A stretch of DNA of 64,000 bases from an uncultured Bacteroidales bacterium (lineage in GTDB: Bacteria > Bacteroidota > Bacteroidia > Bacteroidales > UBA932): positions 10,037 to 74,036 of the forward strand of contig CALVDR010000007.1 of NCBI GenBank assembly GCA_944326365.1. Reading direction: 5' to 3'. The notes beneath the pieces are model-generated. The model saw nothing but the letters and a program-made list of their open reading frames with translations. It ran no database searches and had not been told where the DNA came from. Positions within the stretch are counted from its first letter, which is position 1. Each line of letters begins with the position of its first letter. This document shows positions 1 to 64,000 of this stretch, one piece after another. A program made the position numbers and the translations under genes.

Positions 1-728
1 CACTGGACTGTCAGTGCGAAACACAGTATGTTTCCCGGCCGTGCCTTCCTCCCTGTCAGCAGAGCCGTTTCCCTCAGCAGGATAAACAGGAAGGCCCGTA
101 TGATGGATGGGGACGAACCTGTCATGATCGAATAGAACAGGGTGGAGACCAGAATCACGGTATATCTCGTCACGTCTGCCTTTCTGGACTGTCCGATCAC
201 GGCCAGAGCCTTGCTCAGAATCAGATAGATGATGGCCAGATGCATCCCGGAAAGTGCGAGGATATGCGAGGCCCCGCTGTCCCTGAACGCAGCTTTCACG
301 TCGGACGGCACATCCGACTGGTCACCTGTGACCAATGCCTTTATGAGCGCATTGCTTCCGTAGTCATCCAGCGGGAGTGCGTCTATCCCGGATTTCAGCC
401 ATGCGGCGGCAGGTGCCGTAGCCCGTTCTATCATATCCTGTATGCCGCTGTTTCCAGCGGCAATGTCGCTGATTTCATGATTCGACCAGCAGAATATGCC
501 GCAGAAGAAGGCAGCGGCCGCTGCCAATATGACTTTGGCACGCTGTCCGACGCGTCCCTCTGCCAGCAGTGCGGGCACAGCCAGGCCGATGCCTGCTGTC
601 ATGGAGACCGAGGCTATGCGATATGAGTCCGGTGAATGGAAAATATCATGTCCGCACAGGAAAACTCCGGTAACGGTACCGGCGCAGAATGGCAACGCAT
701 ACAGCACAGATTCTCTCCCCTCTACCAT
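1..728 (-). CDS. comEC: ComEC/Rec2-family competence membrane protein, N-terminal part (gene runs off the left edge)
   Basis: Absent from the ORF track because it is open at the window edge. Manual minus-strand translation from the ATG at 728-726 is stop-free to position 1: MVEGRESVLYALPFCAGTVTGVFLCGH...AAFRDSGASHILALSGMHLAIIYLILS...TGSSPSIIRAFLFILL. It has hydrophobic helices plus H-I-L-A-L-S-G-M-H and S-x-I-R-A blocks, as in the ComEC competence domain. Confidence 0.65.
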   Translation of the reverse strand, partial: MVEGRESVLYALPFCAGTVTGVFLCGHDIFHSPDSYRIASVSMTAGIGLAVPALLAEGRVGQRAKVILAAAAAFFCGIFCWSNHEISDIAAGNSGIQDMIERATAPAAAWLKSGIDALPLDDYGSNALIKALVTGDQSDVPSDVKAAFRDSGASHILALSGMHLAIIYLILSKALAVIGQSRKADVTRYTVILVSTLFYSIMTGSSPSIIRAFLFILLRETALLTGRKARPGNILCFALTVQ

Positions 729-853
729 TTTCTGAGAATTTGGTTTACAATTCCGTTTTCTTCTTTTGAATTTTTGCGAAAGTACTCATTATTTTTATAA
801 CTTTGTGTTGATTTTCGAAAAAACGCTACGGATTACAATTTATTTTTTATTAT

Positions 854-2068
854 ATGATTATCCTTGTATTGAATTGCGGAAGTTCGTCCCTCAAATATCA
901 GCTTCTCGATATGAAGGGTGACGAGGTATTCGACCTGATGGCCAAAGGCCTTGTCGAAAGAATCGGAATGGATGCCGGATGCATCAAGCATCAGACAGCC
1001 GGGAAAGAGAAATATGTGAAGGAAATGCCTATTCCTGACCATACGGTGGGTATCAAGGTCGTGCTTGACGCGCTCCTGGATTCCGAACATGGTGTCCTTT
1101 CCACACTTGAAGATATCGAGGCTGTAGGTCACCGTGTAGTGCACGGCGGCGAGGAGTTCTTCTGCAGCAAGCTCATCGATGAAAGCGTCATTGCTGAAAT
1201 CGAGAAATGTTCTGACCTGGCTCCGCTTCACAATCCTGCAAACCTTCTGGGAATCAAGGCTGTATCTGAGGTGCTCCCTACTGTCCCGCAGGTGGCCGTG
1301 TTCGATACCGCTTTCCATCAGACCATGCCGTCATATGCCTATATGTACGCGCTTCCTTATGAATATTACGAGAAATACCGTATCCGCAGGTACGGATTCC
1401 ATGGCACAAGCCACAAGTACGTGTCTGCGAAGGGTGCGAAATTTACCGGACTGGATCTCGAGAATTCGAAGATCATCACCTGCCATCTCGGAAACGGAAG
1501 TTCCATCACGGCCATAGCGAACGGCAAGTCCATCGATACTTCCATGGGTTTCACTCCGCTGGAGGGTATCATCATGGGTACAAGATGCGGATGCATCGAT
1601 CCTGAAATCGTCACTTTCCTTCAGGAAAAGGAAAATCTTTCCGCAGAGGAAGTGAACAAGGTGCTGAACAAGAAGAGCGGTTTTCTCGGTCTCTCCTGCA
1701 TATCTTCGGATGCCAGAGACCTGAACGATGCCGCCAACGCAGGTGACAGGAAGGCCAAGCTTACCCTGAAGAAGCTGGTGTACGACATCACAAAGTATAT
1801 CGGTGCCTATGCAGCAGTGATGAACGGTGTGGACCTGATAGTGTTTACCGGCGGTATCGGCGAGAACAACAGCCGTCTGCGCCGCAGGGTATGCGAGAAC
1901 CTTTCATATCTCGGATTGAAATTCGACTATGAGGCCAATGTGGCTACAGGGAAGGACACTCTGATATCCCTTCCTGATTCAAAGGTGAAGGTAGCTGTCA
2001 TCACCACTAACGAAGAGCTGGTGATCGCCCAGGATACCATGCATATCGTGAATGAGAATAACCAATAA
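854..2068 (+). CDS. ackA: acetate kinase
   Basis: 404 aa. The N-terminus MIILVLNCGSSSLKYQL and the blocks HRVVHGG, FDTAFHQTMP, RRYGFHGTSH are the classic acetate/propionate kinase signature. Confidence 0.93.
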   Translation: MIILVLNCGSSSLKYQLLDMKGDEVFDLMAKGLVERIGMDAGCIKHQTAGKEKYVKEMPIPDHTVGIKVVLDALLDSEHGVLSTLEDIEAVGHRVVHGGEEFFCSKLIDESVIAEIEKCSDLAPLHNPANLLGIKAVSEVLPTVPQVAVFDTAFHQTMPSYAYMYALPYEYYEKYRIRRYGFHGTSHKYVSAKGAKFTGLDLENSKIITCHLGNGSSITAIANGKSIDTSMGFTPLEGIIMGTRCGCIDPEIVTFLQEKENLSAEEVNKVLNKKSGFLGLSCISSDARDLNDAANAGDRKAKLTLKKLVYDITKYIGAYAAVMNGVDLIVFTGGIGENNSRLRRRVCENLSYLGLKFDYEANVATGKDTLISLPDSKVKVAVITTNEELVIAQDTMHIVNENNQ

Positions 2069-2081
2069 AACCACAGATAAG

Positions 2082-2990
2082 ATGTTTACGAAATTTGAAG
2101 ATATCTTTGCCGAACTTGCAGGCAGAGGTGCCAAGAAAAGAATGATTGCAGCCTGGGGCGTGGACGGTCATACCATAGCTGCCGCCAGCAAGGCCATCGA
2201 TCTCGGAATGATAGAAGCCACTCTCGTAGGAGACGAGGCCCTCATCAGGGAGCAGTGCGAGAAGGACGGCATCGACATATCGAAATTCACTATAGTGCAC
2301 AATCCGTCCGAACTTCCTGCAGTGGCGGAAGCCGTGACGATGGTGCGTGAAGGCCAGGGTGATATCCTGATGAAAGGTCTCTGCAGCACTGACAAGTTCA
2401 TGCGTGCTATCCTGAACAAGGAAACAGGACTTCTCCCTCCTAAGGCCGTTCTCAGCCATGTGTCCGTGATAGAGAATCCGAACTACCACAAACTCATTTT
2501 CCTGGGCGACATGGCCGTGATTCCTCTTCCTGACCTCAGCCAGAAGAAAGCCATACTTACTTATCTGGTCAATACGGCGCATTCCATGGGTATCGCTTGC
2601 CCGAAGGTGGCCATCATCGCCGCTACCGAGCAGATGCTTGAGAAGATGCCGGCCTGTGTCGAGGCTGCCGTCCTCGCGAAGAAAGTCGACAGGGGCGAGA
2701 TCAAGGGCTGCGTAGCTGACGGTCCTCTGGCACTTGACGTGGCCATAGATCAGGAATCCGTGGAGATAAAGCATCTGTCAAGCCCTGTGGCCGGTGATGC
2801 GGACTGCCTCCTCTTCCCTAATATCGAATCTGCGAATGTATTCTACAAGACCAATTCAAAACTGGCTGCAGGAGTGCATCAGGCAGGTATGGTCGTAGGT
2901 GCGAAAGTACCGTGCGTGCTTTCCAGCCGTGCCGATAGTATCGATACCAAACTGAATTCTATCGCCATCGCCGCGATGGCCGCAAAATAA
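2082..2990 (+). CDS. ptb: phosphate butyryltransferase / phosphate acyltransferase (Pta-Ptb family)
   Basis: About 300 aa Pta/Ptb-like protein (DILMKG, PNIESANVFYK, VLSSRADS). I chose the start at the internal ATG 2082 (MFTKFEDIF) because it lies 13 nt after the ackA stop. The ORF-track start at 2052 overlaps ackA. Confidence 0.8.
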   Translation: MFTKFEDIFAELAGRGAKKRMIAAWGVDGHTIAAASKAIDLGMIEATLVGDEALIREQCEKDGIDISKFTIVHNPSELPAVAEAVTMVREGQGDILMKGLCSTDKFMRAILNKETGLLPPKAVLSHVSVIENPNYHKLIFLGDMAVIPLPDLSQKKAILTYLVNTAHSMGIACPKVAIIAATEQMLEKMPACVEAAVLAKKVDRGEIKGCVADGPLALDVAIDQESVEIKHLSSPVAGDADCLLFPNIESANVFYKTNSKLAAGVHQAGMVVGAKVPCVLSSRADSIDTKLNSIAIAAMAAK

Positions 2991-2997
2991 TCCCGGA

Positions 2998-4110
2998 ATG
3001 TCTGGCAGGATTTTGGCGCTGAACACCGGTTCTACCACGACGAAGATAGGATATTATGATTCCGGCAGGAAGGTGTTCGAAGAGAACATCTTCCACAGCT
3101 GGGAGAAACTGTCCGGATACAACTCTGTAATGGACCAGGGCCATATGAGACTCGTCACCATTACAGAGTTTCTTTTGTCGAAGGGAATCCGGCTTGTCGA
3201 CATTGACCTGGTCATGGCCAGGTCCGGTCTTGTGACCCCTATGGAGACGGGGGTGTATGAAATTACGGAGATTCTGGAGGACGCTCTCAGACATTGCACG
3301 AACGGCGTGCATGCCTGCAACCTGTGCGGACTTCTGGCATGCGATATCGCTGTTCTGGTGAACGATGCCAGGGAAAAAGCCGGAATTCCGGAAGTCTGCA
3401 AGGCCTATATGGCTGATCCTCCCATGGCTGACGAGATGTTGCCCGAGGCGAAGATCGGCGGTATCCCGGAATTCCCGCGCAGGGCGCTCTGCCACGCATT
3501 GAATTCAAGGGCAGTGGTCAGACATTATGCGAAGGGGCTTGGAAAGGACCCGAAGGATGTCACGGCCATTGTGGCCCATATCGGTGGGGGCACGTCTGTC
3601 ACCCTTCACAAGGGCGGCCGAATCATCGATACGAATGATGCCTTGGGCGGTGACGGCCCTCTCAGTACTGAAAGAGCCGGGACAGTACCTGCCTTTCCTC
3701 TGATAGAAATGTGTTTCAGCGGGAAATACACGAAAGATGAAGTGAAGAGGAAACTGGTGGGAAACGGCGGTGCTGTGGCGTATTTCGGTACGAATGACTT
3801 CAAGTCCGTAGTAGCGATGGCTGACGAAGGCGACGAATCCGTGAAGGTTTTTCTCGAAGGGTTCTGCCTGAGCATAGCGAAATACATTGCCGGTCTGGCC
3901 ACTGATGTCTGCGGTCAGGTCGATGTGATCATACTTACCGGAGGCATTGCCTGGAATCAGGCACTTATGGAGAAGATACGGGCGAGGGTTTCCTTCATCG
4001 CTCCGGTGGAAGTATATCCTGGTGGAAACGAGATGGATTCCCTCGCGGAAAACGGCTACGGTATCCTTTCAGGCGAGATGGAGGTCAAATATTACCATCC
4101 GTGCAGGTGA
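2998..4110 (+). CDS. buk: butyrate kinase
   Basis: 370 aa. ILALNTGSTTTKIGYYD N-terminus, HIGGGTSV and ILTGGIA blocks of the ASKHA-fold butyrate kinase family. It sits directly downstream of ptb. Confidence 0.9.
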   Translation: MSGRILALNTGSTTTKIGYYDSGRKVFEENIFHSWEKLSGYNSVMDQGHMRLVTITEFLLSKGIRLVDIDLVMARSGLVTPMETGVYEITEILEDALRHCTNGVHACNLCGLLACDIAVLVNDAREKAGIPEVCKAYMADPPMADEMLPEAKIGGIPEFPRRALCHALNSRAVVRHYAKGLGKDPKDVTAIVAHIGGGTSVTLHKGGRIIDTNDALGGDGPLSTERAGTVPAFPLIEMCFSGKYTKDEVKRKLVGNGGAVAYFGTNDFKSVVAMADEGDESVKVFLEGFCLSIAKYIAGLATDVCGQVDVIILTGGIAWNQALMEKIRARVSFIAPVEVYPGGNEMDSLAENGYGILSGEMEVKYYHPCR

Positions 4111-5401
4111 AAAGGTCACGGACAGGCAGGGATGAACCATAGAGTTCCCTGCATTTTCTGAACAGGGCCTCGGTGTATTTCGTGAAACCGGGGCCTTTCC
4201 ATGTGCTGGTGTTGGTGATCATTATCCAGCATTCGCCGTCCGGAAAATATTTTACCAGGGCGCTGGTTCCTCCGAGTGTCCCTGTCCTGGTCCATTCCCC
4301 GTCAGGTTTCGTGTCGTTCCATCCCAGAGAATAGGTCTCCGGATCGAAGTATTCCGTCATTTCGGCTACGCTTTCAGCGGAAATGATGTCCGGGACAGCC
4401 GGTTTTCCGTCGATGGACGCCACGAATCGACTGAGCTCTGCAGGCGAGCCGCACCATGCTCCCGCACCGGAAAGCCCGTGTATGTCATTGGCCCCGTAGC
4501 AGCGTTCCACCATGCGTCCGCTCAGATTGTATTCTTCCCTCGGTTCGGATCCGGCATGCATGTAATACCGGACTTCGTTGGGGTATTTTTCTTCGTAGTA
4601 GTTGGCTGCGAGATGCATGTCATAGCACCCTGCAGGATGCAGCACGTTTTCCTGTATGAAGGTTTCGTAGTCGGTGCCGCTGATTTTCTCGATGATCATA
4701 GACAGGAGGAGGTAGCCGAAGTTCGAGTATCTCTGCCATGTGCCCGGTTTGTAGCCGAGCGGACGGGAGAGCACGCACTTGACCAGCGTCTCGTGATCCG
4801 GAGCTCCGTCCAGCCTGAATTGTCTGATGATGTCCTGGGTGGAGAACATGGGGTCGCCGCGGCTGTTCGTGAATCCGGCCTTGTGGCGCAGCAGCTGTTC
4901 TACCGTGATGCCGAATTTGGCCTTTTCCCTGATGGCTGCCGTGAAGATCGAGTCATTCAGTATGCCATGTTCGCCGAATACGGTGTCCTGCAGGGATATT
5001 TGTCCTCTTTCCTTCAGTACCATGATGCCGGCGGCAGTGATGAGTTTGGATACTGAAGCCATGCGGAGAATGTGTCCGGATGTCATCTTTTCGCCCTTCG
5101 CTTCGTCTGCATAGCCGTATCCTTTCGCATACAGAAGCGAGTCATTCCTCATTATGGCCAGGGACGCTCCTTTGATTTCCCAGAGTTTCAGGAATTTCTC
5201 TATCCGTGAGTCCATCTTTTCCAGAGAGGGACAGGCTGACATGCTGTCGGACAACGCTTCATTCAGGCACAGTACGGCGGCATTGCCGGCTTCTGACTGT
5301 ACCGGTTCGGATTTCGATGAGGACGAAAGCGGGAGTATGACTGCCAGCAGCAGTGCCACGGCTATGGCAGGAGTGAGGATAAGAAGCCTTTTCCTGCTCA
5401 T
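4085..5401 (-). CDS. serine hydrolase (beta-lactamase / PBP4-like class C family), secreted
   Basis: S-x-x-K motif (MASVSKLITAAG). Start set at ATG 5401-5399 (MSRKRLLILTPAIAVALLLAV, signal/anchor), which forms an ATGA overlap with the stop of the upstream gene. The 3' end overlaps the buk 3' end by 26 nt. Confidence 0.8.
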   Translation of the reverse strand: MSRKRLLILTPAIAVALLLAVILPLSSSSKSEPVQSEAGNAAVLCLNEALSDSMSACPSLEKMDSRIEKFLKLWEIKGASLAIMRNDSLLYAKGYGYADEAKGEKMTSGHILRMASVSKLITAAGIMVLKERGQISLQDTVFGEHGILNDSIFTAAIREKAKFGITVEQLLRHKAGFTNSRGDPMFSTQDIIRQFRLDGAPDHETLVKCVLSRPLGYKPGTWQRYSNFGYLLLSMIIEKISGTDYETFIQENVLHPAGCYDMHLAANYYEEKYPNEVRYYMHAGSEPREEYNLSGRMVERCYGANDIHGLSGAGAWCGSPAELSRFVASIDGKPAVPDIISAESVAEMTEYFDPETYSLGWNDTKPDGEWTRTGTLGGTSALVKYFPDGECWIMITNTSTWKGPGFTKYTEALFRKCRELYGSSLPVRDLFTCTDGNI

Positions 5402-6024
5402 TTCACCTCCCCGTGCAATATCCCGGCTCTCACGGCGAAATCTATGATATAGTCGGCAGTGCCTTCGATCCCGAGGATGGAGGAATCCACGCACAGGTCA
5501 TAGTTCGAAGCCACACCCCAGTTTCCGAAAGTGTAGTAGTTGTAGTAGGTTTCCCTTTTCCTGTCCGTCTTCTCTATCAGATCCACGGCCTTTTCCCTGT
5601 TGAGTCCCATCCTTTCCATGATCATCCCGATCCTGTTTTCCAGAGGAGCGGTAATGAACACGTCTACCGTGCAGCCCATGTCACGCAGGATGTAGTCGGC
5701 GCATCTGCCTACGATGACGGCGGATTCCTTTTCGGCTATGTCCCTGATGACGGAACTCTGTATCTGGAACAGGTTTTCTCCGTTCAGGTAATTTTTCGGG
5801 GAGCCGAATGTCTGGGTCGCGAAGAATGACGACACCGGGAAGAGATTCCGCTTCTCGTCTTTCTTTTTGAATACGTCGGGACTGAACCCGCTGGATTCGG
5901 CGGCTTTGGTGATGAGCTCATTGTCATAGACGTGTATGCCCAGTTTCCTGCCGAGTTCCAGGGCGACCTGTTTGCCTCCGCTGCCGAACTGGCGTCCGAG
6001 ATTGATTATTATCTTGCCTTCCAT
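5398..6024 (-). CDS. cytidylate-kinase-like family protein (P-loop NTPase)
   Basis: 208 aa. N-terminal INLGRQFGSGGKQVA glycine-rich loop typical of the cytidylate kinase-like family common in Bacteroidales. Confidence 0.7.
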   Translation of the reverse strand: MEGKIIINLGRQFGSGGKQVALELGRKLGIHVYDNELITKAAESSGFSPDVFKKKDEKRNLFPVSSFFATQTFGSPKNYLNGENLFQIQSSVIRDIAEKESAVIVGRCADYILRDMGCTVDVFITAPLENRIGMIMERMGLNREKAVDLIEKTDRKRETYYNYYTFGNWGVASNYDLCVDSSILGIEGTADYIIDFAVRAGILHGEVK

Positions 6025-6127
6025 TTCTTTATCATTATTGTCCCGTCAGGGACATCCGATTCATATTATTCCATTGGCCTCCGGCCAATAATTTTTTCCG
6101 TTTCCGGCAATATCCGGCAAATGCCGG

Positions 6128-7516
6128 TCAGAGCTTGCTCCCGAGAATGGACGGATCGTCGCCGTCGTTCAGCTTCCTCAGTTTCCGGAGCAGTCCCATC
6201 AGCATGATGAAGGTAACCATCGACGCCAGAAAGTCGGAAATAGGGAATGACAGCCAGATTCCTTTGGCATCCAGGAACATAGGCATGACATAGAGCAGCG
6301 GCAGGAGGAAAAGCAGCTGTCTGGACATGGACAGTATGATGGATTTGTTTATCATTCCGAGGCACTGGAACAGGTTCGATGTCACCATCTGGAACCCTAC
6401 CAGAGGAAGCATCAGGTTGATGAGCACGAGTCCTTTCGCCGCGAGTTCTATCAGTTCGGCGTCGGATGTGAAGACTGATACGGCGGCATGCGGGAACGCG
6501 ATGGATACCACGAATCCGGCCATGGCGACCAGTGTGGCGTATTTTACTGTCTTCTTGTACACTTCCTTCACCCTTGAGTATTTTCTGGCTCCGTAGTTGT
6601 AGCCTGCAATAGGCTGCATGCCCTGGTTCAGCCCCATGTTTATCATGATGAAAAGGAAGGATATCCTGTTCACTATGCCGTATGCTCCGATAGCCAGGTC
6701 ACCGCTGTAGCTTTTCAGCTGCTGGTTTATGAACAGTGTCACCAGGCAGGCGGCGGAGTTCATCAGGAACGGGGCAAGTCCGATGGACAGGGAGTCCTTC
6801 GCTATCCTTCTGTCCAGCCTGAGATTCCTTTTCTGGAAATGCAGAAGACGGCCCTGGTTGCTGAAGTATCTGAGTATCACCACGAGGGCCACGAACTGGG
6901 CAATCACCGTAGCCAGGGCTGCTCCTCTGATACCCATTTCGAACACGAAGATGAAAAGCGGGGCGAATATCACGTTCAGTATCACTGTCATGATGGTCAG
7001 GTTCATGGCCATTCTCGGATTCCCGGATGCCCTGAGCTGGTTGTTCAGTCCGAGATACAGATGCGTGATGACGTTTCCGAGCAGGATGACCTGCATGTAC
7101 TCCCTGGCGTAGACTATGGTCTTCTCGCTGGCTCCGAAGAAATAGAGGATAGGGTCCAGGAATGTCAGTGCCACGCTCATGAAGACCAGCCCGATGATGA
7201 TGTTCAGGGTGACGACGTTGCCCAGGACCTTGTTCGCCACATCATAGTTCTTCTGTCCCAGAAGTACGGACAGTATGGTGCTGGCCCCGACTCCCACCAG
7301 GGTGCCGAAAGCTGCCGACAGGTTCATGAGCGGAAAGGTGACAGCAAGTCCGGCAATGGCCAGCGGACCTACTCCGTGGCCGATGAAGATGCTGTCTATC
7401 ATGTTGTAGAGAGAAGATGCCGTCATGGCTATGATAGCCGGCCCGGCATATTTCATGAGGAGCTTGCCGATCTTTTCGGTACCGAGCTCCAATGGAACTG
7501 ACTGGTTCGCTGTCAT
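6128..7516 (-). CDS. MATE family efflux transporter
   Basis: 462 aa polytopic membrane protein with a MATE-typical N-terminus (LLMKYAGPAIIAMTASSLYNMIDSIFIGHGVG) and duplicated 6-TM halves. Confidence 0.9.
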   Translation of the reverse strand: MTANQSVPLELGTEKIGKLLMKYAGPAIIAMTASSLYNMIDSIFIGHGVGPLAIAGLAVTFPLMNLSAAFGTLVGVGASTILSVLLGQKNYDVANKVLGNVVTLNIIIGLVFMSVALTFLDPILYFFGASEKTIVYAREYMQVILLGNVITHLYLGLNNQLRASGNPRMAMNLTIMTVILNVIFAPLFIFVFEMGIRGAALATVIAQFVALVVILRYFSNQGRLLHFQKRNLRLDRRIAKDSLSIGLAPFLMNSAACLVTLFINQQLKSYSGDLAIGAYGIVNRISFLFIMINMGLNQGMQPIAGYNYGARKYSRVKEVYKKTVKYATLVAMAGFVVSIAFPHAAVSVFTSDAELIELAAKGLVLINLMLPLVGFQMVTSNLFQCLGMINKSIILSMSRQLLFLLPLLYVMPMFLDAKGIWLSFPISDFLASMVTFIMLMGLLRKLRKLNDGDDPSILGSKL

Positions 7517-8574
7517 TCCGCATCCTCCTCTCCTTCGGTTTCCTCATCCTCCGTTTCTTCTTCGTCCGGATCCGGATCAGGCACGAGTTCTATCTTGAAC
7601 ACAAGCGGTGCATAGGCAGGGATGAGCGAACCGCTTCCTGATGTGCCGTATCCGTATGTGGAGTGGAAGATTCCTATACCTTTCTCCATCGGCTTCATTT
7701 CCCACAATGTCTTTCCGAATCCGGAGGTGATGCTGTTTCCGTCGAGCTTGATCTGGGTGGAGTCAGAGGACATTTTCACGGCCATAGGCTCGTATGTTTT
7801 GCTTTCAGAGAAAATGTGATGGTCCTTCGCCGTCCTTTCGTCAGTGGTGTCGAATACCTGTCCGTCCATGCGCATTCCAGTGTAGTTTATGTACACCGTA
7901 GTGTCCTTGTGCATGTCTTCCGTTTTGCCCTCTCCTGCGGTTTCGGTGATATAGTAGAATCCGTCCGGATCAGCTTCCGGCAAGGTCAGGGAATGTTCCG
8001 CGCAGTATTTTTCGATCTGTCCGGTCTGCCAGTCGTATATGTCTTCGGTGATTCCGTCTACCCTCACCTTGTATATGAGGGCGCTCTGGTCCGTCACTTC
8101 TTTCATATATTCTTCCTCGGTGTCATACCTTTTGTATGTCTGGAGCCATCCGGGGATCAGGGCCTCCCTTTCTCCTCCCACTTTCATTCCTGTCAGCAGG
8201 TCTTCCAGTCCCTTGTTTATCGTGCCTTCGCTGAATGACCATACGCTCGGACCGTAATAATATGTCCTGTCATAGTCTCCTGTCTGTTTAGCGCTTTCGG
8301 CATCGGAAGAGGAAGTGATGTTGCCGTCCGTATCCCTGACGGTATATGTCACGAGTACATAACACGGCATGGTGACATCTTCTCCTGTACCGACGGTTTC
8401 TTCATTGAGGATGTATATTCCCATCCCTTTTTTCTCCGCGTCAGGATGATGGGTGTGGATCCATGCCTCCAGGAACATTTTTTCGTCTTCGTTTGCCAAT
8501 GTCTCTTCCTCTACGGCACAGCTGCTGAAAAAGGCGCAGCAGAGACCGGCTAAAGCCAATAATCTTAACTTCAT
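7513..8574 (-). CDS. FKBP-type peptidyl-prolyl isomerase-like lipoprotein with acidic C-terminal tail
   Basis: Lipoprotein signal MKLRLLALAGLCCAFFSSC. FKBP-like blocks VYINYTGMRMDGQVFDTT and PLVFKIELV. C-terminus is DPDPDEEETEDEETEGEEDAE. The stop overlaps the MATE start. Confidence 0.6.
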   Translation of the reverse strand: MKLRLLALAGLCCAFFSSCAVEEETLANEDEKMFLEAWIHTHHPDAEKKGMGIYILNEETVGTGEDVTMPCYVLVTYTVRDTDGNITSSSDAESAKQTGDYDRTYYYGPSVWSFSEGTINKGLEDLLTGMKVGGEREALIPGWLQTYKRYDTEEEYMKEVTDQSALIYKVRVDGITEDIYDWQTGQIEKYCAEHSLTLPEADPDGFYYITETAGEGKTEDMHKDTTVYINYTGMRMDGQVFDTTDERTAKDHHIFSESKTYEPMAVKMSSDSTQIKLDGNSITSGFGKTLWEMKPMEKGIGIFHSTYGYGTSGSGSLIPAYAPLVFKIELVPDPDPDEEETEDEETEGEEDAE

Positions 8575-8598
8575 ATTTTTTCCTCTGGTTTTTCCGTT

Positions 8599-9156
8599 CT
8601 ATTCGTTTGTCAGGCTCTCGACCCAGATCTGGAAGATCAGCGCCGAGTTCGCAGGTATGTTTCCTATGATTTCATCTCCGAATCCGTATTTCCCGGAGAA
8701 TACGATGTAGCAGACTTCCCCGCCGCGGACTCCGGAAAGCCCGTTTCTGAGCCCTTCCAGCAGTTCGGTATCGTCATCAAGTGTCAGCGTCAGGATGTTG
8801 TAGTCAGGAGAAGAGAGATTCCACCCGCTCTCTGTGGCGGTCTCTTCCCGGTTTGTCGCGAAAAGATTTCCTGCCGATGGGGCGCTTCCGGAAAATATGT
8901 ATCCGGCATAATAGAATGATACGGTCCCTCCTGTTTCCAGGACTTCCCCGTTTCCTTCCGTGAGCACTATCCTGTTCGAACCCCCGTTTCTTACGATTCT
9001 CGGTGCAGGGTCCTCTCTCATCAGCCCTTCTATGAAACTGTCTATCCTGTCTTCCTGTGACGAATAGGTGGTCTCAAGGCTTTCTTTCTTGCATGAGACC
9101 AGGCAGCATGCTGCAGCTGCCGCACAGATGATATATCTTGCAAATCCTTTCATCAT
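8599..9156 (-). CDS. FKBP-like lipoprotein (short)
   Basis: Start set at ATG 9156 (MMKGFARYIICAAAAACCLVSC, lipobox), which forms an ATGA overlap with the nrnA stop. FKBP-like VSFYYAGYIFSG...ALIFQIWVESL. The upstream 50 codons in the ORF track are Arg/Ser/Gly-rich and overlap nrnA. Confidence 0.55.
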   Translation of the reverse strand: MMKGFARYIICAAAAACCLVSCKKESLETTYSSQEDRIDSFIEGLMREDPAPRIVRNGGSNRIVLTEGNGEVLETGGTVSFYYAGYIFSGSAPSAGNLFATNREETATESGWNLSSPDYNILTLTLDDDTELLEGLRNGLSGVRGGEVCYIVFSGKYGFGDEIIGNIPANSALIFQIWVESLTNE

Positions 9157-10211
9157 CGTTCTTCGTTTTTCAGGAATTCCATGGTCCTGGCTTCGACCAG
9201 ACGGGCCGCTTCCGCAGCTGTCCCTTCCGGAAGGTCCGTGCCTTTCATAAGCTTGCCGCCTGCAGCCAGTTCGTGACCGCCTCCGTTGAAATACATGGCA
9301 GAGCATCTGTTTGCGGAAGTGCCTTTCTTCGACCTTATGGATACCCTGAACCTGTCGTCCTCTTCTTTCAGCAGGATGCTCATCCTTACACAGTCTATGC
9401 CAAGCGGGATATTCACGAATCCCTCAGTTTCCCCTTCGCGTATGCCGTATTTCGCGGCCATTGCCCTGTCTATAATCATGTATGCCACCCCGTAGTCCGT
9501 TATTTTCATGTTTTCCGAGAGCAGTTCTCCCATAAGCCGGAAACGGTTTTCACGATAGTTCGTATACAGGGCTGCCACCACCGCGTCCCTGTCAATGCCT
9601 GCGGCTAGCAGTCTGGAAGCCATCATGAATGTGGACGGGTAAACCGAGTTGGCGAAATTGTTCGTGTCAGTGGTCATGCCGGCCAGCAATGCTTCCGCTC
9701 CTCTGACCGGAAGTTTTCCGGCATCTCCGCCTATGTCAGGCATGTCCATCAGTATATGGTAGAGGAGTTCCGAGGTGGAGGAGATTTCCGTCTCCGAGAA
9801 TACAAGACTGAATTTCCCTGTATCCGGATTCAGATGATGGTCGATGAGTACCCTGCGGCATGTGCAGTCTTCCAGAATCCGCTGCATCTTTTCCGCACGG
9901 CTGAAACTGTTCATGTCCAGGCAGAAAAGCAGGTCGGCTGAGTTTATGGCGGCTGCGGCCTCTCCTGGCTTTTCCTCGTGGACGATGATGCTGTCCGCAT
10001 CGTCTCCGACCATAAACGCCAGCGAATCAGGATATTTGTCGTGAAGTATTATCACGGCCTGTTTCCCTGCCGCCTGCAGATATCTCAACAGCCCGAGAGA
10101 ACTGCCTATGGCATCTCCGTCAGGATGCATGTGGGTGACGACAGCCACCTTGTCCGCATCCGTAATCATGGAATGCAGCGATGCTGATAGTGTCCGGTCA
10201 ATACTCCTCAT
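9153..10211 (-). CDS. nrnA: DHH-family phosphoesterase, bifunctional oligoribonuclease/pAp phosphatase NrnA
   Basis: 352 aa. DHH motifs VTHMHPDGDAIGS, DHH (LIDHHLN) and the DHHA1 GGGHELAAG block. Confidence 0.85.
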   Translation of the reverse strand: MRSIDRTLSASLHSMITDADKVAVVTHMHPDGDAIGSSLGLLRYLQAAGKQAVIILHDKYPDSLAFMVGDDADSIIVHEEKPGEAAAAINSADLLFCLDMNSFSRAEKMQRILEDCTCRRVLIDHHLNPDTGKFSLVFSETEISSTSELLYHILMDMPDIGGDAGKLPVRGAEALLAGMTTDTNNFANSVYPSTFMMASRLLAAGIDRDAVVAALYTNYRENRFRLMGELLSENMKITDYGVAYMIIDRAMAAKYGIREGETEGFVNIPLGIDCVRMSILLKEEDDRFRVSIRSKKGTSANRCSAMYFNGGGHELAAGGKLMKGTDLPEGTAAEAARLVEARTMEFLKNEER

Positions 10212-10344
10212 AAACTCTTGTTCCCCCTCTCTTCTATGGATTGTTACGGGCGCAAATTTACAAAATTATATTGCATTTCATAAATCAAATTTTTAACTTT
10301 GTCCGGAATTTGGTTTGGAATATAATTAAATCACTAAAATAATT

Positions 10345-11055
10345 ATGAAAATACTGAAAAAGGTACTTATCTACCTCGTTTTCCCGCTCGCCATCATAGG
10401 ATTGGCTTACATGATTGTAGAAAGCGTCATGGAACCTGTGCGCTTCAACAATGAAAAGGCGGCTCGTGAGCAGGTCGCTATCCAGAGATTGAAAGACATC
10501 CGTACCCTTCAGAATGCATACAAGACGGAATGCGGAAAGTTTACGGCATCTTTCGATACCCTCAAGTCATTCTATACCGATTCTTCCATGATGGTGGTGA
10601 TGCAGCTCGGTTCTGCCGATGACTCTGTAGCAGTGGCCAATACCGAACAGCTCAAGAGGCGTAACCCTCGGATCAAGCCGGAGCAGATGCTGGAACTCTA
10701 CAAGAAAGGCGAGCGGCTGGTATTCAGGATTGAGAACAAGATTCCTGTGAAAGATACCCTGTTCAAGAACCGTACTGATTTCAATCTCGACTCCCTCGCA
10801 TTCGTACCGTTCTCACAGGGCGATTCCATCAAGATGGATGCAGTGGTGAAGACCGTATCAGGTGTGAAAGTCCCTCTGTTCGAGGCCAGCCTTACATACA
10901 AGTCTCTGCTGAAAGGTCTTGACAACCAGCTGAGGATCAATCTTGATGCATCGGAAAAAGAGAAAAACGAGAAGAAATACGGAACAGCTGATTTCTCAGG
11001 TCTGAAGGTAGGTAGTGTCACAGCTCCTAACAACAATGCTGGAAACTGGGAATAA
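10345..11055 (+). CDS. hypothetical membrane-anchored protein
   Basis: 236 aa, single N-terminal TM (VLIYLVFPLAIIGLAYMIV) and natural composition. A TAACTTTG box lies at 10294-10301 upstream. No family recognised. Confidence 0.6.
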   Translation: MKILKKVLIYLVFPLAIIGLAYMIVESVMEPVRFNNEKAAREQVAIQRLKDIRTLQNAYKTECGKFTASFDTLKSFYTDSSMMVVMQLGSADDSVAVANTEQLKRRNPRIKPEQMLELYKKGERLVFRIENKIPVKDTLFKNRTDFNLDSLAFVPFSQGDSIKMDAVVKTVSGVKVPLFEASLTYKSLLKGLDNQLRINLDASEKEKNEKKYGTADFSGLKVGSVTAPNNNAGNWE

Positions 11056-11728
11056 TAGCATAGAGAACATATCCGTGCAGGTGGCCCTGTCGGGTTATGT
11101 CTCCAGAATCGAACGTGACGGTGTCAGCGTATCATCCGGCTGGATGAGCGCTGACCGTTTTTTTACTGATCCCCAGTTCCGGAGACAGTACGGTGACGTA
11201 GCCGTGTCTGTCTTCACTCCGAAATTCGCCCTGATTCCGGAACAGTTCTTCGATGCCGTTTCCGCGAGGGAACAGTTGGCTGAAACAGCCGATATCACAG
11301 ATACCGACTATGTGTCCTATGAGCCTGTGCCTCAGATGAAGTCGGTTCTGGTTTTCTCCACTTCCATAGGGGAGACTCTGTCCAGGGCGGTTTCGGAGAC
11401 AGTGTGCAGGACAGACGGGGAAAAAGTGCGAGTCTTGCCGGAAGTATGGTACATGCTCCGCGCCCTGGATTTTGTCCCGGAATATAACAAGGTGCTGGCA
11501 TCTGTTGCTGACGGGCATTTGTATCTGGTAGTGGCCCAGGGCAGGAGTCTGCTTCTTTGCACCACTTTCCAGGCTGCTGATTTCGTCACGGCGGAGTATT
11601 TCATATTTCTGGCGATGAAGAAGTTCCAGCTGAATATGGAAATGACGGTGATATATTTCAGGACTCCTCTCCGTGAAGATGAGGAGATGTCGCTTTACAG
11701 GTATTTCAAGTCGGTGGACTATATTTGA
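11036..11728 (+). CDS. hypothetical protein, possibly DUF3822 family
   Basis: About 230 aa ORF immediately upstream of rsmD, a position I remember for DUF3822 genes in Bacteroidota. The family call is from memory of synteny and length only. The start is uncertain (11015 or 11036). Confidence 0.45.
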   Translation: MLETGNNSIENISVQVALSGYVSRIERDGVSVSSGWMSADRFFTDPQFRRQYGDVAVSVFTPKFALIPEQFFDAVSAREQLAETADITDTDYVSYEPVPQMKSVLVFSTSIGETLSRAVSETVCRTDGEKVRVLPEVWYMLRALDFVPEYNKVLASVADGHLYLVVAQGRSLLLCTTFQAADFVTAEYFIFLAMKKFQLNMEMTVIYFRTPLREDEEMSLYRYFKSVDYI

Positions 11729-11740
11729 TTTTCTGTCAAC

Positions 11741-12307
11741 ATGCGGATTATAGGAGGAAAACTAAGAGGAAAGACTATCAGCCCGCCTCAGGGATATGCG
11801 GCCAGACCGACTACGGATTTCGCCAAGGAAGGGTTGTTCAACATACTGAACAACGAATACGAGTTTGAGGGTCTTTCAGTGCTGGATCTTTTCGGCGGGA
11901 CCGGTTCGATTTCCTATGAATTTGCATCACGGGGAGCATCCGACATAGTCTGTGTCGAGATGAATCCGGCGAATGCCTCTTTCATCAAGTCTCAGGCTGC
12001 AAAACTGGGGATACGGTGTGTCACTGTCGTCAGACACAATGTTTTCGATTTCCTGAAAATCTGTGAAAAGAAGTTCGATGTGGTTTTCGCGGATCCTCCG
12101 TATGCCATAGACGGACTGGAGACCATTCCGGCGCAGGTATTTGCAGCTGGAGTGGTGAATCCGGGAGGTTATTTCATTCTGGAGCATCCCGGCTCATGCA
12201 GTTTTGCTGACGAACCTTTTTTCGTGAAGGAAAGGAAGTACGGAAACGTACATTTCTCCTTTTTCGAAGCTCCGGTTGAGAATGGGACAGAGACCGGAGA
12301 AAAGTGA
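11741..12307 (+). CDS. rsmD: 16S rRNA (guanine966-N2)-methyltransferase RsmD
   Basis: 188 aa. MRIIGGKLRGKTI N-terminus, LDLFGGTGS SAM motif, FADPPY catalytic motif. Confidence 0.85.
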   Translation: MRIIGGKLRGKTISPPQGYAARPTTDFAKEGLFNILNNEYEFEGLSVLDLFGGTGSISYEFASRGASDIVCVEMNPANASFIKSQAAKLGIRCVTVVRHNVFDFLKICEKKFDVVFADPPYAIDGLETIPAQVFAAGVVNPGGYFILEHPGSCSFADEPFFVKERKYGNVHFSFFEAPVENGTETGEK

Positions 12308-12344
12308 AATTGCACCGGGATACCGGTGCGTAAAAAGGATTATT

Positions 12345-13199
12345 ATGAAAAGGATTGTAACTGTTTCTATATTGGCCCTTATGGGCTATGCCTGTGCCCA
12401 GGCACAGACTGCGACCAGCCTTTTCTGGAAAAAGGACGGTGTTCAGGTGCCGGAAATCGTGTCGGAGAAGGCTGACCAGTACGGCAGTGTCGGCCACCAT
12501 GGCCCTGCGGTGGAAAATACGCATTTTGCATTGAGGATTTATTTCAATGACAGCGGAGCGATCGACGTGTATTCGAAGACAGGACGGGGGCTCGAACTGG
12601 AGAAATACAAGTGGTATCCTACCGTGGAGCAGCAGGAGAATGACGGTGCCGGGTGCGACGAGTATCGTGTAGGCAAGACTGTCGGTCTTGGCGGTATCGC
12701 TCTCTGGGACGGGAAGCAGGAGGTCAAGTTGAAGGCTACCGGAGGCAGGACGGCCAGGGTAGGGGATACGAAGACTGGTTCTTTCGCGGAGATGATAGCA
12801 TATGGAGTGCCGTATCAGGAGGACACGGTCGATATTTCCATCAGGATAGACATGAACAGGAAGACGCGTGAGGCGGTGGTCACTGCGACTTCCCTGACCG
12901 GGAAGCCTGTCATGTTCCTGACAGGAGTGAATTATCATCGCGGTGAGACTGTAAAATGCGGGAACGGCTTCATTTTCGCCTGGGGAATCCATCCTGCGGA
13001 TGTGTCGGCTTCTCCTATTCCCATAGGTGCCGGAATGTTCTACAAACCATCGGATTTCGGACCGATGGAAGTGACCGGTGATATGGTGAGGATCATTTCA
13101 AGACCTGCCAAAAGCATCTCTACCACTGTGGTGGCGGCATCCACGAAAGAGGCCGAACTGAACACTGCGAAACGTTTTGAAAATTACATGACGAAATAA
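12345..13199 (+). CDS. secreted hypothetical protein
   Basis: Start set at ATG 12345 (MKRIVTVSILALMGYACAQA signal peptide). 284 aa, beta-rich composition. No confident family assignment; a DUF4861-like impression only. Confidence 0.55.
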   Translation: MKRIVTVSILALMGYACAQAQTATSLFWKKDGVQVPEIVSEKADQYGSVGHHGPAVENTHFALRIYFNDSGAIDVYSKTGRGLELEKYKWYPTVEQQENDGAGCDEYRVGKTVGLGGIALWDGKQEVKLKATGGRTARVGDTKTGSFAEMIAYGVPYQEDTVDISIRIDMNRKTREAVVTATSLTGKPVMFLTGVNYHRGETVKCGNGFIFAWGIHPADVSASPIPIGAGMFYKPSDFGPMEVTGDMVRIISRPAKSISTTVVAASTKEAELNTAKRFENYMTK

Positions 13200-13687
13200 T
13201 GTCGAAAGCCAGGAAACCCGAGAAGACGAATGCGGCCCGTCTGTTGGACAAGGCCGGGATAGATTACGAACTGGTCCCGTATGAGGTTGATGAGAACGAT
13301 CTCGCCGCCACCCATATTGCGGACCAGCTCGGAGAGCCCATAGAGCAGGTTTTCAAGACTCTGGTCCTGTGTGGGGACAAGACAGGCCATTTCGTATGCG
13401 TTGTGCCCGGGAATGCAGAGGTGGATCTGAAAGCTGCGGCAAAGGTCTCGGGTAACAAGAAGTGCGACCTTATCCCGATGAAGGAACTTCTCGGAGTGAC
13501 AGGGTATATCCGGGGCGGCTGTTCTCCTGTGGGCATGAAGAAACCTTTCCCTACATATTTCCATTCTACTGCCCTTGATTTCGAGGTGATTTATGTCAGT
13601 GCCGGAGTCCGCGGTCTGCAGTTCCGACTCAGACCTCAGGATCTCATTTCATACGTTCACGGAGTCACGGCCGACATCATCAGATAG
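13199..13687 (+). CDS. ybaK: Cys-tRNA(Pro)/Cys-tRNA(Cys) deacylase YbaK
   Basis: 162 aa. TNAARLLDKAGIDYELVPYE...FKTLVL...GGCSPVGMKK match the YbaK/EbsC family. TAATG start/stop junction with the upstream gene. Confidence 0.85.
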   Translation: MSKARKPEKTNAARLLDKAGIDYELVPYEVDENDLAATHIADQLGEPIEQVFKTLVLCGDKTGHFVCVVPGNAEVDLKAAAKVSGNKKCDLIPMKELLGVTGYIRGGCSPVGMKKPFPTYFHSTALDFEVIYVSAGVRGLQFRLRPQDLISYVHGVTADIIR

Positions 13688-13724
13688 CGGGCGCAACGCA
13701 GAAAGCTCCCTTCCCTGCCATTCT

Positions 13725-15032
13725 TTATATGGTTACTGCGGTATAGTGAGGCCCGAACCGTTCGGATGCCGCGCGGTCAAGCATTTCACGGTCGTCCGGA
13801 TGGGCGATGCTTATGAGCAGTTTCGCTCTTTCCTGCATTGATTTTCCGTAGAGATCCACGGCTCCGTATTCTGTAACCACCCAGTGTGCATGTGCTCTGG
13901 TGGTCACTACTCCGGCACCGCTCATGATGACAGGAGCTATCTTCGACACTCCTTTTTTCGTGCGTGACGGCATGGCGATGATGGCTTTCCCTCCCTGTGA
14001 CAGCGAAGCTCCGTAGACGAAGTCGATCTGGCCTCCGACTCCGGAGTAGAATTTCGTGCCGATGGAGTCCGCGCATATCTGGCCTGTCAGGTCTATCTGT
14101 ACTGCGGAGTTGATGGCGACCATCTTTGGATTCTTCGATATCACGTACGGATCATTCGTGTAGCCGACATCCATCATGGCTACCATCGGATTGTCATCTA
14201 TGAAGTCGTAGCATTCCTTCGAACCGAGGAGGAAAGTCGCTACGATTTTTCCTTTGTCGGTGACTTTCTCCGTTCCGTCTATCACCCCCTTGTCCACCAG
14301 GCCGAGAACTCCGTCGGCGAACATTTCCGTGTGTATGCCCAGATGTTTGTGTCCGCCCAACTGTGCGAGGACAGCGTTAGGGATGGCGCCGATGCCCATC
14401 TGCAGGCAGGATCCGTCCTCTATGAGTTCCGCGCAGTGTTTTCCGATGGCTGTCTCCACCTCATCAGGCTGGCTGAAATGACTCGGTACGAGAGGCGTAT
14501 CGTCTTCCACGAAAATATCTATCAGGTCCGCCGGTATCATGGCCTGGCCCCACGCACGCGGAACATTCGGGTTTACTACCGCTATGACAGTTTTCGCACA
14601 TTCTATGGCTGCAAGTGTGGCATCCACTGATGTTCCCAGAGAAACATACCCGTGCTTGTCAGGAGGACAGACCTGTATCATGGCTACATCGCACGGAAGG
14701 GCTCCGCAGCGGTAGAGTTTCTGCGTTTCGCCCAGAAATACCGGTATATAGTCCGAATATCCCTCCTGTACGCTCTTGCGGACATTGGCCCCGATGAAGA
14801 AACCCTGATGGAAGAATATGCCTTCGAATTTCGGGTCAGTATACGGAGCCGGCCCCTCGGTGTGGAGATGATGGACTTTCACGTCCCTGAGTTCTCCGGT
14901 TTCGCCTCTGCGGCACATAGCGTTGATCAGGATCTGCGGGGCGCTGGCCACGCTGCTCAGATGCACGTGGTCTCCTGACTTTATGACTTTGACTGCCTCG
15001 TCGGCAGAAACATAGTGAATTTCCTTTTTCAT
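13725..15032 (-). CDS. acetyl-CoA hydrolase/transferase family protein (4-hydroxybutyrate / butyryl-CoA:acetate CoA-transferase type)
   Basis: 435 aa. Family-typical blocks LQMGIGAIPNAV, HTEMF, GVGGQIDFVYGA, TTRAHAHWVVTEYG. Confidence 0.85.
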   Translation of the reverse strand: MKKEIHYVSADEAVKVIKSGDHVHLSSVASAPQILINAMCRRGETGELRDVKVHHLHTEGPAPYTDPKFEGIFFHQGFFIGANVRKSVQEGYSDYIPVFLGETQKLYRCGALPCDVAMIQVCPPDKHGYVSLGTSVDATLAAIECAKTVIAVVNPNVPRAWGQAMIPADLIDIFVEDDTPLVPSHFSQPDEVETAIGKHCAELIEDGSCLQMGIGAIPNAVLAQLGGHKHLGIHTEMFADGVLGLVDKGVIDGTEKVTDKGKIVATFLLGSKECYDFIDDNPMVAMMDVGYTNDPYVISKNPKMVAINSAVQIDLTGQICADSIGTKFYSGVGGQIDFVYGASLSQGGKAIIAMPSRTKKGVSKIAPVIMSGAGVVTTRAHAHWVVTEYGAVDLYGKSMQERAKLLISIAHPDDREMLDRAASERFGPHYTAVTI

Positions 15033-15071
15033 GTCTGTCTTGGTTCGTATCAGGCAAAGTTAATAAAAAAC

Positions 15072-15713
15072 TCATAACAGGATATCCTGAAGTTCAGCAG
15101 GAGTGCCGAAAACGTAGTCCGACACGATATCCTTGCATGCAGGATTTCCCCAGCCTGCCAGTCCGAAATCCACTCCTGCGCTTCTGGCGCACTGGCTGTC
15201 ATAGACGGCATCTCCTATATAGAGTGTCTCCGCGGCTGAAGCTCCCGACATGGAGAGACAGGCATTCAGCGGATCAGGCGCAGGTTTGGGGCGGGAAGCA
15301 TCTTCCGCGCATACTACAGGACGGAAATAACCGTCCAGTCCGAACGGTCCTGCAAAATCGGATTCATACTCGCGGCGTGTCTTCGACGAGACGATTCCCA
15401 TTCCGTATCCTGCAGCCTTCAATGCTTCCAGAGACTCGCAGATGCCATCGAATAGCCGGATGGAAGTCCTGTAGTCCTGCATATGTCTGTACCATATCTC
15501 CTTGGCTGGTACAGTATCGTATATGCCCAGTCTGTTCAGGACGACATCTCCCGGGATACCCAGTGCGAACTTCAGGTCCGCGGCGGGGACATCCTTCCCA
15601 AGCAAGTCCTGCAGAGTGTCTTTCAGACTGCACAGGATGGCATGCTCGGTATCGAGCAATGTTCCGTCAATGTCGAATATGAGGTACTTGTACCGCTTTC
15701 CCATTGAACTCAC
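15072..15713 (-). CDS. HAD-family hydrolase (phosphoglycolate-phosphatase-like subfamily IA)
   Basis: 213 aa. DxDGTLxD motif I (LIFDIDGTLLDT), motif II VSSK, motif IV GDAVYD. Lies 6 nt downstream of the DeoR gene on the same strand. Confidence 0.8.
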   Translation of the reverse strand: MSSMGKRYKYLIFDIDGTLLDTEHAILCSLKDTLQDLLGKDVPAADLKFALGIPGDVVLNRLGIYDTVPAKEIWYRHMQDYRTSIRLFDGICESLEALKAAGYGMGIVSSKTRREYESDFAGPFGLDGYFRPVVCAEDASRPKPAPDPLNACLSMSGASAAETLYIGDAVYDSQCARSAGVDFGLAGWGNPACKDIVSDYVFGTPAELQDILL

Positions 15714-15719
15714 GTTTAT

Positions 15720-16484
15720 TTATGCTATAATGAGTCTGACTCCCAGTTCTTCCAGTCTGGCACGGGCATTTTCAGGCAGTCCGTCATCTGTGATCAGTAT
15801 GTCTACATTCTCCATCTGGCAGATCCGGGCGAAGCCGCGTTTCCCGAGTTTGCTCGAGTCTGTCAGGACCACGCATTTTTTCGCGGACCTGATGATCTGT
15901 CGGGTGAGGCTTGCTTCTTCCGTGGTGGCGCATGTGATGCCATAGTCCGGATCCAGTCCGTCCACTCCGATGAAGGCCTTGGAACAGAATACGTTGCTTA
16001 TGGCATTGTTGGCTTCCGCTCCGAGGACGGAAAGTGTATTGCTGTACAATAGTCCCCCTACCTGCATGACCGTGATGCCCTGGATGTCCCCCAGATGTGC
16101 GGATATGTTCACGGCCGTACTCACGACATTCAGCCTGCCTTTAGGCTTGAGCACCTCGGCGAATATGGTCATCGTCGAACCGGAAGCTATGATGATGGAG
16201 TCATCGTTTTCTATGAGGGCGGCTGCGGCTTCGGCTATCTTCTGTTTCTTCTCGAAGTTTATCAGTCTCTTTGTGCTCATGGTGATGTCCATGACCTGCG
16301 CAGCCGTAGGCAGGGCACTTCCGTATGCCCTGTAGAGCAGCCCTTTGGCTTCGAGATGGTTCAGGTCCTTGCGTATGGTAGTCTGTGTGACTCCGAATTT
16401 CTCCGCCAGGACCGACACTTTCACAAATCCCTCCTTGACTATGCTGTCCAGTATGTATTTCCTTCTTTCCGCTATAGCCGACAT
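15720..16484 (-). CDS. DeoR/GlpR-family transcriptional regulator
   Basis: 254 aa. N-terminal wHTH (VSVLAEKFGVTQTTIRKDLNHLE) and a C-terminal DeoR sugar-phosphate sensor domain. Divergent from susC. Confidence 0.9.
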   Translation of the reverse strand: MSAIAERRKYILDSIVKEGFVKVSVLAEKFGVTQTTIRKDLNHLEAKGLLYRAYGSALPTAAQVMDITMSTKRLINFEKKQKIAEAAAALIENDDSIIIASGSTMTIFAEVLKPKGRLNVVSTAVNISAHLGDIQGITVMQVGGLLYSNTLSVLGAEANNAISNVFCSKAFIGVDGLDPDYGITCATTEEASLTRQIIRSAKKCVVLTDSSKLGKRGFARICQMENVDILITDDGLPENARARLEELGVRLIIA

Positions 16485-16501
16485 GATCTTTATGTTTTAT
16501 T

Positions 16502-16650
16502 GAGCACGAAATCATACAAAATTAATAAAAGAAATCGGAAAACCTGAAATTTTCATGCATTGATTTATGTTTCGTTTCGAACCGAAAGCTTGTCAAAACG
16601 AAACATAAATTGCATTCAAAAATATCAAAAAGTGTTGCGAGAACGAAATC
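16502..16650. promoter_or_regulatory. candidate DeoR operator set in the deoR/susC divergent promoter region
   Basis: Perfect 15-bp inverted repeat ATTTATGTTTCGTTT (16563-16577) / AAACGAAACATAAAT (16596-16610) with an 18-bp spacer. Two direct boxes flank it: GAGCACGAAATC (16502-16513) and GAGAACGAAATC (16639-16650). All share the ACGAAA core. Confidence 0.5.
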
Positions 16651-16664
16651 TTTGCTTAATTTTG
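16634..16664 (+). promoter_or_regulatory. putative susC promoter (Bacteroides-type -33/-7)
   Basis: GTTG (16634-16637), 19 nt, then TAATTTTG (16657-16664), about 40 nt upstream of the ATG at 16705. The -33 box is imperfect. Confidence 0.35.
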
Positions 16665-16704
16665 CATGTGTATTGGTTTTTGAAACTATAATCGATTTTC
16701 TTCT

Positions 16705-19700
16705 ATGAACCACATGAACCACATGAAACACTTGACACTTGTCTTAACAGGCATTTGCGCTCTCGCCTTTTCCCAGGTACTGTCCGCGCAGGAAATGACG
16801 GTCAGAGGAGTCGTTTCCGCCACGACTGGAGAAAGTGTGATCGGAGCAGGGGTCATGATCAAGGGGACTGCTACGGGAGTCACCACGGATCTCGACGGCC
16901 GCTACGAACTCTCCGCACCGGAGAATGCTACACTGGTTTTTTCAAGCATCGGTTACAAGACTCTGGAAGTAAGGCTGGACGGACGTTCCGTGGTGAACGT
17001 GGCCCTGGAAACGGACAGCGAACTGCTTGAAGAGGCTGTCGCCATAGGCTATGGTTCGCAAAGCAAGATAACCCTGACAGGTTCTGTCACCCAGACTTCC
17101 GGAGCGGAACTGGTGAAAAACTCTTCTGTCAATCTGTCCCAGGGTCTGGCCGGACGTCTGTCCGGTGTCGTGGTCAGCAACAGGAGCGGCGAGCCGGGAA
17201 ACGATGACGCCACCATGTTCATCAGGGGGCGCAGTACTCTGGATGACAACTCCCCGCTGATCATTATCGATGGTATCCCCGGCCGTGATGACGAGTTCTC
17301 CAGGCTGACAGGTGAGGAAATCGAGAGCATCAATGTCCTGAAGGATGCTTCGGGTGCCATCTACGGTTCCAGATCTGCGAACGGCGTGATCCTGGTCACG
17401 ACCAAAAGGGGTGTTTATGGCGAAGCTCCGAGAGTCACCTTTACCTATGATATAGGTCTGCAGCAGCCTACGAGGCTGGTGGACATGGCCGATGCCGTTC
17501 TGTACACCCATGCCTATAATGACGAGCTGGCTATCACCGGAGCGGCTCCGTACTACAACGAAACGCAGCTCCAGCACTATGCGGCCGGAGATGATCTGAT
17601 CCTGTATCCTAATACCGACTGGCTGGACGAGATCATCAAACCGGTCTCCGTGCAGCACAAATATGGTGTGAGCGTGAACGGAGGTTCCGACAGGGTGGCC
17701 TATTTCGTACAGTTCAACGGCCAGTACCAAGACGGTATCTACGAGAAATCCGCCACAAACTATGCGCAGTACAACGTCCGTTCGAACGTTGACATAAAGG
17801 TGACTGAAAGTCTCCGTCTCGGTGTCGACCTGAATGTGAGAAGGCAGCAGAAGAATTACTCGGCTTTCCCGTCTTCATCGGAGAATGACAACGGTATTTT
17901 CTATACCGCCATCAGAATGAAGCCTACCGGAGCCACTTATTATCCGAACGGCCTGCTTAGAGGCGGTACGAACCCAGCCGTCCTCGTCCAGGATCTGACA
18001 GGATACGACAGGACGTCCATCAATACCATAAACACGACATTCAATCTTGGCTGGGACATGTCCTGGCTGACAGAGGGCCTGTCCGTGAATGCCAGAATGG
18101 CGTATGACGTTGTAGGCGAGTTCAGGAAAAACTGGCTGAAGAACTGGGATTACTGGGAATATGACGAGATCACGGAACTTTACAACCAGCGTACCATTTC
18201 TTACTGGTCTTCGCCTGTACTGCATGAATATCAGGAAAATTACCAGACCCTGACGATCAACGCCAATATAAATTATGAGAGGGACTTCAACGGCCATCAT
18301 GTTTCGGCTCTCGCAGGTTTTGAGCAGAGTTCCTACAGATACGATACGTTCAATGCAGGCATCAATTCCTATGATTCCGACCTACTCGACGAATTTTTCG
18401 CCGGTACGGCGGACAAGAGCTGGTATGCCATAGACGGTTATGCGAAGGAGACCGCACGCAGGAGTTTCTTCGGACGAATAGGCTATGACTGGAAGAGCCG
18501 TTATATGATTCAGGCCATCATCCGTTTCGACGGATCCGAGAACTTCCCGAAAGAGAGCCGGTGGGGTATCTTCCCGGGAGTTTCACTCGGGTGGAGGATT
18601 TCTGAAGAACCGTTCGTGAAGAATAATGCCCCTTGGCTTACGAACCTGAAACTCAGGGCTTCGTACGGTGAACAGGGAAATGACAGCATCGATCCGTTCC
18701 AGTATCTCACCACATACGAATACACTGCTTTGACAGGATACAGCATGAAGATCGATGACAAGGAAGTCAGCTTCATCATACCGGGAAGCATCCCGAATCC
18801 GAAAGTGACGTGGGAAGTGGCAAGAACATGGAATGTCGGTCTGGACGGAAGGATATTCAACGGAATGCTCGGATGGGAGGTGGAATATTTCCATACCAGA
18901 AGATCGAACATCCTCTGCACCAGGAATGCATCCATCCCGTACTATACCGGTCTGACGAACAATCTTCCTGACGAGAATATCGGCATAGTGTCGAACAGGG
19001 GAGTCGAACTGCAGCTGACTCATGAGAACAGGGTAGCCAACGGCGAATTCCTCTACCGTATCGGCGGAAATATCATGTACGCCAGAAACCGGATCGAATA
19101 CATGGATGAGACACCGTGGGGCGAAGGACATGAATACATGAACGCTACCGGTCATCCCATGGGAGCCGAACTGTACTATCAGGTGATAGGCATCAACAAG
19201 ACCCAGGAAGATCTCGAGAAATATCCTCAGATGGCGGGAGCCACCCTTGGAGATTTCATATTCGCCGACCTGGACGAAAACGGTGTGATCGATACGTATG
19301 ACCGCAAACGCTGCGACCTGACTACGGTTCCGGAGCTGGTCTTCGGCCTGAATTTCGAGGCGCAGTGGAAAGGTTTCGATCTTTCCGTTCTCTTCCAGGG
19401 ACAGGGGCGTGCCAGATACTATTATGCCCCGCTTATGGACCCTGTGTCCGGAAACGTTGAAAGGGAAGCGGCTGAAAAGGCCTGGACACTGGACAATACG
19501 GATTCAGACTGGCCGCGACTCGGTTCCAATGTCTCGAACGGCCATACGACACGTTCGTCTTTCTACTATCGCGATGCTTCCTTCCTGCGACTGAAGAATG
19601 TCGAGCTTGGTTACACATTCAACCAGGCCATGTTCGGTACCAAGGTAGGTATCAGAAGTCTCAGGATCTATATCGCCGGCTATAACCTTCTGACTTTCTC

Positions 19701-19797
19701 CGGACTGAAGAACGTGGACCCGGAGACAGATGACGAGTCTTACCAGAATTATCCTCAGATGCGTATATTCAACGCAGGTGTGAAACTTACATTCTAA
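16705..19797 (+). CDS. susC: SusC/RagA-family TonB-dependent outer-membrane transporter
   Basis: 1030 aa. Signal peptide, carboxypeptidase-regulatory-like N-domain (VRGVVSATTGESVIGAGVMIKGT), plug (SGEPGNDDATMFIRGRST), C-terminal beta-barrel ending ...FNAGVKLTF. Followed by susD. Confidence 0.93.
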   Translation: MNHMNHMKHLTLVLTGICALAFSQVLSAQEMTVRGVVSATTGESVIGAGVMIKGTATGVTTDLDGRYELSAPENATLVFSSIGYKTLEVRLDGRSVVNVALETDSELLEEAVAIGYGSQSKITLTGSVTQTSGAELVKNSSVNLSQGLAGRLSGVVVSNRSGEPGNDDATMFIRGRSTLDDNSPLIIIDGIPGRDDEFSRLTGEEIESINVLKDASGAIYGSRSANGVILVTTKRGVYGEAPRVTFTYDIGLQQPTRLVDMADAVLYTHAYNDELAITGAAPYYNETQLQHYAAGDDLILYPNTDWLDEIIKPVSVQHKYGVSVNGGSDRVAYFVQFNGQYQDGIYEKSATNYAQYNVRSNVDIKVTESLRLGVDLNVRRQQKNYSAFPSSSENDNGIFYTAIRMKPTGATYYPNGLLRGGTNPAVLVQDLTGYDRTSINTINTTFNLGWDMSWLTEGLSVNARMAYDVVGEFRKNWLKNWDYWEYDEITELYNQRTISYWSSPVLHEYQENYQTLTINANINYERDFNGHHVSALAGFEQSSYRYDTFNAGINSYDSDLLDEFFAGTADKSWYAIDGYAKETARRSFFGRIGYDWKSRYMIQAIIRFDGSENFPKESRWGIFPGVSLGWRISEEPFVKNNAPWLTNLKLRASYGEQGNDSIDPFQYLTTYEYTALTGYSMKIDDKEVSFIIPGSIPNPKVTWEVARTWNVGLDGRIFNGMLGWEVEYFHTRRSNILCTRNASIPYYTGLTNNLPDENIGIVSNRGVELQLTHENRVANGEFLYRIGGNIMYARNRIEYMDETPWGEGHEYMNATGHPMGAELYYQVIGINKTQEDLEKYPQMAGATLGDFIFADLDENGVIDTYDRKRCDLTTVPELVFGLNFEAQWKGFDLSVLFQGQGRARYYYAPLMDPVSGNVEREAAEKAWTLDNTDSDWPRLGSNVSNGHTTRSSFYYRDASFLRLKNVELGYTFNQAMFGTKVGIRSLRIYIAGYNLLTFSGLKNVDPETDDESYQNYPQMRIFNAGVKLTF

Positions 19798-19810
19798 GAT
19801 GACGAATATC

Positions 19811-21772
19811 ATGAAAAGATACATTCCAATACTTTCGGTTCTGATGTTGCTTGCCGCCTGCAATGACGACTTCCTGGACAAGCAGCCTCTCGACAAGCTT
19901 TCAGAAGAAGTCGTGTTCAACAGTGCCGCTCTGGCCGAATCATACGTGAATGCACTGTATACGGTGCTTCCTGATCCGTTTCAGGAAGGAAATATCAGCT
20001 GTATCACCGACGAGGGATTCTTCCGCTATGGCGGAACTTCCACAAGATACATCGCGGACGGCAGCATGACGCCTTCCAACGTGATGTACATAGAAGAGGG
20101 AGGTACTGCCCACGATACCAGAACCACTACCCTGAATATCTGGAACCGTGCATACGAGTGGATATACAGGATGAATTATTTCATCAATTATATCACCGTG
20201 AACGGGACTGAAATGGATGAAGCATCCAGGGACAGGCTCATGGGTGAAGTCTACTTCCTCAGGGCATGGGCTTACTATAATCTCATCCAGCGCTATGCCG
20301 GAGTCCCTATCATCACTACTGCCTACAGTCTCAATGACGTGTATGCGGAGGAAAGGGATACTTTCGATGACTGCGTGGATTTCATTCTGGGCGATCTCGA
20401 AACTGCGGAGAAACTTCTGCCTGCGAAGGAAAACTGTCTGCTTGGACGCATAAACAAGGACATCGTCCTGGCTCTCAGATGCCGTGTCACTCTGCTGGCG
20501 GCTTCACCTCTGTTCAACGATCCGGAGCTTCCTCAGGGCAGCGTATTCAGAGGCCGGTATGATTTCCAGGGCAAGTGGGAACGCGCCTACAAGGCAGCCA
20601 AGGCCATAGTCGACAGGGCCGATGTGGATGGGGCATATTCCCTTGATGATACCTACGACGGCTACTGGAAGGACATACATTCCCCTGAACTGATATGGGC
20701 CAAATACTTCATATCGAACGCAGATGCCACAACCAATTCTGCAAAAAAGGCACAGCTACTCTACTCCGTGGTGTATTTCAACGGTTGGACAGCTTGCAAT
20801 CCTACCCAGGCCATGGTCCTGGACTACGAGATGAAGAACGGAAAGAAGATATTCGAAGACGGCTCCGGCTATGATCCCGAGCATCCGTTCAGGGACAGGG
20901 ATCCCCGCTTTTACTATACGTGTGCGGCTCCGTTCAGCACTTACTGCAACACGGATGCTACAGGCTATCATGAAAACGAACTCCTTCTCTATCTCCTGTA
21001 TGACGGAAAGACCAGAGATGATTTCGCAGCCGGAAAGACCGAACCGGACTATACCAGCAAGGCTACGCACCTGTGGCATGCCACGAATACCATGGGCATG
21101 GAGCTGAACAAATGGTACATCCCGACTTCTCCTATCACGGAAGCCGAAGTGGGCAGTCTCCTCTATCCGTGGTTCCGTCTGGCGGAGATGTATCTGAATC
21201 TCGCGGAATGCGCCTACAATCTCGGCTATGAGGACGAATGCCGTACTTACATAAACAAGGTGCGCCAGCGTCCGGACGTGATGATGCCGCAGATCGGTGA
21301 AAGCGGAGAAGCTTTATGGGACAGACTCGTGAACGAACGCCGCATCGAGCTTGCATTCGAGTTCACCCGTTATTTCGATGTCCGCCGCTGGAAAACCGCA
21401 CCGTTCTACGAAAATATCCCTATCGCAGGCATGCGTACGATGATACTCAAGAACGGCGCCCGTCAGGACACTGTATATCGTGTGGTGCGCCCGTATGACG
21501 AGTCGAAGAACAATACCTGCTATTACTGGAAGAATTCCGTGGAACGCCAGAACTACATGTCCGCTACAGGAGAGGATATCGAATGCGTAGTGACTTACAA
21601 GTGGCTCGGGAAAGAGTACAAGGTCGACTACGGCGACTGCTGTCTGACCGTATCTCCTACGCAGAAACATTTCCCGAAGGTGGGAGATGTATATCCGAAC
21701 TATCTGATGCCGATTCCGGCCAATGAGATAGCCAAGGCCAATGGTACCATCGTCCAAAACCCGGGATATTGA
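19811..21772 (+). CDS. susD: SusD/RagB-family nutrient-binding outer-membrane lipoprotein
   Basis: Lipobox MKRYIPILSVLMLLAAC. SusD-typical blocks RAWAYYNLIQRYAGVPI, LAEMYLNLAECAY, ERRIELAFEFTRYFDVRRW. Confidence 0.9.
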   Translation: MKRYIPILSVLMLLAACNDDFLDKQPLDKLSEEVVFNSAALAESYVNALYTVLPDPFQEGNISCITDEGFFRYGGTSTRYIADGSMTPSNVMYIEEGGTAHDTRTTTLNIWNRAYEWIYRMNYFINYITVNGTEMDEASRDRLMGEVYFLRAWAYYNLIQRYAGVPIITTAYSLNDVYAEERDTFDDCVDFILGDLETAEKLLPAKENCLLGRINKDIVLALRCRVTLLAASPLFNDPELPQGSVFRGRYDFQGKWERAYKAAKAIVDRADVDGAYSLDDTYDGYWKDIHSPELIWAKYFISNADATTNSAKKAQLLYSVVYFNGWTACNPTQAMVLDYEMKNGKKIFEDGSGYDPEHPFRDRDPRFYYTCAAPFSTYCNTDATGYHENELLLYLLYDGKTRDDFAAGKTEPDYTSKATHLWHATNTMGMELNKWYIPTSPITEAEVGSLLYPWFRLAEMYLNLAECAYNLGYEDECRTYINKVRQRPDVMMPQIGESGEALWDRLVNERRIELAFEFTRYFDVRRWKTAPFYENIPIAGMRTMILKNGARQDTVYRVVRPYDESKNNTCYYWKNSVERQNYMSATGEDIECVVTYKWLGKEYKVDYGDCCLTVSPTQKHFPKVGDVYPNYLMPIPANEIAKANGTIVQNPGY

Positions 21773-24768
21773 TGAAAAGGATACTGACATATTTTTCTAT
21801 CTTGTGCCTGACGGCAATGTCTCTGGATGCCGCTTCCTTGAAGTGTGCGTTCATCTCGGATGACATTTCCCCTGCGGGGGGGGGTAGGCTTGAGCTTGCC
21901 GGTTTTGCTGCCAGAAAGCAGTTGTCCGACGGCATGCATCTTCCCCTCAGGACTTATGCACTGGCCATAACGGACGGTGAACGGAAAGTATGTATCATTT
22001 CCAATGACCTGATGGAGATCCCGCCGGATCTGGCCGACGGGATAAGGTCTGAAATCAGCCGCCGGTCAGGGCTGTCCCCTGAAAGGATCCTTCTGCATTG
22101 TATCCATACGCACAGTGCGCCGAGGATAGGAGGAGCATGTTCCGTGGAAGGCGGTACGAATGCCGGGTACAGGTCTCAGGTATTCAATGCCATAGTGTCG
22201 AATGCCGTGAAGGTGCTTACGGATGAGTCCCTGTGGCAGGAGTTCTCTCTGGAAGTGGCCAGGGGGTCTGCGGACATTAATTACAACAGATGCGAGAAGA
22301 ACGGTCCGGTGGACCATGATCTGTATGCGGCGCGTTTCGTGGACAGAAAGGGCCGTCCCATCTGCGCCTTCATAAATTTCGCATGCCATCCTGTCTGCAT
22401 GGGACCGTCCAGTCTGCTGGTTTCATCGGATTATTCCGGGGTGGCCAGACGTGAAATCGCAAGGAAATGGGGCTGCGAAGTGTTCCAGCTTACAGGGGCC
22501 GGCGGAAACATGGATCCGGTCGGAGGCTGTCTGGATGCCGCCCATGCGGAAAAGACAGGTCACGAGCTGTATCGTTCTCTTGAAAAGATGAAATTCACCC
22601 CGGCAGAGTCCCGGGACAGGCTGGCTTTCGCATCGCGGCACGCCGCCCTGCCGTTCAGCATACCGGAGGTGACTCCGGATGCCGTGCGTGCCCATGCCGA
22701 CTCGTTGGCCGGAAGTGCGGAGACCGATTTCCCGCGGTTTGCGGAAGATGTCCGCGGATGGGAGAAAGAAATATTGGCCCGGTTCGAGACCGGGACAGTC
22801 GAAAATTCCCTGGATTTCGAAATGGCGGCCGTCAACATTGACGGAGTCATCTTTTTCTTTTCGCAGGGCGAGCCTTTCTGCGAGTATCAGATGGCTGCGC
22901 GTGCTACTTTTCCGGACAAGATGATATTTTTCGCGGGGTACACGGGCGGCCAGAATTCATATCTGCCGTCAGCGCACGCATACAAGGTCCGTAAAGGGTA
23001 CGAATATGAGATAGAGCAGATGCATGTCTACATCAAGGCTCCTTATCCGCTGTCTGAAGAGATGCCTGCAGCATATCAGGAGGCTGTCTTCAAGACCATA
23101 GCTGCAGTCGGGGCAGATGAGAGGTATTCCATCATACCGGCACCGCGTCATCTCGAACCTCGTGAAGGTGAACATGTGTTCACGGGAGAGCCGCAGGTGA
23201 AGTATCTGGATGATGACTCTGTTCCTGAGGAAGGCTACATTCTGGATATAACCCCGAAAAGGATAACCGTGTCTGCCAGTTCGGAAGCAGGGCGGTTCTA
23301 TGCCATGCAGACCATCATGCAGCTTCTTCCTGCAGAAGTCTACGGCGACGGAGGATTCGCCGGCAGAAAATGGTCGCTTCCATGTTGCCGGATAGAAGAC
23401 TGGCCCGAATACGGCTGGCGTGGCATGCACATGGACTGCGGCAGGTGGTTTCATGCCAAGGAAGAAATCTACAGGTTCCTGGACATGATGGCCATGCACA
23501 AGCAGAATGTTTTCCACTGGCATCTTACGGAAGACCAGGGCTGGAGGATAGAAATCAGGAAATATCCGCGGCTGACGGAGGTCGGGGCGTGGAGATCGGA
23601 GACCTGCGGCTATGACGGTCCGTGTGACGGCCGGCCTCATGGAGGGTGGTATTCGCAGGATGATATCCGGGACGTGGTGGCCTATGCCGCCGGGAGATTC
23701 ATCACCGTGGTCCCTGAAATAGAGCTTCCGGGGCATTCGAGCGCAGCCATAGCGGCTTATCCGTGGCTGTCCTGCACACCTGACGAGCCGAAGGAAGTAA
23801 GTACGCACTGGGGAGTGATGGAGGATGTCTACTGCCCGAGTCCGCGGACTTTCAGGTTTCTCGAAGATGTATTCACTGAAGTGCTGGAACTTTTCCCTTC
23901 CAGGTATTATCATATAGGAGGTGACGAATGTCCTAAGACGGCATGGAGGAACAGCGGGTATTGTCACAGGCTGGCAGACAGTCTGGGTCTTTCCGGTGTG
24001 GATGATCTCCAGTATTATTTCGTCAAGCATTTCGATGCGTTTCTCCGCGAGAGGGGGAAGACTGTGATAGGATGGGACGAGATTCTGGACGGCAGTGCTG
24101 TGAATAGTACCGTAGTTATGTCCTACAGAGGGCATGCGCCGGCATCGAAGGCATTCGCCCGGGACATGAAGGTCATATTGGCTCCCAACAGATGGTGCTA
24201 CTATGACTATGTGCAGGACGAGATCGAGGATATTCCTGAAAACCAGCACCTTTTCATCACTCTGAGAAAAGCCTATACCTATGATTTCCGCCAGATGGTA
24301 GACCCGGAAGTGCTGGCCAGGGCGGACAGCCTGCTGCTTGGCTTCCAGGCCTGTCTGTGGGGAGAAGCGATACATGATGACAAGGACCTGCAGCATCACG
24401 CTTATCCGCGGTCTGCAGCCATGGCCGAACTCAGCTGGTCACCGGCGGAGTCCAGAGACTGGAATTCGTTCCGCCTGAGGGTGGAAAAAGAATTCGACAG
24501 GGTAAAAGCCCAAGGACAGGAATACAGTGATGCTTACTGGCAGGTCATCATAAACATGGACCTCGAATCCGATTATCCGCGTTCGGCGGAACTGGAACTG
24601 GACTATCCTTTCGCCGACATCCGCTATACCGTAGACGGCAGTGAGCCGTCCGCGGATTCTCCTTTGGCCCCTTACCGTATTCGGGTGGACAAGGGAATGA
24701 CTCTCAAGGCCAGAGGCTTCAAGGCTGACGGCACACCGGTAGGACGTACTGTAACCAGAATATTCTGA
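21772..24768 (+). CDS. fusion protein: neutral/alkaline-ceramidase-like N-terminal domain + GH20 beta-N-acetylhexosaminidase
   Basis: 998 aa. N-terminal ~450 aa has the ceramidase-like pattern (LAGF...LRTYALAITDGERKVCIISNDL...LLHCIHTHSAPRIGG...FINFACHPV). From about nt 23130 it is GH20b + GH20 (IIPAPRHLEPREG, HWHLTEDQGWRIEIRKYPRLTE, HIGGDECPK) plus a chitobiase C-terminal-like domain. TGATG junction with susD. Confidence 0.85.
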   Translation: MKRILTYFSILCLTAMSLDAASLKCAFISDDISPAGGGRLELAGFAARKQLSDGMHLPLRTYALAITDGERKVCIISNDLMEIPPDLADGIRSEISRRSGLSPERILLHCIHTHSAPRIGGACSVEGGTNAGYRSQVFNAIVSNAVKVLTDESLWQEFSLEVARGSADINYNRCEKNGPVDHDLYAARFVDRKGRPICAFINFACHPVCMGPSSLLVSSDYSGVARREIARKWGCEVFQLTGAGGNMDPVGGCLDAAHAEKTGHELYRSLEKMKFTPAESRDRLAFASRHAALPFSIPEVTPDAVRAHADSLAGSAETDFPRFAEDVRGWEKEILARFETGTVENSLDFEMAAVNIDGVIFFFSQGEPFCEYQMAARATFPDKMIFFAGYTGGQNSYLPSAHAYKVRKGYEYEIEQMHVYIKAPYPLSEEMPAAYQEAVFKTIAAVGADERYSIIPAPRHLEPREGEHVFTGEPQVKYLDDDSVPEEGYILDITPKRITVSASSEAGRFYAMQTIMQLLPAEVYGDGGFAGRKWSLPCCRIEDWPEYGWRGMHMDCGRWFHAKEEIYRFLDMMAMHKQNVFHWHLTEDQGWRIEIRKYPRLTEVGAWRSETCGYDGPCDGRPHGGWYSQDDIRDVVAYAAGRFITVVPEIELPGHSSAAIAAYPWLSCTPDEPKEVSTHWGVMEDVYCPSPRTFRFLEDVFTEVLELFPSRYYHIGGDECPKTAWRNSGYCHRLADSLGLSGVDDLQYYFVKHFDAFLRERGKTVIGWDEILDGSAVNSTVVMSYRGHAPASKAFARDMKVILAPNRWCYYDYVQDEIEDIPENQHLFITLRKAYTYDFRQMVDPEVLARADSLLLGFQACLWGEAIHDDKDLQHHAYPRSAAMAELSWSPAESRDWNSFRLRVEKEFDRVKAQGQEYSDAYWQVIINMDLESDYPRSAELELDYPFADIRYTVDGSEPSADSPLAPYRIRVDKGMTLKARGFKADGTPVGRTVTRIF

Positions 24769-24770
24769 TC

Positions 24771-26627
24771 ATGCGAAAATTTTACATAATCTCCCTATTT
24801 TCCCTTCTCGCGGCGCTGGCCTCTTGCTCCCGGACATCGGAACAGTCCGTGACACAGGACAGGACCGCGCAGGTGAACGTCATTCCTCAGCCGCATCATC
24901 TCCAGATGGCTGAAGGAGCGTTCAGGATAGACAGGGACACGAAGATATTCATCGACGTGCAGTCTGATGAAATGTTACGGATTGCAGGTTTTCTGAATGA
25001 AAGACTGTCATCGGCTGCAGGCTTCAGTCTGGAGATTTCCGGGACCATGCCGGAATCGGATGCCATATACTTCATGAATGCCGGGCTGCCTGCGGAATCC
25101 TACGGCATGAACGTGACTCCGGACAGGATCGTGATAGACTATGGTGACGGTGCGGGGGCTTTCTATGCGTTGCAGACGCTTTTCCAGCTGCTGCCGCCGG
25201 AGATATTTGCCGGCAGCCGTCAGAAAGGAATCAGGTGGGAAGTCCCGTGCCTTTCCATCGAGGATGAACCGAGGTTCGCCTATCGCGGGATGCATCTGGA
25301 TGTCTGCCTGCACTTTTTCGATATCGATTTTCTGAAAAAGTACATCGACATCATGGCCCTGCACAAGGTAAACCGTTTCCACTGGCACCTTACGGAGGAT
25401 CAGGGATGGAGACTGGAGATCAGGAAATATCCGCTTCTGACCGAGAAAGGCCAGTGGAGGAAAGAGACAGTGGTCGGTTCTCTGAAGTCAGGCATTTATG
25501 ACGGGATTCCATACGGAGGATATTATTCCCAGGAGCAGGTGAAGGATCTGGTCAGATACGCTGCAGAGAGATACGTGACCATCATCCCGGAGATAGAACT
25601 TCCGGGACATGCGCTGGCTGCCATTTCCTGCTATCCCGAGCTCTCGTGCGGACTGGAAGACCACTATGAAACTGCTACCAAATGGGGTGTGTTCAAGCAG
25701 GTTTATTGTCCGAAAGAAACTACGTTCGAGTTTCTGGAGGACGTCTTCGACGAGGTGTTCGAACTTTTCCCGTCCGAGGTCGTGCATATCGGCGGCGATG
25801 AATGTCCGAAAGCCAGCTGGAAGGAATGTCCTCACTGCCAGTCCCTCATCCGCAAACTTGGCCTGAAGGACGAATACGAGCTTCAGAGCTGGTTCGTGAC
25901 CAGAATGGAGAAATACATAAATTCCAAAGGCCGTCAGATCATCGGCTGGGATGAAATCCTTCAGGGAGGGCTGGCGCCCAATGCCAAAGTGATGAGCTGG
26001 CTCGGCGAGGAAGGCGGCATAAGAGCGGCGCAGCAGCATCACGAAGTCGTGATGGCCCCTCATCAGAAATACTATCTGGACTATTGGCAGGGAGATCCGG
26101 ATTCCGAACCCCTGGCCATGGGAGGCCCGACGACATTGAGGACCATGTATGACTACGAGCCGGTTCCCGAGATCCTTACTCCGGAACAGTCGAGGTATAT
26201 CATCGGAGTGGAAGGCTGTGTCTGGACGGAATATATGGACAGTCCGGAGCGTGTGGAGTATATGGCGTGGCCGAGGATGTGCGCGATAGCAGAGACAGGC
26301 TGGACGAGGGCCGGGAAGGACTGGGACTCTTTTGCCAGACGTCTGGAAACCCATTTCGGAAGACTGGACTATCTGGATGTGGGGTATTGCGATGCATTTT
26401 TCGAACCGTACATAGTCTGCCACGAGGATACCAGATACAGCAAGGTGGTGACCATGTCAGTGGATGCTCCGGGTGCAGAGATTCATTACACCCTGGACGG
26501 ATCGGAACCGGGACCTGACTCTCCGGTGTATGCGAAACCGTTCGTCATAAACAGATCGCAGACAGTCAAAGCGGTGGCGGTCAGAGACGGCCGCCCTATA
26601 GGCGATATAAAAACCAAACAATTCTAA
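24771..26627 (+). CDS. GH20 beta-N-acetylhexosaminidase, lipoprotein
   Basis: 618 aa. Lipobox LLAALASC, GH20b (VIPQPHHLQMAEGAF), catalytic blocks HWHLTEDQGWRLEIRKYPLLTE and HIGGDECPK. Paralogous to the C-terminal two-thirds of the preceding gene. Confidence 0.92.
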   Translation: MRKFYIISLFSLLAALASCSRTSEQSVTQDRTAQVNVIPQPHHLQMAEGAFRIDRDTKIFIDVQSDEMLRIAGFLNERLSSAAGFSLEISGTMPESDAIYFMNAGLPAESYGMNVTPDRIVIDYGDGAGAFYALQTLFQLLPPEIFAGSRQKGIRWEVPCLSIEDEPRFAYRGMHLDVCLHFFDIDFLKKYIDIMALHKVNRFHWHLTEDQGWRLEIRKYPLLTEKGQWRKETVVGSLKSGIYDGIPYGGYYSQEQVKDLVRYAAERYVTIIPEIELPGHALAAISCYPELSCGLEDHYETATKWGVFKQVYCPKETTFEFLEDVFDEVFELFPSEVVHIGGDECPKASWKECPHCQSLIRKLGLKDEYELQSWFVTRMEKYINSKGRQIIGWDEILQGGLAPNAKVMSWLGEEGGIRAAQQHHEVVMAPHQKYYLDYWQGDPDSEPLAMGGPTTLRTMYDYEPVPEILTPEQSRYIIGVEGCVWTEYMDSPERVEYMAWPRMCAIAETGWTRAGKDWDSFARRLETHFGRLDYLDVGYCDAFFEPYIVCHEDTRYSKVVTMSVDAPGAEIHYTLDGSEPGPDSPVYAKPFVINRSQTVKAVAVRDGRPIGDIKTKQF

Positions 26628-26639
26628 AAGTTCTTATCT

Positions 26640-27485
26640 ATGGCATTAAGAGTAACAGAACAACCGTCATTGTATGACCATCTGGAGAAGAAATCGGTGG
26701 CCGAAATACTTCATGACATCAACGAGGAGGACAAGAAAGTCCCTCTCGCTATAGAAAAGGCGCTGCCTGACCTGGAAAGACTGGTCAGTGCTATCGAACA
26801 TCAGCTTCGCAATGGCGGAAGGATGTTCTATGTGGGCTGCGGGACGGGGGGCCGTCTGTCTGTCCTGGATCAGGTGGAGCTCCCGAACACTTACGGTATT
26901 GACCCGGAGATGATACAGTGCGTCCTGGCCGGCGGTGTGGAGAATCTGGTATTGGCCCTCGAAGAGGCCGAAGATGATATCGAAGAGGGATGGAGGACCC
27001 TTCAGGAAAAACATGTCAGCCCTAAAGACATAATAGTGGGGATAAGTGCCAGCGGCTGCACTCCGTATGTGCTCGCCACGCTGAAACACTGTCAGGAAAA
27101 CGGTATACCTACCGGATCTTTTGTCGGGAATCCTGATTCTCCTATTTCGAAGTATTCGGACTATCCTTGCGAGATCGTGTGCGGACCGGAGTATATCACG
27201 GGAAGCACCAGGATGAAGTGCGGTACAGTACAGAAACTGGTATGTGACATGATCAGCACCACTGTGCTCATCCGCCTGGGACGTATCGAAGGGAACCGGA
27301 TGGTGAATGTCCGCCTGATAAACAACAAGGTAGTGGACCGTTCTGTCAGGATGCTGATGGAGAGGAATCCGTCGCTGAAGGACTATGACTGGTGCGAGAA
27401 GATGATCAAGGAGAACGGCAATGTGAAAAAGACAGAGCAGTATCTCTATGAGCATGGTTATATAGACAAACTTCCGGAAGAATGA
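26640..27485 (+). CDS. murQ: N-acetylmuramic acid 6-phosphate etherase
   Basis: 281 aa SIS-domain protein with MurQ-type blocks FYVGCGTGGRLSVLD, ISASGCTPYV, GSTRMKCGTVQKLV, NRMVNV. Confidence 0.88.
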   Translation: MALRVTEQPSLYDHLEKKSVAEILHDINEEDKKVPLAIEKALPDLERLVSAIEHQLRNGGRMFYVGCGTGGRLSVLDQVELPNTYGIDPEMIQCVLAGGVENLVLALEEAEDDIEEGWRTLQEKHVSPKDIIVGISASGCTPYVLATLKHCQENGIPTGSFVGNPDSPISKYSDYPCEIVCGPEYITGSTRMKCGTVQKLVCDMISTTVLIRLGRIEGNRMVNVRLINNKVVDRSVRMLMERNPSLKDYDWCEKMIKENGNVKKTEQYLYEHGYIDKLPEE

Positions 27486-28867
27486 ACATGGGCATGAAGC
27501 ATGGAATAGCTGTCTTTGTGTCGCAGTTGATGGTTTCAGCTGTGCTCCTCACCCTGTCCTCCGGCTGTGACCGGAACGACGGTCCCGACCTGACCCGTTT
27601 CTCCGGCGTAGTCATCAACGAAGTGGCGGCCCATGACGAGAGGACGGACGCGGAAAGCTGGGTGGAGCTGGTGAATACGTCTTCCGGGACTGTGGATCTG
27701 TCCGGACTCGGACTTTTCCTGTATGACGAGTATTTCGACGGCATGAATATCCATGATTTCGCCGGGCAGAGTCTTTCTGCAGGTGAGCGCATGGTGCTGA
27801 GCACTGCCGATGACGGTCTGCGTACAGGTTTCGCTTCAGATGCACAGTTCGAGCTGCGTCTGGCTCCTGACAGGTCGGGAGAAGCCGTCGACAGTTTCAG
27901 CCGGGATGCCATATCTTCTCCCGGGGCGTTGCCGGTAGCGGGATCTTATCAGCGTATTCCTGACGGAAACGGAACATGGACATCGTCCCCGGCCGCTTCT
28001 CGCGGAAAGGCGAATCTGATACTGTCTCTGGAAAATACGAAACATAATGCTATCTGGCTGTGGAGTACTCACATGAAGGAATGGCTGGCTGACGATGCGG
28101 CCGTCATGAAACGGATGAAGGCTCTGGGATACGATCATGTCCTGCTGAATTATGCTGCATTCCAGTACAGCAATGCGAAGACTGCCAGGGAATTCATGGC
28201 CGCAGCGGCAGATGCTGGCATTATGGTCCATGCCTGGATACAGTGTTTCTATAACGGAGGATGGGTAAGCCCGGTGATAGATGCTGAAAACAGGTATGAC
28301 CAGGCTCTTTTCGATGATATCATCGAGAGAGCAGGCGGGTATATCGATGAATTCGGCGTCCAGGGAATTCATCTGGACTATATCAGATTCGGCGGTACGG
28401 CATACAAGCACAATCCTTCAGCCGAGATTACGGCCGTGGGGGCCGTGACCGAGTTCTGCCGCCAGATCCGTGAAGCCATGGATGCCAGAGGTGAAAACAT
28501 CATCCTTTCGGCTGCCATGATGGCTGAGGACAACGCAGCTTATTACTATGGACAGAATGCTGCCCAGATGGGACGGTACATTCATATACTGATGCCGATG
28601 ATCTACAGGTATCAGGAGGGCGGAGTCTCGTACAGTACGGACTGGTGCATGAAGATGGTGCGACTTTTCACTACAGTCACAGATGCCCAGGTGTGGGCCG
28701 GTACGCAGACTTACAGCTATGTCGGCAACAATGTCAGCGGGCTGGATGAGGAACGGCTGCGTTCCGACTGTGAGGATTTCGTCGGATCCGGAGCCTCGGG
28801 AATAGTCCTGTTCAGATATGCACTCGGGACATTCCCTGACGTGAATGACTTATGGGAGTCAGAATAG
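27482..28867 (+). CDS. lipoprotein: lamin-tail domain (LTD) + glycoside-hydrolase-like TIM barrel (GHL10/YngK-like)
   Basis: 461 aa. Lipobox LTLSSGC. LTD pattern VVINEVAAHDERTDAESWVELVNTSSGTVDLSGLGL. C-terminal (beta/alpha)8-like region with GIHLDYIRF and ILMPMIYRY blocks. ATGA overlap with murQ. Confidence 0.6.
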   Translation: MNMGMKHGIAVFVSQLMVSAVLLTLSSGCDRNDGPDLTRFSGVVINEVAAHDERTDAESWVELVNTSSGTVDLSGLGLFLYDEYFDGMNIHDFAGQSLSAGERMVLSTADDGLRTGFASDAQFELRLAPDRSGEAVDSFSRDAISSPGALPVAGSYQRIPDGNGTWTSSPAASRGKANLILSLENTKHNAIWLWSTHMKEWLADDAAVMKRMKALGYDHVLLNYAAFQYSNAKTAREFMAAAADAGIMVHAWIQCFYNGGWVSPVIDAENRYDQALFDDIIERAGGYIDEFGVQGIHLDYIRFGGTAYKHNPSAEITAVGAVTEFCRQIREAMDARGENIILSAAMMAEDNAAYYYGQNAAQMGRYIHILMPMIYRYQEGGVSYSTDWCMKMVRLFTTVTDAQVWAGTQTYSYVGNNVSGLDEERLRSDCEDFVGSGASGIVLFRYALGTFPDVNDLWESE

Positions 28868-28902
28868 GAAAACATCATTTAACACTTTAAACTAATAGTA
28901 TT

Positions 28903-31203
28903 ATGAAAAAGATTGCTTTGTTTTTGATGCCGGTTCTCGCCGTGGCAATGCTTTTTACGGGATGCGACAAGAATAAGGTCGACCCTGAAGAGCCGGTCAA
29001 GAGCGTAGGAACATTTACGCAGGCAGCCATAGTGGATGCTGTGGCCGGCATGTATGCGGAATGGACGGAAACCACTACCATTCCTCAGGAACTCAAAGTC
29101 TCAAACGCTACACTGACGCTGCCTCAGTATCAGTACGCCATGGCCAGACTCATGGTGGACATCAGGGACGGCAATGCAGGTGACATAGAGGTCCTGAACT
29201 TCAAACCGGCCGACCATCCGGAGCGTGACAGCTATGATGCGGAGACTATCGCAGTGTACGGCGGTCCGTCTGACGGGTCGAACACTGAAGACCTCGGAAA
29301 CATCGCCGAACGTATGATAGCCGCCATGTCAGAAGACGGACAGGTGCCTAACCAGACACTCTTCACCAGAGATGGGGAAGCCATCGCTTATTCCACAAAC
29401 CGTGCTACCGTGACTTTTGCCCGCGCCATCAGCGCCTACAAGGAAGACGGCAAGATGCCGGAAAGCGTGACTACCGACTATCTTTCTGCCGCAGCTACAC
29501 TGAAAGGCTTCGCACAGCAGTTCGTCACATATCTTGACGTATGGGAGAACAACATCGCCGAAACCCTGAGCGCAGACGGTTCGCACTGTTCAGACAACGA
29601 AACAGCCTGGGAGAACGTACACTTCATTCCTATTCCTTATTCAGGAGGCTATACCGATGGCGTGGATCAGTATGACCCTAAGTACCAGCCGTACCATACC
29701 ATCACGGTGGACGGAGTTACATATTCTGCAGCTCAGTGCTGGGGTATCGCCCTCAAAGGTATCCTCGACCTGGTGACAGTGGAAGGCTCAGCAGTGCTCC
29801 CTGCCGAAAGAAATGAAACGGTACATACGCTCGGAAACGGAAAACCGCTTACTACTCCTATTCCTGCATTGGAAGACTTCTTCGAGTGGGGACTGTATCC
29901 ATGGTATGAAAAGGCTGACGATCCTTGTGTCATCAGGGATGACAATGGCGAAATCCGTTCTGTAGGCATCGACTTCCTGGTCAAGCTCATTCCATGGCAT
30001 CTGACCCGTTCAAGCCAGCTCGGAGCCATAGGCAACTTCCAGACGTTCGGTGAAGATCCTGCGAGCGCCCTCGTGCTTCCTCCATACGAAGGAAATATCA
30101 GCCCTATGAGAGAGCTGCTTATAGCTGCACGTTTCTACAAATATCTGCTTGACAACGATATCAACGAGAATGTCTATGATGCCATGAAAGACGTCATGAT
30201 AGACGCAGACCTGTATGGTGTGGACCCTGACCCTCTGTATGTCAGCGAGACAGGACTCAATTTCGCATACGGACAGGGCGAGCAGACATTGAAGGTCACT
30301 GCCCTTTCAGAGAACTGGACCGCTACTTCAAGTGCCGGCTGGGTGACTGTCTCACCGGCTTCAGGTCCTGCATCGGAGACTTCACAGGATGTGACGATAT
30401 CTGTAGTTGCCAATGAAGGCGGTTCCCGTACGGCTACTGTGACATTCTCCATACCTTCGGGTCCTTCAAAAGAGGTGACAGTCACTCAGGCTCCGTCCCC
30501 TTCTACGAACACCATAAAGGATTTCGTCACCGAATACGTGAAGATACTTGATATCTGGGAAGAGACTGTCGGCACTGTGAACTACCTTGACGGAATCGGA
30601 GCCACTACGAACGAAGATAACGCGCCGTACGATGTGGAGAATGCCCACTATGTCCCTATGGAGACAACCATCACTGTCGGTGACCAGACATTGGGTACTG
30701 CTGACATGTTCGAACTCGCTATCAGGTCATACCTGCTGCTCAGAGGCTATGACGGAAACAGCACTACCGGAGGAAACGGGACTTTCGAGTCCGTGACACC
30801 TGCCACACTGTCTTCCACCCTGCCTGATACCCACGCCTACAAATGGGGAAGCAATCCGTTCAACGAGACCGGTTCCACTTCTGCGGGCAATGTCACCCAA
30901 GGCAACGGCGGTGAACTCAGGATGGGCGACCCTAATACGGCTGACGGAGTGGAAGCGGTGAAGTTCGACATCCTGGACAATTTCGCGCAGCGCAGCTGCA
31001 ATTATCCTATTAACAACGGCTCTCAGATCTCCAATATGTGCGGATATGCTGCAGGCCAGCTGGTCGGATACTATGGCTGCTTCTGCGCCCAGCGAGGTCT
31101 CATCACTTATGCATATTTCTTCAAATATATGCTTGACAACAACCTTGAGGATCTTTCTACGGTTCAGGAAGATCATGTGTTCGAGACGCATTTGTTCAAA
31201 TAG
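28903..31203 (+). CDS. large surface lipoprotein with three copies of a PMBR-like module and one BACON domain
   Basis: 766 aa. Lipobox AMLFTGC. BACON-like segment at about nt 30290-30495 (NWTATSSAGWVTVSPASGPASETSQDVTISVVANEGGSRTATVTFSI...VTVTQ). Internally repeated module, see findings. Confidence 0.7.
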   Translation: MKKIALFLMPVLAVAMLFTGCDKNKVDPEEPVKSVGTFTQAAIVDAVAGMYAEWTETTTIPQELKVSNATLTLPQYQYAMARLMVDIRDGNAGDIEVLNFKPADHPERDSYDAETIAVYGGPSDGSNTEDLGNIAERMIAAMSEDGQVPNQTLFTRDGEAIAYSTNRATVTFARAISAYKEDGKMPESVTTDYLSAAATLKGFAQQFVTYLDVWENNIAETLSADGSHCSDNETAWENVHFIPIPYSGGYTDGVDQYDPKYQPYHTITVDGVTYSAAQCWGIALKGILDLVTVEGSAVLPAERNETVHTLGNGKPLTTPIPALEDFFEWGLYPWYEKADDPCVIRDDNGEIRSVGIDFLVKLIPWHLTRSSQLGAIGNFQTFGEDPASALVLPPYEGNISPMRELLIAARFYKYLLDNDINENVYDAMKDVMIDADLYGVDPDPLYVSETGLNFAYGQGEQTLKVTALSENWTATSSAGWVTVSPASGPASETSQDVTISVVANEGGSRTATVTFSIPSGPSKEVTVTQAPSPSTNTIKDFVTEYVKILDIWEETVGTVNYLDGIGATTNEDNAPYDVENAHYVPMETTITVGDQTLGTADMFELAIRSYLLLRGYDGNSTTGGNGTFESVTPATLSSTLPDTHAYKWGSNPFNETGSTSAGNVTQGNGGELRMGDPNTADGVEAVKFDILDNFAQRSCNYPINNGSQISNMCGYAAGQLVGYYGCFCAQRGLITYAYFFKYMLDNNLEDLSTVQEDHVFETHLFK

Positions 31204-31260
31204 CGGTTAATAGTGTTTTCCAGCCTCCGGATTGTGCCGGAAAGGCAGTGTGACGAGGGT

Positions 31261-31318
31261 GACTGAAAGGAGAAGTTTCAAGTGCGACACGGAAGTACCC
31301 TTTTCAGTCGCCCTTTTT
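31261..31318 (+). terminator. possible internal attenuator/terminator hairpin within the locus
   Basis: GACTGAAAGG (31261-31270) pairs with CC(T)TTTCAGTC (31299-31309; one bulged T), with a 28-nt loop. It is followed by GCCCTTTTT. It sits in the 153-nt gap between the BACON lipoprotein gene and the transglutaminase-like gene. Confidence 0.3.
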
Positions 31319-31356
31319 AATTGGTTTGACCGGAATCCGGTTTTAACGACTTTTTT

Positions 31357-32391
31357 ATGAAACGATATATAACTTCGATAGCGGTTCTTTCCGTATTGCT
31401 TTTTATAAGTTGCGCCTGCGACAAAAACAGCGGCGACAGCGGTAAGGACGATGTTGACGTGGAGTTCACGGCAACAGGTTGGAACGGATATTTCGCGGAA
31501 GCTCTGGCGAAGGCCTATGATGAGTTCTCGGAGACAGGGGATATCCCTGCGACCGTAAATGTGGAAGGGCTGAAATACAACAGGGGCAGGTACCTGGCTG
31601 CCGGCATCCAGATTCTCAGGAAAATCATCGCGGAACCTGATACATGGCAGGATGAGGATGTGACTTACATTATAGCCTCCGGACCTGACAGCTATGCGAA
31701 CAATACCTTCAATGACGATGTCATGACTTTCGATGCATTCATGGACGTGCTTGATATCGCCTATGAATACGCCGGAGAGCGAAATGTTTTCCCGAACTAC
31801 TGCACTACGGAAGCAGAGCATAAGGACCCTGACGGTTCGGTGTATTCCGTAAAGATGACCATCAATACCATCTATGTCATGATGACGAGGGTTTTCGCAT
31901 ATTTCGTGGAAAACAATTCCCTGCCTGAAGAAATCAGCACCTGGGATGCTGACTATCTCCATGAGACGCTGAACTGCGAAGTTTCCGATCCTCTGGTGGT
32001 ATCTGCCATGGAGACCGCCACTGAAGGCCTGGTTTCGGACTACGACAGGGCGAAGGCCATTTTCGAATATGCCCGTGACGAATGGGAGTGGCTGAACTAC
32101 AACAACACTTCCAAAGGTGCGGTCGGGACCATTCAGGACAAGGGAGGAAACTGCTGCGACCTGACACATGCCATAGTGGCCATGAGCCGGGCTGCCGGCA
32201 TACCGGCCAGATACAGACACGCCCAGTGCCAGTACGCGAGCGGGGTGATAGGCCATGTGATAGCCGAGATTTACGTTGACGGAGTCTGGTATCCGGCCGA
32301 TGCTTCGAACAACGAGAATACTTTCGGAAACCACGAGGCCTGGTCGCACATGGCCACGTTCAACGGCAGGTATAACGAACTTCCATTCTGA
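31357..32391 (+). CDS. transglutaminase-core (cysteine-peptidase-like) lipoprotein with N-terminal PMBR-like modules
   Basis: 344 aa. Lipobox LLFISC. C-terminal transglutaminase core with Cys/His/Asp context KGGNCCDLTHAIVAMSRAAGIPARY...GHVIAEIYVDGVWYPADAS. The N-terminus shares the module of the preceding gene. Confidence 0.75.
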   Translation: MKRYITSIAVLSVLLFISCACDKNSGDSGKDDVDVEFTATGWNGYFAEALAKAYDEFSETGDIPATVNVEGLKYNRGRYLAAGIQILRKIIAEPDTWQDEDVTYIIASGPDSYANNTFNDDVMTFDAFMDVLDIAYEYAGERNVFPNYCTTEAEHKDPDGSVYSVKMTINTIYVMMTRVFAYFVENNSLPEEISTWDADYLHETLNCEVSDPLVVSAMETATEGLVSDYDRAKAIFEYARDEWEWLNYNNTSKGAVGTIQDKGGNCCDLTHAIVAMSRAAGIPARYRHAQCQYASGVIGHVIAEIYVDGVWYPADASNNENTFGNHEAWSHMATFNGRYNELPF

Positions 32392-32408
32392 AACAGGAGA
32401 AACCATAC

Positions 32409-33275
32409 ATGATTCTGATAGCCGACAGCGGGGCCTCGAAGACCGACTGGTCCTGCATAAGAAAACAGACTTTCGAGCGGATGTCCTTCATCAGCCAGGG
32501 CTACAACCCGAATTACATCTCAAGTGCGGACATGGTGGAGGATATCAGGAACAGTCTTCCTGAATCGTTCCCTGCGGAACAGGTCTCGGAGATTTATTTT
32601 TACGGAGCAGGAGTCACCCCGCTGCAGTACCCGTTCATGACCGACACATTGCTGAAAGTGTTCCGGAACGCGGAGACTGTCTTTATAGCCATGGATACCC
32701 TGGCTTCCTGCCGAGCCCTTCTCGGGACAGAACCGGGCTTCGCTGCCATTCTGGGAACCGGGGCCAACACCTGCCTGTACGACGGGGAGAACGAGTGTTT
32801 CAACGTGGATTCCTGCGGCTTCATCCTCGGTGACGAAGGCAGCGGAGGCTATCTTGGAAAGAGGATGATTACGGACTATATCAGACGCAACATGCCTTCC
32901 CGCGTGTACCGTCTGGTGGGAGAAGCCCTTGGGTATGGCAACGATGAACTTCTCGACATCATATACACCAGGCCTTTCCCGAACAGGTTCTGCGCCCAGT
33001 ACGCCAGATTCATCAGGGAGCATACTGATTTCGATCCCTATTTCCCGGAACTGGTCACGGACGCGTTCCGGAAGTTCTTCGACCGTATCGTGACGCGCTA
33101 TGACCATTACCGCTCGTACAAGTTCAACGCGGTAGGGTCGGTCGCCTACCATTTCAGAGACCTCCTCGATCCTGTCGTGGCCGAATACGGCATGGAAATA
33201 GGCAAGATAGCCAAGGCGCCTATGGACGGGCTCGTGGAATACCACACGGCAAAACTCTCGAAAAATAAGGAATGA
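32409..33275 (+). CDS. BadF/BadG/BcrA/BcrD-type sugar kinase, MurK-like (MurNAc/GlcNAc kinase)
   Basis: 288 aa. ASKHA phosphate-1 MILIADSGASKTDW, ILGTGANTCLYDG, GFILGDEGSGGYLGKR. Same family and size as the Tannerella MurNAc kinase. Confidence 0.75.
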   Translation: MILIADSGASKTDWSCIRKQTFERMSFISQGYNPNYISSADMVEDIRNSLPESFPAEQVSEIYFYGAGVTPLQYPFMTDTLLKVFRNAETVFIAMDTLASCRALLGTEPGFAAILGTGANTCLYDGENECFNVDSCGFILGDEGSGGYLGKRMITDYIRRNMPSRVYRLVGEALGYGNDELLDIIYTRPFPNRFCAQYARFIREHTDFDPYFPELVTDAFRKFFDRIVTRYDHYRSYKFNAVGSVAYHFRDLLDPVVAEYGMEIGKIAKAPMDGLVEYHTAKLSKNKE

Positions 33276-34495
33276 TCATGGAACTCCGGAAAAACGGCGG
33301 CATAGTCATCCCCCTTGTCATCATCGGGATGATGTTCTTCGTGGTGGGATTCGCTCTGGGTATCAACAGCTATATCGTGCCCCTGCTTGAAAGTGCTCTG
33401 GAAGTCTCTTCCGGTCAGTCTTACATGATTCTCGCGGCTACATTCGCGGCGTTTTTCGTTTTCAGCTATCCGGCCACATCGCTTATTCTCAGGATAGGAT
33501 ACAGGAAGACCATGGTCCTGGCGTTCGCCGTCTTCGCTGCCGGATTCCTTCTGTTCGTGCCTTCGGCACAATGCCGGAGTCTTCCGCTTTTCCTCCTGGC
33601 TTCCTTCGTATGCGGCACGGCCAATACGATACTCCAGGCGGCGATCAACCCTTACGCCACATATCTTGGCCCCATAGAGTCCGCTGCCAGACGGATAAGC
33701 ATCATGGGTATATGCAACATCATGGCATGGCCTGTCTCCCCGCTTTTCCTGTCTTGGCTCATAGGCAAGTCAATAGATTCGATGTCCCTGTCCGACATCA
33801 TATTCCCCTTCTATGTCCTTGCTGTCATCTTCGTGATTCTGGGAATCTTCGTCTGGCTGTCACCTTTGAAAGAGATGAAGTTCGGGGAACAGGAGGAAGA
33901 CCTGGAGGGCGCGTATGATGACGGCCGTACTTCCATCTGGCAGTTCCCGCACCTGATTCTCGGGAGTATCGCCCTGTTCATGTATGTAGGCATAGAGACC
34001 ATCGCCATGGCCAGTTCAGTGGACTATGCAGTGAGCCTGGGGCTTTCCGATCCCGAACAGTATGCGCTCATTCCGAGCATAGGCATGGTGGCCGGCTATG
34101 TCTTCGGCATCATCATGATTCCCGGATATCTGAGCCAGAGTGCAGCCCTTCGCCTGCATTCGTGGATAGCAGTGGCCGGGACTCTTCTCGTGGTCCTGCT
34201 TCCCGCCCGGATGTCGGTATATGCCGTGGCCGTGGTGACATTCGGCTGTTCTGTCATGTATCCTGCCATATTCCCTCTGGCTTTGGACGGACTTGGGAAA
34301 TTCGCCAAGACAGGTTCATCCATACTGGTAGCCTGCATTGCCGGAGGTTCCATAGTGCCTCTGCTCTATGGTTTTCTGAAGGATTGGGTCGGGAGTCAGG
34401 CAGCGTACTGGATAGGTATCCCGTGTTTCCTTTTCATCATGTATTATGCTTACTGCGGTTATCGTCTGAAAAAACCTGTCTCCCCGCGCAGGTGA
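33272..34495 (+). CDS. sugar MFS permease (FucP/GluP-like), MurT-like candidate
   Basis: 407 aa, 12 predicted TM segments, MFS loop motif LILRIGYRKTMVL. ATGA overlap with the kinase gene. Confidence 0.75.
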   Translation: MIMELRKNGGIVIPLVIIGMMFFVVGFALGINSYIVPLLESALEVSSGQSYMILAATFAAFFVFSYPATSLILRIGYRKTMVLAFAVFAAGFLLFVPSAQCRSLPLFLLASFVCGTANTILQAAINPYATYLGPIESAARRISIMGICNIMAWPVSPLFLSWLIGKSIDSMSLSDIIFPFYVLAVIFVILGIFVWLSPLKEMKFGEQEEDLEGAYDDGRTSIWQFPHLILGSIALFMYVGIETIAMASSVDYAVSLGLSDPEQYALIPSIGMVAGYVFGIIMIPGYLSQSAALRLHSWIAVAGTLLVVLLPARMSVYAVAVVTFGCSVMYPAIFPLALDGLGKFAKTGSSILVACIAGGSIVPLLYGFLKDWVGSQAAYWIGIPCFLFIMYYAYCGYRLKKPVSPRR

Positions 34496-34550
34496 TATTC
34501 CGTTTCCGGAACCGCAGGATCTTGAAAATTCAGGCATTTGTTGCCGGACT

Positions 34551-34577
34551 GACCGCAAAATTGCTAATTTTGCGGTC
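34551..34577 (+). terminator. intrinsic terminator closing the locus
   Basis: Perfect 12-bp stem GACCGCAAAATT / AATTTTGCGGTC with a 3-nt loop, followed by ATCTTT. Lies 56 nt after the permease stop. Confidence 0.65.
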
Positions 34578-34595
34578 ATCTTTAAATACCGAACG

Positions 34596-35414
34596 ATGAA
34601 AAGCAGACAGGAAAAACTCGAGGCATTCGGCAGGATACTGGATATTCTGGACGAACTCAGGGTGAAATGCCCGTGGGACAGGGCGCAGACGACAGAGTCC
34701 CTCAGACCTCAGACCATAGAAGAGACATATGAACTGAGCGATGCCATACTGAAAAAGGATAACGCGAACATATCCAAAGAACTCGGAGATGTCCTTCTCC
34801 ATGTCCTGTTCTATTCGAAGATAGGGGAGGAGAACGGGACGTATGACATAGTGGATGTCATCAATCATCTGTGTGACAAGCTCATCTACCGTCATCCGCA
34901 TGTGTTCTCCACCACTCAGGTAGCCGATGCCGCAGAGGTGGTGAAAAACTGGGAACAGCTCAAACTCAAGGAAAAAGACGGAAACAAGAGGGTGCTGTCA
35001 GGCGTCCCGGAGACCCTGCCGCCGCTGTTGAAGGCCTACAGGATGCAGGACAAGGCTCGTGGCGTGGGCTTAGACTGGGAGCAGAAGGATCAGGTATGGG
35101 ACAAGGTCGGCGAAGAGCTTGGCGAATTCAAGGCTGAACTTCAGTCCATGGAAACCGCTTCTTCGGACGAAGACGGAAAAGCCGCGAAAGACCGTGCCGA
35201 AGCCGAACTGGGTGACTATCTCTTCGCGATAGTCAATGCTGCCAGACTCTACGGCCTGAATCCGGATACGGCCTTGGAGCGTACATGCCATAAGTTCAGG
35301 CAGAGATTCACATATCTGGAAGAGCACACTATCAGGCAGGGCAGGAATCTGAAAGACATGACCCTGACGGAGATGGACGCCATCTGGGACGAGGCCAAGG
35401 CAAAGGGACTCTGA
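34596..35414 (+). CDS. mazG: nucleoside triphosphate pyrophosphohydrolase MazG
   Basis: 272 aa. Tandem MazG domains: CPWDRAQTTESL...EETYEL..., ELGDVLLHV, second EELGEF...ELGDYLFAI. Confidence 0.88.
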   Translation: MKSRQEKLEAFGRILDILDELRVKCPWDRAQTTESLRPQTIEETYELSDAILKKDNANISKELGDVLLHVLFYSKIGEENGTYDIVDVINHLCDKLIYRHPHVFSTTQVADAAEVVKNWEQLKLKEKDGNKRVLSGVPETLPPLLKAYRMQDKARGVGLDWEQKDQVWDKVGEELGEFKAELQSMETASSDEDGKAAKDRAEAELGDYLFAIVNAARLYGLNPDTALERTCHKFRQRFTYLEEHTIRQGRNLKDMTLTEMDAIWDEAKAKGL

Positions 35415-36166
35415 TGGAGGAGAACTGTAACATGCCGGCCGGAGCCGGGGCTTCCGACTGGAAAGAGCGTACTTCGCTTCTCATAGGGCAGGATGGAGTG
35501 GCCAGACTGGCCCGTGCCACGGTAGCCGTGATAGGTGCCGGTGGAGTCGGGGGTTTTGCCGCCGAGATGATAGCCCGCGCCGGGGTGGGAAGGATGATCA
35601 TCATGGACAGTGATACGGTGTCAGTGACGAACAAGAACAGGCAGCTGCTGGCGCTGGATTCCACCATAGGCAGACCGAAATGCGATGTCCTGGCCGAAAG
35701 GCTCAGGGATATAAATCCGGAGATTGGCCTGAGGGTCTGCGGCCAATACCTGGAGGCTGACGGAGTGGGTGAGATATTCGACGGGGAGAAGGTGGATGTC
35801 GTGGTAGATGCCATAGATACCATTGCCCCGAAACTGGCTTTGATCAAGTATTGCCTCGACAGAGGCATACCGGTGGTGTCATCGATGGGGGCCGGGGCGA
35901 AACGGGATGCGACGAAGATCAGGATAGCGGACATTTCGAAGACATTCAACTGTCCGCTGGCTTTCATTGTCAGGAAAAGGCTGCGCCGGATGGGGATAAC
36001 CAAAGGCGTGACGGCGGTATTTTCCGAGGAACTGCCGGACAAGGATGCTTTCATTGTCTGCGACGAAAAGAACAAGAAGTCGAATGCGGGGACCATTTCC
36101 TATATTCCCGCCGTTTTCGGGTGCGCCTGTGCCCAGGCGGCCATAGATACCCTTCTCGGATTTTGA
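35414..36166 (+). CDS. tcdA: tRNA threonylcarbamoyladenosine dehydratase (ThiF/MoeB-fold, TcdA/CsdL)
   Basis: 250 aa. Rossmann VAVIGAGGVGGFAAEMIARAGVG, DSDTVSVTNKNRQ, DAIDT. 1-nt TGATG junction with mazG. Confidence 0.8.
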   Translation: MEENCNMPAGAGASDWKERTSLLIGQDGVARLARATVAVIGAGGVGGFAAEMIARAGVGRMIIMDSDTVSVTNKNRQLLALDSTIGRPKCDVLAERLRDINPEIGLRVCGQYLEADGVGEIFDGEKVDVVVDAIDTIAPKLALIKYCLDRGIPVVSSMGAGAKRDATKIRIADISKTFNCPLAFIVRKRLRRMGITKGVTAVFSEELPDKDAFIVCDEKNKKSNAGTISYIPAVFGCACAQAAIDTLLGF

Positions 36167-36191
36167 CATTTTTTGATTTTTGTTATCTTTG
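36162..36191 (+). promoter_or_regulatory. putative Bacteroides-type promoter
   Basis: TTTG (36162-36165), 18 nt, then TATCTTTG (36184-36191), about 43 nt upstream of the ATG at 36234. Confidence 0.35.
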
Positions 36192-36233
36192 CAGGATTGT
36201 AGAAGAGATTGTTGATTTGTTGTAATTTGTTCT

Positions 36234-37355
36234 ATGGCTGTATATAAGGTTGTTGAGGTAGTTTCTGCCAGGGATCTGAAGAAGTTCATCAAGTTCCCGA
36301 ATGATTTATACAAGGATTGCCCCCAGTATGTGCCGGCATTGTTCGCCGACCAGAAGAAGTCATTGACGGCAGCGCCGTCACTCGCATATTGTACACGGAA
36401 GATGTGGATGGTGACAGACGGGAAGAAGGTCGTCGGCCGTATCTGCGGGATGATAAATCCGAGGTACAACGAGCGTTACGGAAAGAAAAGGGCGCGTTTC
36501 GGATGGTTCGATACCATAAATGACATCGAGGTGGCGCGGCTGCTTCTCGGTACTGCGGAGAAATGGGCGAAGGAAAACGGCATGACGGAGGTGCACGGAC
36601 CTCTTTACTACAATACTCTCGGAAAGCAGGGCATGCTGGTGGAAGGGTACGAGAATCTGGCCCCGTTCAACTGTCTGTACAACTACCCGTACTACAACGA
36701 CCTGATGACTGCCCTCGGATACGAAAAGGAGTGCGACTGGGTCCAGTACAAGCTCCGGGCCGACCAGCAGCTTCCTGACAAGATGGTGGCTGTGGCAGAG
36801 CGTCTGATGTCCAGATACAAACTGGTCGAGGGCGATATCGATACCCTGAAACACGACAGGGCGCTGGTGCGCGAGTTTTTCAGGATATACAACGAGAGTT
36901 TCGCCGAGAATGTGTACAACTTCATACCGTTTACTGACGAGGAGATAGAAGATGAGGCGAACCAGACCATCGGCCTGCTGGACAAGCGTCTCTGCTGCTT
37001 CCTGCTCGACGAAAACCGTGAAATCGCAGCTTTCGGCATATCTTTCCCTTCAATATCGAAGGCTCTGCAGAAGGCGAAAGGCTCCATGTTCCCGTTCGGA
37101 TGGATTCATTTCCTGAAAGCGTTGAAGAAGTTCGACACTATCGATCTGATGATAAACGGCGCATCTCCGAAATGGCAGAATACAGGGGTGTCTGCTGTCT
37201 ACCACAATATCATGGCCAGGAAATACCGCGAGGCCGGGGTGAAATGGGCCATCACGAATCCGCAGATAGATACGAATTCGGCATCTTTCGTATGGGAAAA
37301 GTACGAGCATGAGCTTTATATGCGCCGCCGGTGCTATGTGAAGTCCATAGAATAG
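36234..37355 (+). CDS. GNAT-like acyltransferase family protein (function unknown)
   Basis: 373 aa. The N-terminal pattern ARDLKKFIKFPNDLYKDCPQYVPALFADQKKSL...GRICGMINPRYN resembles a widespread ~370-aa family usually annotated as GNAT N-acetyltransferase. Assignment is from memory. Confidence 0.5.
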   Translation: MAVYKVVEVVSARDLKKFIKFPNDLYKDCPQYVPALFADQKKSLTAAPSLAYCTRKMWMVTDGKKVVGRICGMINPRYNERYGKKRARFGWFDTINDIEVARLLLGTAEKWAKENGMTEVHGPLYYNTLGKQGMLVEGYENLAPFNCLYNYPYYNDLMTALGYEKECDWVQYKLRADQQLPDKMVAVAERLMSRYKLVEGDIDTLKHDRALVREFFRIYNESFAENVYNFIPFTDEEIEDEANQTIGLLDKRLCCFLLDENREIAAFGISFPSISKALQKAKGSMFPFGWIHFLKALKKFDTIDLMINGASPKWQNTGVSAVYHNIMARKYREAGVKWAITNPQIDTNSASFVWEKYEHELYMRRRCYVKSIE

Positions 37356-37403
37356 CGGCCGTCAAAGTATGGAAGAAGAATAAAACAACAAGAAATACAA
37401 CAT

Positions 37404-38489
37404 ATGGCAGAAAATTCATTGCTGGAGAAGGTCATGGGCCTTCAGGAAAAATATGATGACTTGCAGAAGCAGCTCGCGGATCCCGAAGTGATTTCGGATA
37501 TGAAGAAGTATGTGCAGCTGAACAAGGAATACAAGGAGCTGGCTCCTATCATCCAGGCCGGACAGGATTACAAGAGGATGATGGATGAGTACGAGTCTGC
37601 GAAGGAAATTCTGGCTGTGGAGAAGGATGAAGAACTCAGGGAGATGGCCAAGGAAGAAATAGCCGATATAGAGCAGAAGATTCCGGCTGTCGAGGAAAAT
37701 ATAAAGCTGCTGCTTATTCCTGCAGACCCGCAGGACAGCAAGAATGCCATTCTGGAGATCCGTGGAGGTACAGGCGGTGACGAGGCTGCCATCTTTGCCG
37801 GGGACCTTTTCAGAATGTATTCGAAATATGCGGAGAAGAAAGGCTGGAAGATAGAGGTGACGAACCAGTCGGAAGGTGCTGCAGGAGGATTCAAGGAAAT
37901 AGTCTGCAAGGTGACAGGAGATCATGTGTACGGTACTCTCAAATACGAATCGGGAGTGCACCGGGTACAGCGTGTGCCACAGACTGAGACTCAGGGCAGG
38001 GTACATACTTCTGCCGCATCGGTGGCGGTATTGCCGGAGGCGGATGAATTCGATATTGAACTGAACATGAACGATATCCGCAAGGATACTTTCTGTTCAT
38101 CGGGACCTGGCGGCCAGTCTGTGAACACGACGTATTCAGCCATCCGTCTGACGCATATTCCGTCGGGAATCGTGGTGCAGTGTCAGGATGAGAAATCACA
38201 GCTGAAGAATTTCGACAAGGCTCTCGCCGAGCTTCGTACCAGGCTTTACAATATGGAGTACGAGAAGTATCTGAACGAGATTTCAGCGAAGCGCAAGACC
38301 ATGGTATCTACCGGAGACAGGTCTGCGAAGATCAGGACTTACAATTATCCTCAGTCCCGTGTGACTGATCACAGGATAAACTATACCATGTACAATCTGC
38401 CTGTTTTCATGGATGGCGAGATACAGGAAGTGATAGACCAGCTGCAGATCGCGGAGAATGCGGAGCGTCTGAAAGCGGCCGCAGAATAG
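37404..38489 (+). CDS. prfA: peptide chain release factor 1
   Basis: 361 aa. GGQ motif ([11 protein letters not shown]) and the RF1-type tripeptide region [23 protein letters not shown]. Confidence 0.95.
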
Positions 38490-38497
38490 CGCCGCGG

Positions 38498-38532
38498 GCA
38501 CAGAATTACAACTTCCTTCCGGAAGTCAAAGT
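38498..38532 (+). repeat. 35-nt hairpin motif, copy A (downstream of prfA)
   Basis: GCACAGAATTACAACTTCCTTCCGGAAGTCAAAGT. About 30 of 35 positions match 41922-41955 by manual alignment. Contains the palindrome CTTCCGGAAG. Confidence 0.5.
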
Positions 38533-38543
38533 ATTCAAGAATA

Positions 38544-39248
38544 ATGAAGAACAACAATTTCGACCAATATGCGGAGAAATACGATGCATGGTTTCTGGAG
38601 AACACGAACGTGCTCTATTCGGAAGCCGCACTGGTCGCATATTTCCTCAGGAAAGGAGAAAAGATCCTCTCGATAGGCTGCGGAAGCGGTCTTTTCGAGA
38701 GGATTCTCCGTACAGACTATGACATAACAGTGGAGGACGGGGTGGAACCTTCTTCCGACATGGCACAGATCGCCAGGGCGCGAGGCATGAAGGTCACTGT
38801 CGCTACTGCCGAAGACTACGTGGCTGCCCCGGAATCCTATGACACGATTCTCTACAACGGCTGTCCGGGCTATATCACAGACCTGGACCTGGCCCTCTCG
38901 CACAGCTACGATGCCCTGAAGACCGGAGGCAAGGTCATACTCATAGACATCCCTAAAGAGAGTTCATACGGGCTTCTCTACAACCTTGCAAAAGCCCTCG
39001 GGACCTGGGATCATCCGCTTCTGGAAGGCGTGCAGCCGAAGGATCCGTATCCTATCGAGCTGGTGACCAAGGCTTGCTGGAGAACTACCGCGGAGAAAGT
39101 CGGGTCCATGCGCACGGCCGGCTTTTCTGACTTCGAATACGCGCAGACCCTGACCACTCATCCTCTGAACTCCGGTGATTACATCCAGAAGCCTCTTCCT
39201 GGCTACGATTCCGGTGACTATGTCGCCATCTGCGGCTACAAGCGCTGA
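38544..39248 (+). CDS. class I SAM-dependent methyltransferase
   Basis: 234 aa. Motif I ILSIGCGSGLFE, post-I acidic residue, GGKVILID. Confidence 0.75.
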   Translation: MKNNNFDQYAEKYDAWFLENTNVLYSEAALVAYFLRKGEKILSIGCGSGLFERILRTDYDITVEDGVEPSSDMAQIARARGMKVTVATAEDYVAAPESYDTILYNGCPGYITDLDLALSHSYDALKTGGKVILIDIPKESSYGLLYNLAKALGTWDHPLLEGVQPKDPYPIELVTKACWRTTAEKVGSMRTAGFSDFEYAQTLTTHPLNSGDYIQKPLPGYDSGDYVAICGYKR

Positions 39249-39253
39249 ACATC

Positions 39254-39937
39254 ATGTGGAGTGACGAAGCCTGGCAGGCGGCGGAGCCTGTCTATCAGCT
39301 GATTCTGGCGCATCCTTTCATTACGGAACTGGCCTCCGGAGTCCTTCCGGCGGCTAAATTCAGAAATTACATCGCGCAGGATTCCCTCTATCTCAGGGAA
39401 TACGGGCGTGTCATGGCATTCATGGCTTCGAGATTTTCCGATCCTGAAATCTCCCGGCTCTTCATGACTTTCTCTATGGAGAATCTCGATGCCGAAAAGG
39501 CCCTGCACGATTTTTATCTGTCCGCAGGCGGACAATGCGCTGTCTCTGACCTTTCTGTCGGGCCAATGTCAGTGCCGGCTTCTCCTGCCTGTCTGCTGTG
39601 TTCTTCGCACCTGTGGAGGCAGGCCGTGGCCGAACCTGTGGAAGTGGCCCTGGCATCAGTCCTCCCGTGTTTCGCAGTGTACGCCAAGGTGGGGCAGTCT
39701 GTTTTCGAGGCTGCATTTCCTACTCTGGAATCGAATCCGTACGGAAAATGGATAGCTGCATACGGAAGCAGCTCTTTCGATGAACCGACGGAGAGGCTCC
39801 TGTCTCTGTGTGACGAGGCGGCTGCAGGTGCATCGCGTCAGCTCCGCGACAGGATGACTGAGGCCTTCGTCATGGGCGTGAAACTGGAATGGCTGTTCTG
39901 GAACAGCGCATACGAAATGGAAAAATGGAAGATATGA
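39254..39937 (+). CDS. tenA: thiaminase II / aminopyrimidine aminohydrolase TenA
   Basis: 227 aa. HPFITELASGVLPAAKFRNYIAQDSLYL and the C-terminal LEWLFW are typical of TenA/PqqC-fold proteins. Confidence 0.85.
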   Translation: MWSDEAWQAAEPVYQLILAHPFITELASGVLPAAKFRNYIAQDSLYLREYGRVMAFMASRFSDPEISRLFMTFSMENLDAEKALHDFYLSAGGQCAVSDLSVGPMSVPASPACLLCSSHLWRQAVAEPVEVALASVLPCFAVYAKVGQSVFEAAFPTLESNPYGKWIAAYGSSSFDEPTERLLSLCDEAAAGASRQLRDRMTEAFVMGVKLEWLFWNSAYEMEKWKI

Positions 39938-40743
39938 AGAAATACAAGGTGGCGCTGTCCATTGCAGGCAGCGATCCGAGCGGCGGAGCAGGGCTTCAGG
40001 CCGATCTCAAGACATTTTCCGCATGCGGATGCTATGGAGCTACCGCAGTGGTGGCGGTGGTGGATGAAAATACGGTAGGTGTCACAGGCGTCCATCCGAT
40101 ACCTGTGGACTTCGTTACGGGGCAGATTCGCTCCGTTCTGGATGACATAGGTGCCGATGCTGTCAAGATAGGCATGCTTCACAGTTCCGAACTGGTCATC
40201 GCCGTGAAAGAGACTCTGGAAAAATATGATATCAGGAACATCGTTCTGGACCCGGTCATGGTGGCTACGTCCGGAGACCCGCTTCTCGAAGCGGATGCTG
40301 TCGAGACACTGAAGACAGTCCTCGTTCCGTTCGCAAGGGTCATCACTCCGAACATCCCCGAAGCTGAGATATTGCTGGGTGAGAAGATAGTCTCACAGTC
40401 CGAGCTGCCCGAGTGCGCGCGCAGACTTTCGCAGGACGGGCAAGTGTCGGTATTGCTGAAAGCCGGACATCTTTCGGACGAGGAACTGGCGGATATTTTC
40501 TACAATGCCGAGACCGGCAATATCCTGGAACTCAGATCCCGCCGTCTGAAGACGGCCAATACCCACGGTACGGGCTGCACCCTTTCTTCCGCTGTCGCCG
40601 CTTTTCTGGCCAAAGGCTGCGGACTGGACGATGCAGTGAGAAAGGCAAAAGACTATATCGCAAAGGCTATAGAGGCTGGCTCGCATTATCAGATAGGGCA
40701 CGGGCATGGCCCGGTTCATCACTTCTTCGGTTTCTGGGAATAG
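39934..40743 (+). CDS. thiD: bifunctional hydroxymethylpyrimidine kinase / phosphomethylpyrimidine kinase
   Basis: Start set at ATG 39934 (MKKYKVALSIAGSDPSGGAGLQADLKT), which forms an ATGA overlap with the tenA stop. NTHGTGCTLSSA anion-hole block. Confidence 0.9.
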   Translation: MKKYKVALSIAGSDPSGGAGLQADLKTFSACGCYGATAVVAVVDENTVGVTGVHPIPVDFVTGQIRSVLDDIGADAVKIGMLHSSELVIAVKETLEKYDIRNIVLDPVMVATSGDPLLEADAVETLKTVLVPFARVITPNIPEAEILLGEKIVSQSELPECARRLSQDGQVSVLLKAGHLSDEELADIFYNAETGNILELRSRRLKTANTHGTGCTLSSAVAAFLAKGCGLDDAVRKAKDYIAKAIEAGSHYQIGHGHGPVHHFFGFWE

Positions 40744-40753
40744 ACATTACGGA

Positions 40754-41422
40754 ATGTCCATGACGGTCAAGGGAATATTTTTCGATATGGACGGTGTGGT
40801 TGTGGACAGCGATCCGTTGTGGAACACCATTATCCGGACTGTCCGGGAGGAATATGCTCTGGACATGTCCTGTCTGGAAAGATCTGACGGGTACAATCTT
40901 TCGACCGGAGAGGCCATACGTCTGGTTCTGGAAGACAAGGGGCGATATTCCGATGCACTTCTTGAAGAGATTCTGCACAGGATCGATATCTTTTACTCCT
41001 TGCATCTGGATATGGTTTCATTGATGCCCGGCATGGCAGAGACGCTGGAAATGCTTCATGAAAGGAGGGTGCATACAGCCCTTGTCAGCAATTCATCCCG
41101 CCGACAGGTGGACATGGTTCTGGACAGTCTCTGTCTGAGAAAGTATTTCCAGACAGTGGTGACTGCCGATGACGTGACATGCGGCAAGCCTGATGCAGAG
41201 CCATATCTCAGAGCAATGGAACTGACCGGGCTGACAGCGGCGGATGCAGTGGCAGTGGAGGATTCTCCGACAGGAATCGCCGCGGCTGTGAATGCCGGAC
41301 TGCTCTGTCTGGTTCCTGTCCCGGCAGATTTCAAATCATGCGGTACGAAGGATCATGACGGAATCTGCCATGTCCGCCGTGAAAGTCTATATGGAAAATT
41401 GGATAAATTTGTCAAAGCGTGA
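40754..41422 (+). CDS. HAD-family hydrolase
   Basis: Start at ATG 40754 (MSMTVKGIFFDMDGVVVDS). Motifs DxDG, VSNS, K...EDS. Follows thiD. Confidence 0.8.
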   Translation: MSMTVKGIFFDMDGVVVDSDPLWNTIIRTVREEYALDMSCLERSDGYNLSTGEAIRLVLEDKGRYSDALLEEILHRIDIFYSLHLDMVSLMPGMAETLEMLHERRVHTALVSNSSRRQVDMVLDSLCLRKYFQTVVTADDVTCGKPDAEPYLRAMELTGLTAADAVAVEDSPTGIAAAVNAGLLCLVPVPADFKSCGTKDHDGICHVRRESLYGKLDKFVKA

Positions 41423-41427
41423 GTTCG

Positions 41428-41901
41428 ATGAAAAAGATCATTAACCCGTGGCTCGGTCTTGAAGACCAGGGCTACAACTGTTTCGGCTGTGCTCCGTCAA
41501 ACAAGTACGGCCTGAAGATGGAGTTCTATGAAGACGGTGACGATGTGGTTTCATATTGGAATCCTTCCGATGACTACCAGGGCTGGCTGCATACGCTTCA
41601 CGGAGGTATCCAGTCCACATTGATGGATGAGATAGCTATGTGGGTGATAGCGCGGAAACTCCAGACTTCCGGCATGACCACCAGAATGGATATCAAGTTC
41701 CGCAAACCGGTGCCAACAGGTCCGGATGTGAGGATAGAGATCCGTTCACATATCATGGAGATGAAGCGCAATTTCGCTATTCTGCACGCCTGCGTCATGC
41801 ATGAAGGTACCGTATGTTCGGAGGCGGAGATCACCTATTTCTGTTTCCCGAAAGAAAAGGCGGCTTCGGATTTCTATTTCAACGGCTGTGACGTGGAATG
41901 A
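41428..41901 (+). CDS. PaaI-family hotdog-fold thioesterase
   Basis: 157 aa from ATG 41428 (MKKIINPW...). The CFGC zinc-ribbon-like start followed by LHGGIQSTLMDEIAMW is typical of PaaI/YbgC-like thioesterases. The ORF-track start is GTG 41419. Confidence 0.75.
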   Translation: MKKIINPWLGLEDQGYNCFGCAPSNKYGLKMEFYEDGDDVVSYWNPSDDYQGWLHTLHGGIQSTLMDEIAMWVIARKLQTSGMTTRMDIKFRKPVPTGPDVRIEIRSHIMEMKRNFAILHACVMHEGTVCSEAEITYFCFPKEKAASDFYFNGCDVE

Positions 41902-41912
41902 CGCCGATATTT

Positions 41913-41966
41913 TATATGACGGCACAGGAATACAACTCCTTCCGGAGTCAACAGTGCCGTCATATA
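41913..41966 (+). terminator. nested hairpin downstream of the thioesterase gene (contains hairpin-motif copy B)
   Basis: Outer 13-bp perfect stem TATATGACGGCAC (41913-41925) / GTGCCGTCATATA (41954-41966). Inner hairpin ACTCC-ttcc-GGAGT (41935-41948). Motif copy B spans 41922-41955. Confidence 0.5.
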
Positions 41967-41993
41967 AATATCCGCCTGCAGTTGATAAATTAA

Positions 41994-42199
41994 CGTGAGT
42001 TCGATGAAAAGAACGTAGTGAATTTCAGAGAACTACCTCTTTTAGAGGATTCGTAAAACGAATCCGTGGGTAAGTCCTCCCCTCGATAGGGGAGAATTTA
42101 GGTGGGGTGACACGTAAAAGGAAGGAGATTTCGCAGAAATCGTAACGTCAGTTCGACGAAATCTCTGGTACTGAGCAGAATAATTCGTCGAACCGACGT
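41994..42199. repeat. ~205-nt hairpin-rich repeat element, copy 1
   Basis: By manual alignment, about 88% identical to 60456-60661 in the same orientation. Serial short hairpins plus a 16-bp terminal stem ACGTCAGTTCGACGAA (42145-42160) / TTCGTCGAACCGACGT (42184-42199, 1 mismatch). The left end CGTGAGTTCGATGAA is an imperfect inverted copy of the right end. Confidence 0.8.
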
Positions 42200-42211
42200 T
42201 AAATTAAAAGA

Positions 42212-42258
42212 GAAAGGTGGCTGAAAGGGCTTCAATTTGATCCCTTTAGTCACCTTTC
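42212..42258 (-). terminator. probable terminator of the fab operon
   Basis: Imperfect long hairpin GAAAGGTGGCTGAAAGGG...CCCTTTAGTCACCTTTC. On the minus strand it is followed by TCTCTTTTAATTT. Lies 26 nt after the fabZ stop. Confidence 0.45.
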
Positions 42259-42283
42259 TTTGCGGATTCGTCTGTGCGACAAA

Positions 42284-42694
42284 CTATGCCAGAGCGAATG
42301 AGAGGTCGCCGCGGCAGCAGAGCTTGCCATTTACTTTCAGCGAAGCTTCGGTGAAGAAGATGTTTCCTCTTCTGCCGGTCAGTTTCGCCGTGATTTCGCA
42401 GAGATCACCCGGACGCACGATGTTCTTGAACTTGACGTTGTTGATCCCGGTATAAAGGGTTGTTTTTCCCTGCACCTCATCCTTGACCAGGAGCACGCAG
42501 CTCTGGGCCATGATCTCGCACTGGATTACTCCGGGTACGATAGGATTGCCCGGGAAATGGCCCCTGCAGAAGAATTCGTCTTCACGGATCCTGTACTTTG
42601 CATGGGCGATACCCTCTTCATCGATCTCCACCTCATCTACCAGAAGCATCGGCTCCCTGTGAGGCAAATATTCTTTCAGTTCTTCTCTGTTCAT
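42284..42694 (-). CDS. fabZ: 3-hydroxyacyl-ACP dehydratase FabZ
   Basis: 136 aa. YLPHREPMLLVDEV and CRGHFPGNPIVPGVIQCEIMAQ are the FabZ/FabA hotdog signature. Confidence 0.85.
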   Translation of the reverse strand: MNREELKEYLPHREPMLLVDEVEIDEEGIAHAKYRIREDEFFCRGHFPGNPIVPGVIQCEIMAQSCVLLVKDEVQGKTTLYTGINNVKFKNIVRPGDLCEITAKLTGRRGNIFFTEASLKVNGKLCCRGDLSFALA

Positions 42695-42722
42695 TTTATT
42701 AGGTTTAGATTTCAGATGCGGT

Positions 42723-43976
42723 TTATTCAGCCTTGCGGAATGCCACGCAGCCGTTGTGTCCTCCGAATCCGAGGGAATCGGAAATGGCGATGGTCAGGTC
42801 GACTTTCTCCGGCTTGTTAGGCGTGTAGTTGAGGTCGCACTCAGGGTCAGGCGTGTCGAGGTTGATGGTAGGCGGAACGATGCCGTTCTTCAATGCCAGA
42901 ATGCTGGCGATGGATTCCACCGCTCCGGCAGCTCCGAGCATGTGCCCTGTCATGGACTTGGTAGAACTGATGTGGGCCTTGCGTGCATTTTCCTCACCCA
43001 TGGCGAGTTTGAAGGCTGCAGTTTCCGAAGCATCGTTCAGATGGGTGCCTGTACCGTGGGCATTGATATAGAGAGTGTCTTTCTCTCCATCGTATCCTGC
43101 CTCTGCCAGAGCCATTTCGATGGCCTTCGCCTGTGTCACTCCGTCAGGTCTCGGGGCAGTCACATGATGCGCGTCATTCGTATTCCCGTAGCCTACTACC
43201 TCGGCGAAAATCTGCGCGCCTCTTGCTTTTGCGTGTTCGTATTCTTCGAGAACCAGCATGCCGGCACCTTCAGCCATCACGAAACCGCCGCGGTTCAGAT
43301 TGAACGGCAGGGATGCATATTTAGGGTCTTCTGCCTTTGAAAGGGCCTTGGCATTGGCGAAACCGGCTATTCCGAGAGGAATGGTGGCTGCTTCCGAACC
43401 TCCGGCGATGATGGCATCGGCATATCCGTGCTTGATGGCGCGGTAAGCCTCACCTATGGCATGGGTGGAAGTGGCGCAGGCAGTCACGATGTCAAGGCTC
43501 GGACCGCAGGCATTGTTCCTGATGGCTACATTTCCTGCCGCGATATTCGAAATCATGGTCGGAATGAAAAGAGGTGAGATCCATTTGGCTCCGTCCTTGA
43601 TCATCTTCTCGGTCTCCCTGTACTGGGTTGTGAAACCTCCGATTCCTGAACCTACGTATACTCCGAGTCTGAACGGATCGATGTTTCCGCCTTCCTTGGA
43701 ATCCAGTCCGGCCTGTTTCATGGCCTCATTGGCGGCAGCCACCGCATATACGGTGAATTTGTCCTGTTTTCTGGCGAATGCAGGTTCGATGCCGTGCTCT
43801 GCCGGGTTGAAGTCCTTCACTTCGCCTGCGATTTTTACAGGAAGGTCTTCAGTAGGGAAAGCCTTGATGAAGTCTATACCGCAGACACCGTCCAGAAGGT
43901 TTTTCCAGAAGTCCGCTACATTGTTTCCGACAGGGGAGATGACTCCCATACCTGTCACTACTACTCTTTTATCCAT
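42723..43976 (-). CDS. fabF: beta-ketoacyl-ACP synthase II
   Basis: 417 aa. RVVVTGMGVISPVGN, active-site ACATSTHAIGEA, HGTGT, SMTGHMLGAAG, GFGGHN. Confidence 0.93.
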   Translation of the reverse strand: MDKRVVVTGMGVISPVGNNVADFWKNLLDGVCGIDFIKAFPTEDLPVKIAGEVKDFNPAEHGIEPAFARKQDKFTVYAVAAANEAMKQAGLDSKEGGNIDPFRLGVYVGSGIGGFTTQYRETEKMIKDGAKWISPLFIPTMISNIAAGNVAIRNNACGPSLDIVTACATSTHAIGEAYRAIKHGYADAIIAGGSEAATIPLGIAGFANAKALSKAEDPKYASLPFNLNRGGFVMAEGAGMLVLEEYEHAKARGAQIFAEVVGYGNTNDAHHVTAPRPDGVTQAKAIEMALAEAGYDGEKDTLYINAHGTGTHLNDASETAAFKLAMGEENARKAHISSTKSMTGHMLGAAGAVESIASILALKNGIVPPTINLDTPDPECDLNYTPNKPEKVDLTIAISDSLGFGGHNGCVAFRKAE

Positions 43977-44018
43977 ATTTTTCAGTTTTATCAGTCAATA
44001 GGTGTTAAAGTTAATAAA

Positions 44019-44963
44019 TTATGCGAGAAGATCTTTAGCTCCGGCAAGTATTTTTTCGGCTCCTCCGATGATATCGTCGACAATATCCTTTGCAGGTTCG
44101 ATCTTCTTGACCATGCCGGCGCATTCACCGGCCATGAAGCTCCCGTTTGCATCGCCCTCTTTCACGGCTTTGCGCAGAGCCCCTGTCCCGTATGCCAGTA
44201 TTTCGTCAGGCTGGACGGCAGGGTCTGCCTCCATCTTCGCGAAAGTCTTGGAAAATACGGTCTTGAGAGATCTGACAGGATGTCCGAGAGTCTTTCCTGT
44301 CACTATGGTGGAAATGTCAGTGGCTTTCAGGATCTGGTCCTTGTAGTACTGGCTTACGGTGCATTCTTCTGCAGCTATGAATCTGGTGCCGACCTGTACT
44401 GCCTGTGCACCGAAGATAAATGCAGCTGCAGCTCCTCTGCCGTCGCAGATACCTCCTGCGGCCACTACCGGGATGTCTACCGCGTCGACTACCTGAGGGA
44501 TCAGGGCCATGGTGTGGATTTCTCCCACATGTCCTCCTGATTCGGCGCCTTCGGCTATCACTGCAGCGGCTCCCAGGGACTGCATCTTGAGCGCAAGCGC
44601 TACCGATGCTACAACCGGCATCACTACGATGCCTGCCGCTTTCCACATGTCCATGTATTGGGCAGGCGAACCTGCTCCGGTGGTAAGAATCTTAACGCCT
44701 TCCTCTACAACCATTTCCGCTATTTCAGCTGCGTTCGGAGCCTGCAGCATGATGTTGACGCCGAATGGCTTGTCTGTCATCTGTCTGCATTTCCTGATTT
44801 CTGCCCTTACTGCTTCAGTGCCGGCGTTTATCGAAGAAATAAGCCCGAGTCCGCCTGCATTCGATACGGCGGCTGCGAGAGATGCGTCTGCTATCCAGGC
44901 CATTCCGCCCTGTATTATAGGGAGGCGGATGCCCAGCATGTCGCATATTTTACTTTTTATCAT
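44019..44963 (-). CDS. fabK: enoyl-ACP reductase FabK (FMN-dependent, nitronate monooxygenase fold)
   Basis: Start at ATG 44963 (MIKSKICDMLGIRLPIIQGGMAWIADASLAAAVSNAGGLG), 37 nt after the fabH stop. Blocks AEGAESGGH and VVAAGGICDGRG. Confidence 0.85.
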   Translation of the reverse strand: MIKSKICDMLGIRLPIIQGGMAWIADASLAAAVSNAGGLGLISSINAGTEAVRAEIRKCRQMTDKPFGVNIMLQAPNAAEIAEMVVEEGVKILTTGAGSPAQYMDMWKAAGIVVMPVVASVALALKMQSLGAAAVIAEGAESGGHVGEIHTMALIPQVVDAVDIPVVAAGGICDGRGAAAAFIFGAQAVQVGTRFIAAEECTVSQYYKDQILKATDISTIVTGKTLGHPVRSLKTVFSKTFAKMEADPAVQPDEILAYGTGALRKAVKEGDANGSFMAGECAGMVKKIEPAKDIVDDIIGGAEKILAGAKDLLA

Positions 44964-45000
44964 CTGGTTTTGGTGTTTGGTACGTTTCTGTTTCGGAGGA

Positions 45001-45948
45001 TTACCATTCCATGATGGCTGCTCCGGATATGAATCCTGCACCGAATGCGCTCAGGGCGAGGATGTCGCCTTTCTTGATGACGCCGTTCCTGTTGCATTCG
45101 TCCAGAAGGATAGGGCAGCTTGCAGAGGATGAGTTCCCGTGGCTTTCGACGTTGTGAGGGAATTTTTCTTCCGGCTGTTCCAGCTGGTCCTTGATGGAAT
45201 TGATGATCCTTATGTTTGCCTGGTGGAGCAGGTATTTGTCCACATCGTCAGGAGTCATGTTGAGTTCGTTGAGCAGATATTTGATGTCTCCGCTCGAAGC
45301 CTTGACGGCGAATTTGAACACGTCCTGTCCTTTCATCTGGAGAGGGATGTTCACTTCTTCTTTTGTCACGTACGGCGTAGGTTCGAGTGTGCGGATCTGG
45401 TACAGCTTGTCAGTGGCGCTTGCTGCCGACAATTTCGTACCTTTAATATTGTTTCCTTCCGTAAGGACGGCTGCTCCGGCCCCGTCGCCGAAGAGCACGC
45501 ACACGTTCCTGTCTTTCCAGCTGGTCATCCTGGTAGGCTCTTCCGCACAGACGATGAGCACGTTCCTGACACGGCCGGCCTTGCTGTATGCTTCGGCGAG
45601 GTCAAGGGCATAAATGAAACCTGCGCATGCGCAGTTGATGTCTATGCACGGACAAGTGGCTCCGATACCTCCCTGTATGATACAGCTCAGAGACGGTGTC
45701 ACATACTCGTTCACTACATTCGAGCAGATGATGAAATCCATGTCTTCTGCCTTCATTCCGGCATTGTCGAGAGCTTTTCTGGCAGCCTCGATGGCCATAT
45801 CTTCAAGTTTCTCGTCCGAAATGACGTGGCGGTGCTTTATGCCCGTCCTCGGATATATCCAGGCGTCGCTCGTGTCGAGAAATTCTGAAAGCATGTCGTT
45901 AGTGACGATTTTCTTCGGAATTACGCTTCCTGTACCAACTATTTTCAT
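45001..45948 (-). CDS. fabH: beta-ketoacyl-ACP synthase III
   Basis: 315 aa. MKIVGTGSVIPKK..., SDAWIYPRTGI, active-site NCACAGFIYAL, HQANIRI, GNSSSAS. Confidence 0.9.
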   Translation of the reverse strand: MKIVGTGSVIPKKIVTNDMLSEFLDTSDAWIYPRTGIKHRHVISDEKLEDMAIEAARKALDNAGMKAEDMDFIICSNVVNEYVTPSLSCIIQGGIGATCPCIDINCACAGFIYALDLAEAYSKAGRVRNVLIVCAEEPTRMTSWKDRNVCVLFGDGAGAAVLTEGNNIKGTKLSAASATDKLYQIRTLEPTPYVTKEEVNIPLQMKGQDVFKFAVKASSGDIKYLLNELNMTPDDVDKYLLHQANIRIINSIKDQLEQPEEKFPHNVESHGNSSSASCPILLDECNRNGVIKKGDILALSAFGAGFISGAAIMEW

Positions 45949-46015
45949 AATATTTACAGTAAAAATTTCGTATTAAATCGTGCAAAAATAATCTGTATTT
46001 TCCGAAGTGTAAAAT

Positions 46016-46090
46016 AATTGTGGCAATTCCTCTGAAATTGTGGCTTACACCCTCGGAAAGTGGCGAAATTTGACTATTTGTGGCGAAATT
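46016..46090. promoter_or_regulatory. four phased GTGGC direct repeats (candidate LytTR operator array)
   Basis: GTGGC at 46020-46024, 46040-46044, 46060-46064 and 46080-46084, an exact 20-bp period. Extended context: AATTGTGGCAATT / AATTGTGGCTTAC / AAAGTGGCGAAATT / TTTGTGGCGAAATT. Lies between fabH (start 45948, minus) and the LytTR gene (46122, plus). Confidence 0.55.
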
Positions 46091-46100
46091 CATATATTTG
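46069..46100 (+). promoter_or_regulatory. putative promoter of the LytTR gene
   Basis: TTTG (46069-46072), 20 nt, then TATATTTG (46093-46100), 22 nt upstream of the ATG at 46122. The fourth GTGGC repeat lies inside the spacer. Confidence 0.45.
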
Positions 46101-46121
46101 CCGGATAAATCGGGACGGGAA

Positions 46122-47009
46122 ATGAACAAGAAACTTCCGCTATATCTGCTTGAGAAGAACAGGCTTGTAGGTACGGTGACTTTTTCCGTACTGTTCGCGC
46201 TTGTTTTCCTGAATCTGTACATACCTTTTTCCGATACTGCCTGGTTCGGGCTGGGAAATTCCCAGACTTTCCTGTTTACGGCAGGTTTCGCCTTCATTTC
46301 CATACTTATTCTGGCGCTTAGCCGCACAGTCATGTACCAGGTGGCCAAACTGTATGAATTCACCTATCTGGGTTATGTGCTGTGGTGCGTGCTTGAGGTA
46401 CTGCTCATATGCGGTTTTTACACTTTCGTCACGAAAGATGTCGTGCATCATGATGACAGTTCTTGGCTTCAGGTCTTTTCCCGGGCCCTTCTGTACGGTT
46501 CCATTTCACTGATCATTCCTTATATTCTGACAGGAATGTATTTCACCATCATGGAGAAGAACAGGACCATACGCCTGATGAACAGTCCCGAGGTGGTGTC
46601 CGACGAGCCTGTGAGTTCCGAGCCGGAAGACAAGGTCACTCTTTTTGACAACAGCGGAGCTCTCAGATTGTCCGTCAGGACATCCAATCTTTATTATATC
46701 GAGTCGGATGACAATTATATAAAGGTCTGGTATCTCGATGCGAAAGGGGAACTGAAGACGTATATGATGAGGTGCAGGCTGAAAACGGTGGAGCAGAGTT
46801 TCAGGAATACTTCCCTGGTGAGATGTCATCGGAAGTATATCGTGAATCTGGACAGGGTGAAGATTCTCAGAAAGGAACGCGAGGCATATTTCCTTGATCT
46901 GGACAATGATTCCATTCCTCCGCTTGCAGTCTCGAAGACCTATACGCAGGCTGTCCTCGGATGGTTCAGCAAGGAAAATCCTGAAAAGGTGGACGAATCC
47001 GCGTCTTAG
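46122..47009 (+). CDS. membrane-anchored LytTR-domain DNA-binding protein
   Basis: Start at ATG 46122 (MNKKLPLYLLEKN); the track start at 46080 is GTG. Four N-terminal TM helices, then a C-terminal LytTR domain (LYYIESDDNYIKVWY...LVRCHRKYIVNLDRV). Confidence 0.8.
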   Translation: MNKKLPLYLLEKNRLVGTVTFSVLFALVFLNLYIPFSDTAWFGLGNSQTFLFTAGFAFISILILALSRTVMYQVAKLYEFTYLGYVLWCVLEVLLICGFYTFVTKDVVHHDDSSWLQVFSRALLYGSISLIIPYILTGMYFTIMEKNRTIRLMNSPEVVSDEPVSSEPEDKVTLFDNSGALRLSVRTSNLYYIESDDNYIKVWYLDAKGELKTYMMRCRLKTVEQSFRNTSLVRCHRKYIVNLDRVKILRKEREAYFLDLDNDSIPPLAVSKTYTQAVLGWFSKENPEKVDESAS

Positions 47010-47443
47010 CGGTGTTTTCTTTTGGTCGAGCGGAGACGGGCTGCCGACTGTACCATAGCCTCGTCCAGCATGATGTTTCTGGCGGCCAGAACATCCAGTA
47101 TGGCTGCAATCACAGGGAAAATGGCGGTGAACGAGAATACTATGTTGTTTTCCACTTCTTCCGGCGGGAAGAAATAGTTCACGCCTATCCAGATCTGGAA
47201 GGCGAGCAGCACTATCGCCGAGATGATGCACAGCCGCATCTGTATCATCCTGGCTTTGAACAGCCCGAGGCTTATGAGGTTTGCCAGGAATGTCATGATG
47301 GCGAACAGCAGGTATGGAGTGTATTCACGGTAAAGTATGGCGCTTTCACCCTCGCCGAAAACCGTGGCGAATCTGCTGAAAAAAAGCGACCCTATGAGGA
47401 CTGTCGCTATCGCCAGGTACAATGTCTGTATTCTCTGCCACAT
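47006..47443 (-). CDS. DUF4293-family membrane protein
   Basis: Start at ATG 47443 (MWQRIQTLYLAIATVLIGSLFF), the characteristic DUF4293 N-terminus. 145 aa, 4 TM. Confidence 0.65.
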   Translation of the reverse strand: MWQRIQTLYLAIATVLIGSLFFSRFATVFGEGESAILYREYTPYLLFAIMTFLANLISLGLFKARMIQMRLCIISAIVLLAFQIWIGVNYFFPPEEVENNIVFSFTAIFPVIAAILDVLAARNIMLDEAMVQSAARLRSTKRKHR

Positions 47444-47593
47444 GGTCGTATCGTTTTTGTATCTGAAAGAAATGCAAAAATAGGAAAAATCATCAGAAAA
47501 AACTATATTTGACAGTGATGTCACGCTACGGGCATCTGCATAATGCATGCAGCCGTGCGTGTCCTGAAGTCGAACAAAGTAAAGACATGGCTT

Positions 47594-48463
47594 ATGATAC
47601 CGGAATCAGAACTTATAATCAATGACGACGGGTCGGTTTTCCATCTTCATCTCAGACCCGAAGAACTGGCTGACAATGTGATCCTTGTAGGAGATCCAGG
47701 CCGGGTGGACATAGTTTCGGAATATCTGGAGGACAAGGAGTTCCGTCACCAGTCTCGGGAATTCGTGTCTGTGACCGGAAAATACCGCGGAAAGAGAATC
47801 ACCGTACTTTCCACCGGCATCGGCACCGACAATATCGATATCGTCATGAACGAACTGGACGCACTGGCGAATATCGATTTTTCCACGAGGGAAATCAGGC
47901 CGGAAAAGAAGTCCCTGAACATATTGCGTATCGGGACATCAGGTGCCATACAGCCTGATATCCCGCTCGGTTCTTTCGTCTTCGCACATATTTCAGTGGG
48001 CTGTGACGGGCTTCTGAACTGGTATGCGGACAGGGACAAAATAGCTCTCCGGGATATCGAAGAGGCTTTCAAGTCGCATACCCGCTGGAACGGACATCTG
48101 CCGGATCCGTATTTCGTGAAAGCGGGGGAGGATATGGTTTCCAGATTCGCGGACTGTACGATAAAGGGGATGACGATAGCTGCGTCCGGTTTTTACGGGC
48201 CTCAGGGCAGGGTGCTTCGCATGCCTCTGGCCATGCCTGACATGCTGGATACTTTCGGATCGTTCCGGTTCGGAGACTGGAGAATCACGAATTTCGAGAT
48301 GGAAGGCTCGGCGATAGCCGGTATAGCCGCGCATCTGGGACACAATGCCGGGACTGTCTGCTGCATCATCGCGAACCGTTATCTGAAGTCCAGCAACCCG
48401 GACTACAAGCCGCAGGTCCGCAAGCTTATAGAGCTGTCAATGGATCGTCTGACTTCAGAGTGA
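47594..48463 (+). CDS. nucleoside phosphorylase (PNP/UDP family 1)
   Basis: Start at ATG 47594 (MIPESELIINDDGSVFHLHL). Blocks VGDPGRV, TVLSTGIGTDNIDIVMNEL, RIGTSGA, EMEGSAI. Confidence 0.75.
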   Translation: MIPESELIINDDGSVFHLHLRPEELADNVILVGDPGRVDIVSEYLEDKEFRHQSREFVSVTGKYRGKRITVLSTGIGTDNIDIVMNELDALANIDFSTREIRPEKKSLNILRIGTSGAIQPDIPLGSFVFAHISVGCDGLLNWYADRDKIALRDIEEAFKSHTRWNGHLPDPYFVKAGEDMVSRFADCTIKGMTIAASGFYGPQGRVLRMPLAMPDMLDTFGSFRFGDWRITNFEMEGSAIAGIAAHLGHNAGTVCCIIANRYLKSSNPDYKPQVRKLIELSMDRLTSE

Positions 48464-48479
48464 AAAGTCTTGAATCGCA

Positions 48480-49442
48480 TCACTTTCCTCCGTACAGTTC
48501 CTTTCTGGACTGGCTTCCGACCTTGACTATGTCAGGGTCATCTATGGTCATATCCACGACAGTCCTGTCTCCGCCCGTCACGGTTTCCTCCAGAAATCTG
48601 AACTGATATTCTGTGCTCTCGTCCATGATGGTGGCTATCTCGTGTCCGCAGTCCAGATAACGGTATATGCTGTAAGGATATCCGAATTTCTTGAATCGGT
48701 GCGCTATCCTGTCCGAACCGAAGAATCCGATATTGAAGAATCTTACCTGTCCGTAGTTCACCAGTCTGTCGCCGGTCCCGTGGAACAGGAGAGTCGGTGC
48801 AGGTTCGGAGGCGTATTTCAATTTGCCTTTTCTGGACAGGATGCCGCCTGAAAACGACATGACACCGGCATATCTGAAATCTTCAGGCAGACTTGCCGCA
48901 TATTCTGTCCTGTTGCACAGTTCGTAGTCTGCCTGCAGGACTGTGATGGCCCCCGCAGATGAGCCGCTTATGACGATGTTTTGCGGGTCTATTCCCAGAC
49001 TTTCAGCGTTTTCCAAGATATATCCTGTCGCGCTGAACAGATCTTCCACTGCCATGTGGATGGCCTTGTCAAGCAGATTCACCTGCGCCACACCTACTCT
49101 TTTCGCTCCTTTCAGCCCGAGCCTGTAATCTATGGAAATGACTCTGTATCCGTGGTCAGACAGCATTTTGAACCAAGGGGTATGGTACGGTTCGTCGCGC
49201 CGACCCATGATGAAGCCGCCTCCGAATACGAAAATCACTGTCGGTTTTTCCTTTCCGTCGATTTCGGTCTCGCTTCCTTCTGCCGGTTCATAGACATCCA
49301 TGAAAAGTTCGCATGTATCTCTCTGGGCGAACATGTAGGTCGCATCCGGCAGTATCGCCGGTTCGGTTTTCTCATTCTCTGCGTTTGCGGCAATTGCCAT
49401 CGCCATGATGGCTCCCGCCAATAATAATAGTTTCCTTGTCAT
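48480..49442 (-). CDS. secreted alpha/beta hydrolase (esterase/lipase)
   Basis: 320 aa. Signal peptide, oxyanion FVFGGGFIMG, nucleophile elbow ISGSSAGA, and a C-terminal His (CGHE). Confidence 0.8.
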   Translation of the reverse strand: MTRKLLLLAGAIMAMAIAANAENEKTEPAILPDATYMFAQRDTCELFMDVYEPAEGSETEIDGKEKPTVIFVFGGGFIMGRRDEPYHTPWFKMLSDHGYRVISIDYRLGLKGAKRVGVAQVNLLDKAIHMAVEDLFSATGYILENAESLGIDPQNIVISGSSAGAITVLQADYELCNRTEYAASLPEDFRYAGVMSFSGGILSRKGKLKYASEPAPTLLFHGTGDRLVNYGQVRFFNIGFFGSDRIAHRFKKFGYPYSIYRYLDCGHEIATIMDESTEYQFRFLEETVTGGDRTVVDMTIDDPDIVKVGSQSRKELYGGK

Positions 49443-49484
49443 TTCTTTTTTTGTTTGTCCGTCGATTTATTCCCGTTCTGCCGG

Positions 49485-50186
49485 TCATTGGCCCTGGACG
49501 GGCCAATCCAGTATCGTCCGCCCGAGTTCTTCAGGTGTCGCGCACAGTACGTCAGGCTTCCACGCCTCCAGTTCTTCTCTGGTCCTGAATCCCCACAACA
49601 CGCCTGCCGTCACCACTCCGGCGTTTTTCCCGGTCTCCATATCCACGTCGGAGTCTCCTGAGTAGAACACTTCTTCCTTCGTGAGCGGATGGCCGTATGC
49701 ATTTTCCGCTTCCCTGACTATCGCGGCGTCAGGCTTGATGGGCATTCCGTCTCTCTGTCCGAGTATTTTCACGAATTTTCTCCCGCCGAAGAAACGTTTC
49801 ACCAGAGCTTCGGTGCCTTCCTGGTACTTGTTCGATGCTACGGCCAGGGCTATTCCTGCATTTTCGAGCGTTTCCAGCATTTCAGGTACCCCTTCATATG
49901 GCCTTGTGAAGTCTGTCTTGTGCTCGTTGTAATACGGGACGAAGTACCCTTTCATTTTCATGACCATCTCTTCCGTCCTGGCATTTTCAGGCAGGGCCCC
50001 TCTGAACAGGTTGTATATTCCCCGTCCTACCAGCATATTGTATTCATGCATCTCCCTTGCGGGAAAACCGCAGGAAGTCAGGGCGAAATTGCATGCCCTG
50101 CCAAGATCCTCGATTGAATTCAGCAAGGTACCGTCAAGGTCGAAAATTGCGAGTTTTATTTTTACTTGTGCCATAGTTTGGTACAT
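49485..50186 (-). CDS. HAD-family hydrolase (phosphoglycolate phosphatase-like)
   Basis: 233 aa. AIFDLDGTLLNS, VASNK, SGDSDVDMETGKNAG. The alternative start is 50174. Confidence 0.8.
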   Translation of the reverse strand: MYQTMAQVKIKLAIFDLDGTLLNSIEDLGRACNFALTSCGFPAREMHEYNMLVGRGIYNLFRGALPENARTEEMVMKMKGYFVPYYNEHKTDFTRPYEGVPEMLETLENAGIALAVASNKYQEGTEALVKRFFGGRKFVKILGQRDGMPIKPDAAIVREAENAYGHPLTKEEVFYSGDSDVDMETGKNAGVVTAGVLWGFRTREELEAWKPDVLCATPEELGRTILDWPVQGQ

Positions 50187-50348
50187 TTGGATGCTACCTT
50201 TGCATCATGATTGGAAGAAACATTAAATTCAAAGCCATGAAAAATACAGATTTCACACTTGAGAGCCTTGGTTCATTCATATCTTCGGAACAGTCTTTCA
50301 GCGATATCCTCGACCTGGTGAAGGATTTCGACCTCGAACTCACGGGTG

Positions 50349-52700
50349 TCAGCCTTTCATAGCGGCTCTTGTGCATTTTCCGTCTTTGTCAGGAACGATG
50401 TACAGCCTTCTGTCCGACTCGGTTCCTGCCGGACTTTCCGGTGCGCTCCCGTCAGCGATGATGAATTCGGATACAGGGTCTTCTATGTACTTCTGGATGG
50501 CCCTTTTCAGCGGCCTGGCCCCGTATGCCGGATCGAAACCTGCGTCCAGCACTATCTTCTTCGCTGCGGATGTGATGGTGAGCCTGTAGCCTGCGGCCGC
50601 CACTCTTTCCCTAAGATCTTTCAGTTCTATCTCTATGATCTTGCCGATGTCTTCCCGGCTCAGTGAATTGAAGAAGATCTGCTCGTCTATCCTGTTCAGG
50701 AATTCGGGAGGGAAGAGTCTCTTTATGGATTTTTCGAGGATGTTTTTCCGTTTTTCCTCGATAGATCCGGCCGATGTGGCGAATCCCAGGCCTGAGCCGA
50801 ATTCGTCCATTTCTCGGCTGCCTACATTGGACGTCATGATCAGTATGGTATTTCTGAAGTCCACTGTCCTGCCGTTGCTGTCTGTCAGCCGGCCTTCGTC
50901 CAGAACCTGAAGCAGGAGGTTGAAGATGTCAGGATGTGCCTTTTCGATTTCATCCAGAAGTACTACGCAGTACGGTTTCCGTCTGACACGTTCGCTGAGC
51001 TGCCCGCCTTCTTCAAAACCGACATAGCCCGGAGGTGCGCCTATCAGTTTGGATGCGGTGAATTTCTCCATGTATTCGCTCATGTCTATCCTGACCATGC
51101 TGTCTTCCGAGTCGAAGAGGTATTCCGCCAGTGATTTGGCAAGCTGGGTCTTTCCTACTCCGGTGGGACCGAAGAAAAGGAAAGATCCTATCGGTCTGTG
51201 CGGGTCCTTGATGCCTGCACGGTTCCTTCTGATGGCTTTTACTACCTTTTCTATGGCCTCATCCTGCCCTACGACGTGTTCTTTCAGCCTGTCTTCCATT
51301 TTTATGAGCCTGGTCCGTTCGGAGGAGGCTACCTTGAATACAGGTATTCCTGTCATGGTGGATATGACTGCCGCGATGTCTTCTTCCGTGACTTTCGGCA
51401 GGTCTCCGGCCTTTTTCTCCGGATGCCTGAGCCTTACCATGGAACCTGCCTCGTCCATCACGTCTATGGCTTTGTCCGGGAGGCATCTGTCGGTGATGTA
51501 GCGGTCTGACAGTTTCACACAGGCTTCCAGAGCTTCATCGGTATAGCTTACCAGGTGGAAGAATTCGTATTTCATCTGCAGGAGCTTCAGTATTTTCATG
51601 GTCTGCGGGATGTCTGTCGGCTCTACCATTATTTTCTGGAACCTGCGGTCCAATGCACCGTCTTTTTCCACTATCTTCCTGAATTCGTCCATGGTGGTGG
51701 CTCCGATGCAGTGGATTTCCCCTCTGGCGAGTGCCGGTTTCAGTATATTGGCAGCGTCCAGGCTGCCTCCTGCCCCTCCTGCACCCACGATAGTGTGGAA
51801 CTCGTCTATGAAGAGTATGATGTCGGGATCATTGCTGATTTCGTTTATGATGGCTTTCAGCCTCTTTTCGAAGTCTCCCCTGAATTTGGTTCCGGCGACT
51901 ATGGATGCTATGTCCAGCGAAATTATCCTTTTCCCAAGCAGGGCAGGGGTGGTGTCTCCGTTGGCTATCCTCAGGGCTATGGCTTCCACGATGGCGGATT
52001 TGCCTACACCAGGATCGCCCACGAGCATCGGATTGTTCTTTTTCCTTCTGCCGAGAATCTGGATGACCCTTTCAATTTCAGGTTCGCGTCCGGAGACGGG
52101 ATCGAGTTTCCCGTCCATGGCTGCCCTGGTGAGATCATAGCCGTATTTTTCCAGGACGGAAGATTCTTCGGCATGCTGTTCTTTTGTTTCGGAGTCGCCC
52201 CTGGATGATTCCGGCCCGCCTGTCTCGTCATGCCGCTCCTGGTTTTCCGCCCTGGAGAAGAGTCCGGCAGCCTCCATGTAGTTCCGGACACAGTCGTAGT
52301 CTATCCCTCTGTCGTTCAGCCAGGTCTGGCCGAATCCGCTGACAGAACTTCTGAGCAGGGCGAGCAGCAGATGCTCCGGGCGTACTATGTCCGATCCTGC
52401 CTTGGTGGCTTCGAATATTGTGATGCTCAGGATGTTGTATGCTCCTCTCGAAAGAGATACCTTCCCGAATTCGGAAAAAGGTATGTATTTGTCTGTCCTG
52501 ATATTCTCGTCTATGGATTGCTTGAGTGCATCAAGGTCCAGACCGAGTCCCTGCAGGGATTCTGCCGCGGCATTTTCCCGGTGTCTGATTATGCCCAGGA
52601 AAAGGTGGTCGGGGGAAATGCCGTAGCTTCCCGTCCTCATCGCCTCGTCCCTGGCGAAATTTATGATTATGTTCAGTTCTCCTGATATCTTTATTTCCAT
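50349..52700 (-). CDS. clpC: ATP-dependent Clp protease ATP-binding subunit (ClpC/ClpA type, two AAA+ modules)
   Basis: 783 aa. Clp_N repeats, Walker A GDPGVGKS and GPTGVGKT, and the ClpB/ClpA signature RFQKIMV. No long M-domain. Confidence 0.9.
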   Translation of the reverse strand: MEIKISGELNIIINFARDEAMRTGSYGISPDHLFLGIIRHRENAAAESLQGLGLDLDALKQSIDENIRTDKYIPFSEFGKVSLSRGAYNILSITIFEATKAGSDIVRPEHLLLALLRSSVSGFGQTWLNDRGIDYDCVRNYMEAAGLFSRAENQERHDETGGPESSRGDSETKEQHAEESSVLEKYGYDLTRAAMDGKLDPVSGREPEIERVIQILGRRKKNNPMLVGDPGVGKSAIVEAIALRIANGDTTPALLGKRIISLDIASIVAGTKFRGDFEKRLKAIINEISNDPDIILFIDEFHTIVGAGGAGGSLDAANILKPALARGEIHCIGATTMDEFRKIVEKDGALDRRFQKIMVEPTDIPQTMKILKLLQMKYEFFHLVSYTDEALEACVKLSDRYITDRCLPDKAIDVMDEAGSMVRLRHPEKKAGDLPKVTEEDIAAVISTMTGIPVFKVASSERTRLIKMEDRLKEHVVGQDEAIEKVVKAIRRNRAGIKDPHRPIGSFLFFGPTGVGKTQLAKSLAEYLFDSEDSMVRIDMSEYMEKFTASKLIGAPPGYVGFEEGGQLSERVRRKPYCVVLLDEIEKAHPDIFNLLLQVLDEGRLTDSNGRTVDFRNTILIMTSNVGSREMDEFGSGLGFATSAGSIEEKRKNILEKSIKRLFPPEFLNRIDEQIFFNSLSREDIGKIIEIELKDLRERVAAAGYRLTITSAAKKIVLDAGFDPAYGARPLKRAIQKYIEDPVSEFIIADGSAPESPAGTESDRRLYIVPDKDGKCTRAAMKG

Positions 52701-52861
52701 TGGCCTCCCTGATTTTCGTGCAAAATTACAAAGAACCTATCGAAATACATTTATGTATGCTGAAAATTTTGTTATCTTTGCCGAATATGTCCGGACCGGG
52801 CGGGGAAGTATGACATTGCCGGAACCGGCACCGGGCAGAATGGAAATTCAGGAGAGTTTTT

Positions 52862-55441
52862 ATGGATAATGAAATTAATCAGATAGAGCCGGAGACTCCG
52901 GCAGGAAGGATCGAGACGGTCAATATCGACAGACAGATGCGCAGTTCGTATATCGACTATTCCATGTCTGTCATAGTGTCCAGGGCATTGCCTGATGTGA
53001 GGGACGGTATGAAACCGGTCCACAGAAGGGTGCTTTTCGGTATGACGGGACTCGGACTGAACTATTCCGGCCAGACGAAGAAATCTGCCAGAATAGTCGG
53101 TGAGGTGCTGGGTAAATATCATCCTCACGGTGACAGCAGCGTGTATGATGCTATGGTCAGGATGGCGCAGTCGTGGAGCATGAGATATCCTCTTGTTTTC
53201 GGCCAGGGAAACTTCGGTTCCATGGACGGCGACTCGCCTGCAGCCATGCGTTATACTGAGGCGAAACTCGAAAAGCTCGCCGAAGAAGTGATGGCAGATA
53301 TCGACAAGGATACAGTCGATTTCCAGAACAACTTCGACGATACCCTTCAGGAGCCTACCGTACTTCCTACCAAGGCTCCGCTCCTGCTGCTGAACGGTTC
53401 GTCTGGTATTGCGGTCGGTATGGCGACCAACATGGCTCCGCACAATCTGGGAGAGACCTGCGATGCCATCTGTGCGTACATCGACAACCCCGATATCACC
53501 ACCGATGAACTCATGCATTATATAAAGGGGCCTGATTTCCCTACGGGAGGTATCATCCAGGGACATCAGGGCATACGTGATGCGTTCGAGACAGGTCGCG
53601 GAAGGATAGTCATCAGATCCCGGACTGAAATCGAGGTGAGCGAATCCGGAAGGGAAACCATCGTGGTGACCGAAATCCCTTATATGGTGAACAAAAGGGA
53701 GCTTATCGAGAAAATAGTCGAACTGGTGGAGAACAAGAAAGTGGACGGTATCGTCTATGTGAACGACGAGACCACCAGGAAGGGAATGCGTATCGTCATC
53801 AAACTGAAGATCGGCGCGAACTCGAATGTGGTGCTGAATACCCTGTTCAAATACACTCCTCTGCAGTCCAGCTTCTCCGTGAACAATGTCGCTCTGGTGA
53901 ACGGACGTCCGAGAACCCTGAGCCTGAAGGACATGATCAAATACTTCGTCCGCCACAGGCATGATGTGGTGGTCCGCAGGACGAAATTCGATCTGGAGAA
54001 GGCGAAGAAACGTGCGCATATTCTGGAAGGTCTGCTGAAGGCTCTGGATGTCATCGACGAGATCATAAATATCATCAGGGCATCCCGCAGCGTGGATCAG
54101 GCGAAGTCCGAACTCATGGAAAGGTTCGCTTTCACCGAGGCTCAGGCTACCGCTATCGTGGAGATGAGACTCAGGCAGCTGACCGGACTCGAAAGGGAGA
54201 AGCTCCAGTCCGAATTTGACGAACTCATGAAGTTCATCAATTACTGTGAAGAGATACTCGCCAGCTATGACAAGCAGATGGGAGTCATCAAGGACGAACT
54301 TCAGGAACTCAAGCAGAAATACGGAGACCCGCGCAGGACTGAGATAGCACTGTCGGCGGAGGAATTCAACCCTGAGGATTTCTATCCGGACGAGGATGTG
54401 GTCATCACCATCTCGCATCTGGGATATATAAAGAGGACACCTCTTGCGGAATACAAGACACAGAACAGAGGCGGTGTCGGAATGAAAGGCAGCGCTACCA
54501 GAGACGAGGATTTCATAGAGTATATCTATGTAGCCAACATGCATAGCACCATGCTTCTTTTCACTAAGAACGGCAGATGCTTCTGGTTGAAAGTCTACGA
54601 AATTCCGGAGGGCACGAAGACATCGAAGGGCCGCGCCATCCAGAATGTCATCAATATAGAACCGGATGATACGGTGAAGGCTTTCATCAATGTCAGAAAC
54701 CTGAAGGATGAAGATTATATAAACAACAATTTCATTGTTCTCGTTACGAAGAAGGGTATCATCAAGAAGACTCTTCTGGAAGCATACTCACGTCCAAGGA
54801 CAAACGGTGTGAACGCCATTACCGTCAGGGACGGGGACGAGCTTCTCGAGGCTTCGATGACGAACGGACGCTGCCAGATTTTCCTGGCCGGCAGGAACGG
54901 CAACTGCGCACGGTTCGAGGAGACCGATGCCAGACCTCTCGGCAGGACGGCTTCCGGGGTGAAAGGTATCAATATCAGCGAGGACGATGAGGTCATCGGC
55001 ATGATCTGCCATGATCCGGAGGCTGAGGATGCCGCACGGCATACCATACTGGTAGTCAGCGAAAACGGCTACGGGAAACGTTCGGATTACGAGGAATACA
55101 GGCTTACCCACAGGGGCAGCAAGGGTGTCAGGACCCTGAATGTCACCGAGAAGACCGGCAAGCTCGTGGCCATCAAGGACGTAACGGACGACAATGACCT
55201 GATGATCATAAACCGTTCGGGGCTGACTATCAGAATGAACGTTTCCGATATAAGGGTAGCCGGCAGGGCCACCCAGGGCGTGCGTCTGATCAATATCAAG
55301 GAAGGCGATGCCATAGCAGCAGTTTCGGCAGTGAACAGGAGCGAGGAAGATTCTCCGGCAGACGGGACACAGGAGCAGCCTGTCATGCCTGATGCACCGG
55401 CTGCCGTACCTGACCAGACAGGGGAAACGGGGAATGAATAA
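52862..55441 (+). CDS. gyrA: DNA gyrase subunit A
   Basis: 859 aa. [33 protein letters not shown], active-site [11 protein letters not shown]-terminal beta-pinwheel repeats. Confidence 0.97.
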
Positions 55442-55477
55442 ACATGACTAAATAATCATTTTAATTACAGATCAGTT

Positions 55478-56791
55478 ATGAAACGTATTTTTATAGCATT
55501 GGCTATTCTTCTGACTGTCCAGATGGCTGATGCGCAGGTAAAGTCACCTGCAGACGCGAAAAAGGCTGTGGAGGCTGCCCAGGCAGCTACTGAAAATCCA
55601 AAGAAGGCTGCCAAGCCTGCTACATGGCTGAAACTCGCCGGATCATATATGGATGCTTACAGCGCACCTATGGGAAACGGCTGGATCGGTGCAAACAAGC
55701 AGGAGCTTACCTTCCTTATGGGCAATGACAAGCCGTCATCGACCCAGACTGTCACACTGGCCGGAGAGCCTTATACGAAGGAGGCATACAGCACCATGAA
55801 CTATTATTTCAATGCAAACCAGCAGCTGGCTATCATAGAAGTGACCAAACCTGTGTATGAGGATGCTCTCGACCAGGCTCTGAAAGCATACAAGGAAGCC
55901 GAAAAGGTAGATGCAAAAGGCAGCAAGACAAAGGATATCGATGCCGGAATCAAGAATGTCGCAGCCAAGTATATGGAACTGGGCATGAACGACTATATGT
56001 TCGGTGACTACAAGGGCGCTTCCGAGAACTTCGAGAAATCAGTAAATGCAGGTGCGGAGGCGCCGAATCCTGTCATCGATACCATGACTATCTACAATGC
56101 GGGCTTTACTGCATGGATGGCGCAGGATCTGGCAAAGGCAGAGACTTTCTTCCTCAGGTGTGCCGAACTCGGCTATGCGGAGGACGGTGAAGTCTATGCA
56201 AAGCTCGGTGACATTTACTCAAAACTTGACAACAAGGAAAAGTCAAAAAGCATCCTTGAAGAAGGATTCTCAAAATATCCGGCAAACCAGAGCATCATCA
56301 TCGGTCTGATCAACTACTACATCGAGAGCGGCGAGCAGCCTGACGAACTCTTCGCGCTCCTGGATGTGGCCAAGAAGAACGAACCGAACAACGCATCACT
56401 CTACTATGTAGAGGGTGATATCCACAACAAGCTCGGACACAAGGAAGAAGCCAAGGCAGCTTATCTGAAGTCAAACGAAATCAATCCGGAGTATGAATTC
56501 GGTCTCATCGGTCTGGGCATCATGTATTACAATGAAGCCCTCGAACTTCAGGAAAAGGCCTCTACGGAATTCGACAACGCCAAGTATGAAGCTATCATTG
56601 TGGAATTCGAAGCCGCTCTGAAGAATGCCATCGATCCGTTCGAGAAAGCTTTCAATATCTCGAAGGACAATGAGATCAAGGTCAGCATCGCCGAGTATCT
56701 GAAGAATATCTATTACCGTTTCCGTGATCAGGATCCTAAGTACATGGAAGGGTACCAGAAATATTCCAGCATAGTGGAAAACGGTCTTTAG
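55478..56791 (+). CDS. tetratricopeptide-repeat protein, secreted
   Basis: 437 aa. Signal peptide and repeated A/Y/L-rich TPR-like helices. Lies immediately after gyrA. Confidence 0.7.
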   Translation: MKRIFIALAILLTVQMADAQVKSPADAKKAVEAAQAATENPKKAAKPATWLKLAGSYMDAYSAPMGNGWIGANKQELTFLMGNDKPSSTQTVTLAGEPYTKEAYSTMNYYFNANQQLAIIEVTKPVYEDALDQALKAYKEAEKVDAKGSKTKDIDAGIKNVAAKYMELGMNDYMFGDYKGASENFEKSVNAGAEAPNPVIDTMTIYNAGFTAWMAQDLAKAETFFLRCAELGYAEDGEVYAKLGDIYSKLDNKEKSKSILEEGFSKYPANQSIIIGLINYYIESGEQPDELFALLDVAKKNEPNNASLYYVEGDIHNKLGHKEEAKAAYLKSNEINPEYEFGLIGLGIMYYNEALELQEKASTEFDNAKYEAIIVEFEAALKNAIDPFEKAFNISKDNEIKVSIAEYLKNIYYRFRDQDPKYMEGYQKYSSIVENGL

Positions 56792-56842
56792 TATATGAAG
56801 GGGACACCTGTTTGTGAAAGGCAGTGAGTCCTTACATACCTG

Positions 56843-56882
56843 AAGAGGGTGGGTCAAAAGTGCTCTTTTGACCCACCCTCTT
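56843..56882. terminator. bidirectional intrinsic terminator
   Basis: Perfect 18-bp stem AAGAGGGTGGGTCAAAAG / CTTTTGACCCACCCTCTT with loop TGCT. Lies between the convergent TPR and phoH genes and overlaps the phoH stop codon. Confidence 0.75.
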
Positions 56883-57822
56883 ATTTCTCTGCAGTTTCGA
56901 AAGCCTTCACTATCTTGCTTACCAGAGGATGCCGGACGATATCTTCCGGACGGAAGAAAATGCAGCTGACGCCCTTGATGTCCTTTACGAGGTTTATTCC
57001 GCGCATCAGTCCCGACTCTTTCCTGTCAGGCAGGTCAATCTGGCTTGCATCACCGGTGACAATGAACTTTGCATCGCAGCCCATCCTGGTCAGGAACATT
57101 TTCAGCTGCCCCATATTCGTGTTCTGGGCTTCGTCCAGTATCACACACGCCTTGTCCAGAGTCCGCCCCCTCATGTATGCCAACGGGGCTATCTGCACTA
57201 TGCCTTCCGCCATGAAATCATCCAGTCTTTTGGCGGGGATCATATCGCGCAGTGCATCGTACAGCGGCTGGAGATAAGGGTCCAGTTTGTCTTTCAGGTC
57301 GCCGGGCAGAAATCCCAGCCTTTCCCCGGCCTCCACCGCAGGCCTGGTAAGGATAATCCGCTTTATTTCCCTGTGTTTCAACGCTCTCACAGCGAGTGCT
57401 ATGGCTATGTATGTCTTTCCTGTTCCGGCCGGACCCACCGCGAAAATCAGGTCGTTTTCGAAATAAGCCCTGACCATTTCCTCCTGAGTCTTGTTCCTGG
57501 CCCTTATCGGCTTGCCGTCGAGACCGTGGACTATGACGGAATCTCCCAGCGGAATGAATCTGTCCGGCATCTTTTCACCGTCAAACAGGTCTTCCACATC
57601 ATAGGGAGTCAGGTTCCGCTTGTGCAGCCTTCTGTCTATGAGCTGCCGGATTTTTTCCTCGAACCGTTCACAGTCATTTTCCGAGCCCTCAAGTATGATT
57701 TCATCACCCCTTGCCACTACTCTCAGCTGAGGAAACCATCCGCACAGTGCCTCCAGCACCCTGTTTCCCGCCCCGTATATTTCAACAGGGTCCATGTTCT
57801 CCAGTTTTACCGTTTTCTTCAT
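56881..57822 (-). CDS. phoH: PhoH-family ATPase
   Basis: Start at ATG 57822 (MKKTVKLENMDP), directly after the capA-like stop. Walker A GPAGTGKTYIA, and ILDEAQN. Confidence 0.9.
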   Translation of the reverse strand: MKKTVKLENMDPVEIYGAGNRVLEALCGWFPQLRVVARGDEIILEGSENDCERFEEKIRQLIDRRLHKRNLTPYDVEDLFDGEKMPDRFIPLGDSVIVHGLDGKPIRARNKTQEEMVRAYFENDLIFAVGPAGTGKTYIAIALAVRALKHREIKRIILTRPAVEAGERLGFLPGDLKDKLDPYLQPLYDALRDMIPAKRLDDFMAEGIVQIAPLAYMRGRTLDKACVILDEAQNTNMGQLKMFLTRMGCDAKFIVTGDASQIDLPDRKESGLMRGINLVKDIKGVSCIFFRPEDIVRHPLVSKIVKAFETAEK

Positions 57823-57824
57823 CT

Positions 57825-58985
57825 TTAGTCCTCTATGCCTGTCAATGCTTTGATATTCAAATAAGTATTTACCATTTTCCTGTATTCGTAAGGCTGACGC
57901 CAATATTTTTCCTTCCCTATGTAATCTTTCACCTTGACGGTGCAATGCCTGTCTTTCAGCCGTCCCGGCAATGAAGACCAAAGGAAGACATACTCCGGTA
58001 TAATGTCGGAAACGCTTCCCCAGCAGTCTCTTGCGACATGCACGTTCAGCAGAAGTCCGATCTGGGTGTTTGCCGCACTCATGTTCGAGATGGCATTGCC
58101 GAGGGAATATATTACAGGCACCTTTCTCGGATTGCCGCCAGCATCGGTGACTTCAAGCATGTCCGTATCCTGGACCACATGCGGATGCGAGCCCACAATC
58201 AGGTCTGCGCCATTGGCGGCCAGCCACCTCGCCAGTTCCTCCTGGGAAGGGGCATGCGAGGTTTCATATTCATTGCCCCAGTGGGGCAGTGCTATGGTCA
58301 GTCCGGCTCCCGAATTTTCGGCTTTTGTCAGGGCCTTGCCGATTTCCGTCCGGTCCGTAAGGTTCGTTCCAGGCCATCGTTTGTGCGGGACGGCGTTGGT
58401 CCCGTAGGTGAAATTTATGATGGCGATTTTCAGTCCGTCGACATTCATCAGCAAAGGATAGTTCGCATCCGAAGAATCGGCATTTTCGGCACTTCCTGTC
58501 ATCTTTATCCCGAATTCGCGTTCGAGTCTGCGGTACGTGGCAAGCGTTCTCAGGAGACCTTTTTCGCCTTTGTCCAGAATATGGTTGTTCGCTGTCAGGA
58601 AAATGTCCACACCGCATTCCGCCATGTATTCGGCATAGGCATCAGGGGCGCTGAATGACGGATAGCCGGTGTACGGTTCGCCTGCCAGTGTGAATTCCAT
58701 GTTGGCCACAGCCAGGTCGGCATCGTCCAGATCCACGGTGATGCCGGAAAAATATCCTGAAAAGTCGTATGTGCCGTTTCCTCTGTATGCACCGTCGATC
58801 TGTGCCTGGTGCAGCATCACGTCTCCTATGAAGGAAACAGTGATCGTGTCGTAATCCCTGTCCGCAGGGCAGGCATTTACGGCTTGCTGCAGGAGCGCCT
58901 TGTCATTCACATTCCCTTCGGCATGGGCAAGGGCTGGAAGGACCGTAAGGATGGCCGGCAGAACGGCATATGTCCTATTTTTCAT
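57825..58985 (-). CDS. CapA-family metallophosphoesterase-like protein
   Basis: 386 aa. Signal peptide, SFIGDVMLH, LTANNHILDKG, LPHWGNEY, GSHPHVVQ. Confidence 0.8.
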   Translation of the reverse strand: MKNRTYAVLPAILTVLPALAHAEGNVNDKALLQQAVNACPADRDYDTITVSFIGDVMLHQAQIDGAYRGNGTYDFSGYFSGITVDLDDADLAVANMEFTLAGEPYTGYPSFSAPDAYAEYMAECGVDIFLTANNHILDKGEKGLLRTLATYRRLEREFGIKMTGSAENADSSDANYPLLMNVDGLKIAIINFTYGTNAVPHKRWPGTNLTDRTEIGKALTKAENSGAGLTIALPHWGNEYETSHAPSQEELARWLAANGADLIVGSHPHVVQDTDMLEVTDAGGNPRKVPVIYSLGNAISNMSAANTQIGLLLNVHVARDCWGSVSDIIPEYVFLWSSLPGRLKDRHCTVKVKDYIGKEKYWRQPYEYRKMVNTYLNIKALTGIED

Positions 58986-60345
58986 CAGGGTCGTCTTTCT
59001 GAGGTTCAGCCTTGAATTCGTATAATGTCACATTCTGTGTGTTCAGCCTGATTTTCAGCCAGTTCGTCAGACGTGATTTCTCACTTTCATCCAGCGGGGC
59101 CGAAGTCTTGACTACTGCCAGCAGTCCGTCGTGCCTGTCGAAATCACTGACAGCCACTTCGGCGCCCCTTGCCACGAACATGGAAACGATGGACGGATAC
59201 TGGTTTACGGCTTCCCTGGTGATCTGTTCGAACGGTATTTCACTTGAATGCAGCATCTTGAGCTCGTCTTCCAGTTTCTTTATTTCCGCTTCCCTGCGTG
59301 TGATTTCGCTGTCTGTCCTTTCGTATATGCCTTTCAATATCTCACCTTCGTCCGTGCCTTCCACCAGCGCATGCTCCTTTATGATCACCTGCTCCGGTTT
59401 CAGACCGAATTCTTTTGCGGACTCCAGAAAATTGTTCTTTTCGGACGCTGACAGCGGTTCTCCCGTGAAATACACTTCCACTTTCGACCCGTTTCTGTGT
59501 TCCACCTTGTAGTCCATGATATAGCCTGAATACAGGTTCTTGTTAGTGTTGATGAATTCAGCCACGGTTTCGTTGAAGGTGTTTTCACGAATCATCACGA
59601 TGGCGGACCAGATGCTCGGCACTATGACTATCACGGTCACGACGGTGATAAGACGTCTGGCACGCTTGCCGGACTTTTCATCCTTGTATTCGTGCTGCTC
59701 GAACTTCATGTATTTGACTGTCAGATATGTGGCCAGAATTATGAAGATGCAATTTATGGTGAACAGGTACAGGGCGCCGATGAAATACATCAGGTTCCCG
59801 TTCGCGAGTCCGAAACCTGCCGTGCACAACGGCGGCATGAGGGCCGTGGCGATGGCGACTCCGGAGAACACCGTGCCTTTCTCCTTTCTGCTCAGTTCGA
59901 AGATCCCGGCAAAGCCGCCGAAAAGGGCTATGAGTACGTCGTATATGGTAGGGTTTGTCCTGGCAAGCAGTTCCGTCGGGTTCGAAAGGTTCAGCGGTGT
60001 GATCAGGAAGTACAGGAGAGAAGCCACAAGGCTTATCCCCATCATCACCAGTATGTTCTTGAGCGAGGATTTCAGTAGTCCGGTGTCGTTTATGCCGAGT
60101 CCGAGTCCTATGCCGAATATCGGGCCCAGAAGAGGGGATATGAGCATGGCGCCTATGATCACGGGAATCGAATTCACATTCAGGCCTACGGATGCTATGA
60201 TTATGGAAAATACGAGAATCCATACATTCGGCCCTCTGAAATAGATGCTGTTTCTGATGTTCGTTTCGGCGGCTGCCGTGTCTATGTGGTCGGACAGGTT
60301 CGCTATGGCGCCGACCTGTTCTTTCAAATTCTTCCAGAATGACAT
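58975..60345 (-). CDS. DUF389-family membrane protein
   Basis: 456 aa. IGAMLISPLLGPIFGIGLGLGIND and ALMPPLCTAGFGLA repeats of the DUF389 hydrophobic domain, with a soluble coiled C-terminal region. Confidence 0.7.
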   Translation of the reverse strand: MSFWKNLKEQVGAIANLSDHIDTAAAETNIRNSIYFRGPNVWILVFSIIIASVGLNVNSIPVIIGAMLISPLLGPIFGIGLGLGINDTGLLKSSLKNILVMMGISLVASLLYFLITPLNLSNPTELLARTNPTIYDVLIALFGGFAGIFELSRKEKGTVFSGVAIATALMPPLCTAGFGLANGNLMYFIGALYLFTINCIFIILATYLTVKYMKFEQHEYKDEKSGKRARRLITVVTVIVIVPSIWSAIVMIRENTFNETVAEFINTNKNLYSGYIMDYKVEHRNGSKVEVYFTGEPLSASEKNNFLESAKEFGLKPEQVIIKEHALVEGTDEGEILKGIYERTDSEITRREAEIKKLEDELKMLHSSEIPFEQITREAVNQYPSIVSMFVARGAEVAVSDFDRHDGLLAVVKTSAPLDESEKSRLTNWLKIRLNTQNVTLYEFKAEPQKDDPDEK

Positions 60346-60390
60346 ATCGAAAAATATGAATGTTCAGAAAACAAATATACGCACTTTTAT

Positions 60391-60421
60391 TTTGAGCAGG
60401 TGCAATAAATGGTTAAATTTG
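60391..60421 (+). promoter_or_regulatory. consensus-like Bacteroides promoter upstream of repeat copy 2
   Basis: TTTG (60391-60394), 19 nt, then TAAATTTG (60414-60421). The predicted start is about 60427-60430, roughly 30 nt before the repeat element and roughly 240 nt before the ATG at 60669. Confidence 0.45.
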
Positions 60422-60455
60422 CAGGAATACGCCAATACAATGTAATATAATAATA

Positions 60456-60661
60456 TTGAGTTCGATGAAAAGAACATAGTGAATTTCAGAGAACTACCTC
60501 TTATAGAGGATTCGTTTTACGAATCCGGCAGTAAGTTCTCCCCTCGATAGGGGAGAATTTAAGAGGGGAGACACGTAGACAAAAGAGAGATTTCGAAGAA
60601 ATCGTAACGTCAGTTCGACGAAGTCTCTGATACTAAGTAGAATAATTCGTCGAACTGACGT
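60456..60661. repeat. ~205-nt hairpin-rich repeat element, copy 2
   Basis: Same orientation as copy 1. Hairpins: CCTCT-tat-AGAGG (60497-60509), GGATTCG-tttta-CGAATCC (60508-60526), TTCTCCCCT-cgat-AGGGGAGAA (60536-60557), GATTTC-gaa-GAAATC (60589-60603). Perfect 16-bp stem 60607-60622 / 60646-60661. Confidence 0.8.
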
Positions 60662-60668
60662 GAGTATA

Positions 60669-61199
60669 ATGAGACACAGTATTTTCAGAACCGCCGTCAT
60701 CATTGCCGCCTTTTCCGTGCTTCTGCCGCTTGCAGGCTGCGATATGTTCCGTTCTCTGGCAGGCAGACCTACGGCTGAGGAGGTGGAACTGCTGCGTATA
60801 GAGAAATTGAAGGCCGAAGAGGCTGTCAGACAGGCCCGTGTGGACTCTCTTGCCAGACTGCAGGCTGAGATGGAAGACTCTCTGGCCATCATGGATTCCC
60901 TGTCGCAGATCCAGGGGACCATATTGAACCCTTCGGAAATGGGAGGTCTGTTCACCACCAGGCTGGATTCCCGATATTATATCGTAGTCGGCTCTTTCAG
61001 AAGCCGCAGCAATGCCGAAACTCTCTTTACCCAGGTCAGGGAAAAAGGCTACAGCCCGATCCTGATCAACTTCCGCAACGGTTTCAATTCCATCGCAGTA
61101 TCTCCGGCTGACAGTCTGCGTGAGGCTTTCCATGCCCTCAGAGCCGTCAAGGCCGAGCCGTTCTGTCCTGATGATGTATGGATTCTGGTAAATGAATAG
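60669..61199 (+). CDS. SPOR-domain lipoprotein
   Basis: Start at ATG 60669 (MRHSIFRTAVIIAAFSVLLPLAGC); the track start at 60660 is GTG inside the repeat. C-terminal SPOR pattern YYIVVGSFRSRSNAETLFTQVREKGYSPILI. Confidence 0.75.
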   Translation: MRHSIFRTAVIIAAFSVLLPLAGCDMFRSLAGRPTAEEVELLRIEKLKAEEAVRQARVDSLARLQAEMEDSLAIMDSLSQIQGTILNPSEMGGLFTTRLDSRYYIVVGSFRSRSNAETLFTQVREKGYSPILINFRNGFNSIAVSPADSLREAFHALRAVKAEPFCPDDVWILVNE

Positions 61200-62574
61200 G
61201 TTTATGTGCAGGATTTACCGTTTTGCCGCAGTTTTCTGTGCGGCACTTGTTTCCATGGCCGCCCATGCCCAGTATGCAGGGAGTTCCGATGCTTATTCCG
61301 AACTGTATGACAGCGAGACAGTCTCATCGTTCAAGAATCACGTTTCGTTCATCACTGCAGCACAGCTCGATGGCCGGAAAGCCGGTTCGGAGGGGGAAAA
61401 AGCTGTCGCCGGATACGTCTATTCCTGCCTGAAAGGGTATGGAGTCGAGATGCTGACGCCTGCTGAAGGGGAACTTTTCGGCATTGCGCGGAATCAGGGC
61501 GATACCCTGACTTCGCGCAATGTATATGGTTTTGTACAGGGATATGACAGGACATTGAACGGACATTATATCGTCATCGGGGCCAGAATGGACAATCTCG
61601 GCACGAACGTGATGACGGTGGACGGACAGAAGGTGACACAGATATATGCCGGGGCGAACGGGAATGCTTCCGGAGTGTCCATGATGCTCGAGCTGGCCAG
61701 ACTGGTGTCCACGAATTCCCTTCTGTTCCGCCGTTCGGTGATTTTCATAGGTTTCGGAGCATCATCTGAAACTTATGCGGGCGCCTGGTATTTCCTGAAC
61801 AGGTCTTTCAAGGACTCCGGCCTTATAGATGCCATGGTGAATCTGGACATGGTAGGTACAGGACAGAATGGATTTTATGCATATACCGCATCGAATTCGG
61901 ATCTGAACTCGGTGCTCGCATCCCTTTCCTCCCAGTTGCAACCCGTATACCCTGAACTCAGGGCCGATGAACTCTATCCGTCTGACCACAGGGCTTTCTA
62001 CTCAAGCGAGATTCCGGCAGTACACTTCACTACCGGACGATATACTGAACATAACACACCCCGTGACACGGAATCGATACTGGATTACGGAATGATGGAA
62101 CGGGAACTGGAATATGTATACAATTTCGTGCTGGAACTGGCCAACACGGACCGTGAAATCACATTCCGGAATGCCCCGGCGCAGGTAAGGACGCAGGGGA
62201 CGGAGGACGTGGTGGCATACTATGACTGTGACCAGAGGCCCATGTTCCTGAACAGTACGGATCCTCGTCAGTTCCTGGAGAAATGGGTCTATCAGTACCT
62301 CCGGTATCCTGAAGAAGCCGTGATGAACGGCATCCAGGGAACTGTCCAGGTGAATTTCATCATTGGCAAGGACGGGAAAGTCAGGGATGTATCCATAGCG
62401 AAAAGCGTGGATCCGTCGCTCGACAACGAAGCGCTGCGGGTCGTCAGTGCCTCTCCTAAATGGCGTCCCGGCAGGCTGAGGGGAGAAAAGGTAGCCACGT
62501 CAATGACTGTTCCTGTGGAATTCAGACTGGAGAAAAAGACCGAAAGACGGAGATTCGGTATCAACGGTCGTTAA
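61192..62574 (+). CDS. M28-family metallopeptidase fused to a TonB C-terminal-like domain
   Basis: 460 aa. Signal peptide. M28 blocks NVYGFVQG, VIGARMDNLG, GANGNASGVSMMLELA, DMVG, SDHRAF. C-terminal TonB_C pattern YPEEAVMNGIQGTVQVNFIIGKDGKVRDVSIAKSVDPSLDNEALRVV...WRPG...G. Confidence 0.8.
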   Translation: MNRFMCRIYRFAAVFCAALVSMAAHAQYAGSSDAYSELYDSETVSSFKNHVSFITAAQLDGRKAGSEGEKAVAGYVYSCLKGYGVEMLTPAEGELFGIARNQGDTLTSRNVYGFVQGYDRTLNGHYIVIGARMDNLGTNVMTVDGQKVTQIYAGANGNASGVSMMLELARLVSTNSLLFRRSVIFIGFGASSETYAGAWYFLNRSFKDSGLIDAMVNLDMVGTGQNGFYAYTASNSDLNSVLASLSSQLQPVYPELRADELYPSDHRAFYSSEIPAVHFTTGRYTEHNTPRDTESILDYGMMERELEYVYNFVLELANTDREITFRNAPAQVRTQGTEDVVAYYDCDQRPMFLNSTDPRQFLEKWVYQYLRYPEEAVMNGIQGTVQVNFIIGKDGKVRDVSIAKSVDPSLDNEALRVVSASPKWRPGRLRGEKVATSMTVPVEFRLEKKTERRRFGINGR

Positions 62575-62607
62575 CTAATATTATATTTGCGCACAAAAAT
62601 TCTGGAT

Positions 62608-64000
62608 ATGGAATACGATTTCAAGAAAATAGAAAAGAAATGGCAGGCTTACTGGGCCGCCAATCATACTTTCCAGGTCACTGAAGACGAGTCGAAACCC
62701 AAATACTATGTCCTGGACATGTTCCCATACCCGTCAGGAGCGGGACTGCATGTCGGCCATCCGCTCGGATATATAGCCAGCGACATATACAGCCGATACA
62801 AGCGGCTGTGCGGATTCAATGTGCTTCATCCTATGGGCTATGACGCGTTCGGCCTTCCTGCCGAACAATATGCCATCCAGACAGGGCAGCATCCGGCCGT
62901 CACTACCGCGAAGAATATTGCCAGATACAGGGAACAGCTGGACAGGATAGGCTTTTCGTTCGACTGGTCGCGTGAAGTCAGGACCTGCGATCCTGCATAT
63001 TACAAGTGGACCCAGTGGGCATTCCTGAAGATGTTCGGGTCGTATTATGACAACTCCACCCAGTCTGCCAGACCTGTTTCCGAACTGATAGCCGCATTCG
63101 AAAAGAACGGTACCGAGGGAGTGGATGCGGCCTGCGGGGAGGAAATGCATTTTTCCGCCGCGAAATGGAATTCCATGTCGGAAAAGGAAAAGTCCGATGT
63201 CCTGATGAACTGGCGTATCGCATATCAGGGAGTGACTGCCGTGAACTGGTGTCCGAAACTCGGTACGGTGCTGGCGAATGACGAAGTGAAGGAGGGGTAT
63301 TCCGTCCGGGGAGGCTATCCTGTGGAGCAGAAGAAGATGACACAGTGGCAGCTGAGAGTATCGGCATATGCCGGAAGGCTGCTGGACGATCTTGAAGACC
63401 TTGAGTGGACGGATTCCCTGAAAGACATGCAGAGAAACTGGATCGGCCGTTCCCAGGGAGCTGAGATAGTATTCAAGGCGTACAACGGAGAACAGGAGCA
63501 TGACATCACCATCTTCACTACCAGGGCGGATACCGTGTTCGGAGTGACATTCATGGTCCTGGCCCCTGAAAGCGACTGGGTGGAAAAACTCACTTCTCCG
63601 GGGCAGAAGGCTGCCGTGGACGAATACCTCGCAATGGCGAAGAAAAAGACGGAAAGGGAAAGGATAGCCGAGACCCGCAAAGTCACAGGCGTATTCTCAG
63701 GCTCGTATGCCGTGAACCCTCTGACAGGAGACAGGGTCCCGATATGGATTTCCGAGTATGTTCTTGCCGGCTACGGAACCGGGGCCATCATGGCAGTACC
63801 GGCTCATGACAGCAGGGACTACGCTTTCGCCAGGACATTCGATCTTCCGATCATACCTTTGATAGAAGGCTGCGACGTGAGCGAGAGCAGTTTTGACGCG
63901 AAGGACGGAATCATGTGCAATTCCGGTTTCCTGAACGGCATGACCGTAAAGGAGGCTATACCTGCCGCCATCGAGTATGTGGAGAAGAACGGACTGGGAC
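62608..64000 (+). CDS. leuS: leucine--tRNA ligase, N-terminal part (gene runs off the right edge)
   Basis: Absent from the ORF track because it is open at the window edge. Manual translation from ATG 62608: [67 protein letters not shown] (HIGH-type HVGH motif). A TATATTTG box lies at 62582-62589. Confidence 0.95.

Follow-up and report, generated by a model that had tools for sequence, protein, structure and literature searches.

A SusC/SusD locus centred on a MurQ-family etherase in an uncultured Bacteroidales bacterium, a candidate system for the utilisation of exogenous cell-wall fragments

Among described systems, exogenous MurNAc and muropeptides are scavenged in Tannerella forsythia through the operon ampG-namZ-murT-murK-murQ (Ruscitto 2016/2017; Hottmann 2018; Stasiak 2023). 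Among GH20 hexosaminidases, the arginine of subsite -1 is kept in all known members but the lacto-N-biosidase LnbB, the sole documented Arg-less GH20, where its absence is linked to the binding of a 3-O-substituted GlcNAc in that subsite (PMC4449183). The locus described here lies in a window of 64,000 nucleotides (the whole stretch of DNA that was analysed), and no published equivalent of it was found in the literature. Each ORF was assigned by Pfam and NCBIfam profile searches, which upheld every gene assignment of an earlier sequence-only reading and bore out a genuine SusC/SusD locus centred on a MurQ-family etherase. A divergent DeoR gene and ten co-directional genes (16705-34495, with ORF positions as in that reading) were observed, with the following features:

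15720-16484, minus strand: DeoR-family regulator (AgaR-like; Pfam HTH_DeoR and DeoRC), divergent from susC
16563-16610, no strand: candidate DeoR operator, 18-nt inverted repeat ATTTATGTTTCGTTTCGA / TCAAAACGAAACATAAAT (repeat search, 94% complementary)
16705-19797, plus strand: SusC-type TonB-dependent transporter (TIGR04056, 897.7 bits; Plug and CarboxypepD_reg)
19799-21772, plus strand: SusD-family lipoprotein, 657 aa (SusD_RagB and SusD-like_3; lipobox LLAAC)
21772-23121, plus strand: Cer, neutral-ceramidase-fold zinc-amidase module, residues 1-450 (Pfam Ceramidase_alk, 7.5e-12)
23209-24768, plus strand: GH20 type-A domain, beta-N-acetylhexosaminidase, residues ~480-998 (Glyco_hydro_20, 5.5e-105)
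24771-26627, plus strand: GH20b, GH20 type-B lipoprotein (Glyco_hydro_20, 9.1e-120)
26640-27485, plus strand: MurQ-family (MurNAc-6-P etherase-like) SIS protein, cytoplasmic (NF003915, 296.6 bits, cutoff 168)
27482-28867, plus strand: LTD + DUF4015 TIM-barrel lipoprotein (Pfam LTD and DUF4015), optional module
28903-31203, plus strand: BACON-domain lipoprotein, 766 aa (BACON, 4.7e-12), optional module
31246-31323, plus strand: hairpin and T-run in the BACON-transglutaminase gap, candidate internal terminator or attenuator
31357-32391, plus strand: transglutaminase-core (papain-like cysteine peptidase/amidase) lipoprotein (Transglut_core, 8.7e-18), optional module
32409-33275, plus strand: sugar kinase of the MurK/K1058/BT_1ZXO family, 'D133-S134' paralogue clade by sequence comparison, cytoplasmic
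33272-34495, plus strand: FucP/GluP/NagP-type MFS permease, inner membrane (Pfam MFS_1)
34549-34577, plus strand: terminal hairpin with a perfect 12-bp stem, 3' of the last (MFS) gene (sequence and RNAfold)

The genes had been described as joined by short or overlapping junctions, and those quoted are exact in the sequence (TGATG at 21770-21774; ATGA at 27482-27485 and 33272-33275), but not all are short, as 154 bp (31204-31356) separate the BACON and transglutaminase genes. Within this gap a stem of ~16 bp is followed by TTTTT, the hairpin (-31.6 kcal/mol, z = -2.87) being equalled in stability by none of 200 shuffled sequences, and GC-rich hairpins of unrelated sequence occupy the same post-BACON position in eight related loci. 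Because of this position-conserved hairpin, a single, simple ten-gene operon is doubtful, and transcription is probably split at this point into two units, or attenuated there within one. The hairpin that had been called a 12-bp-stem terminator is real (arms TGACCGCAAAAT/ATTTTGCGGTCA), but it lacks a T-tract and was passed over by a consensus terminator scan.

Both of the GH20 hexosaminidases reported earlier are present, although the ~450-aa neutral-ceramidase-like module at the N-terminus of the first had been overlooked; its gene (21772-24768) encodes a fusion of Cer with the GH20 type-A domain, preceded by a type-I signal peptide. The AF2 model of Cer (pLDDT 80.7) was matched in Foldseek only by the neutral ceramidases 2ZWS and 4WGK (E 6.5e-22, prob 1.0), its HTHS, CHP and GEPxxE motifs are shared unchanged by 30 homologues, and in many loci it is a separate protein of ~445 aa. 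The type-A domain exhibits the catalytic pair HIGGDE and the canonical -1 arginine (HMDCGRWF), which is present in all 20 readable orthologues. GH20b likewise retains an intact catalytic D-E, with the -1 arginine replaced by leucine (HLDVCLHF); of the 29 readable orthologues, 16 carry Leu, 12 Ser and one Tyr at this site, whereas the nearest solved GH20s all have Arg, the closest being 6Q63, a generic Bacteroides hexosaminidase. The fusion protein and GH20b are probably periplasmic.

Differential relationships to the canonical MurNAc proteins were observed for the cytoplasmic and inner-membrane components. The MurQ-family protein also passes NF009222 (261.2 bits, cutoff 255) and aligns to 4S12 with 198 bits, but misses the equivalog TIGR00274 (248.3 bits, cutoff 302). 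Its assignment to the family, proposed earlier, stands, and both catalytic Glu positions are conserved, while membership of the canonical, characterised clade does not: the PUL-type MurQs form a monophyletic clade of 45 sequences, sister to the canonical MurQs, and are set apart from all canonical MurQs by invariant changes at five positions in SIS-domain motifs (S70G, P83N, A102N, A136S and N203D). The kinase scores 201 bits to 1ZXO, 194.6 to K1058 (8OQK) and 185.4 to MurK (8OQW), which places it in the structural family of the two T. forsythia MurNAc kinases, and retains the catalytic D95, N119 and D141. It is MurK-like by family but no MurK orthologue, since it belongs to a separate paralogous clade in which the MurNAc-specificity residues have all changed, invariantly in more than 35 orthologues: the lactyl-pocket residues S133-P134-L135 of MurK read D-S-C here (D-S-L in most orthologues), T94 is Met, and the N-acetyl pocket is more polar (F34/F35 to N/Y). 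An Asp beside a carboxylate would be a poor design for MurNAc, and this counts against a cell-wall substrate. The permease, formerly taken for MurT-like, is instead of NagP/FucP type, with 209.7 bits to TIGR01272 gluP (cutoff 202.55) and 264.4 bits to NagP_SO3503, under the cutoff of 625; it is unrelated (BLASTP E = 0.12) to the MurT-position protein of Tannerella-type operons, which is a NagX/HGSNAT-like membrane protein.

No STN signalling domain was detected by profile search in the SusC protein (16705-19797), and no family match was obtained for an antisense ORF at 31207-32406. The LTD-TIM lipoprotein (AF2 pLDDT 91.2) retrieved generic GH TIM barrels in Foldseek, including SleL, PgaB-C and GH18 chitinases, and carries an invariant H297-x-D299-Y-x-R302; it is a candidate surface endo-glycanase. 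The domains flanking BACON on the N- and C-terminal sides gave no Pfam match, the N-terminal ~190 aa being similar at E 5e-4 to the corresponding end of the transglutaminase lipoprotein, and the protein may be a surface glycan-binding protein. The triad Cys266/His300/Asp315 of the transglutaminase-core lipoprotein aligns to 3ISR, and the protein is a candidate endopeptidase for stem peptides or cross-links. The predicted localisation signals are consistent with a pathway running from the surface through the periplasm to the cytoplasm. The regulator scores 213.5 bits to NCBIfam AgaR, under the cutoff of 260. Its earlier linkage to the locus was confirmed, as it is kept beside the cluster in seven loci and an ACGAAA repeat motif is common to the four DeoR-adjacent intergenic regions examined; orthologues with 58-67% identity adjoin the cluster in loci L007, L015 and L024, whose DeoR-adjacent intergenic regions contain ACGAAA(C) repeats, while in L011 such repeats lie downstream of the BACON hairpin. 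Additional ACGAAA copies at 16507 and 16644 accompany the inverted repeat at 16563-16610, the putative operator.

More than 40 Bacteroidota loci contain a core of SusC/D, ceramidase-like protein, two GH20s, MurQ, kinase and MFS, among them those of Cryptobacteroides, Alistipes, Hallella (including cultured Hallella multisaccharivorax), Prevotella, Egerieisoma, Dysgonomonadaceae, Odoribacter, Tannerellaceae, Proteiniphilum and Chitinophagaceae. At the centre of the cluster stands MurQ, its invariant and most conserved gene, accompanied nearly always by Cer, kinase and MFS, usually by the GH20s and in most loci by SusC/D. The arrangement is not due to chance: dozens of genomes show the same order of genes, and kinase and permease are co-inherited with MurQ across many Bacteroidota. 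The core glycosidases are all beta-HexNAc-specific (GH20), and profile searches of the compared loci found none for Gal, Fuc, Sia or Man in the core. Amidases and peptidases recur (Cer, transglutaminase-core, C1-like aminopeptidase, C45/AAT and FGase), activities that would be required for a HexNAc glycopeptide. An AmiA-like MurNAc-L-Ala amidase lies ~2 kb from the cluster in L007, and an M55 D-aminopeptidase occurs among the pooled neighbours, its distance to any individual cluster not being fixed. Distant loci carry accessories unlike those for cell wall, such as GH89 NAGLU, GH18+GHL10, a DegT aminotransferase and a 3-keto-disaccharide hydrolase.

Families, folds, catalytic motifs, synteny, clade substitutions, hairpins and repeats were computed, and from them we infer every substrate and reaction. 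The locus is, on balance, probably a PUL for exogenous muropeptides or peptidoglycan with non-canonical enzymes, and the host, a gut Bacteroidales bacterium, most likely feeds on cell-wall fragments of other bacteria; bacterial cell wall, the substrate proposed earlier, is still the most parsimonious. At the surface, the optional module would solubilise the wall, with the LTD-TIM protein cutting glycan, the BACON protein binding it and the transglutaminase-core protein cutting stem peptide or cross-link, after which SusD would capture the fragments and SusC take them in. In the periplasm, the type-A domain would strip terminal GlcNAc, Cer would cut the stem peptide off MurNAc (candidate MurNAc-L-Ala amidase), and GH20b, which without the O3/O4-binding Arg would have space for the 3-O-lactyl group, would free terminal MurNAc (candidate exo-beta-N-acetylmuramidase, replacing the absent NamZ). 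Both the amidase role of Cer and the muramidase role of GH20b are, to our knowledge, without precedent. The NagP-type MFS would then carry free amino sugars inward, the D133-type kinase would phosphorylate O6, and the MurQ-clade etherase would take off D-lactate to give GlcNAc-6-P, while the DeoR repressor, probably acting on the ACGAAA repeats with a sugar phosphate as signal, would govern expression. Counted for the cell-wall reading were the MurQ cutoffs and Glu pair, the sole established role of the MurQ family, synteny, HexNAc-only glycosidases, peptidases, Arg-less GH20b, the MurNAc-kinase family, localisation signals, the L007 amidase and the M55 neighbour; counted against it were the kinase and MurQ changes, the missed MurQ equivalog cutoff, the unprecedented roles given to Cer and GH20b, the distant-locus accessories and the lack of classical peptidoglycan hydrolases, as profile searches found no GH23/25/73, NamZ, Amidase_2/3, LysM, NlpC/P60 or M23 inside the window locus.

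The clade-specific, invariant changes in the substrate pockets of the kinase (S133D, P134S, T94M, F34/F35 to N/Y) and of MurQ (S70G, P83N, A136S, N203D) would also suit another glycoconjugate, with a 3-O-substituted or N-modified HexNAc handled by the PUL-type kinase/MurQ pair, which we consider unlikely; examples would be de-N-acetylated muramic acid, with Cer acting as de-N-acetylase, or a 3-O-glycosylated GlcNAc disaccharide from a 'biosidase'-like GH20b, the 3-O group then being lost by beta-elimination. The only known Arg-less GH20 indeed releases a disaccharide, ceramide (a 2-acylamino-1,3-diol) is formally like the C1-C3 segment of GlcNAc or MurNAc, and a DegT-type sugar aminotransferase adjoins Cer/MurQ in six loci; yet GH20 catalysis requires the N-acetyl group, so that deacetylation could only follow glycoside cleavage, the loci hold no conserved galactosidase or other enzyme for the freed second sugar, and a glycopeptide is better matched by the recurrent peptidases. 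Moreover, cleavage of the lactyl ether of MurNAc-6-P is the sole established role of the MurQ family, and we know of no member acting on another substrate.

An ordinary PUL for GlcNAc, chito-oligosaccharides or host HexNAc-glycans, with MurQ as an opportunistic add-on for occasional MurNAc, is improbable: the top NCBIfam matches of permease, kinase and regulator (NagP, NagK_SO3507 and AgaR), the proximity of GH20b to 6Q63 and the GH18 of rumen versions speak for it, but all three matches fall far under their equivalog cutoffs, chitinase is absent from most loci, neither nagA nor nagB occurs in the locus or the rest of the 64-kb window, MurQ is the best-conserved gene of the cluster and has a dedicated kinase clade co-evolved with it, and plain GlcNAc substrates leave the Arg loss of GH20b unexplained. 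That the cell would recycle its own peptidoglycan turnover products rather than scavenge foreign wall is quite improbable, as SusC/SusD and the three lipoproteins, which are probably at the surface, are sensible only for outside material and canonical recycling sets (AmpG, NamZ, MurT, MurK, MurQ) form a separate locus type in Bacteroidota, even though scavenging and recycling genes are co-transcribed in T. forsythia (PMC5388701) and the Cer-GH20 fusion and GH20b are probably periplasmic. Most improbable is degradation of glycosphingolipids, from either the host or Bacteroidota, in which MurQ would be incidental. This would leave the strict association with MurQ, kinase and peptidases unexplained, and galactosidase, glucosylceramidase and sialidase are all absent; a neutral-ceramidase fold with intact zinc site is fused to a hexosaminidase, and animal GH20 enzymes degrade GalNAc/GlcNAc-terminated glycolipids, but Cer is only distantly related to ceramidases.

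Compared with known systems, several parts of the locus are new variants and not the known Tannerella MurNAc genes. Cer shares the catalytic-domain fold and the HTHS, xHP and GE motifs of neutral ceramidases (P. aeruginosa 2ZWS, human 4WGK), but is just 14-18% identical to them, lacks the C-terminal tail domain and is fused to or adjoins GH20 in an amino-sugar locus, and ceramide is an unlikely substrate. GH20b resembles Bifidobacterium bifidum LnbB in missing the -1 arginine (Gln190 in LnbB), but carries Leu or Ser in place of the Gln, has no lectin domain and is far nearer in sequence to ordinary hexosaminidases such as 6Q63. The E. coli MurP-MurQ-MurR system likewise has a MurQ-family etherase in which the catalytic Glu residues are conserved, with GlcNAc-6-P as product, and is under repressor control; its PTS transporter phosphorylates during uptake, so no kinase is needed, its regulator is the RpiR-type MurR rather than DeoR, and it lacks the outer-membrane capture and trimming enzymes present here. 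Classical Bacteroidetes PULs (Sus; N-glycan/chitin GH18/GH20) likewise exhibit tandem susC/susD, BACON and other surface lipoproteins, periplasmic exo-glycosidases, an inner-membrane MFS and a linked regulator; unlike them, the window locus has a cytoplasmic module of etherase and dedicated kinase, only GH20 glycosidases, a ceramidase-fold amidase, cysteine peptidases, and a DeoR regulator with an STN-less SusC in place of HTCS, SusR or ECF-sigma control. The Tannerella cytoplasmic trio, formerly thought to be embedded in this PUL, is replaced by a parallel, non-orthologous set, as MurQ belongs to a sister clade, the kinase to a paralogous clade with altered specificity residues and the transporter to the NagP/FucP-type MFS rather than the NagX/HGSNAT-like MurT family, MurQ precedes the kinase in reversed order, and NamZ is absent. 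AmpG is absent as well, SusC/SusD and surface lipoproteins are added, and DeoR stands in place of the GppX hybrid two-component regulator. The locus resembles the T. forsythia operon in its Bacteroidota setting, in a kinase of the same structural family and in a MurQ-family etherase, and like it would import a cell-wall amino sugar, phosphorylate it at position 6 and have exogenous wall material as its dedicated target.

The ten same-strand genes at 16705-34495 and the divergent DeoR gene described by the sequence-only reading were recovered by the ORF map and profile searches, as listed below, and the gene overlaps (TGATG at 21770-21774; ATGA at 27482-27485 and 33272-33275) and the 12-bp hairpin (34549-34577) were exact as quoted. 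The gene content thus stood, but the gap between the BACON and transglutaminase genes measures 154 bp and is not short, and the first GH20 protein carries, besides its GH20 domain, an N-terminal neutral-ceramidase-like module (Cer, ~450 aa) that had been overlooked.

Gene content of the locus, with coordinates and strand where reported
15720-16484 (-), DeoR-type regulator, divergent from the ten genes
16705-34495, ten same-strand genes:
SusC, TIGR04056 at 897.7 bits, 1 bp from the SusD gene
SusD, SusD_RagB / SusD-like_3 match, 1 bp from the SusC gene
CerGH20, 998 aa, N-terminal Cer of ~450 aa joined to GH20
GH20b, GH20 lipoprotein, 618 aa
26640-27485, SIS/MurQ-family protein, 281 aa
LTD+DUF4015 lipoprotein (LTD-TIM)
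28903-31203, BACON lipoprotein
31357-32391, Transglut_core lipoprotein
Kinase, 288 aa
MFS permease, 407 aa

The adjacent susC-like and susD-like genes, co-localised with two GH20s, a glycoside-hydrolase-like TIM barrel, a BACON protein and the divergent DeoR regulator, identify the locus as a PUL, which is flanked by unrelated housekeeping genes (HAD hydrolase and acetyl-CoA hydrolase upstream; MazG, ThiF and RF downstream). Rfam and tRNA scans of the whole window returned no RNA family and no tRNA, and a consensus promoter/terminator scan of the window was uninformative for the host organism. Long antisense ORFs at 31207-32406, 22969-24399 and 26667-27455 (all -) overlap real locus genes and look like by-products of base composition rather than genes; the first of these (399 aa), which has no family match and overlaps the transglutaminase gene, was rejected as spurious. 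Elsewhere in the window, a 373-aa ORF between ThiF and the release factor (36234-37355, +) has no Pfam/NCBIfam match, an unusual fusion at 61192-62574 (+) joins a Peptidase_M28 domain to a C-terminal TonB_C, and a full-length acetate kinase (854-2068, +) is followed ~1 kb downstream by an ORF (2998-4110, +) that matches the acetokinase family only in part (residues 166-325) and is either a divergent paralogue or a remnant.

At 100% identity, the window MurQ gene matches contigs of a chicken-caecum MAG, Candidatus Cryptobacteroides intestinipullorum. Conservation was assessed by mapping the window proteins onto 58 MurQ loci with 10-kb flanks (L-numbered below) and clustering all neighbouring ORFs. 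The same locus type, ordered SusC, SusD, Cer (fused or stand-alone), GH20, GH20, MurQ, then kinase and MFS, was observed in more than 40 genomes, including Cryptobacteroides, Alistipes, Egerieisoma, Prevotella (with a human-gut MAG), rumen Bacteroidales and Dysgonomonadaceae, as well as the cultured Hallella multisaccharivorax DSM 17128 (L023), and a reverse search from a stand-alone Cer homologue led back to it. The LTD-TIM, BACON and transglutaminase lipoproteins form an optional module across loci, and other lineages carry accessories such as a C1-like aminopeptidase, a C45/AAT Ntn-hydrolase, an FGase-family amidohydrolase, GH18+GHL10 and a DegT aminotransferase. In distant loci (L038:7733-9943, Odoribacter laneus; L040:9225-9968) the gene immediately upstream of MurQ encodes either a GH89 alpha-N-acetylglucosaminidase (NAGLU) or a 3-keto-disaccharide hydrolase, so the outer enzymes vary among lineages. 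A DegT/PseC-like aminotransferase, unexpected in a catabolic amino-sugar cluster, was observed between MurQ and Cer in six loci (L024:7265-8644, L039-L042 and L058) from Proteiniphilum, Tannerellaceae, Flavitalea and a horse-gut MAG. A second Cer homologue (L061:8001-11179) forms a Cer-GH20 pair with no MurQ nearby and adjoins a PDDEXK_2/Rpn-type transposase-like gene, for which reason this locus may be disrupted. Screening 51 pooled unannotated neighbours for classical peptidoglycan hydrolases gave only single AmiA-like, M55, C69 and GDSL matches, none of them within a cluster.

The SIS protein, earlier read as MurQ, scores above two MurQ subfamily cutoffs (NF003915, 296.6 vs 168; NF009222, 261.2 vs 255) and below the equivalog TIGR00274 (248.3 vs 302); a NagB-II/GlmS-type deaminase was rejected, with GlmS models at ~21-29 bits vs 248-297 for MurQ models. 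It is 41-43% identical to 4S12, 4LZJ and a Firmicute MurQ (L056), and it keeps the catalytic glutamate pair, LDQVE80 and ALE108 aligning with DASE and AVE of 4S12/4LZJ, which we take to be the equivalents of E83/E114 in E. coli MurQ. The MurQ assignment is therefore intermediate: subfamily models and catalytic residues place the protein within the family, but it belongs to a sister clade outside the canonical, characterised MurQs: the MurQs of SusC/D loci (PUL-type) form a separate monophyletic clade of 45 sequences, sister to canonical Bacteroidota MurQs, with five invariant substitutions in SIS-domain motifs (S70G, P83N, A102N, A136S and N203D). The window protein is predicted to convert MurNAc-6-P to GlcNAc-6-P and D-lactate.

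The kinase is similarly related to 1ZXO, 1ZBS, K1058 and MurK (201, 199, 195 and 185 bits, respectively; 8OQW, 185.4) and retains catalytic D95, N119 and D141, with its DxGxT loop reading DSGAS. In MurK the N-acetyl pocket of the MurNAc site is shaped by F34/F35 and the lactyl(-ether) pocket by I69, T94 and S133-P134-L135 (Stasiak et al. 2023, PMC10465942), whereas the window kinase has N34, Y35, T69, M94, D133, S134 and C135 at these positions. Without exception, the more than 35 kinases encoded after a PUL-type MurQ carry M94, D133 and S134, and kinases from kinase-then-MurQ operons retain I69 and S-P-L. Its description as MurK-like is accordingly sound for the family and the catalytic residues, but not for the lactyl-pocket residues or the missing murT-murK-murQ context.

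The two GH20 types, A (fused to or after Cer) and B (GH20b), are distinct orthologues with 42% identity, and both window proteins show the catalytic Asp-Glu pair (HxGGDE) as HIGGDE. They differ at the sugar-binding -1 subsite arginine (SpHex R162), which is R in the window CerGH20 and L in GH20b: type A keeps it in 20/20 readable sequences, as do the nearest solved GH20s (5/5), whereas in GH20b it is replaced by Leu (16), Ser (12) or Tyr (1) in the 29 readable sequences. This arginine is conserved across all known GH20 hexosaminidases, the listed exception being lacto-N-biosidase LnbB (Gln190), in which the -1 GlcNAc is 3-O-substituted (PMC4449183). Because the arginine loss occurs in a GH20 genetically tied to an etherase for 3-O-lactyl-GlcNAc, the pattern suggests that GH20b could take MurNAc in subsite -1 and hence fill the role of the missing NamZ. 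This loss is the most specific new clue.

The Cer model, built with 30 homologues (pLDDT 80.7, pTM 0.84), matched only neutral ceramidases in a Foldseek search of the PDB (2ZWS, E 6.5e-22; 4WGK; probability 1.0) and has both the catalytic-domain fold and the zinc site of that family. The zinc-site motifs HTHS, CHP and GEPxxE plus Tyr are invariant, as are residues H112, H114, S115, H206, E367, Y390 and Y397. The ceramidase C-terminal tail domain is absent, the module ending at about residue 450 directly before the GH20 domain, and most homologues occur on their own, as lipoproteins of ~445 aa that carry no functional name.

In the optional module, the LTD-TIM model was confident (pLDDT 91.2), with an invariant H-x-D-Y-x-R motif, and its fold search returned many glycoside-hydrolase barrels at similar scores, including the spore-cortex-lytic SleL, the PgaB C-terminal domain and GH18 chitinases, so that no family is assigned. 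By sequence, its only PDB matches were tagatose epimerases (E ~1e-3), which reflects generic TIM-barrel similarity. In the transglutaminase-core lipoprotein a Cys/His/Asp triad is retained and aligns to 3ISR. The BACON and transglutaminase lipoproteins are weakly similar over their N-terminal ~190 residues (BLASTP E 5e-4), a stretch that may be an unrecognised substrate-binding domain; even at E up to 5, Pfam gave no match for the transglutaminase N-terminus or for the domains flanking BACON. The lipoboxes of the module are followed by acidic residues, the Bacteroidetes lipoprotein export signal, which suggests surface exposure.

The 154-bp gap contains a ~16-bp stem followed by TTTTT (31246-31323; -31.6 kcal/mol, z = -2.87), and a GC-rich hairpin, often with a T-run next, lies directly 3' of the BACON gene in eight related loci (L003, L006, L008, L011, L012, L031, L037 and L050), which is every related locus whose gap is readable. 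These hairpins are unrelated in sequence and constant in position, and could act as an internal terminator or attenuator, or could stabilise the mRNA. The DeoR protein has HTH_DeoR and DeoRC sensor domains, reached no equivalog threshold (AgaR, 213.5 vs cutoff 260), and has orthologues adjoining 7 loci by neighbour-ORF clustering. Direct or inverted ACGAAA(C) repeats, a candidate DeoR operator, were observed in 4/4 DeoR-adjacent intergenic regions examined and in one BACON gap, as follows.

Regions with ACGAAA(C) repeats
Window 16485-16704, with an 18-nt inverted repeat at 16563-16610
L007:4841-5015
L015:9793-10000
L024:761-1030
L011, gap after BACON, behind the hairpin and upstream of a transglutaminase-kinase-MFS unit

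Given the positional conservation of the hairpin and the repeats behind it in L011, the cluster is probably transcribed either as two units under DeoR control or as a single attenuated unit, and not as a simple operon of ten genes. A gap of 6 bp separates DeoR from a downstream HAD-IA hydrolase gene on its strand (15072-15713, -), and the two are probably co-transcribed; the reading of the HAD gene as a MupP-like MurNAc-6-P phosphatase was rejected (46 bits vs cutoff 359; absent beside DeoR in other loci).

The MurQ family function, the glycosidases restricted to beta-HexNAc, the recurrent amidases and peptidases, the Arg-less GH20 and the predicted topology together favour a PUL for exogenous muropeptides or peptidoglycan, which we regard as the probable function, all substrates and reactions being predicted. 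The optional module would solubilise wall material at the surface, and SusCD would import it; in the periplasm type-A GH20 would remove GlcNAc, Cer, as a candidate MurNAc-L-Ala amidase, would take off the stem peptide and GH20b would remove MurNAc, followed by uptake via the MFS permease, 6-phosphorylation and ether cleavage by the MurQ-type enzyme. Against this stand the lack of a classical peptidoglycan hydrolase within the locus, the Asp beside the lactyl pocket and the more polar N-acetyl pocket of the kinase, the Asn-to-Asp change in MurQ, and the cell-wall-unrelated accessories of distant loci (GH89, GH18 and DegT). The same points keep alive the view that the kinase/etherase pair processes modified muramic acid or another 3-O-substituted HexNAc, which seems unlikely but ahead of the rest. 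A generic GlcNAc PUL in which MurQ is a passenger is improbable, recycling of the cell's own wall slightly more so, and glycosphingolipid degradation the most improbable.

The PUL-type kinase/etherase pair and its two periplasmic partners may carry out chemistry not yet described. Under the favoured peptidoglycan model, GH20b may be the first GH20 exo-beta-N-acetylmuramidase and Cer a new kind of MurNAc-L-Ala amidase. More radically, Cer would remove the N-acetyl group of the sugar, leaving the kinase and etherase, with their Asp-bearing pockets, to act on muramic acid with its free amine, or the pair would use another 3-O-substituted GlcNAc, making the MurQ clade a general '3-O-eliminase'; both are doubtful.

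All gut bacteria make peptidoglycan, whose fragments are recognised by host sensors, NOD1 and NOD2 among them. To our knowledge, next to nothing has been described of how the dominant gut Bacteroidales consume this peptidoglycome. In the literature searched, coverage of which is incomplete so that an earlier description is possible, neither a peptidoglycan locus based on SusC/D nor a function for the ceramidase-like family nor a MurNAc-linked Arg-less GH20 was found, and a 2024 gut-peptidoglycome review mentions neither MurQ nor PULs. We read the locus as a PUL whose enzymes are non-canonical and whose predicted substrate class is new. It occurs in a cultured Hallella strain as well as in chicken, ruminant and human-gut Prevotella MAGs. 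A conserved SusC/D locus centred on a MurNAc etherase would offer a concrete genetic means of testing how muropeptides are removed in gut and rumen ecosystems, directly accessible in H. multisaccharivorax DSM 17128. Four enzyme groups (Arg-less GH20, ceramidase-fold amidase, D133-type kinase and PUL-type MurQ) are nominated as sources of new activities or specificities.

A second, more distant MurQ class (~50% identity; L044-L047 and L054) has the order kinase then MurQ. Two of its loci, L046 and L047, from Muribaculaceae and Porphyromonadaceae MAGs, encode an AmpG-like MFS, NamZ, a FAD/Fe-S oxidase (D-lactate-dehydrogenase-like), a membrane protein of 391-401 aa, kinase and MurQ. This arrangement matches the T. 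forsythia order ampG-ybbC-murT-murK-murQ (PMC5388701), so the membrane protein, which in L047 matches HGSNAT_cat/DUF5009 and NagX, was assigned to the MurT position by synteny. The oxidase, a ~930-aa FAD-oxidase/4Fe-4S/CCG protein (GlcD/YdiJ-like) between NamZ and MurT (L046:5032-7836; L047:5105-7900), is a plausible D-lactate dehydrogenase for lactate released by MurQ. The window permease exceeds the TIGR01272 gluP subfamily cutoff (209.7 vs 202.55), falls below the NagP equivalog (264.4 vs 625) and is unrelated to the MurT-position protein (BLASTP E = 0.12), which overturns its earlier reading as MurT-like; the locus runs MurQ ... kinase-MFS with no MurT homologue. Tannerella-type loci thus combine a NagX/HGSNAT-like transporter, a MurK with I69, T/S94 and S133-P134-L135, a canonical-clade MurQ and NamZ as exo-muramidase, whereas the window locus has a NagP/FucP-type MFS, a kinase of the same family with altered residues, a MurQ of the 45-member sister clade and, by profile searches, no NamZ_N/NamZ_C domain in any of its proteins. 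The suggestion that the Tannerella cytoplasmic trio had been embedded in a PUL consequently fails on all three members. With an unrelated transporter, changed kinase residues and a sister-clade MurQ, the cytoplasmic genes form a parallel set that is not orthologous to the Tannerella one, which suggests that Bacteroidota evolved two non-orthologous MurNAc routes.

Follow-up and report, generated by a model that had tools for sequence, protein, structure and literature searches.

TG344, a protein of 344 amino acids encoded in the window (the whole stretch of 64,000 nucleotides of Bacteroidales DNA analysed here), is a candidate surface cysteine peptidase, which would bind cell-wall glycan and cut peptide links of peptidoglycan for fragment import. 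Judged from sequence, predicted structure and gene context, we put the probability of this reading at roughly 55%. TG344 is probably a cell-wall peptide cutter of a kind common to two domains of life, and it is a candidate for a novel class of endopeptidase acting on peptidoglycan (or pseudomurein).

The initial annotation of this DNA had placed an open reading frame on the forward strand, which was recovered at exactly 31357-32391 with every quoted motif string present in its translation. Read from that translation, the two N-terminal motifs, FAEALAKAYDEFSETGDIPATVNV and IYVMMTRVFAYFVENNSLPEEIS, occupy residues 46-69 and 171-193, and the catalytic strings GGNCCD, GHVIAEIY and WYPADAS occupy residues 263-268, 299-306 and 311-317. 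An antisense frame of 399 amino acids (31207-32406, reverse strand) was not accepted as a gene, since all evidence from homology, Pfam and structure is on the forward strand. The gene comprises the following features:

31357..32391, forward strand: TG344 gene, 344 amino acids, from ATG to stop (stop codon 32389-32391), a predicted lipoprotein with three pseudomurein-binding repeat (PMBR)-type repeats and a Transglut_core domain
31357..31413, forward strand: signal peptide with a lipobox-like ...LLFIS-C19, by sequence reading, with a second Cys at 21
31492..31563, forward strand: PMBR-type repeat 1, residues 46-69, the first of the two motifs above
31714..31806, forward strand: PMBR-type repeat 2, residues ~120-150 (MTFDAFMDVLDIAYEYAGERNVFPNYCT), missed by the initial annotation
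31855..31938, forward strand: PMBR-type repeat 3, residues 167-194, covering the second motif
31972..32388, forward strand: transglutaminase-core (papain-like) domain, residues 206-344, including the conserved ...ELPF C-terminus
32152-32154, 32254-32256 and 32299-32301, forward strand: predicted triad of Cys266, His300 and Asp315, invariant (n=54)

Searches recovered 188 homologues of TG344, and a set of 54 family members was used for conservation and domain counts. The lipobox-like Cys is present in 41 of these 54 members and is followed by acidic or Pro-rich linkers. In TG344 this linker is a D/E-rich tether (residues 20-40), which has low confidence (pLDDT <50 for residues 18-26) in an AlphaFold2 model with an overall pLDDT of 91.8 and pTM of 0.86. 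TG344 would be exposed at the cell surface as a tethered lipoprotein.

The proposal of a transglutaminase core with catalytic Cys, His and Asp was borne out by Pfam Transglut_core (PF01841), which matched residues 222-316 of TG344 (E 8.7e-18, 65 bits vs a cutoff of 23) as well as all members of the family set (54/54), and by the invariance of C266, H300 and D315 in that set. Cys266 aligns with the nucleophile of the Transglut_core profile and with that of 3isr from Cytophaga hutchinsonii (the Cys of GVC; alignment E 6.5e-6), which was the sole significant match when the PDB was searched with the TG344 sequence. This protein also gave the best local superposition on the TG344 model (rmsd 2.0-3.3 Å, 120-147 columns). 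Both 3isr, described only as a 'putative cysteine protease', and TgpA (6g49) of Pseudomonas, which is periplasmic and essential, share the Transglut_core fold and triad with TG344, but what matches is the catalytic core alone, a region in which no wall-binding module of PMBR type was detected. Enzymes of the transglutaminase fold can also catalyse transamidation, deamidation and PNGase-type glycoamidase reactions.

The N-terminal motif repeats noticed previously are genuine and of PMBR type, but they number three, not two. Pfam hmmscan of TG344 at E<=1 returned Transglut_core alone, with no match to the PMBR profile PF09373, and no NCBIfam model matched, so it is the family as a whole that supports the PMBR assignment. 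The initial annotation had held that a missing PMBR profile hit would refute its proposal; such a hit is indeed missing from TG344 taken alone, but the objection is overturned by the family. The segment homologous to repeat 2 matches PF09373 in 30 of the 54 members (best E 5.8e-11, up to 41 bits vs a cutoff of 24.9), and full-length homologues with Pfam PMBR and Transglut_core matches have 44-49% identity to TG344. The family profile of repeat 2 recognises all four repeats of PeiP (18.4 bits) and 4/4 repeats of PeiW (44.6 bits in total). Profile-profile comparison placed the three repeats of TG344 in register (E 2e-5 for 1 vs 2, 3.5e-6 for 1 vs 3, and 1e-4), and the model contains helix 42-60, Pro64 and strand 66-69 in repeat 1; strand 122-124, helix 125-142 and strand 148-156 in repeat 2; and strand 162-168, helix 169-186 and strand 192-194 in repeat 3. 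Among the 54 members A53, Y54 and P64 of repeat 1 are invariant or nearly so, and P190 of repeat 3 is invariant.

Residues 47-344 of TG344 are collinear with proteins of methanogens and Clostridia in which Pfam identifies both PMBR and Transglut_core, and the two previously noted motifs land on PMBR 1 and PMBR 3 of those proteins. Repeat 1 aligns with PMBR 1 (residues 399-419) of the methanogen protein L070, and repeat 3 is collinear with the third PMBR of L070, L072 and L076; three PMBR stretches are counted by Pfam in L072. Support for homology between the tandem repeats of TG344 and PMBR is thus indirect but consistent. A PMBR HMM seeded from PeiP and PeiW only and iterated on archaeal and Clostridia homologues matched neither TG344 nor the neighbouring BACON protein; this HMM stayed Pei-biased and its silence is uninformative.

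A Pei-like architecture had been proposed for TG344, and four independent lines of evidence agree on it. PeiP and PeiW, the pseudomurein endoisopeptidases of the Methanothermobacter (pro)phages psiM2 and psiM100 (MEROPS C71; PDB 8z4f, 8jx4), likewise begin with PMBR-type repeats and continue into a Cys-His-Asp domain of papain/transglutaminase fold, with a shared G-x-N-C-x-D around the nucleophile (GNCCD in TG344, INCTD in Pei). In the structural comparison, full-length PeiP was the best Foldseek match of the TG344 model in both the PDB (8z4f_A, E 9.3e-11) and BFVD (Q77WJ4, E 7.7e-11), over 324-330 columns. Whole-chain TM-scores against PeiP were low (0.31-0.34), indicating that the domain arrangement differs, and the match to the PeiW catalytic domain 8jx4 (E 5e-4, TM 0.27/0.55) is at fold level only.

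Membership of TG344 in Peptidase_C71 was rejected, as PF12386 gave no match to it at E<=1 and hhalign of the family against PeiP and PeiW left the catalytic halves unaligned, matching repeat 2 alone to PMBR 4 (E 3.6e-4, probability 37%). With a PF01841 catalytic domain where Pei has PF12386, TG344 is therefore Pei-like, not Pei. It further differs in having three repeats where Pei has four, in being a predicted lipoprotein of a chromosomal PUL and not a phage lysin, and in a genomic context that points to murein, not pseudomurein. Its repeat module is strongly acidic (pI 4.1), whereas that of Pei is basic (9.5-9.8), so that TG344 may bind in another way and possibly to another ligand.

The TG344 gene lies in a run of genes from 16705 to 34495 that are all on the forward strand, in a bacterial chromosomal PUL with housekeeping genes on either side and none of the setting of an archaeal virus or provirus lysin. 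Its neighbours are:

15720..16484, reverse strand: DeoR/AgaR-family regulator, divergently transcribed (NCBIfam AgaR, E 2.7e-63)
16705-19797, forward strand: SusC-like TonB-dependent transporter (Pfam Plug/CarbopepD_reg)
19799-21772, forward strand: SusD-like protein (Pfam SusD_RagB/SusD-like_3), which together with SusC defines the PUL
21769..26627, forward strand: two GH20 beta-N-acetylhexosaminidases (Pfam GH20, E 5e-105 and 9e-120)
26640..27485, forward strand: MurQ-type N-acetylmuramic acid 6-phosphate etherase (NCBIfam NF003915, 296.6 bits vs a cutoff of 168)
27482..28867, forward strand: protein of 461 amino acids with LTD and DUF4015 (GH-like TIM barrel) domains (Pfam)
28903..31203, forward strand: BACON lipoprotein of 766 amino acids, adjoining the TG344 gene
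32409-33275, forward strand: MurK/K1058-family sugar kinase (PDB 8ow9, 8oqk and 1zxo at E 1e-53 to 1e-58)
33272-34495, forward strand: NagP/GluP-like MFS sugar transporter (NCBIfam and Pfam)

From its position, the DeoR/AgaR-family gene is probably the regulator of the PUL. The first GH20 is fused to a neutral-ceramidase-like N-terminal domain (Ceramidase_alk, E 7.5e-12), and the MFS transporter scored 264 bits, which is under the NagP cutoff of 625 and over the gluP subfamily cutoff. The kinase also matched PDB 8oqw, and the entry title of 8ow9 is 'putative novel MurNAc kinase'.

The BACON protein carries the three-repeat module of TG344 at residues 41-194 (26.6 bits with the N-module profile), its N-terminus has an AF2 secondary-structure pattern that agrees with this module, and representatives of its family were retrieved by the TG344 module profile from a library of 1.84 billion proteins. 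In a Foldseek search of its model the BACON/Ig domain dominated and other parts had no enzyme-like match, and it is probably a surface glycan-binding partner of TG344. Residues 269-448 of the 461-residue protein have 32-35% identity (E ~1e-25) to the DUF4015 domain found in TGase fusions of methanogens, making this protein a candidate glycan-strand-cleaving partner; a related domain, GHL10 of Cwp19, has peptidoglycan lytic transglycosylase activity (PMC6016235). Fusions of BACON with TGase (P0203, P0239 and P0262), and of DUF4015 with PMBR and TGase in methanogens, link these partners by Rosetta-stone evidence, and a GHL10/DUF4015 domain is joined to a TG344-type module in an LPXTG Gram-positive protein.

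The arrangement is conserved across 59 loci from Bacteroidales MAGs, in which the TG344 gene is accompanied by genes for the DUF4015-like protein (53/59), the MurK-like kinase (51/59), the BACON protein and the MFS transporter (48/59 each), GH20 (42/59) and MurQ (41/59), with the missing neighbours mostly at contig ends. Firmicutes labels on three contigs (L031, L054 and L067) were rejected as binning errors because these contigs bear the full Bacteroidales PUL. The carriers are Bacteroidales of the rumen, caecum and hindgut, which live alongside Methanobrevibacter; the RNA runs searched did not contain the locus, which was seen only in DNA metagenomes (chicken gut).

The PUL follows the standard Bacteroidota layout of SusC/D, surface lipoproteins and glycosidases, and resembles murTKQ of Tannerella forsythia in clustering MurQ, a MurK-family kinase and a sugar transporter (PMC5790795). 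It differs from murTKQ in that the salvage genes sit inside a full PUL, which also encodes the Pei-like TG344, a BACON protein with PMBR-type repeats and a DUF4015-like protein. Literature searches on PMBR or transglutaminase in Bacteroidetes, peptidoglycan PULs, DUF4015 and bacterial pseudomurein degradation found no published description of the TG344 family or of such a locus.

In the proposed mechanism, the three PMBR-type repeats would dock TG344 on cell-wall glycan, GlcNAc being the ligand proposed for archaeal PMB domains, and Cys266, His300 and Asp315 of the transglutaminase-fold domain would hydrolyse an amide or isopeptide bond in the wall peptide. The likeliest target would be the cross-link between D-Ala and the epsilon-amino group of mDAP/Lys, chemically analogous to the epsilon-Ala-Lys bond that Pei cleaves, with the gamma-D-Glu to mDAP/Lys bond as the alternative. 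Working beside TG344, the BACON protein, with the same binding module, and the DUF4015-like glycanase would help to break insoluble wall fragments down to muropeptides of a size that SusC/D can take, after which the GH20s, MurK-like kinase, MurQ and MFS transporter would process GlcNAc and MurNAc. We infer each of three elements for TG344, namely hydrolysis rather than cross-linking, murein as the substrate and the bond cut. Cleavage of the stem peptide or cross-link of peptidoglycan, as the initial annotation had suggested, fits the conserved MurQ/MurK-like/GH20/SusCD context, and MurNAc is confined to bacterial murein (PMC5790795).

The closest relatives found outside Bacteroidales are proteins of Methanobacteriota (Methanobacterium, Methanobacteriaceae and Methanosphaera), some of them fused to DUF4015. 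TG344 has 34-48% identity to the TGase domains of Methanobacteriota over the last 150 residues (42-48% for the closest of them), with local BLASTP segments of up to 55%, and 27-32% identity to methanogen proteins over residues 47-344. Archaeal surface proteins such as L072:1138-3426 and L070:8807-10894 consist of DUF4015 or Big repeats, three PMBRs and Transglut_core. They share with TG344 a collinear module of ~300 residues (42-47% identity over the last 150), which contains three PMBRs, an N-C-Q/E linker motif, the TGase core and the ...ELPF end, together with GNCCDL(T/S)H and ARY-H motifs. They differ in being larger, with extra domains in cis and a signal peptide or TM segment in contrast to the lipobox of TG344, and their genes lie outside any PUL, without MurQ or MurK neighbours, in hosts with a wall of pseudomurein. 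In an NJ tree of catalytic domains the Bacteroidales were monophyletic and sister to archaea plus Clostridia.

That these nearest relatives occur in organisms with a pseudomurein wall counts against murein as the substrate of TG344 and favours a proposal, also raised by the initial annotation, that TG344 targets the pseudomurein of co-resident gut or rumen methanogens. Perhaps with its DUF4015-like and BACON partners, it would, like Pei, cleave epsilon-Ala-Lys or gamma-Glu links, and the PUL would serve to forage on or attack archaeal walls. We consider this unlikely. The weak Peptidase_C71 signal in some methanogen relatives (22.7 bits vs a cutoff of 22) agrees with it, as do the homology of the DUF4015 neighbour to the domain fused to methanogen TGase and the shared rumen, caecal and hindgut habitat of the carriers and Methanobrevibacter, but in the tree the Bacteroidales sequences stand apart as one clade instead of branching within the archaeal sequences. 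Archaeal PMB domains are pseudomurein binders that showed no binding to intact murein in vitro (PMC3466432), but the TG344 module lacks the basic charge of the pseudomurein-binding versions and also occurs in Firmicutes proteins with LPXTG or dockerin, whose wall is murein. The PUL itself carries MurQ (41/59) and a MurK-family kinase (51/59), whereas pseudomurein is without MurNAc (PMC2989375).

The identity to the catalytic domains of Methanobacteriota and the matching DUF4015 partner are signs that genes have passed between gut methanogens and bacteria. A more far-reaching reading, to which we give little credence, is that gut and rumen Bacteroidales share with methanogens a wall-hydrolase cassette (DUF4015 glycanase-like plus PMBR-TGase), acquired most simply by inter-domain transfer and built into the PUL, part of which may degrade pseudomurein. 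Such a PUL would be without precedent among bacteria as a means of feeding on archaeal walls or attacking them, and the DUF4015-PMBR-TGase fusions of methanogens would be the long-missing cellular pseudomurein autolysins or glycanases, candidates that could bear on methane mitigation.

A different bond is raised by the core PUL having no Amidase_2 or Amidase_3 gene detectable with Pfam or NCBIfam, although MurK and MurQ need free MurNAc. It is conceivable but doubtful that TG344 is a glyco-amidase and not an endopeptidase, cutting the MurNAc-L-Ala lactyl-amide bond as PNGase cuts GlcNAc-Asn, with peptides stripped from glycan strands and MurNAc passed into the MurK/MurQ route. The triad chemistry is compatible with this activity, and the PNGases 2f4m and 3esw were among the structural matches (E ~1e-3), but PeiP and bacterial TGase-like proteases outmatch PNGase structurally. 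Other candidate amidases exist in the ceramidase-like domain and in AAT/C45-like genes of related PULs, and large wall fragments need surface de-crosslinking before import.

It is very improbable that TG344 works off the cell wall, be it as a non-catalytic binder or with protease, protein-glutaminase or transglutaminase activity towards glycoproteins or glycopeptides of the host or diet (such as mucin or N-glycan substrates processed by GH20s). The commonness of GH20 and BACON in host-glycan PULs, the breadth of Transglut_core activities, the lack of a specific NCBIfam name and the bare 'putative cysteine protease' label of 3isr, the top bacterial structural relative, are set against a MurQ and MurK-family kinase fixed in the locus, a PMBR-type module that recurs with GHL10/DUF4015 wall-glycanase-like domains and an invariant triad that speaks against a pure binding role.

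The glycans for which PULs are known come from plants, hosts, fungi and algae, and muropeptides are potent host immune signals. A conserved PUL for peptidoglycan with a dedicated surface peptidase, as proposed for TG344, would extend the PUL model to bacterial necromass and gut muropeptide turnover. PMBR has been regarded as essentially archaeal. A paper of 2012 (PMC3466432) states that no experiment had by then reported it in bacteria. In many uncultured Bacteroidales of the rumen, caecum and hindgut it is a constant component of two predicted surface proteins, and the PMBR-type module recurs with GHL-type glycanase-like domains in Firmicutes.

Distant related PULs carry an additional glutamate symporter and M20/C1 peptidases, which fits the use of stem peptides.

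The predicted 344-residue lipoprotein TG344 is encoded by an ORF running from ATG to stop at exactly 31357-32391 (+), and its C-terminus, read as a transglutaminase core in the initial annotation, carries Pfam Transglut_core (PF01841) at residues 222-316 (E 8.7e-18). All strings quoted in that annotation are present, comprising the repeat motifs FAEALAKAYDEFSETGDIPATVNV (residues 46-69) and IYVMMTRVFAYFVENNSLPEEIS (171-193) and the catalytic motifs GGNCCD (263-268), GHVIAEIY (299-306) and WYPADAS (311-317); the candidate Cys, His and Asp are C266, H300 and D315, invariant across the 54 aligned family members, as are A53, P64, P190 and W311. A PDB sequence search paired GGNCCDLTH with AGVCRDFAH, the nucleophile motif in 3isr (a putative Cytophaga cysteine protease); 3isr also gave the best local superposition of the catalytic domain (rmsd 2-3 Å). 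Assignment of this domain to Peptidase_C71, the family found in the pseudomurein endoisopeptidases (Pei) PeiP and PeiW of methanogen phages and prophages, was rejected, the domain being Transglut_core, and TG344 is thus a Pei-like design of putative wall-binding repeats and a Cys-His-Asp papain-fold hydrolase that lies outside family C71. The catalytic halves of the TG344 family and of PeiP and PeiW were not aligned by hhalign, the PeiW catalytic domain (8jx4) matched at fold level only (E 5e-4), and some methanogen relatives, in which C71 scores at the borderline (22.7 bits, cutoff 22), bridge the two families only weakly. Homologues are named in databases only as 'transglutaminase family protein' or 'hypothetical protein'. 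A 399-residue antisense ORF spanning the whole gene (31207-32406, -), which lacks homology or domain support, was treated as spurious.

The N-terminus had been proposed to carry pseudomurein-binding repeat (PMBR)-like modules, with a missing PMBR profile match counting against them; hmmscan recovered Transglut_core, and no Pfam PMBR match was found on TG344 itself, even at E<=1. This result is overturned by family-level evidence, which upholds the PMBR-like character of the region. PF09373 was matched in 30 of 54 full-length homologues (44-49% identity), several above the gathering score and the best at 41 bits (E about 1e-10), in a segment corresponding to TG344 residues ~120-150. This segment is a third repeat (MTFDAFMDVLDIAYEYAGERNVFPNYCT), missed by the initial annotation, lying between the two motifs that it had listed. 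A profile of this middle repeat, built from the Bacteroidales family only, matched all four repeats in register in both PeiW (44.6 bits summed) and PeiP (18.4 bits), and hhalign of the family against PeiP and PeiW gave the same pairing (E 3.6e-4). The repeats of TG344 also align to one another in register (first-second E 2e-5, second-third E 1e-4, first-third E 3.5e-6). A home-made repeat HMM seeded from Pei failed to reach TG344 and was uninformative.

The AlphaFold2 model (pLDDT 91.8, pTM 0.86) comprises three units of strand, 18-residue helix, proline loop and strand, followed by a papain-like core. Its best PDB match was full-length PeiP (8z4f_A; E 9.3e-11, 324 aligned columns) and its best BFVD match a PeiP model (Q77WJ4; E 7.7e-11, 330 columns). 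With global TM-scores of only 0.31-0.34 (rmsd 16-19 Å), TG344 and PeiP differ in domain arrangement. PeiP and PeiW are the closest known system, sharing architecture and fold class with TG344 but differing in catalytic family, repeat number (four PMBRs with Peptidase_C71 in PeiP, three repeats with Transglut_core in TG344), repeat charge, anchoring, genomic setting and probable substrate.

The closest homologues are uncharacterised methanogen PMBR-transglutaminase surface proteins. In a scan of the genome collection with exact peptide patterns from the TG344 family, which misses relatives lacking those motifs, relatives outside Bacteroidales came only from Methanobacteriota (Methanobacterium, Methanobacteriaceae, Methanosphaera) and one Clostridia MAG. 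By BLASTP, residues 47-344 are collinear with the C-terminal ~300 residues of L070 from Methanobacteriaceae (32% identity, E 5e-44), and likewise with Methanobacterium L072 (28%) and Clostridia L076 (31%). These three carry Transglut_core and PMBR at 84-137 bits (2, 3 and 5 stretches), and the two originally listed motifs of TG344 align to their PMBR 1 and PMBR 3. Identity over the last 150 residues has a median of 63% within Bacteroidales (range 44-100%), 58% within archaea (45-94%) and 40% between them (34-48%), and a midpoint-rooted NJ tree places monophyletic Bacteroidales as sister to the archaea and Clostridia group. Since such similarity is combined with so narrow a distribution, the simplest reading would be exchange of the gene between domains, and the mainly archaeal occurrence of PMBR (in 2010, 24 proteins from archaea and 7 from bacteria; PMC2989375) would favour an archaeal donor and a bacterial recipient.

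TG344 lies within a polysaccharide utilisation locus (PUL) whose genes at 16705-34495 are all co-oriented:

Genes of the PUL
15720-16484, -, DeoR/AgaR-type regulator, divergent
16705-19797, +, SusC
19799-21772, +, SusD
21769-24768, +, ceramidase-like domain and GH20
24771-26627, +, GH20
26640-27485, +, MurQ (NF003915, 296.6 bits, cutoff 168)
27482-28867, +, LTD and DUF4015 protein
28903-31203, +, 766-residue BACON lipoprotein
31357-32391, +, TG344
32409-33275, +, MurK/K1058-family kinase (PDB 8ow9, 8oqk; E ~1e-55)
33272-34495, +, NagP/GluP-like MFS transporter

A Candidatus Cryptobacteroides intestinipullorum MAG matches the window at 99% identity, and chicken-gut metagenomes commonly contain the locus. 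The scan recovered 59 Bacteroidales loci with the transglutaminase gene, mostly from rumen, omasum, caecum and faecal MAGs, accompanied by the DUF4015-like gene (53/59), kinase (51/59), BACON gene (48/59), MFS transporter (48/59), GH20 (42/59) and MurQ (41/59), absences falling mostly at contig ends. Three loci with GH20, MurQ and kinase sit in bins labelled Lachnospiraceae, Bulleidia and Faecalibacillus (L031, L054, L067; transglutaminase identity 42-45%); a Firmicutes origin was rejected, as their contigs carry the complete Bacteroidales PUL and are almost certainly misbinned. Distant rumen PULs (L006-L008) add, 3' of the MFS gene, a glutamate symporter (Glt_symporter), an AAT/C45-like gene and a GHL10 gene, and encode an 880-913-residue fusion of M20 peptidase and Peptidase_C1_2, which suggests that the stem peptide is catabolised too. 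One goat-omasum MAG has two paralogous transglutaminase genes ~17 kb apart on contig JAFRSW010000022.1 (L043, L061), each beside PUL neighbours; the PUL may have been duplicated there, possibly with diverged specificity. Literature searches turned up no publication on the TG344 family, on PMBR modules from Bacteroidota or on PULs so composed.

Residues 41-194 of the BACON protein match the three-repeat module of TG344 (26.6 bits, module profile) with the same AlphaFold2 secondary-structure pattern, and the profile retrieved BACON-family representatives from 1.84 billion proteins; certain genomes unite the BACON protein with the transglutaminase in a single polypeptide (P0203, P0239, P0262). 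Further helix-strand units flank the BACON domain on both sides, family sizes range from 750 to 1340 residues, and Foldseek matched nothing beyond the BACON/Ig part. The DUF4015-like neighbour has 32-35% identity (E ~1e-25) to the DUF4015 domain fused directly to transglutaminase in methanogens, as DUF4015-TGase or DUF4015-PMBRx3-TGase (Methanobacterium L072:1138-3426, L071:8687-10486). These uncharacterised fusions look like bifunctional pseudomurein hydrolases; we know of no pseudomurein glycanases. The module is rare, as 153 clusters from the entire library passed E<=1e-3, and is joined to Transglut_core, to GHL10/GHL6/DUF4015 in an LPXTG-anchored protein, to dockerin or to NAGPA. Firmicutes-type proteins (P0265, P0253, P0268, P0296) combine it with LPXTG and GHL10/DUF4015, with dockerin or with an NAGPA phosphodiester glycosidase, and PMBR-like modules are therefore not limited to pseudomurein organisms. 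Lytic transglycosylase activity on peptidoglycan is proven for GHL10 (Cwp19; PMC6016235). Taken together, these fusions would tie the module, the transglutaminase and GHL-type barrels to one substrate class, a cell-wall glycopeptide polymer.

Alongside the observed architecture, triad, synteny, fusions and structural match, we propose that a lipobox-like Cys19 and an acidic disordered tether would place TG344 on the cell surface, where its module would dock onto wall glycan. Binding by PMB domains takes three repeats or more (PMC2989375); GlcNAc is a proposed ligand, and these domains attached to bacterial cells treated with lysozyme but failed to bind intact murein (PMC3466432). A wall-peptide amide would be hydrolysed at the Cys-His-Asp site. 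The cleavage of epsilon-Ala-Lys by Pei suggests, by analogy, that this bond is most likely the D-Ala to epsilon-NH2 (mDAP/Lys) cross-link; the chemistry of transglutaminase isopeptidase and NlpC/P60 enzymes suggests gamma-D-Glu to mDAP/Lys as the alternative. The DUF4015-like enzyme would then cut de-crosslinked strands for SusC/D import and trimming by the GH20s, after which MurNAc and GlcNAc would be taken up and phosphorylated and MurQ would remove the lactyl group. The module (31462-31971, residues 36-205) has a net charge of -20 and a strongly acidic pI of 4.1 (family median 4.7), the reverse of the basic PMBR regions of Pei (pI 9.5-9.8), and the transglutaminase fold is also compatible with amidase, deamidase and transamidase chemistry; both points may count against this mechanism. 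Foraging on pseudomurein, which would be of high interest, is an improbable role for the PUL, as the presence of MurQ and a MurK-family kinase speaks for murein instead, MurNAc being absent from pseudomurein (PMC2989375).

The neutral-ceramidase-like (N-acyl amidase) domain at 21769-24768 (+) forms one protein with the first GH20 in this locus and its close relatives and is a separate ~440-residue ORF in the distant PULs L006-L008; it might serve as the missing MurNAc-peptide amidase or as a deacylase. Housekeeping genes (ackA, gyrA, clp, fabF) make up the remainder of the window, with a partial second acetate-kinase-like ORF adjoining ackA (2998-4110, +) and a 469-residue Beta-lactamase-family (PF00144) serine hydrolase (4085-5494, -), both outside the PUL.

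Follow-up and report, generated by a model that had tools for sequence, protein, structure and literature searches.

Introduction

Insertion sequences of the IS982 family are elements of about 1 kb whose ends begin with AC and whose target-site duplications are 3–9 bp in length. A non-autonomous relative has been described in the Bacteroidota, with the Cardinium endosymbiont of Oedothorax gibbosus carrying MITECca01, a MITE of ~240 bp that is derived from the IS982-family element ISCca4 (PMC9769881). The repeat described here, found in bacteria referred to as 'Candidatus Cryptobacteroides', resembles the MITECca01/ISCca4 pair in that it is non-coding, resides in a Bacteroidota host, and has inverted repeats that match those of an IS982 element of ~1 kb, and it too occurs in numerous copies that are presumably moved by a transposase acting in trans. 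It differs from MITECca01 in host lineage and in the sequence of its terminal inverted repeats (TIRs); whereas MITECca01 keeps a short IS-derived sequence next to its left repeat, the Cryptobacteroides MITE shares only the TIRs with the IS. Also unlike MITECca01, it has an internal TIR copy in addition to the two at its ends, contains GC-rich hairpin modules, occurs in several modular size classes across many species, and shows a strong bias towards positions just 5' of start codons.

Two other well-known repeat families invite comparison. The Correia elements (CREE/NEMIS) of Neisseria are MITEs of roughly 100–150 bp that have TIRs and occur in hundreds of copies, mostly in intergenic regions near genes. 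They are co-transcribed into mRNAs as stable hairpins and affect the expression of neighbouring genes, with their functions as promoters, RNase III processing sites, and IHF sites having been shown experimentally; they duplicate TA, and the enzyme that moves them is either unknown or belongs to another transposase family. The Cryptobacteroides MITE shares with them the TIRs and the intergenic location near genes, but its duplications are 6–8 bp in length, and it has an IS982 partner. The BOX elements of Streptococcus pneumoniae consist of end modules that pair with each other and a variable number of internal modules, fold stably, and are also intergenic near genes; to our knowledge, they have no defined pattern of TIRs or duplications and no known transposase. 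Modular build, stable fold, and intergenic position are thus common to BOX elements and the Cryptobacteroides MITE, whereas the latter has defined ends and duplications as well as an identified IS982 partner, and its ~50-nt module is present 0–2 times rather than in long arrays.

IS1187, a member of the IS982 family in Bacteroides, activates the gene cfiA through an outward promoter (PMC9330008). IS1187 and other IS982 elements of Bacteroides have the same type of transposase and a similar size (~1 kb) as the autonomous elements that bear the TIRs of the MITE. Elements of the IS1187 type are autonomous and encode their transposase, whereas the Cryptobacteroides MITE encodes nothing. We here describe two copies of this repeat in a 64-kb window (the whole stretch of DNA that was analysed), together with the family to which they belong. 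The element in the window is very probably a non-coding, IS982-associated MITE that shares its ends with an IS982 element of ~1.03 kb and has spread in Ca. Cryptobacteroides of the chicken gut.

Results

Two copies of the element in the window

Both copies of the element were detected by blastn at the predicted sites and in the same orientation, with 88.8% identity over 205 nt (E 1e-72), consistent with the ~88% that had been proposed from the sequence; no third full copy was found by blastn within the 64-kb window. After refinement of the boundaries by comparison of flanking sequences across the family and with the breakpoints of metagenome contigs, copy A (207 bp, subfamily 1, complete) was assigned to positions 41993–42199 and copy B (208 bp, subfamily 1, left TIR decayed) to 60454–60661, both on the + strand. 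The genes around the two copies are ordinary housekeeping genes, and the organism is a chicken-gut Bacteroidales.

Copy A is located between convergent genes for a 4HBT thioesterase (+ strand) and a FabA-like dehydratase (– strand), each of which has its own terminator hairpin. It is an intact and recent-looking insertion. Copy B is situated in a divergent intergenic region, with 7 nt between its right end and the ATG (60669) of a gene for a SPOR-domain lipoprotein (60669–61199, + strand; Pfam SPOR match), and this abutment of the right end on a start codon is the typical context of the family. The first 3 nt at the left end of copy B are degenerate (TATTGAG instead of ACGTGAG), and no duplication is recognisable around it. 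Given that copy B was also found in strains of all four metagenomes checked, it is an older, fixed copy whose left terminus has decayed.

A solitary sequence resembling the left TIR, (G)CGTGAGTTCGATGAAAA, was read at positions 41417–41434 (+ strand; 17-nt exact match), where the HAD hydrolase gene meets the 4HBT thioesterase gene, and it contains both the TGA stop codon and the ATG start codon. This sequence may have been left behind by a copy that has since been lost. Three analogous cases were observed in other loci.

Terminal inverted repeats and target-site duplications

Comparison of the flanks of 72 full copies defined the bounds of the element as A-CGTGAG...CTGACG-T, with 16-bp TIRs of the form ACGTGAGTTCGATGAA...TTCGTCGAACTGACGT. 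The left TIR, ACGTGAGTTCGATGAA, and the reverse complement of the right end, ACGTCAGTTCGACGAA, match at 14 of 16 positions, with two mismatches, and the pair is nearly invariant among 58 copies. In copy A, the left TIR (ACGTGAGTTCGATGAA, 41993–42008, + strand) is identical to the ends of IS982-family elements from metagenomes, and the right TIR (TTCGTCGAACCGACGT, 42184–42199, + strand) is the nearly invariant one of the 58 copies. The original prediction of TIRs of ~20 bp, with the left end imperfectly repeating the right end in inverted orientation, thus corresponds to TIRs of 16–19 bp, to which target-site duplications of 6–8 bp can be added.

For copy A, the duplication is the 7-bp sequence TAAATTA, which can be read on the left at 41986–41992 and on the right at 42200–42206 (no strand assigned) and which is in keeping with the family-wide statistics. 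An exact duplication of 6–8 bp at the fixed boundaries was present for 41 of 71 copies. By length, 18–19 of 71–72 copies had an exact 6-bp duplication, 19 had an exact 7-bp duplication (with another 10 showing one mismatch), and four had an exact 8-bp duplication, whereas about 16 had no duplication beyond TA. Among shuffled pairs of flanks, examined as a control, 1.4% of trials gave a match at 7 bp. AT-rich sequence with an initial TA is characteristic of the duplications, as in TAAATTA, TAGATTA, TAAGCTA, and TAAAGCA. A duplication of TA only, as for IS630/mariner-like elements, was ruled out by the duplication of exact 6–8-mers such as TAAGCTA and TAAAGCA. For at least one copy without a duplication (L044), the left flank was derived from one site and the right flank from another, suggesting that copies had recombined or that the assembly had joined the two sites into a chimera.

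Internal architecture and size classes

All components of the layout originally described were present: the left-end unit (A)CGTGAGTTCGATGAA, the short hairpins, the 16-bp stem closing a 23-nt loop, and three SAGTTCGAYGAA units, two of them direct and one inverted. In copy A, the small hairpin GATTTC-gca-GAAATC (42127–42141, + strand) is invariant in both subfamilies in an alignment of 58 copies, and a further copy of the right TIR, internal and inverted (ACGTCAGTTCGACGAA, 42145–42160, + strand), forms the 5' arm of the 16-bp stem (42145–42160 paired with 42184–42199). The corresponding right module of copy B (60607–60661, + strand) consists of the internal TIR at 60607–60622, the 23-nt loop, and the right TIR at 60646–60661, and it also forms a perfect 16-bp stem.

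The segment 42145–42199 of copy A is equivalent to a complete minimal MITE, a TIR-loop-TIR hairpin of 55–56 bp (a 53–54-nt core plus the terminal A and T). Such solo hairpin elements carry a 7-bp duplication of their own, such as TATCTTA at one locus (L059). The right end of the larger element is therefore effectively a nested minimal MITE, in which a third, internal TIR copy is paired with the right TIR.

Sorting of the genome-scan loci by BLAST and pattern analysis yielded two subfamilies in addition to the minimal form and longer variants. Subfamily 1 (the 207-bp form, with a 205–206-nt core) comprises about 25 full-length copies that are 82–96% identical to copy A. Subfamily 2 (the 230-bp form, with a 227–232-nt core) has the same architecture and shows ~80% identity to subfamily 1 over the right 75 nt only. 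The longer variants (274–318 nt; the 275–320-bp forms) contain one or two copies of an extra module of ~50 nt. In the 58-copy alignment, the right TIR was nearly invariant, and the GGATTTC-nnn-GAAATCC hairpin and the loop of the long stem were conserved across subfamilies, whereas the sequences of the central hairpins were entirely different between subfamilies. The internal TIR copy varies in its outer 6 nt in subfamily 2, indicating that pairing has not been preserved in the outer portion of the long stem.

The only open reading frame (ORF) in either window copy is a four-codon ATG..TAG frame located in or next to the TIR. This mini-ORF, MKRT, had been described as conserved, and it is indeed present. 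Its ATG, though, belongs to the TIR, and the reading frame after the ATG differs in subfamily 2, so that its conservation is a by-product of that of the TIR and the frame is incidental.

A likely IS982-family partner with the same ends

We scanned metagenomes for sequences in which the left TIR leads into an interior that differs from those of all MITE variants (position +5 not A) and obtained at least 120 loci. Among these loci were elements of 1026–1038 bp that have the same 16–17-nt TIR at both ends, and the left TIR of the MITE and the ends of these IS elements are identical over 16–19 nt. The elements are flanked by 6–7-bp duplications of the TAnnnTA type (TATATTA, TAAATTA, TATTTA, TAATTA), a pattern that is common to the IS copies and the MITE copies, with their AT-rich, TA-initial duplications of 6–8 bp. 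Each of the 1026–1038-bp elements contains one ORF of 301–333 amino acids, which matched the NCBIfam model NF033520 'IS982 family transposase' with 262 and 235 bits (cutoff 130) and the Pfam model DDE_Tnp_1_3 (PF13612) with 234 bits. Ends, duplications, and size as found here agree with the traits of the IS982 family. Transposases of 46–100% identity are associated with the MITE-type TIR. Many other short derivatives are bounded by the same TIRs, including one in which the transposase gene is reduced to ~45 codons from each of its ends.

Outside the TIRs, no similarity was detectable between the window MITE and the IS, and the interior of the MITE is not that of a simple deletion derivative. 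Clustering of ORFs of 200 amino acids or more and tblastn searches revealed no IS982 copy in the window or in the at least 94 Cryptobacteroides loci. The metagenome contigs that bear the IS come from other Bacteroidales, and a near-identical IS is very abundant in the chicken-gut metagenomes that contain the organism of the window. On the basis of the shared ends and duplications, an IS982-family transposase is likely to be the mobilising enzyme.

Distribution, copy number, and mobility

A scan of one genome per species with a pattern for the right hairpin identified at least 94 loci, with at least 16 in a single MAG. The MAGs concerned, about 20 in number, are without exception assigned to 'Candidatus Cryptobacteroides' or to uncultured Bacteroidales. 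Viral contigs scanned with the hairpin pattern gave no match. In Logan contigs of four chicken or faecal metagenomes, depth was 1000–4400 over the element compared with 12–16 in its flanks, so that the element was 100–300 times as deep as the flanking DNA, and the same pattern was apparent at copy B. At copy A, the contigs of four metagenomes break at 41988–41991 and at 42201.

Two related MAGs provided reciprocal, clean filled and empty sites. At one site, the sequence of L085 is filled (...caacaTAATAA–element–TAATAAaattt) and that of L061 is empty (...caacaTAATAAaattt), and the converse holds at a TAATTTA site, where L061 is filled and L085 is empty. These reciprocal sites indicate that the element moves. 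A further pair of loci (L029 and L082) share the same divergent intergenic region but have independent insertions at different sites and in opposite orientations, each of which points at one of the two genes. Synteny with L083 yielded no clean empty site, there being an additional 2-kb insertion in that region. The proposal of a non-autonomous mobile element, which had been made together with a suggestion to look for further copies and for empty sites, is thus borne out by the TIRs, the duplications, the at least 94 loci in ~20 genomes, the reciprocal empty sites of L085 and L061, and the matching IS982 element.

Folding and RNA evidence

Relative to dinucleotide shuffles, the + strand of the element folded with z-scores of –5.3 (copy A) and –6.9 (copy B). 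The – strand of copy A gave a z-score of –6.75, and both strands fold equally well. Substitutions had originally been described as concentrated in loops, and 26 of the 27 differences between copies A and B do lie at unpaired positions in the consensus fold of the two copies, a figure that is biased upward by derivation of the fold from the same pair of sequences. RNAalifold applied to the mixed 58-copy alignment mostly paired the two TIRs and was uninformative.

In one helix of subfamily 2, double compensatory changes were apparent at three positions (GCAGGAC/GTCCTGC, GCAGAAC/GTTCTGC, GCAGGAT/ATCCTGC, and ACAGGAC/GTCCTGT), and another helix alternates between GCCCCC/GGGGGC and CCTCCC/GGGAGG. 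For the variable helix, in which the MAFFT alignment of subfamily 2 is offset by one column, the arm pairs were tallied with regular expressions. These compensatory changes indicate that hairpin formation has been maintained, although template switching in DNA palindromes could give rise to the same pattern without selection on RNA. The exceptions in the variable helix comprised three G·U and two A·C pairs, favouring neither strand; given this ratio and the equal folding of both strands, the strand cannot be inferred.

Searches of Rfam (release 15) gave no match in the window at the gathering score, and both copies gave only weak chance matches (E of 0.08 or more) at a permissive threshold; ten loci carrying other variants also yielded no match. 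This result accords with the original reading of the sequence, in which no RNA family could be named. A hammerhead ribozyme in the ~50-nt module was considered and rejected, inspection having shown the CUGAUGA core to be absent and Rfam giving no match. Ten downstream genes belonged to 10 unrelated families: SufB, a C_GCAxxG_C_C family protein, PhoU, a methyltransferase, CYTH, HMA, an acyltransferase, a radical-SAM activase, an aminotransferase, and GNAT. Given that these genes are functionally unrelated, a dedicated riboswitch-like RNA or regulon leader is unlikely. Metatranscriptome assemblies, which consist of unstranded contigs, contained the element as well as contigs that run from its right end into downstream flanks. 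The RNA depth of the element was about 30–180 times that of the flanks and was not above the DNA copy ratio of 100–300 times.

Placement of copies relative to genes

For the 57 copies with enough flanking sequence, an ORF of 80 amino acids or more started no more than 30 nt past the right end in 25 cases and past the left end in two (binomial p of about 6e-6). Between co-directional gene pairs, the element was co-oriented with the genes in 24 cases and opposed in seven (p of about 0.003). The counts underlying both biases are not fully independent, with some loci being orthologous between species representatives. According to simple gene calls, the distance from the right end to the start codon was 2–33 nt in 31 of 42 co-directional cases, whereas start codons that face the left end were mostly 45 nt or more away, a gap that leaves room for a promoter. 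Twelve of the 72 copies, including copy A, lie between convergent genes, and no copy interrupts a long ORF.

On the antisense strand, the small hairpin (GATTTC/GAAATC) is accompanied by a T-rich tail in 64 of 72 copies, and this hairpin and T-tract constitute a candidate orientation-specific terminator, with a stem that is weak and AU-rich. Terminator-like matches on the sense strand were mostly due to a mini-stem of 4–5 bp within the TIR followed by the AT-rich duplication. The Bacteroides promoter motif was taken as –33 TTTG / –7 TAnnTTTG, as cited in PMC9330008. No such promoter was found near the right end; a partial –7-like sequence, TAAATTCG, was present in subfamily 2 only and without a –33 box.

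A DDE transposase that acts on near-symmetric TIRs should insert the element either way round, so that the asymmetry is most simply explained by selection after insertion. The placement of the copies suggests that the right-end bias probably reflects either selection against a polar orientation or the supply of a leader or promoter.

Discussion

Taken together, these features suggest the following sequence of events. An IS982-family DDE transposase supplied in trans would bind the TIRs and insert the element at AT-rich TA(n2–4)TA or TAAnnnA sites, with duplication of 6–8 bp. In Ca. Cryptobacteroides, the element would have diversified into modular subfamilies (the minimal, 207-bp, 230-bp, and 275–320-bp forms). 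Selection after insertion would then sort the copies, leaving intergenic survivors that are co-oriented with transcription and whose right end is 2–33 nt before a start codon. Transcription probably either passes through the sense strand or starts on it, so that this strand becomes a structured 5' leader. We infer that insertion between a promoter and a start codon would be tolerated only if incoming transcription reads the sense strand; a tolerated insertion would provide the gene with a structured leader of ~200 nt, or the right end might supply its own transcription start. The antisense hairpin plus U-tract would be expected to terminate incoming transcripts, with the result that the opposite orientation would be polar and purged.

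The reading of the repeat as an IS982-associated MITE would be compatible with an additional function, and it is possible, albeit doubtful, that the element has been exapted for regulation and that copies are kept because an outward promoter or a structured 5' leader is useful, in the manner of the Correia elements of Neisseria or the mobile promoters of the IS1187 type in Bacteroides. The right-end bias is extreme (25 versus two of 57), with the start codon 2–33 nt away in 31 of 42 co-directional cases, but purifying selection against polarity in the wrong orientation can alone explain it. The right 75 nt, loop positions included, are conserved across subfamilies well beyond the TIR, and hairpins are kept by compensatory changes (GGAC/GTCC, GAAC/GTTC, GGAT/ATCC), although such changes can also come from template switching. 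IS1187 of the IS982 family has a complete outward promoter in B. fragilis (PMC9330008), whereas inspection of the MITE alignment revealed no –33 TTTG / –7 TAnnTTTG pair at a suitable spacing, the best candidate being TAAATTCG of subfamily 2 only. Metatranscriptome contigs do run from the right end into downstream flanks, but the ratio of RNA depth (about 30–180 times) does not exceed that of DNA (100–300 times). And whereas copy B has been retained 7 nt from a start codon in four of four metagenomes despite the loss of its left terminus, copy A, between convergent genes, has no gene to serve. Less probable still, and indeed unlikely, is that the family has been co-opted throughout the genome as a portable expression module whose action depends on orientation, with the element acting in the sense direction as a promoter or long structured 5' leader for dozens of unrelated genes and in the antisense direction as a terminator or insulator. 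If this were true, the effect would be tuned by exchange of hairpin modules, among them the ~50-nt cassette, and the solitary TIRs that are fused to start codons would be relics of this domestication.

Two further explanations were considered. The original prediction had offered a family of structured RNAs as its second alternative, and a non-coding or cis-regulatory RNA family (riboswitch-like or sRNA), with copies that are genes and not insertions, might account for the strong folding (z-scores of –5.3 to –6.9), the avoidance of stems by the differences between copies A and B, the internal stems that differ between subfamilies yet still pair, and the consistent position 5' of ORFs. The TIRs, target-site duplications, and empty sites nevertheless show an origin by transposition. 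The lack of an Rfam match at gathering or E-value thresholds, the equal folding of both strands with G·U and A·C exceptions in a ratio of three to two, the unrelated downstream genes, and the 12 of 72 copies between convergent genes also speak against such a family, which is highly improbable and, as an explanation on its own, largely refuted. Similar hairpins can be drawn at the two ends (left, GTTCGATGA...TCATCGAAC; right, GTTCGACGAA...TTCGTCGAAC), and we therefore considered an element with hairpin ends that is mobilised as a single strand, either a PATE or a REP/BIME acted on by an IS200/IS605 TnpA or a RAYT, possibly including a TnpB/IscB guide-RNA (omega-RNA) scaffold or the remnant of an IS110-type bridge RNA. 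The highly structured interior and the strong orientation bias relative to genes would suit such an element, single-strand transposons showing a similar bias relative to replication. IS200/IS605, RAYT, and IS110 elements lack 6–8-bp target duplications and true TIRs, and PATE and REP elements insert 3' of a fixed tetra- or pentanucleotide and have a Y1 transposase as partner. In the present family, exact duplications and 16-bp TIRs are the rule, the partner with these ends encodes a DDE transposase of the IS982 family and not a Y1, TnpB, or DEDD protein, and neither HEARO nor any other Rfam family was matched. The duplications and the DDE partner thus effectively refute mobilisation as a single strand.

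The IS982-associated MITE described here is a new family for these bacteria but is of a kind already known, IS982-associated MITEs in Bacteroidota. The only features that go beyond the routine are the modular hairpins, the nested minimal MITE, and the strong bias for positions 5' of start codons. Current understanding is not overturned by these findings, MITEs, including IS982-derived ones in Bacteroidota, having been known before.

In a gut genus that is abundant but uncultured, the family constitutes a major repeat. Short-read contigs are interrupted precisely at the ends of the element, which probably also creates chimeric joins in MAGs, and it separates the promoters of many housekeeping genes from their start codons. 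Knowledge of its ends, duplications, and IS982 affiliation allows copies to be masked and used as filled or empty strain markers and prevents them from being miscalled as novel RNAs. Translation initiation in Bacteroidota is not driven by Shine-Dalgarno sequences. The right-end bias of the family provides a natural system for study of how these bacteria tolerate or exploit a structured insertion of 200 nt located only a few bases before a start codon.

Relatives of the window sites

Contigs of four metagenomes were compared with the site of copy A, the window MITE at 41993-42199. A contig of one of these, run X2, comes from a diverged relative (~87% identity) and, at window positions 41985-42258, has the thioesterase side joined directly to the FabA-like gene. 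At this junction, the MITE is skipped together with the terminator hairpin next to it, and eight other letters stand in their place. The diverged relative in run X2 has no MITE at the copy A site. At a locus syntenic with window 36146-36233, another Cryptobacteroides species (L083, 3140-5100) carries, compared with the window, a 2-kb insertion composed of three parts: an AAA-ATPase-like gene between direct repeats of ~38 nt (ttatgcaaaatcggaattcaat/tgaattccgaaattacataaa), a MITE copy, and an array of ~60-nt tandem repeats (4830-5070).

The flanks of the MITE at locus L044 match two different sites, with the left flank being 99.7% identical to the L004 site and the right flank identical to that of L046. 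L044 probably represents a chimeric join in the MAG, or else recombination, at the repeat.

Rearranged and extended copies

Head-to-tail tandem MITE copies were observed at L082 (6049-6330), and joints in metagenome contigs that connect position 60661 to 60457 (copy B coordinates) with TAAATTAACG in between likewise correspond to a head-to-tail tandem. Where the tandem copies meet, the duplicated target (TATTATA or TAAATTA) is present only once and is shared by both, and the second MITE copy of the L082 tandem contains an internal deletion. A subfamily-1 copy at L036 (2779-2985, minus strand) has an inverted left-hairpin loop, with TTCACTTCGTTCT in place of AGAACGAAGTGAA, together with a perfect TCATCGAAC arm; the inversion looks like the product of a palindrome flip or a template-switch event.

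Longer MITE variants contain zero to two occurrences of a ~50-nt module, GTCGTGAGCGGTTTATGAGAATGTCCGGTGGACATTCGAAAGCGAGCAG, which takes the place of 3' arms in the internal hairpins and includes an 8-bp stem. The module is carried by subfamily 2 variants at L011, L020, L043, L075, L079, and L093 as well as by a subfamily 1 variant at L042. It yielded no Rfam match and does not contain a hammerhead core.

TIRs outside the MITE

A lone sequence resembling the left TIR lies exactly on the junction between the HAD hydrolase and 4HBT thioesterase genes (window 41417-41434) and matches the start of copy A exactly over 17 nt. It encompasses both the stop codon of the upstream gene (TGA, 41420-41422) and the start codon of the downstream gene (ATG, 41428). 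Three analogous solo TIRs, at L025 (~3808), L042 (~6043), and L074 (~3527), supply the ATG of unrelated genes. Such solo TIRs may be scars of a MITE that lay upstream of the gene and was lost by deletion between two ATGAAA microhomologies.

In human-gut and other metagenomes (loci L095-L214), the 16-nt TIR of the window MITE is also found at the ends of many further short elements, whose lengths include ~41-54, 116, 151, 183-228, and 287-307 bp as well as ~381, 574, 821, and 952 bp. Of the transposase gene, one 381-bp element retains just ~45 codons at either end. These elements suggest that one IS982 subgroup is accompanied by an entire set of MITE families.
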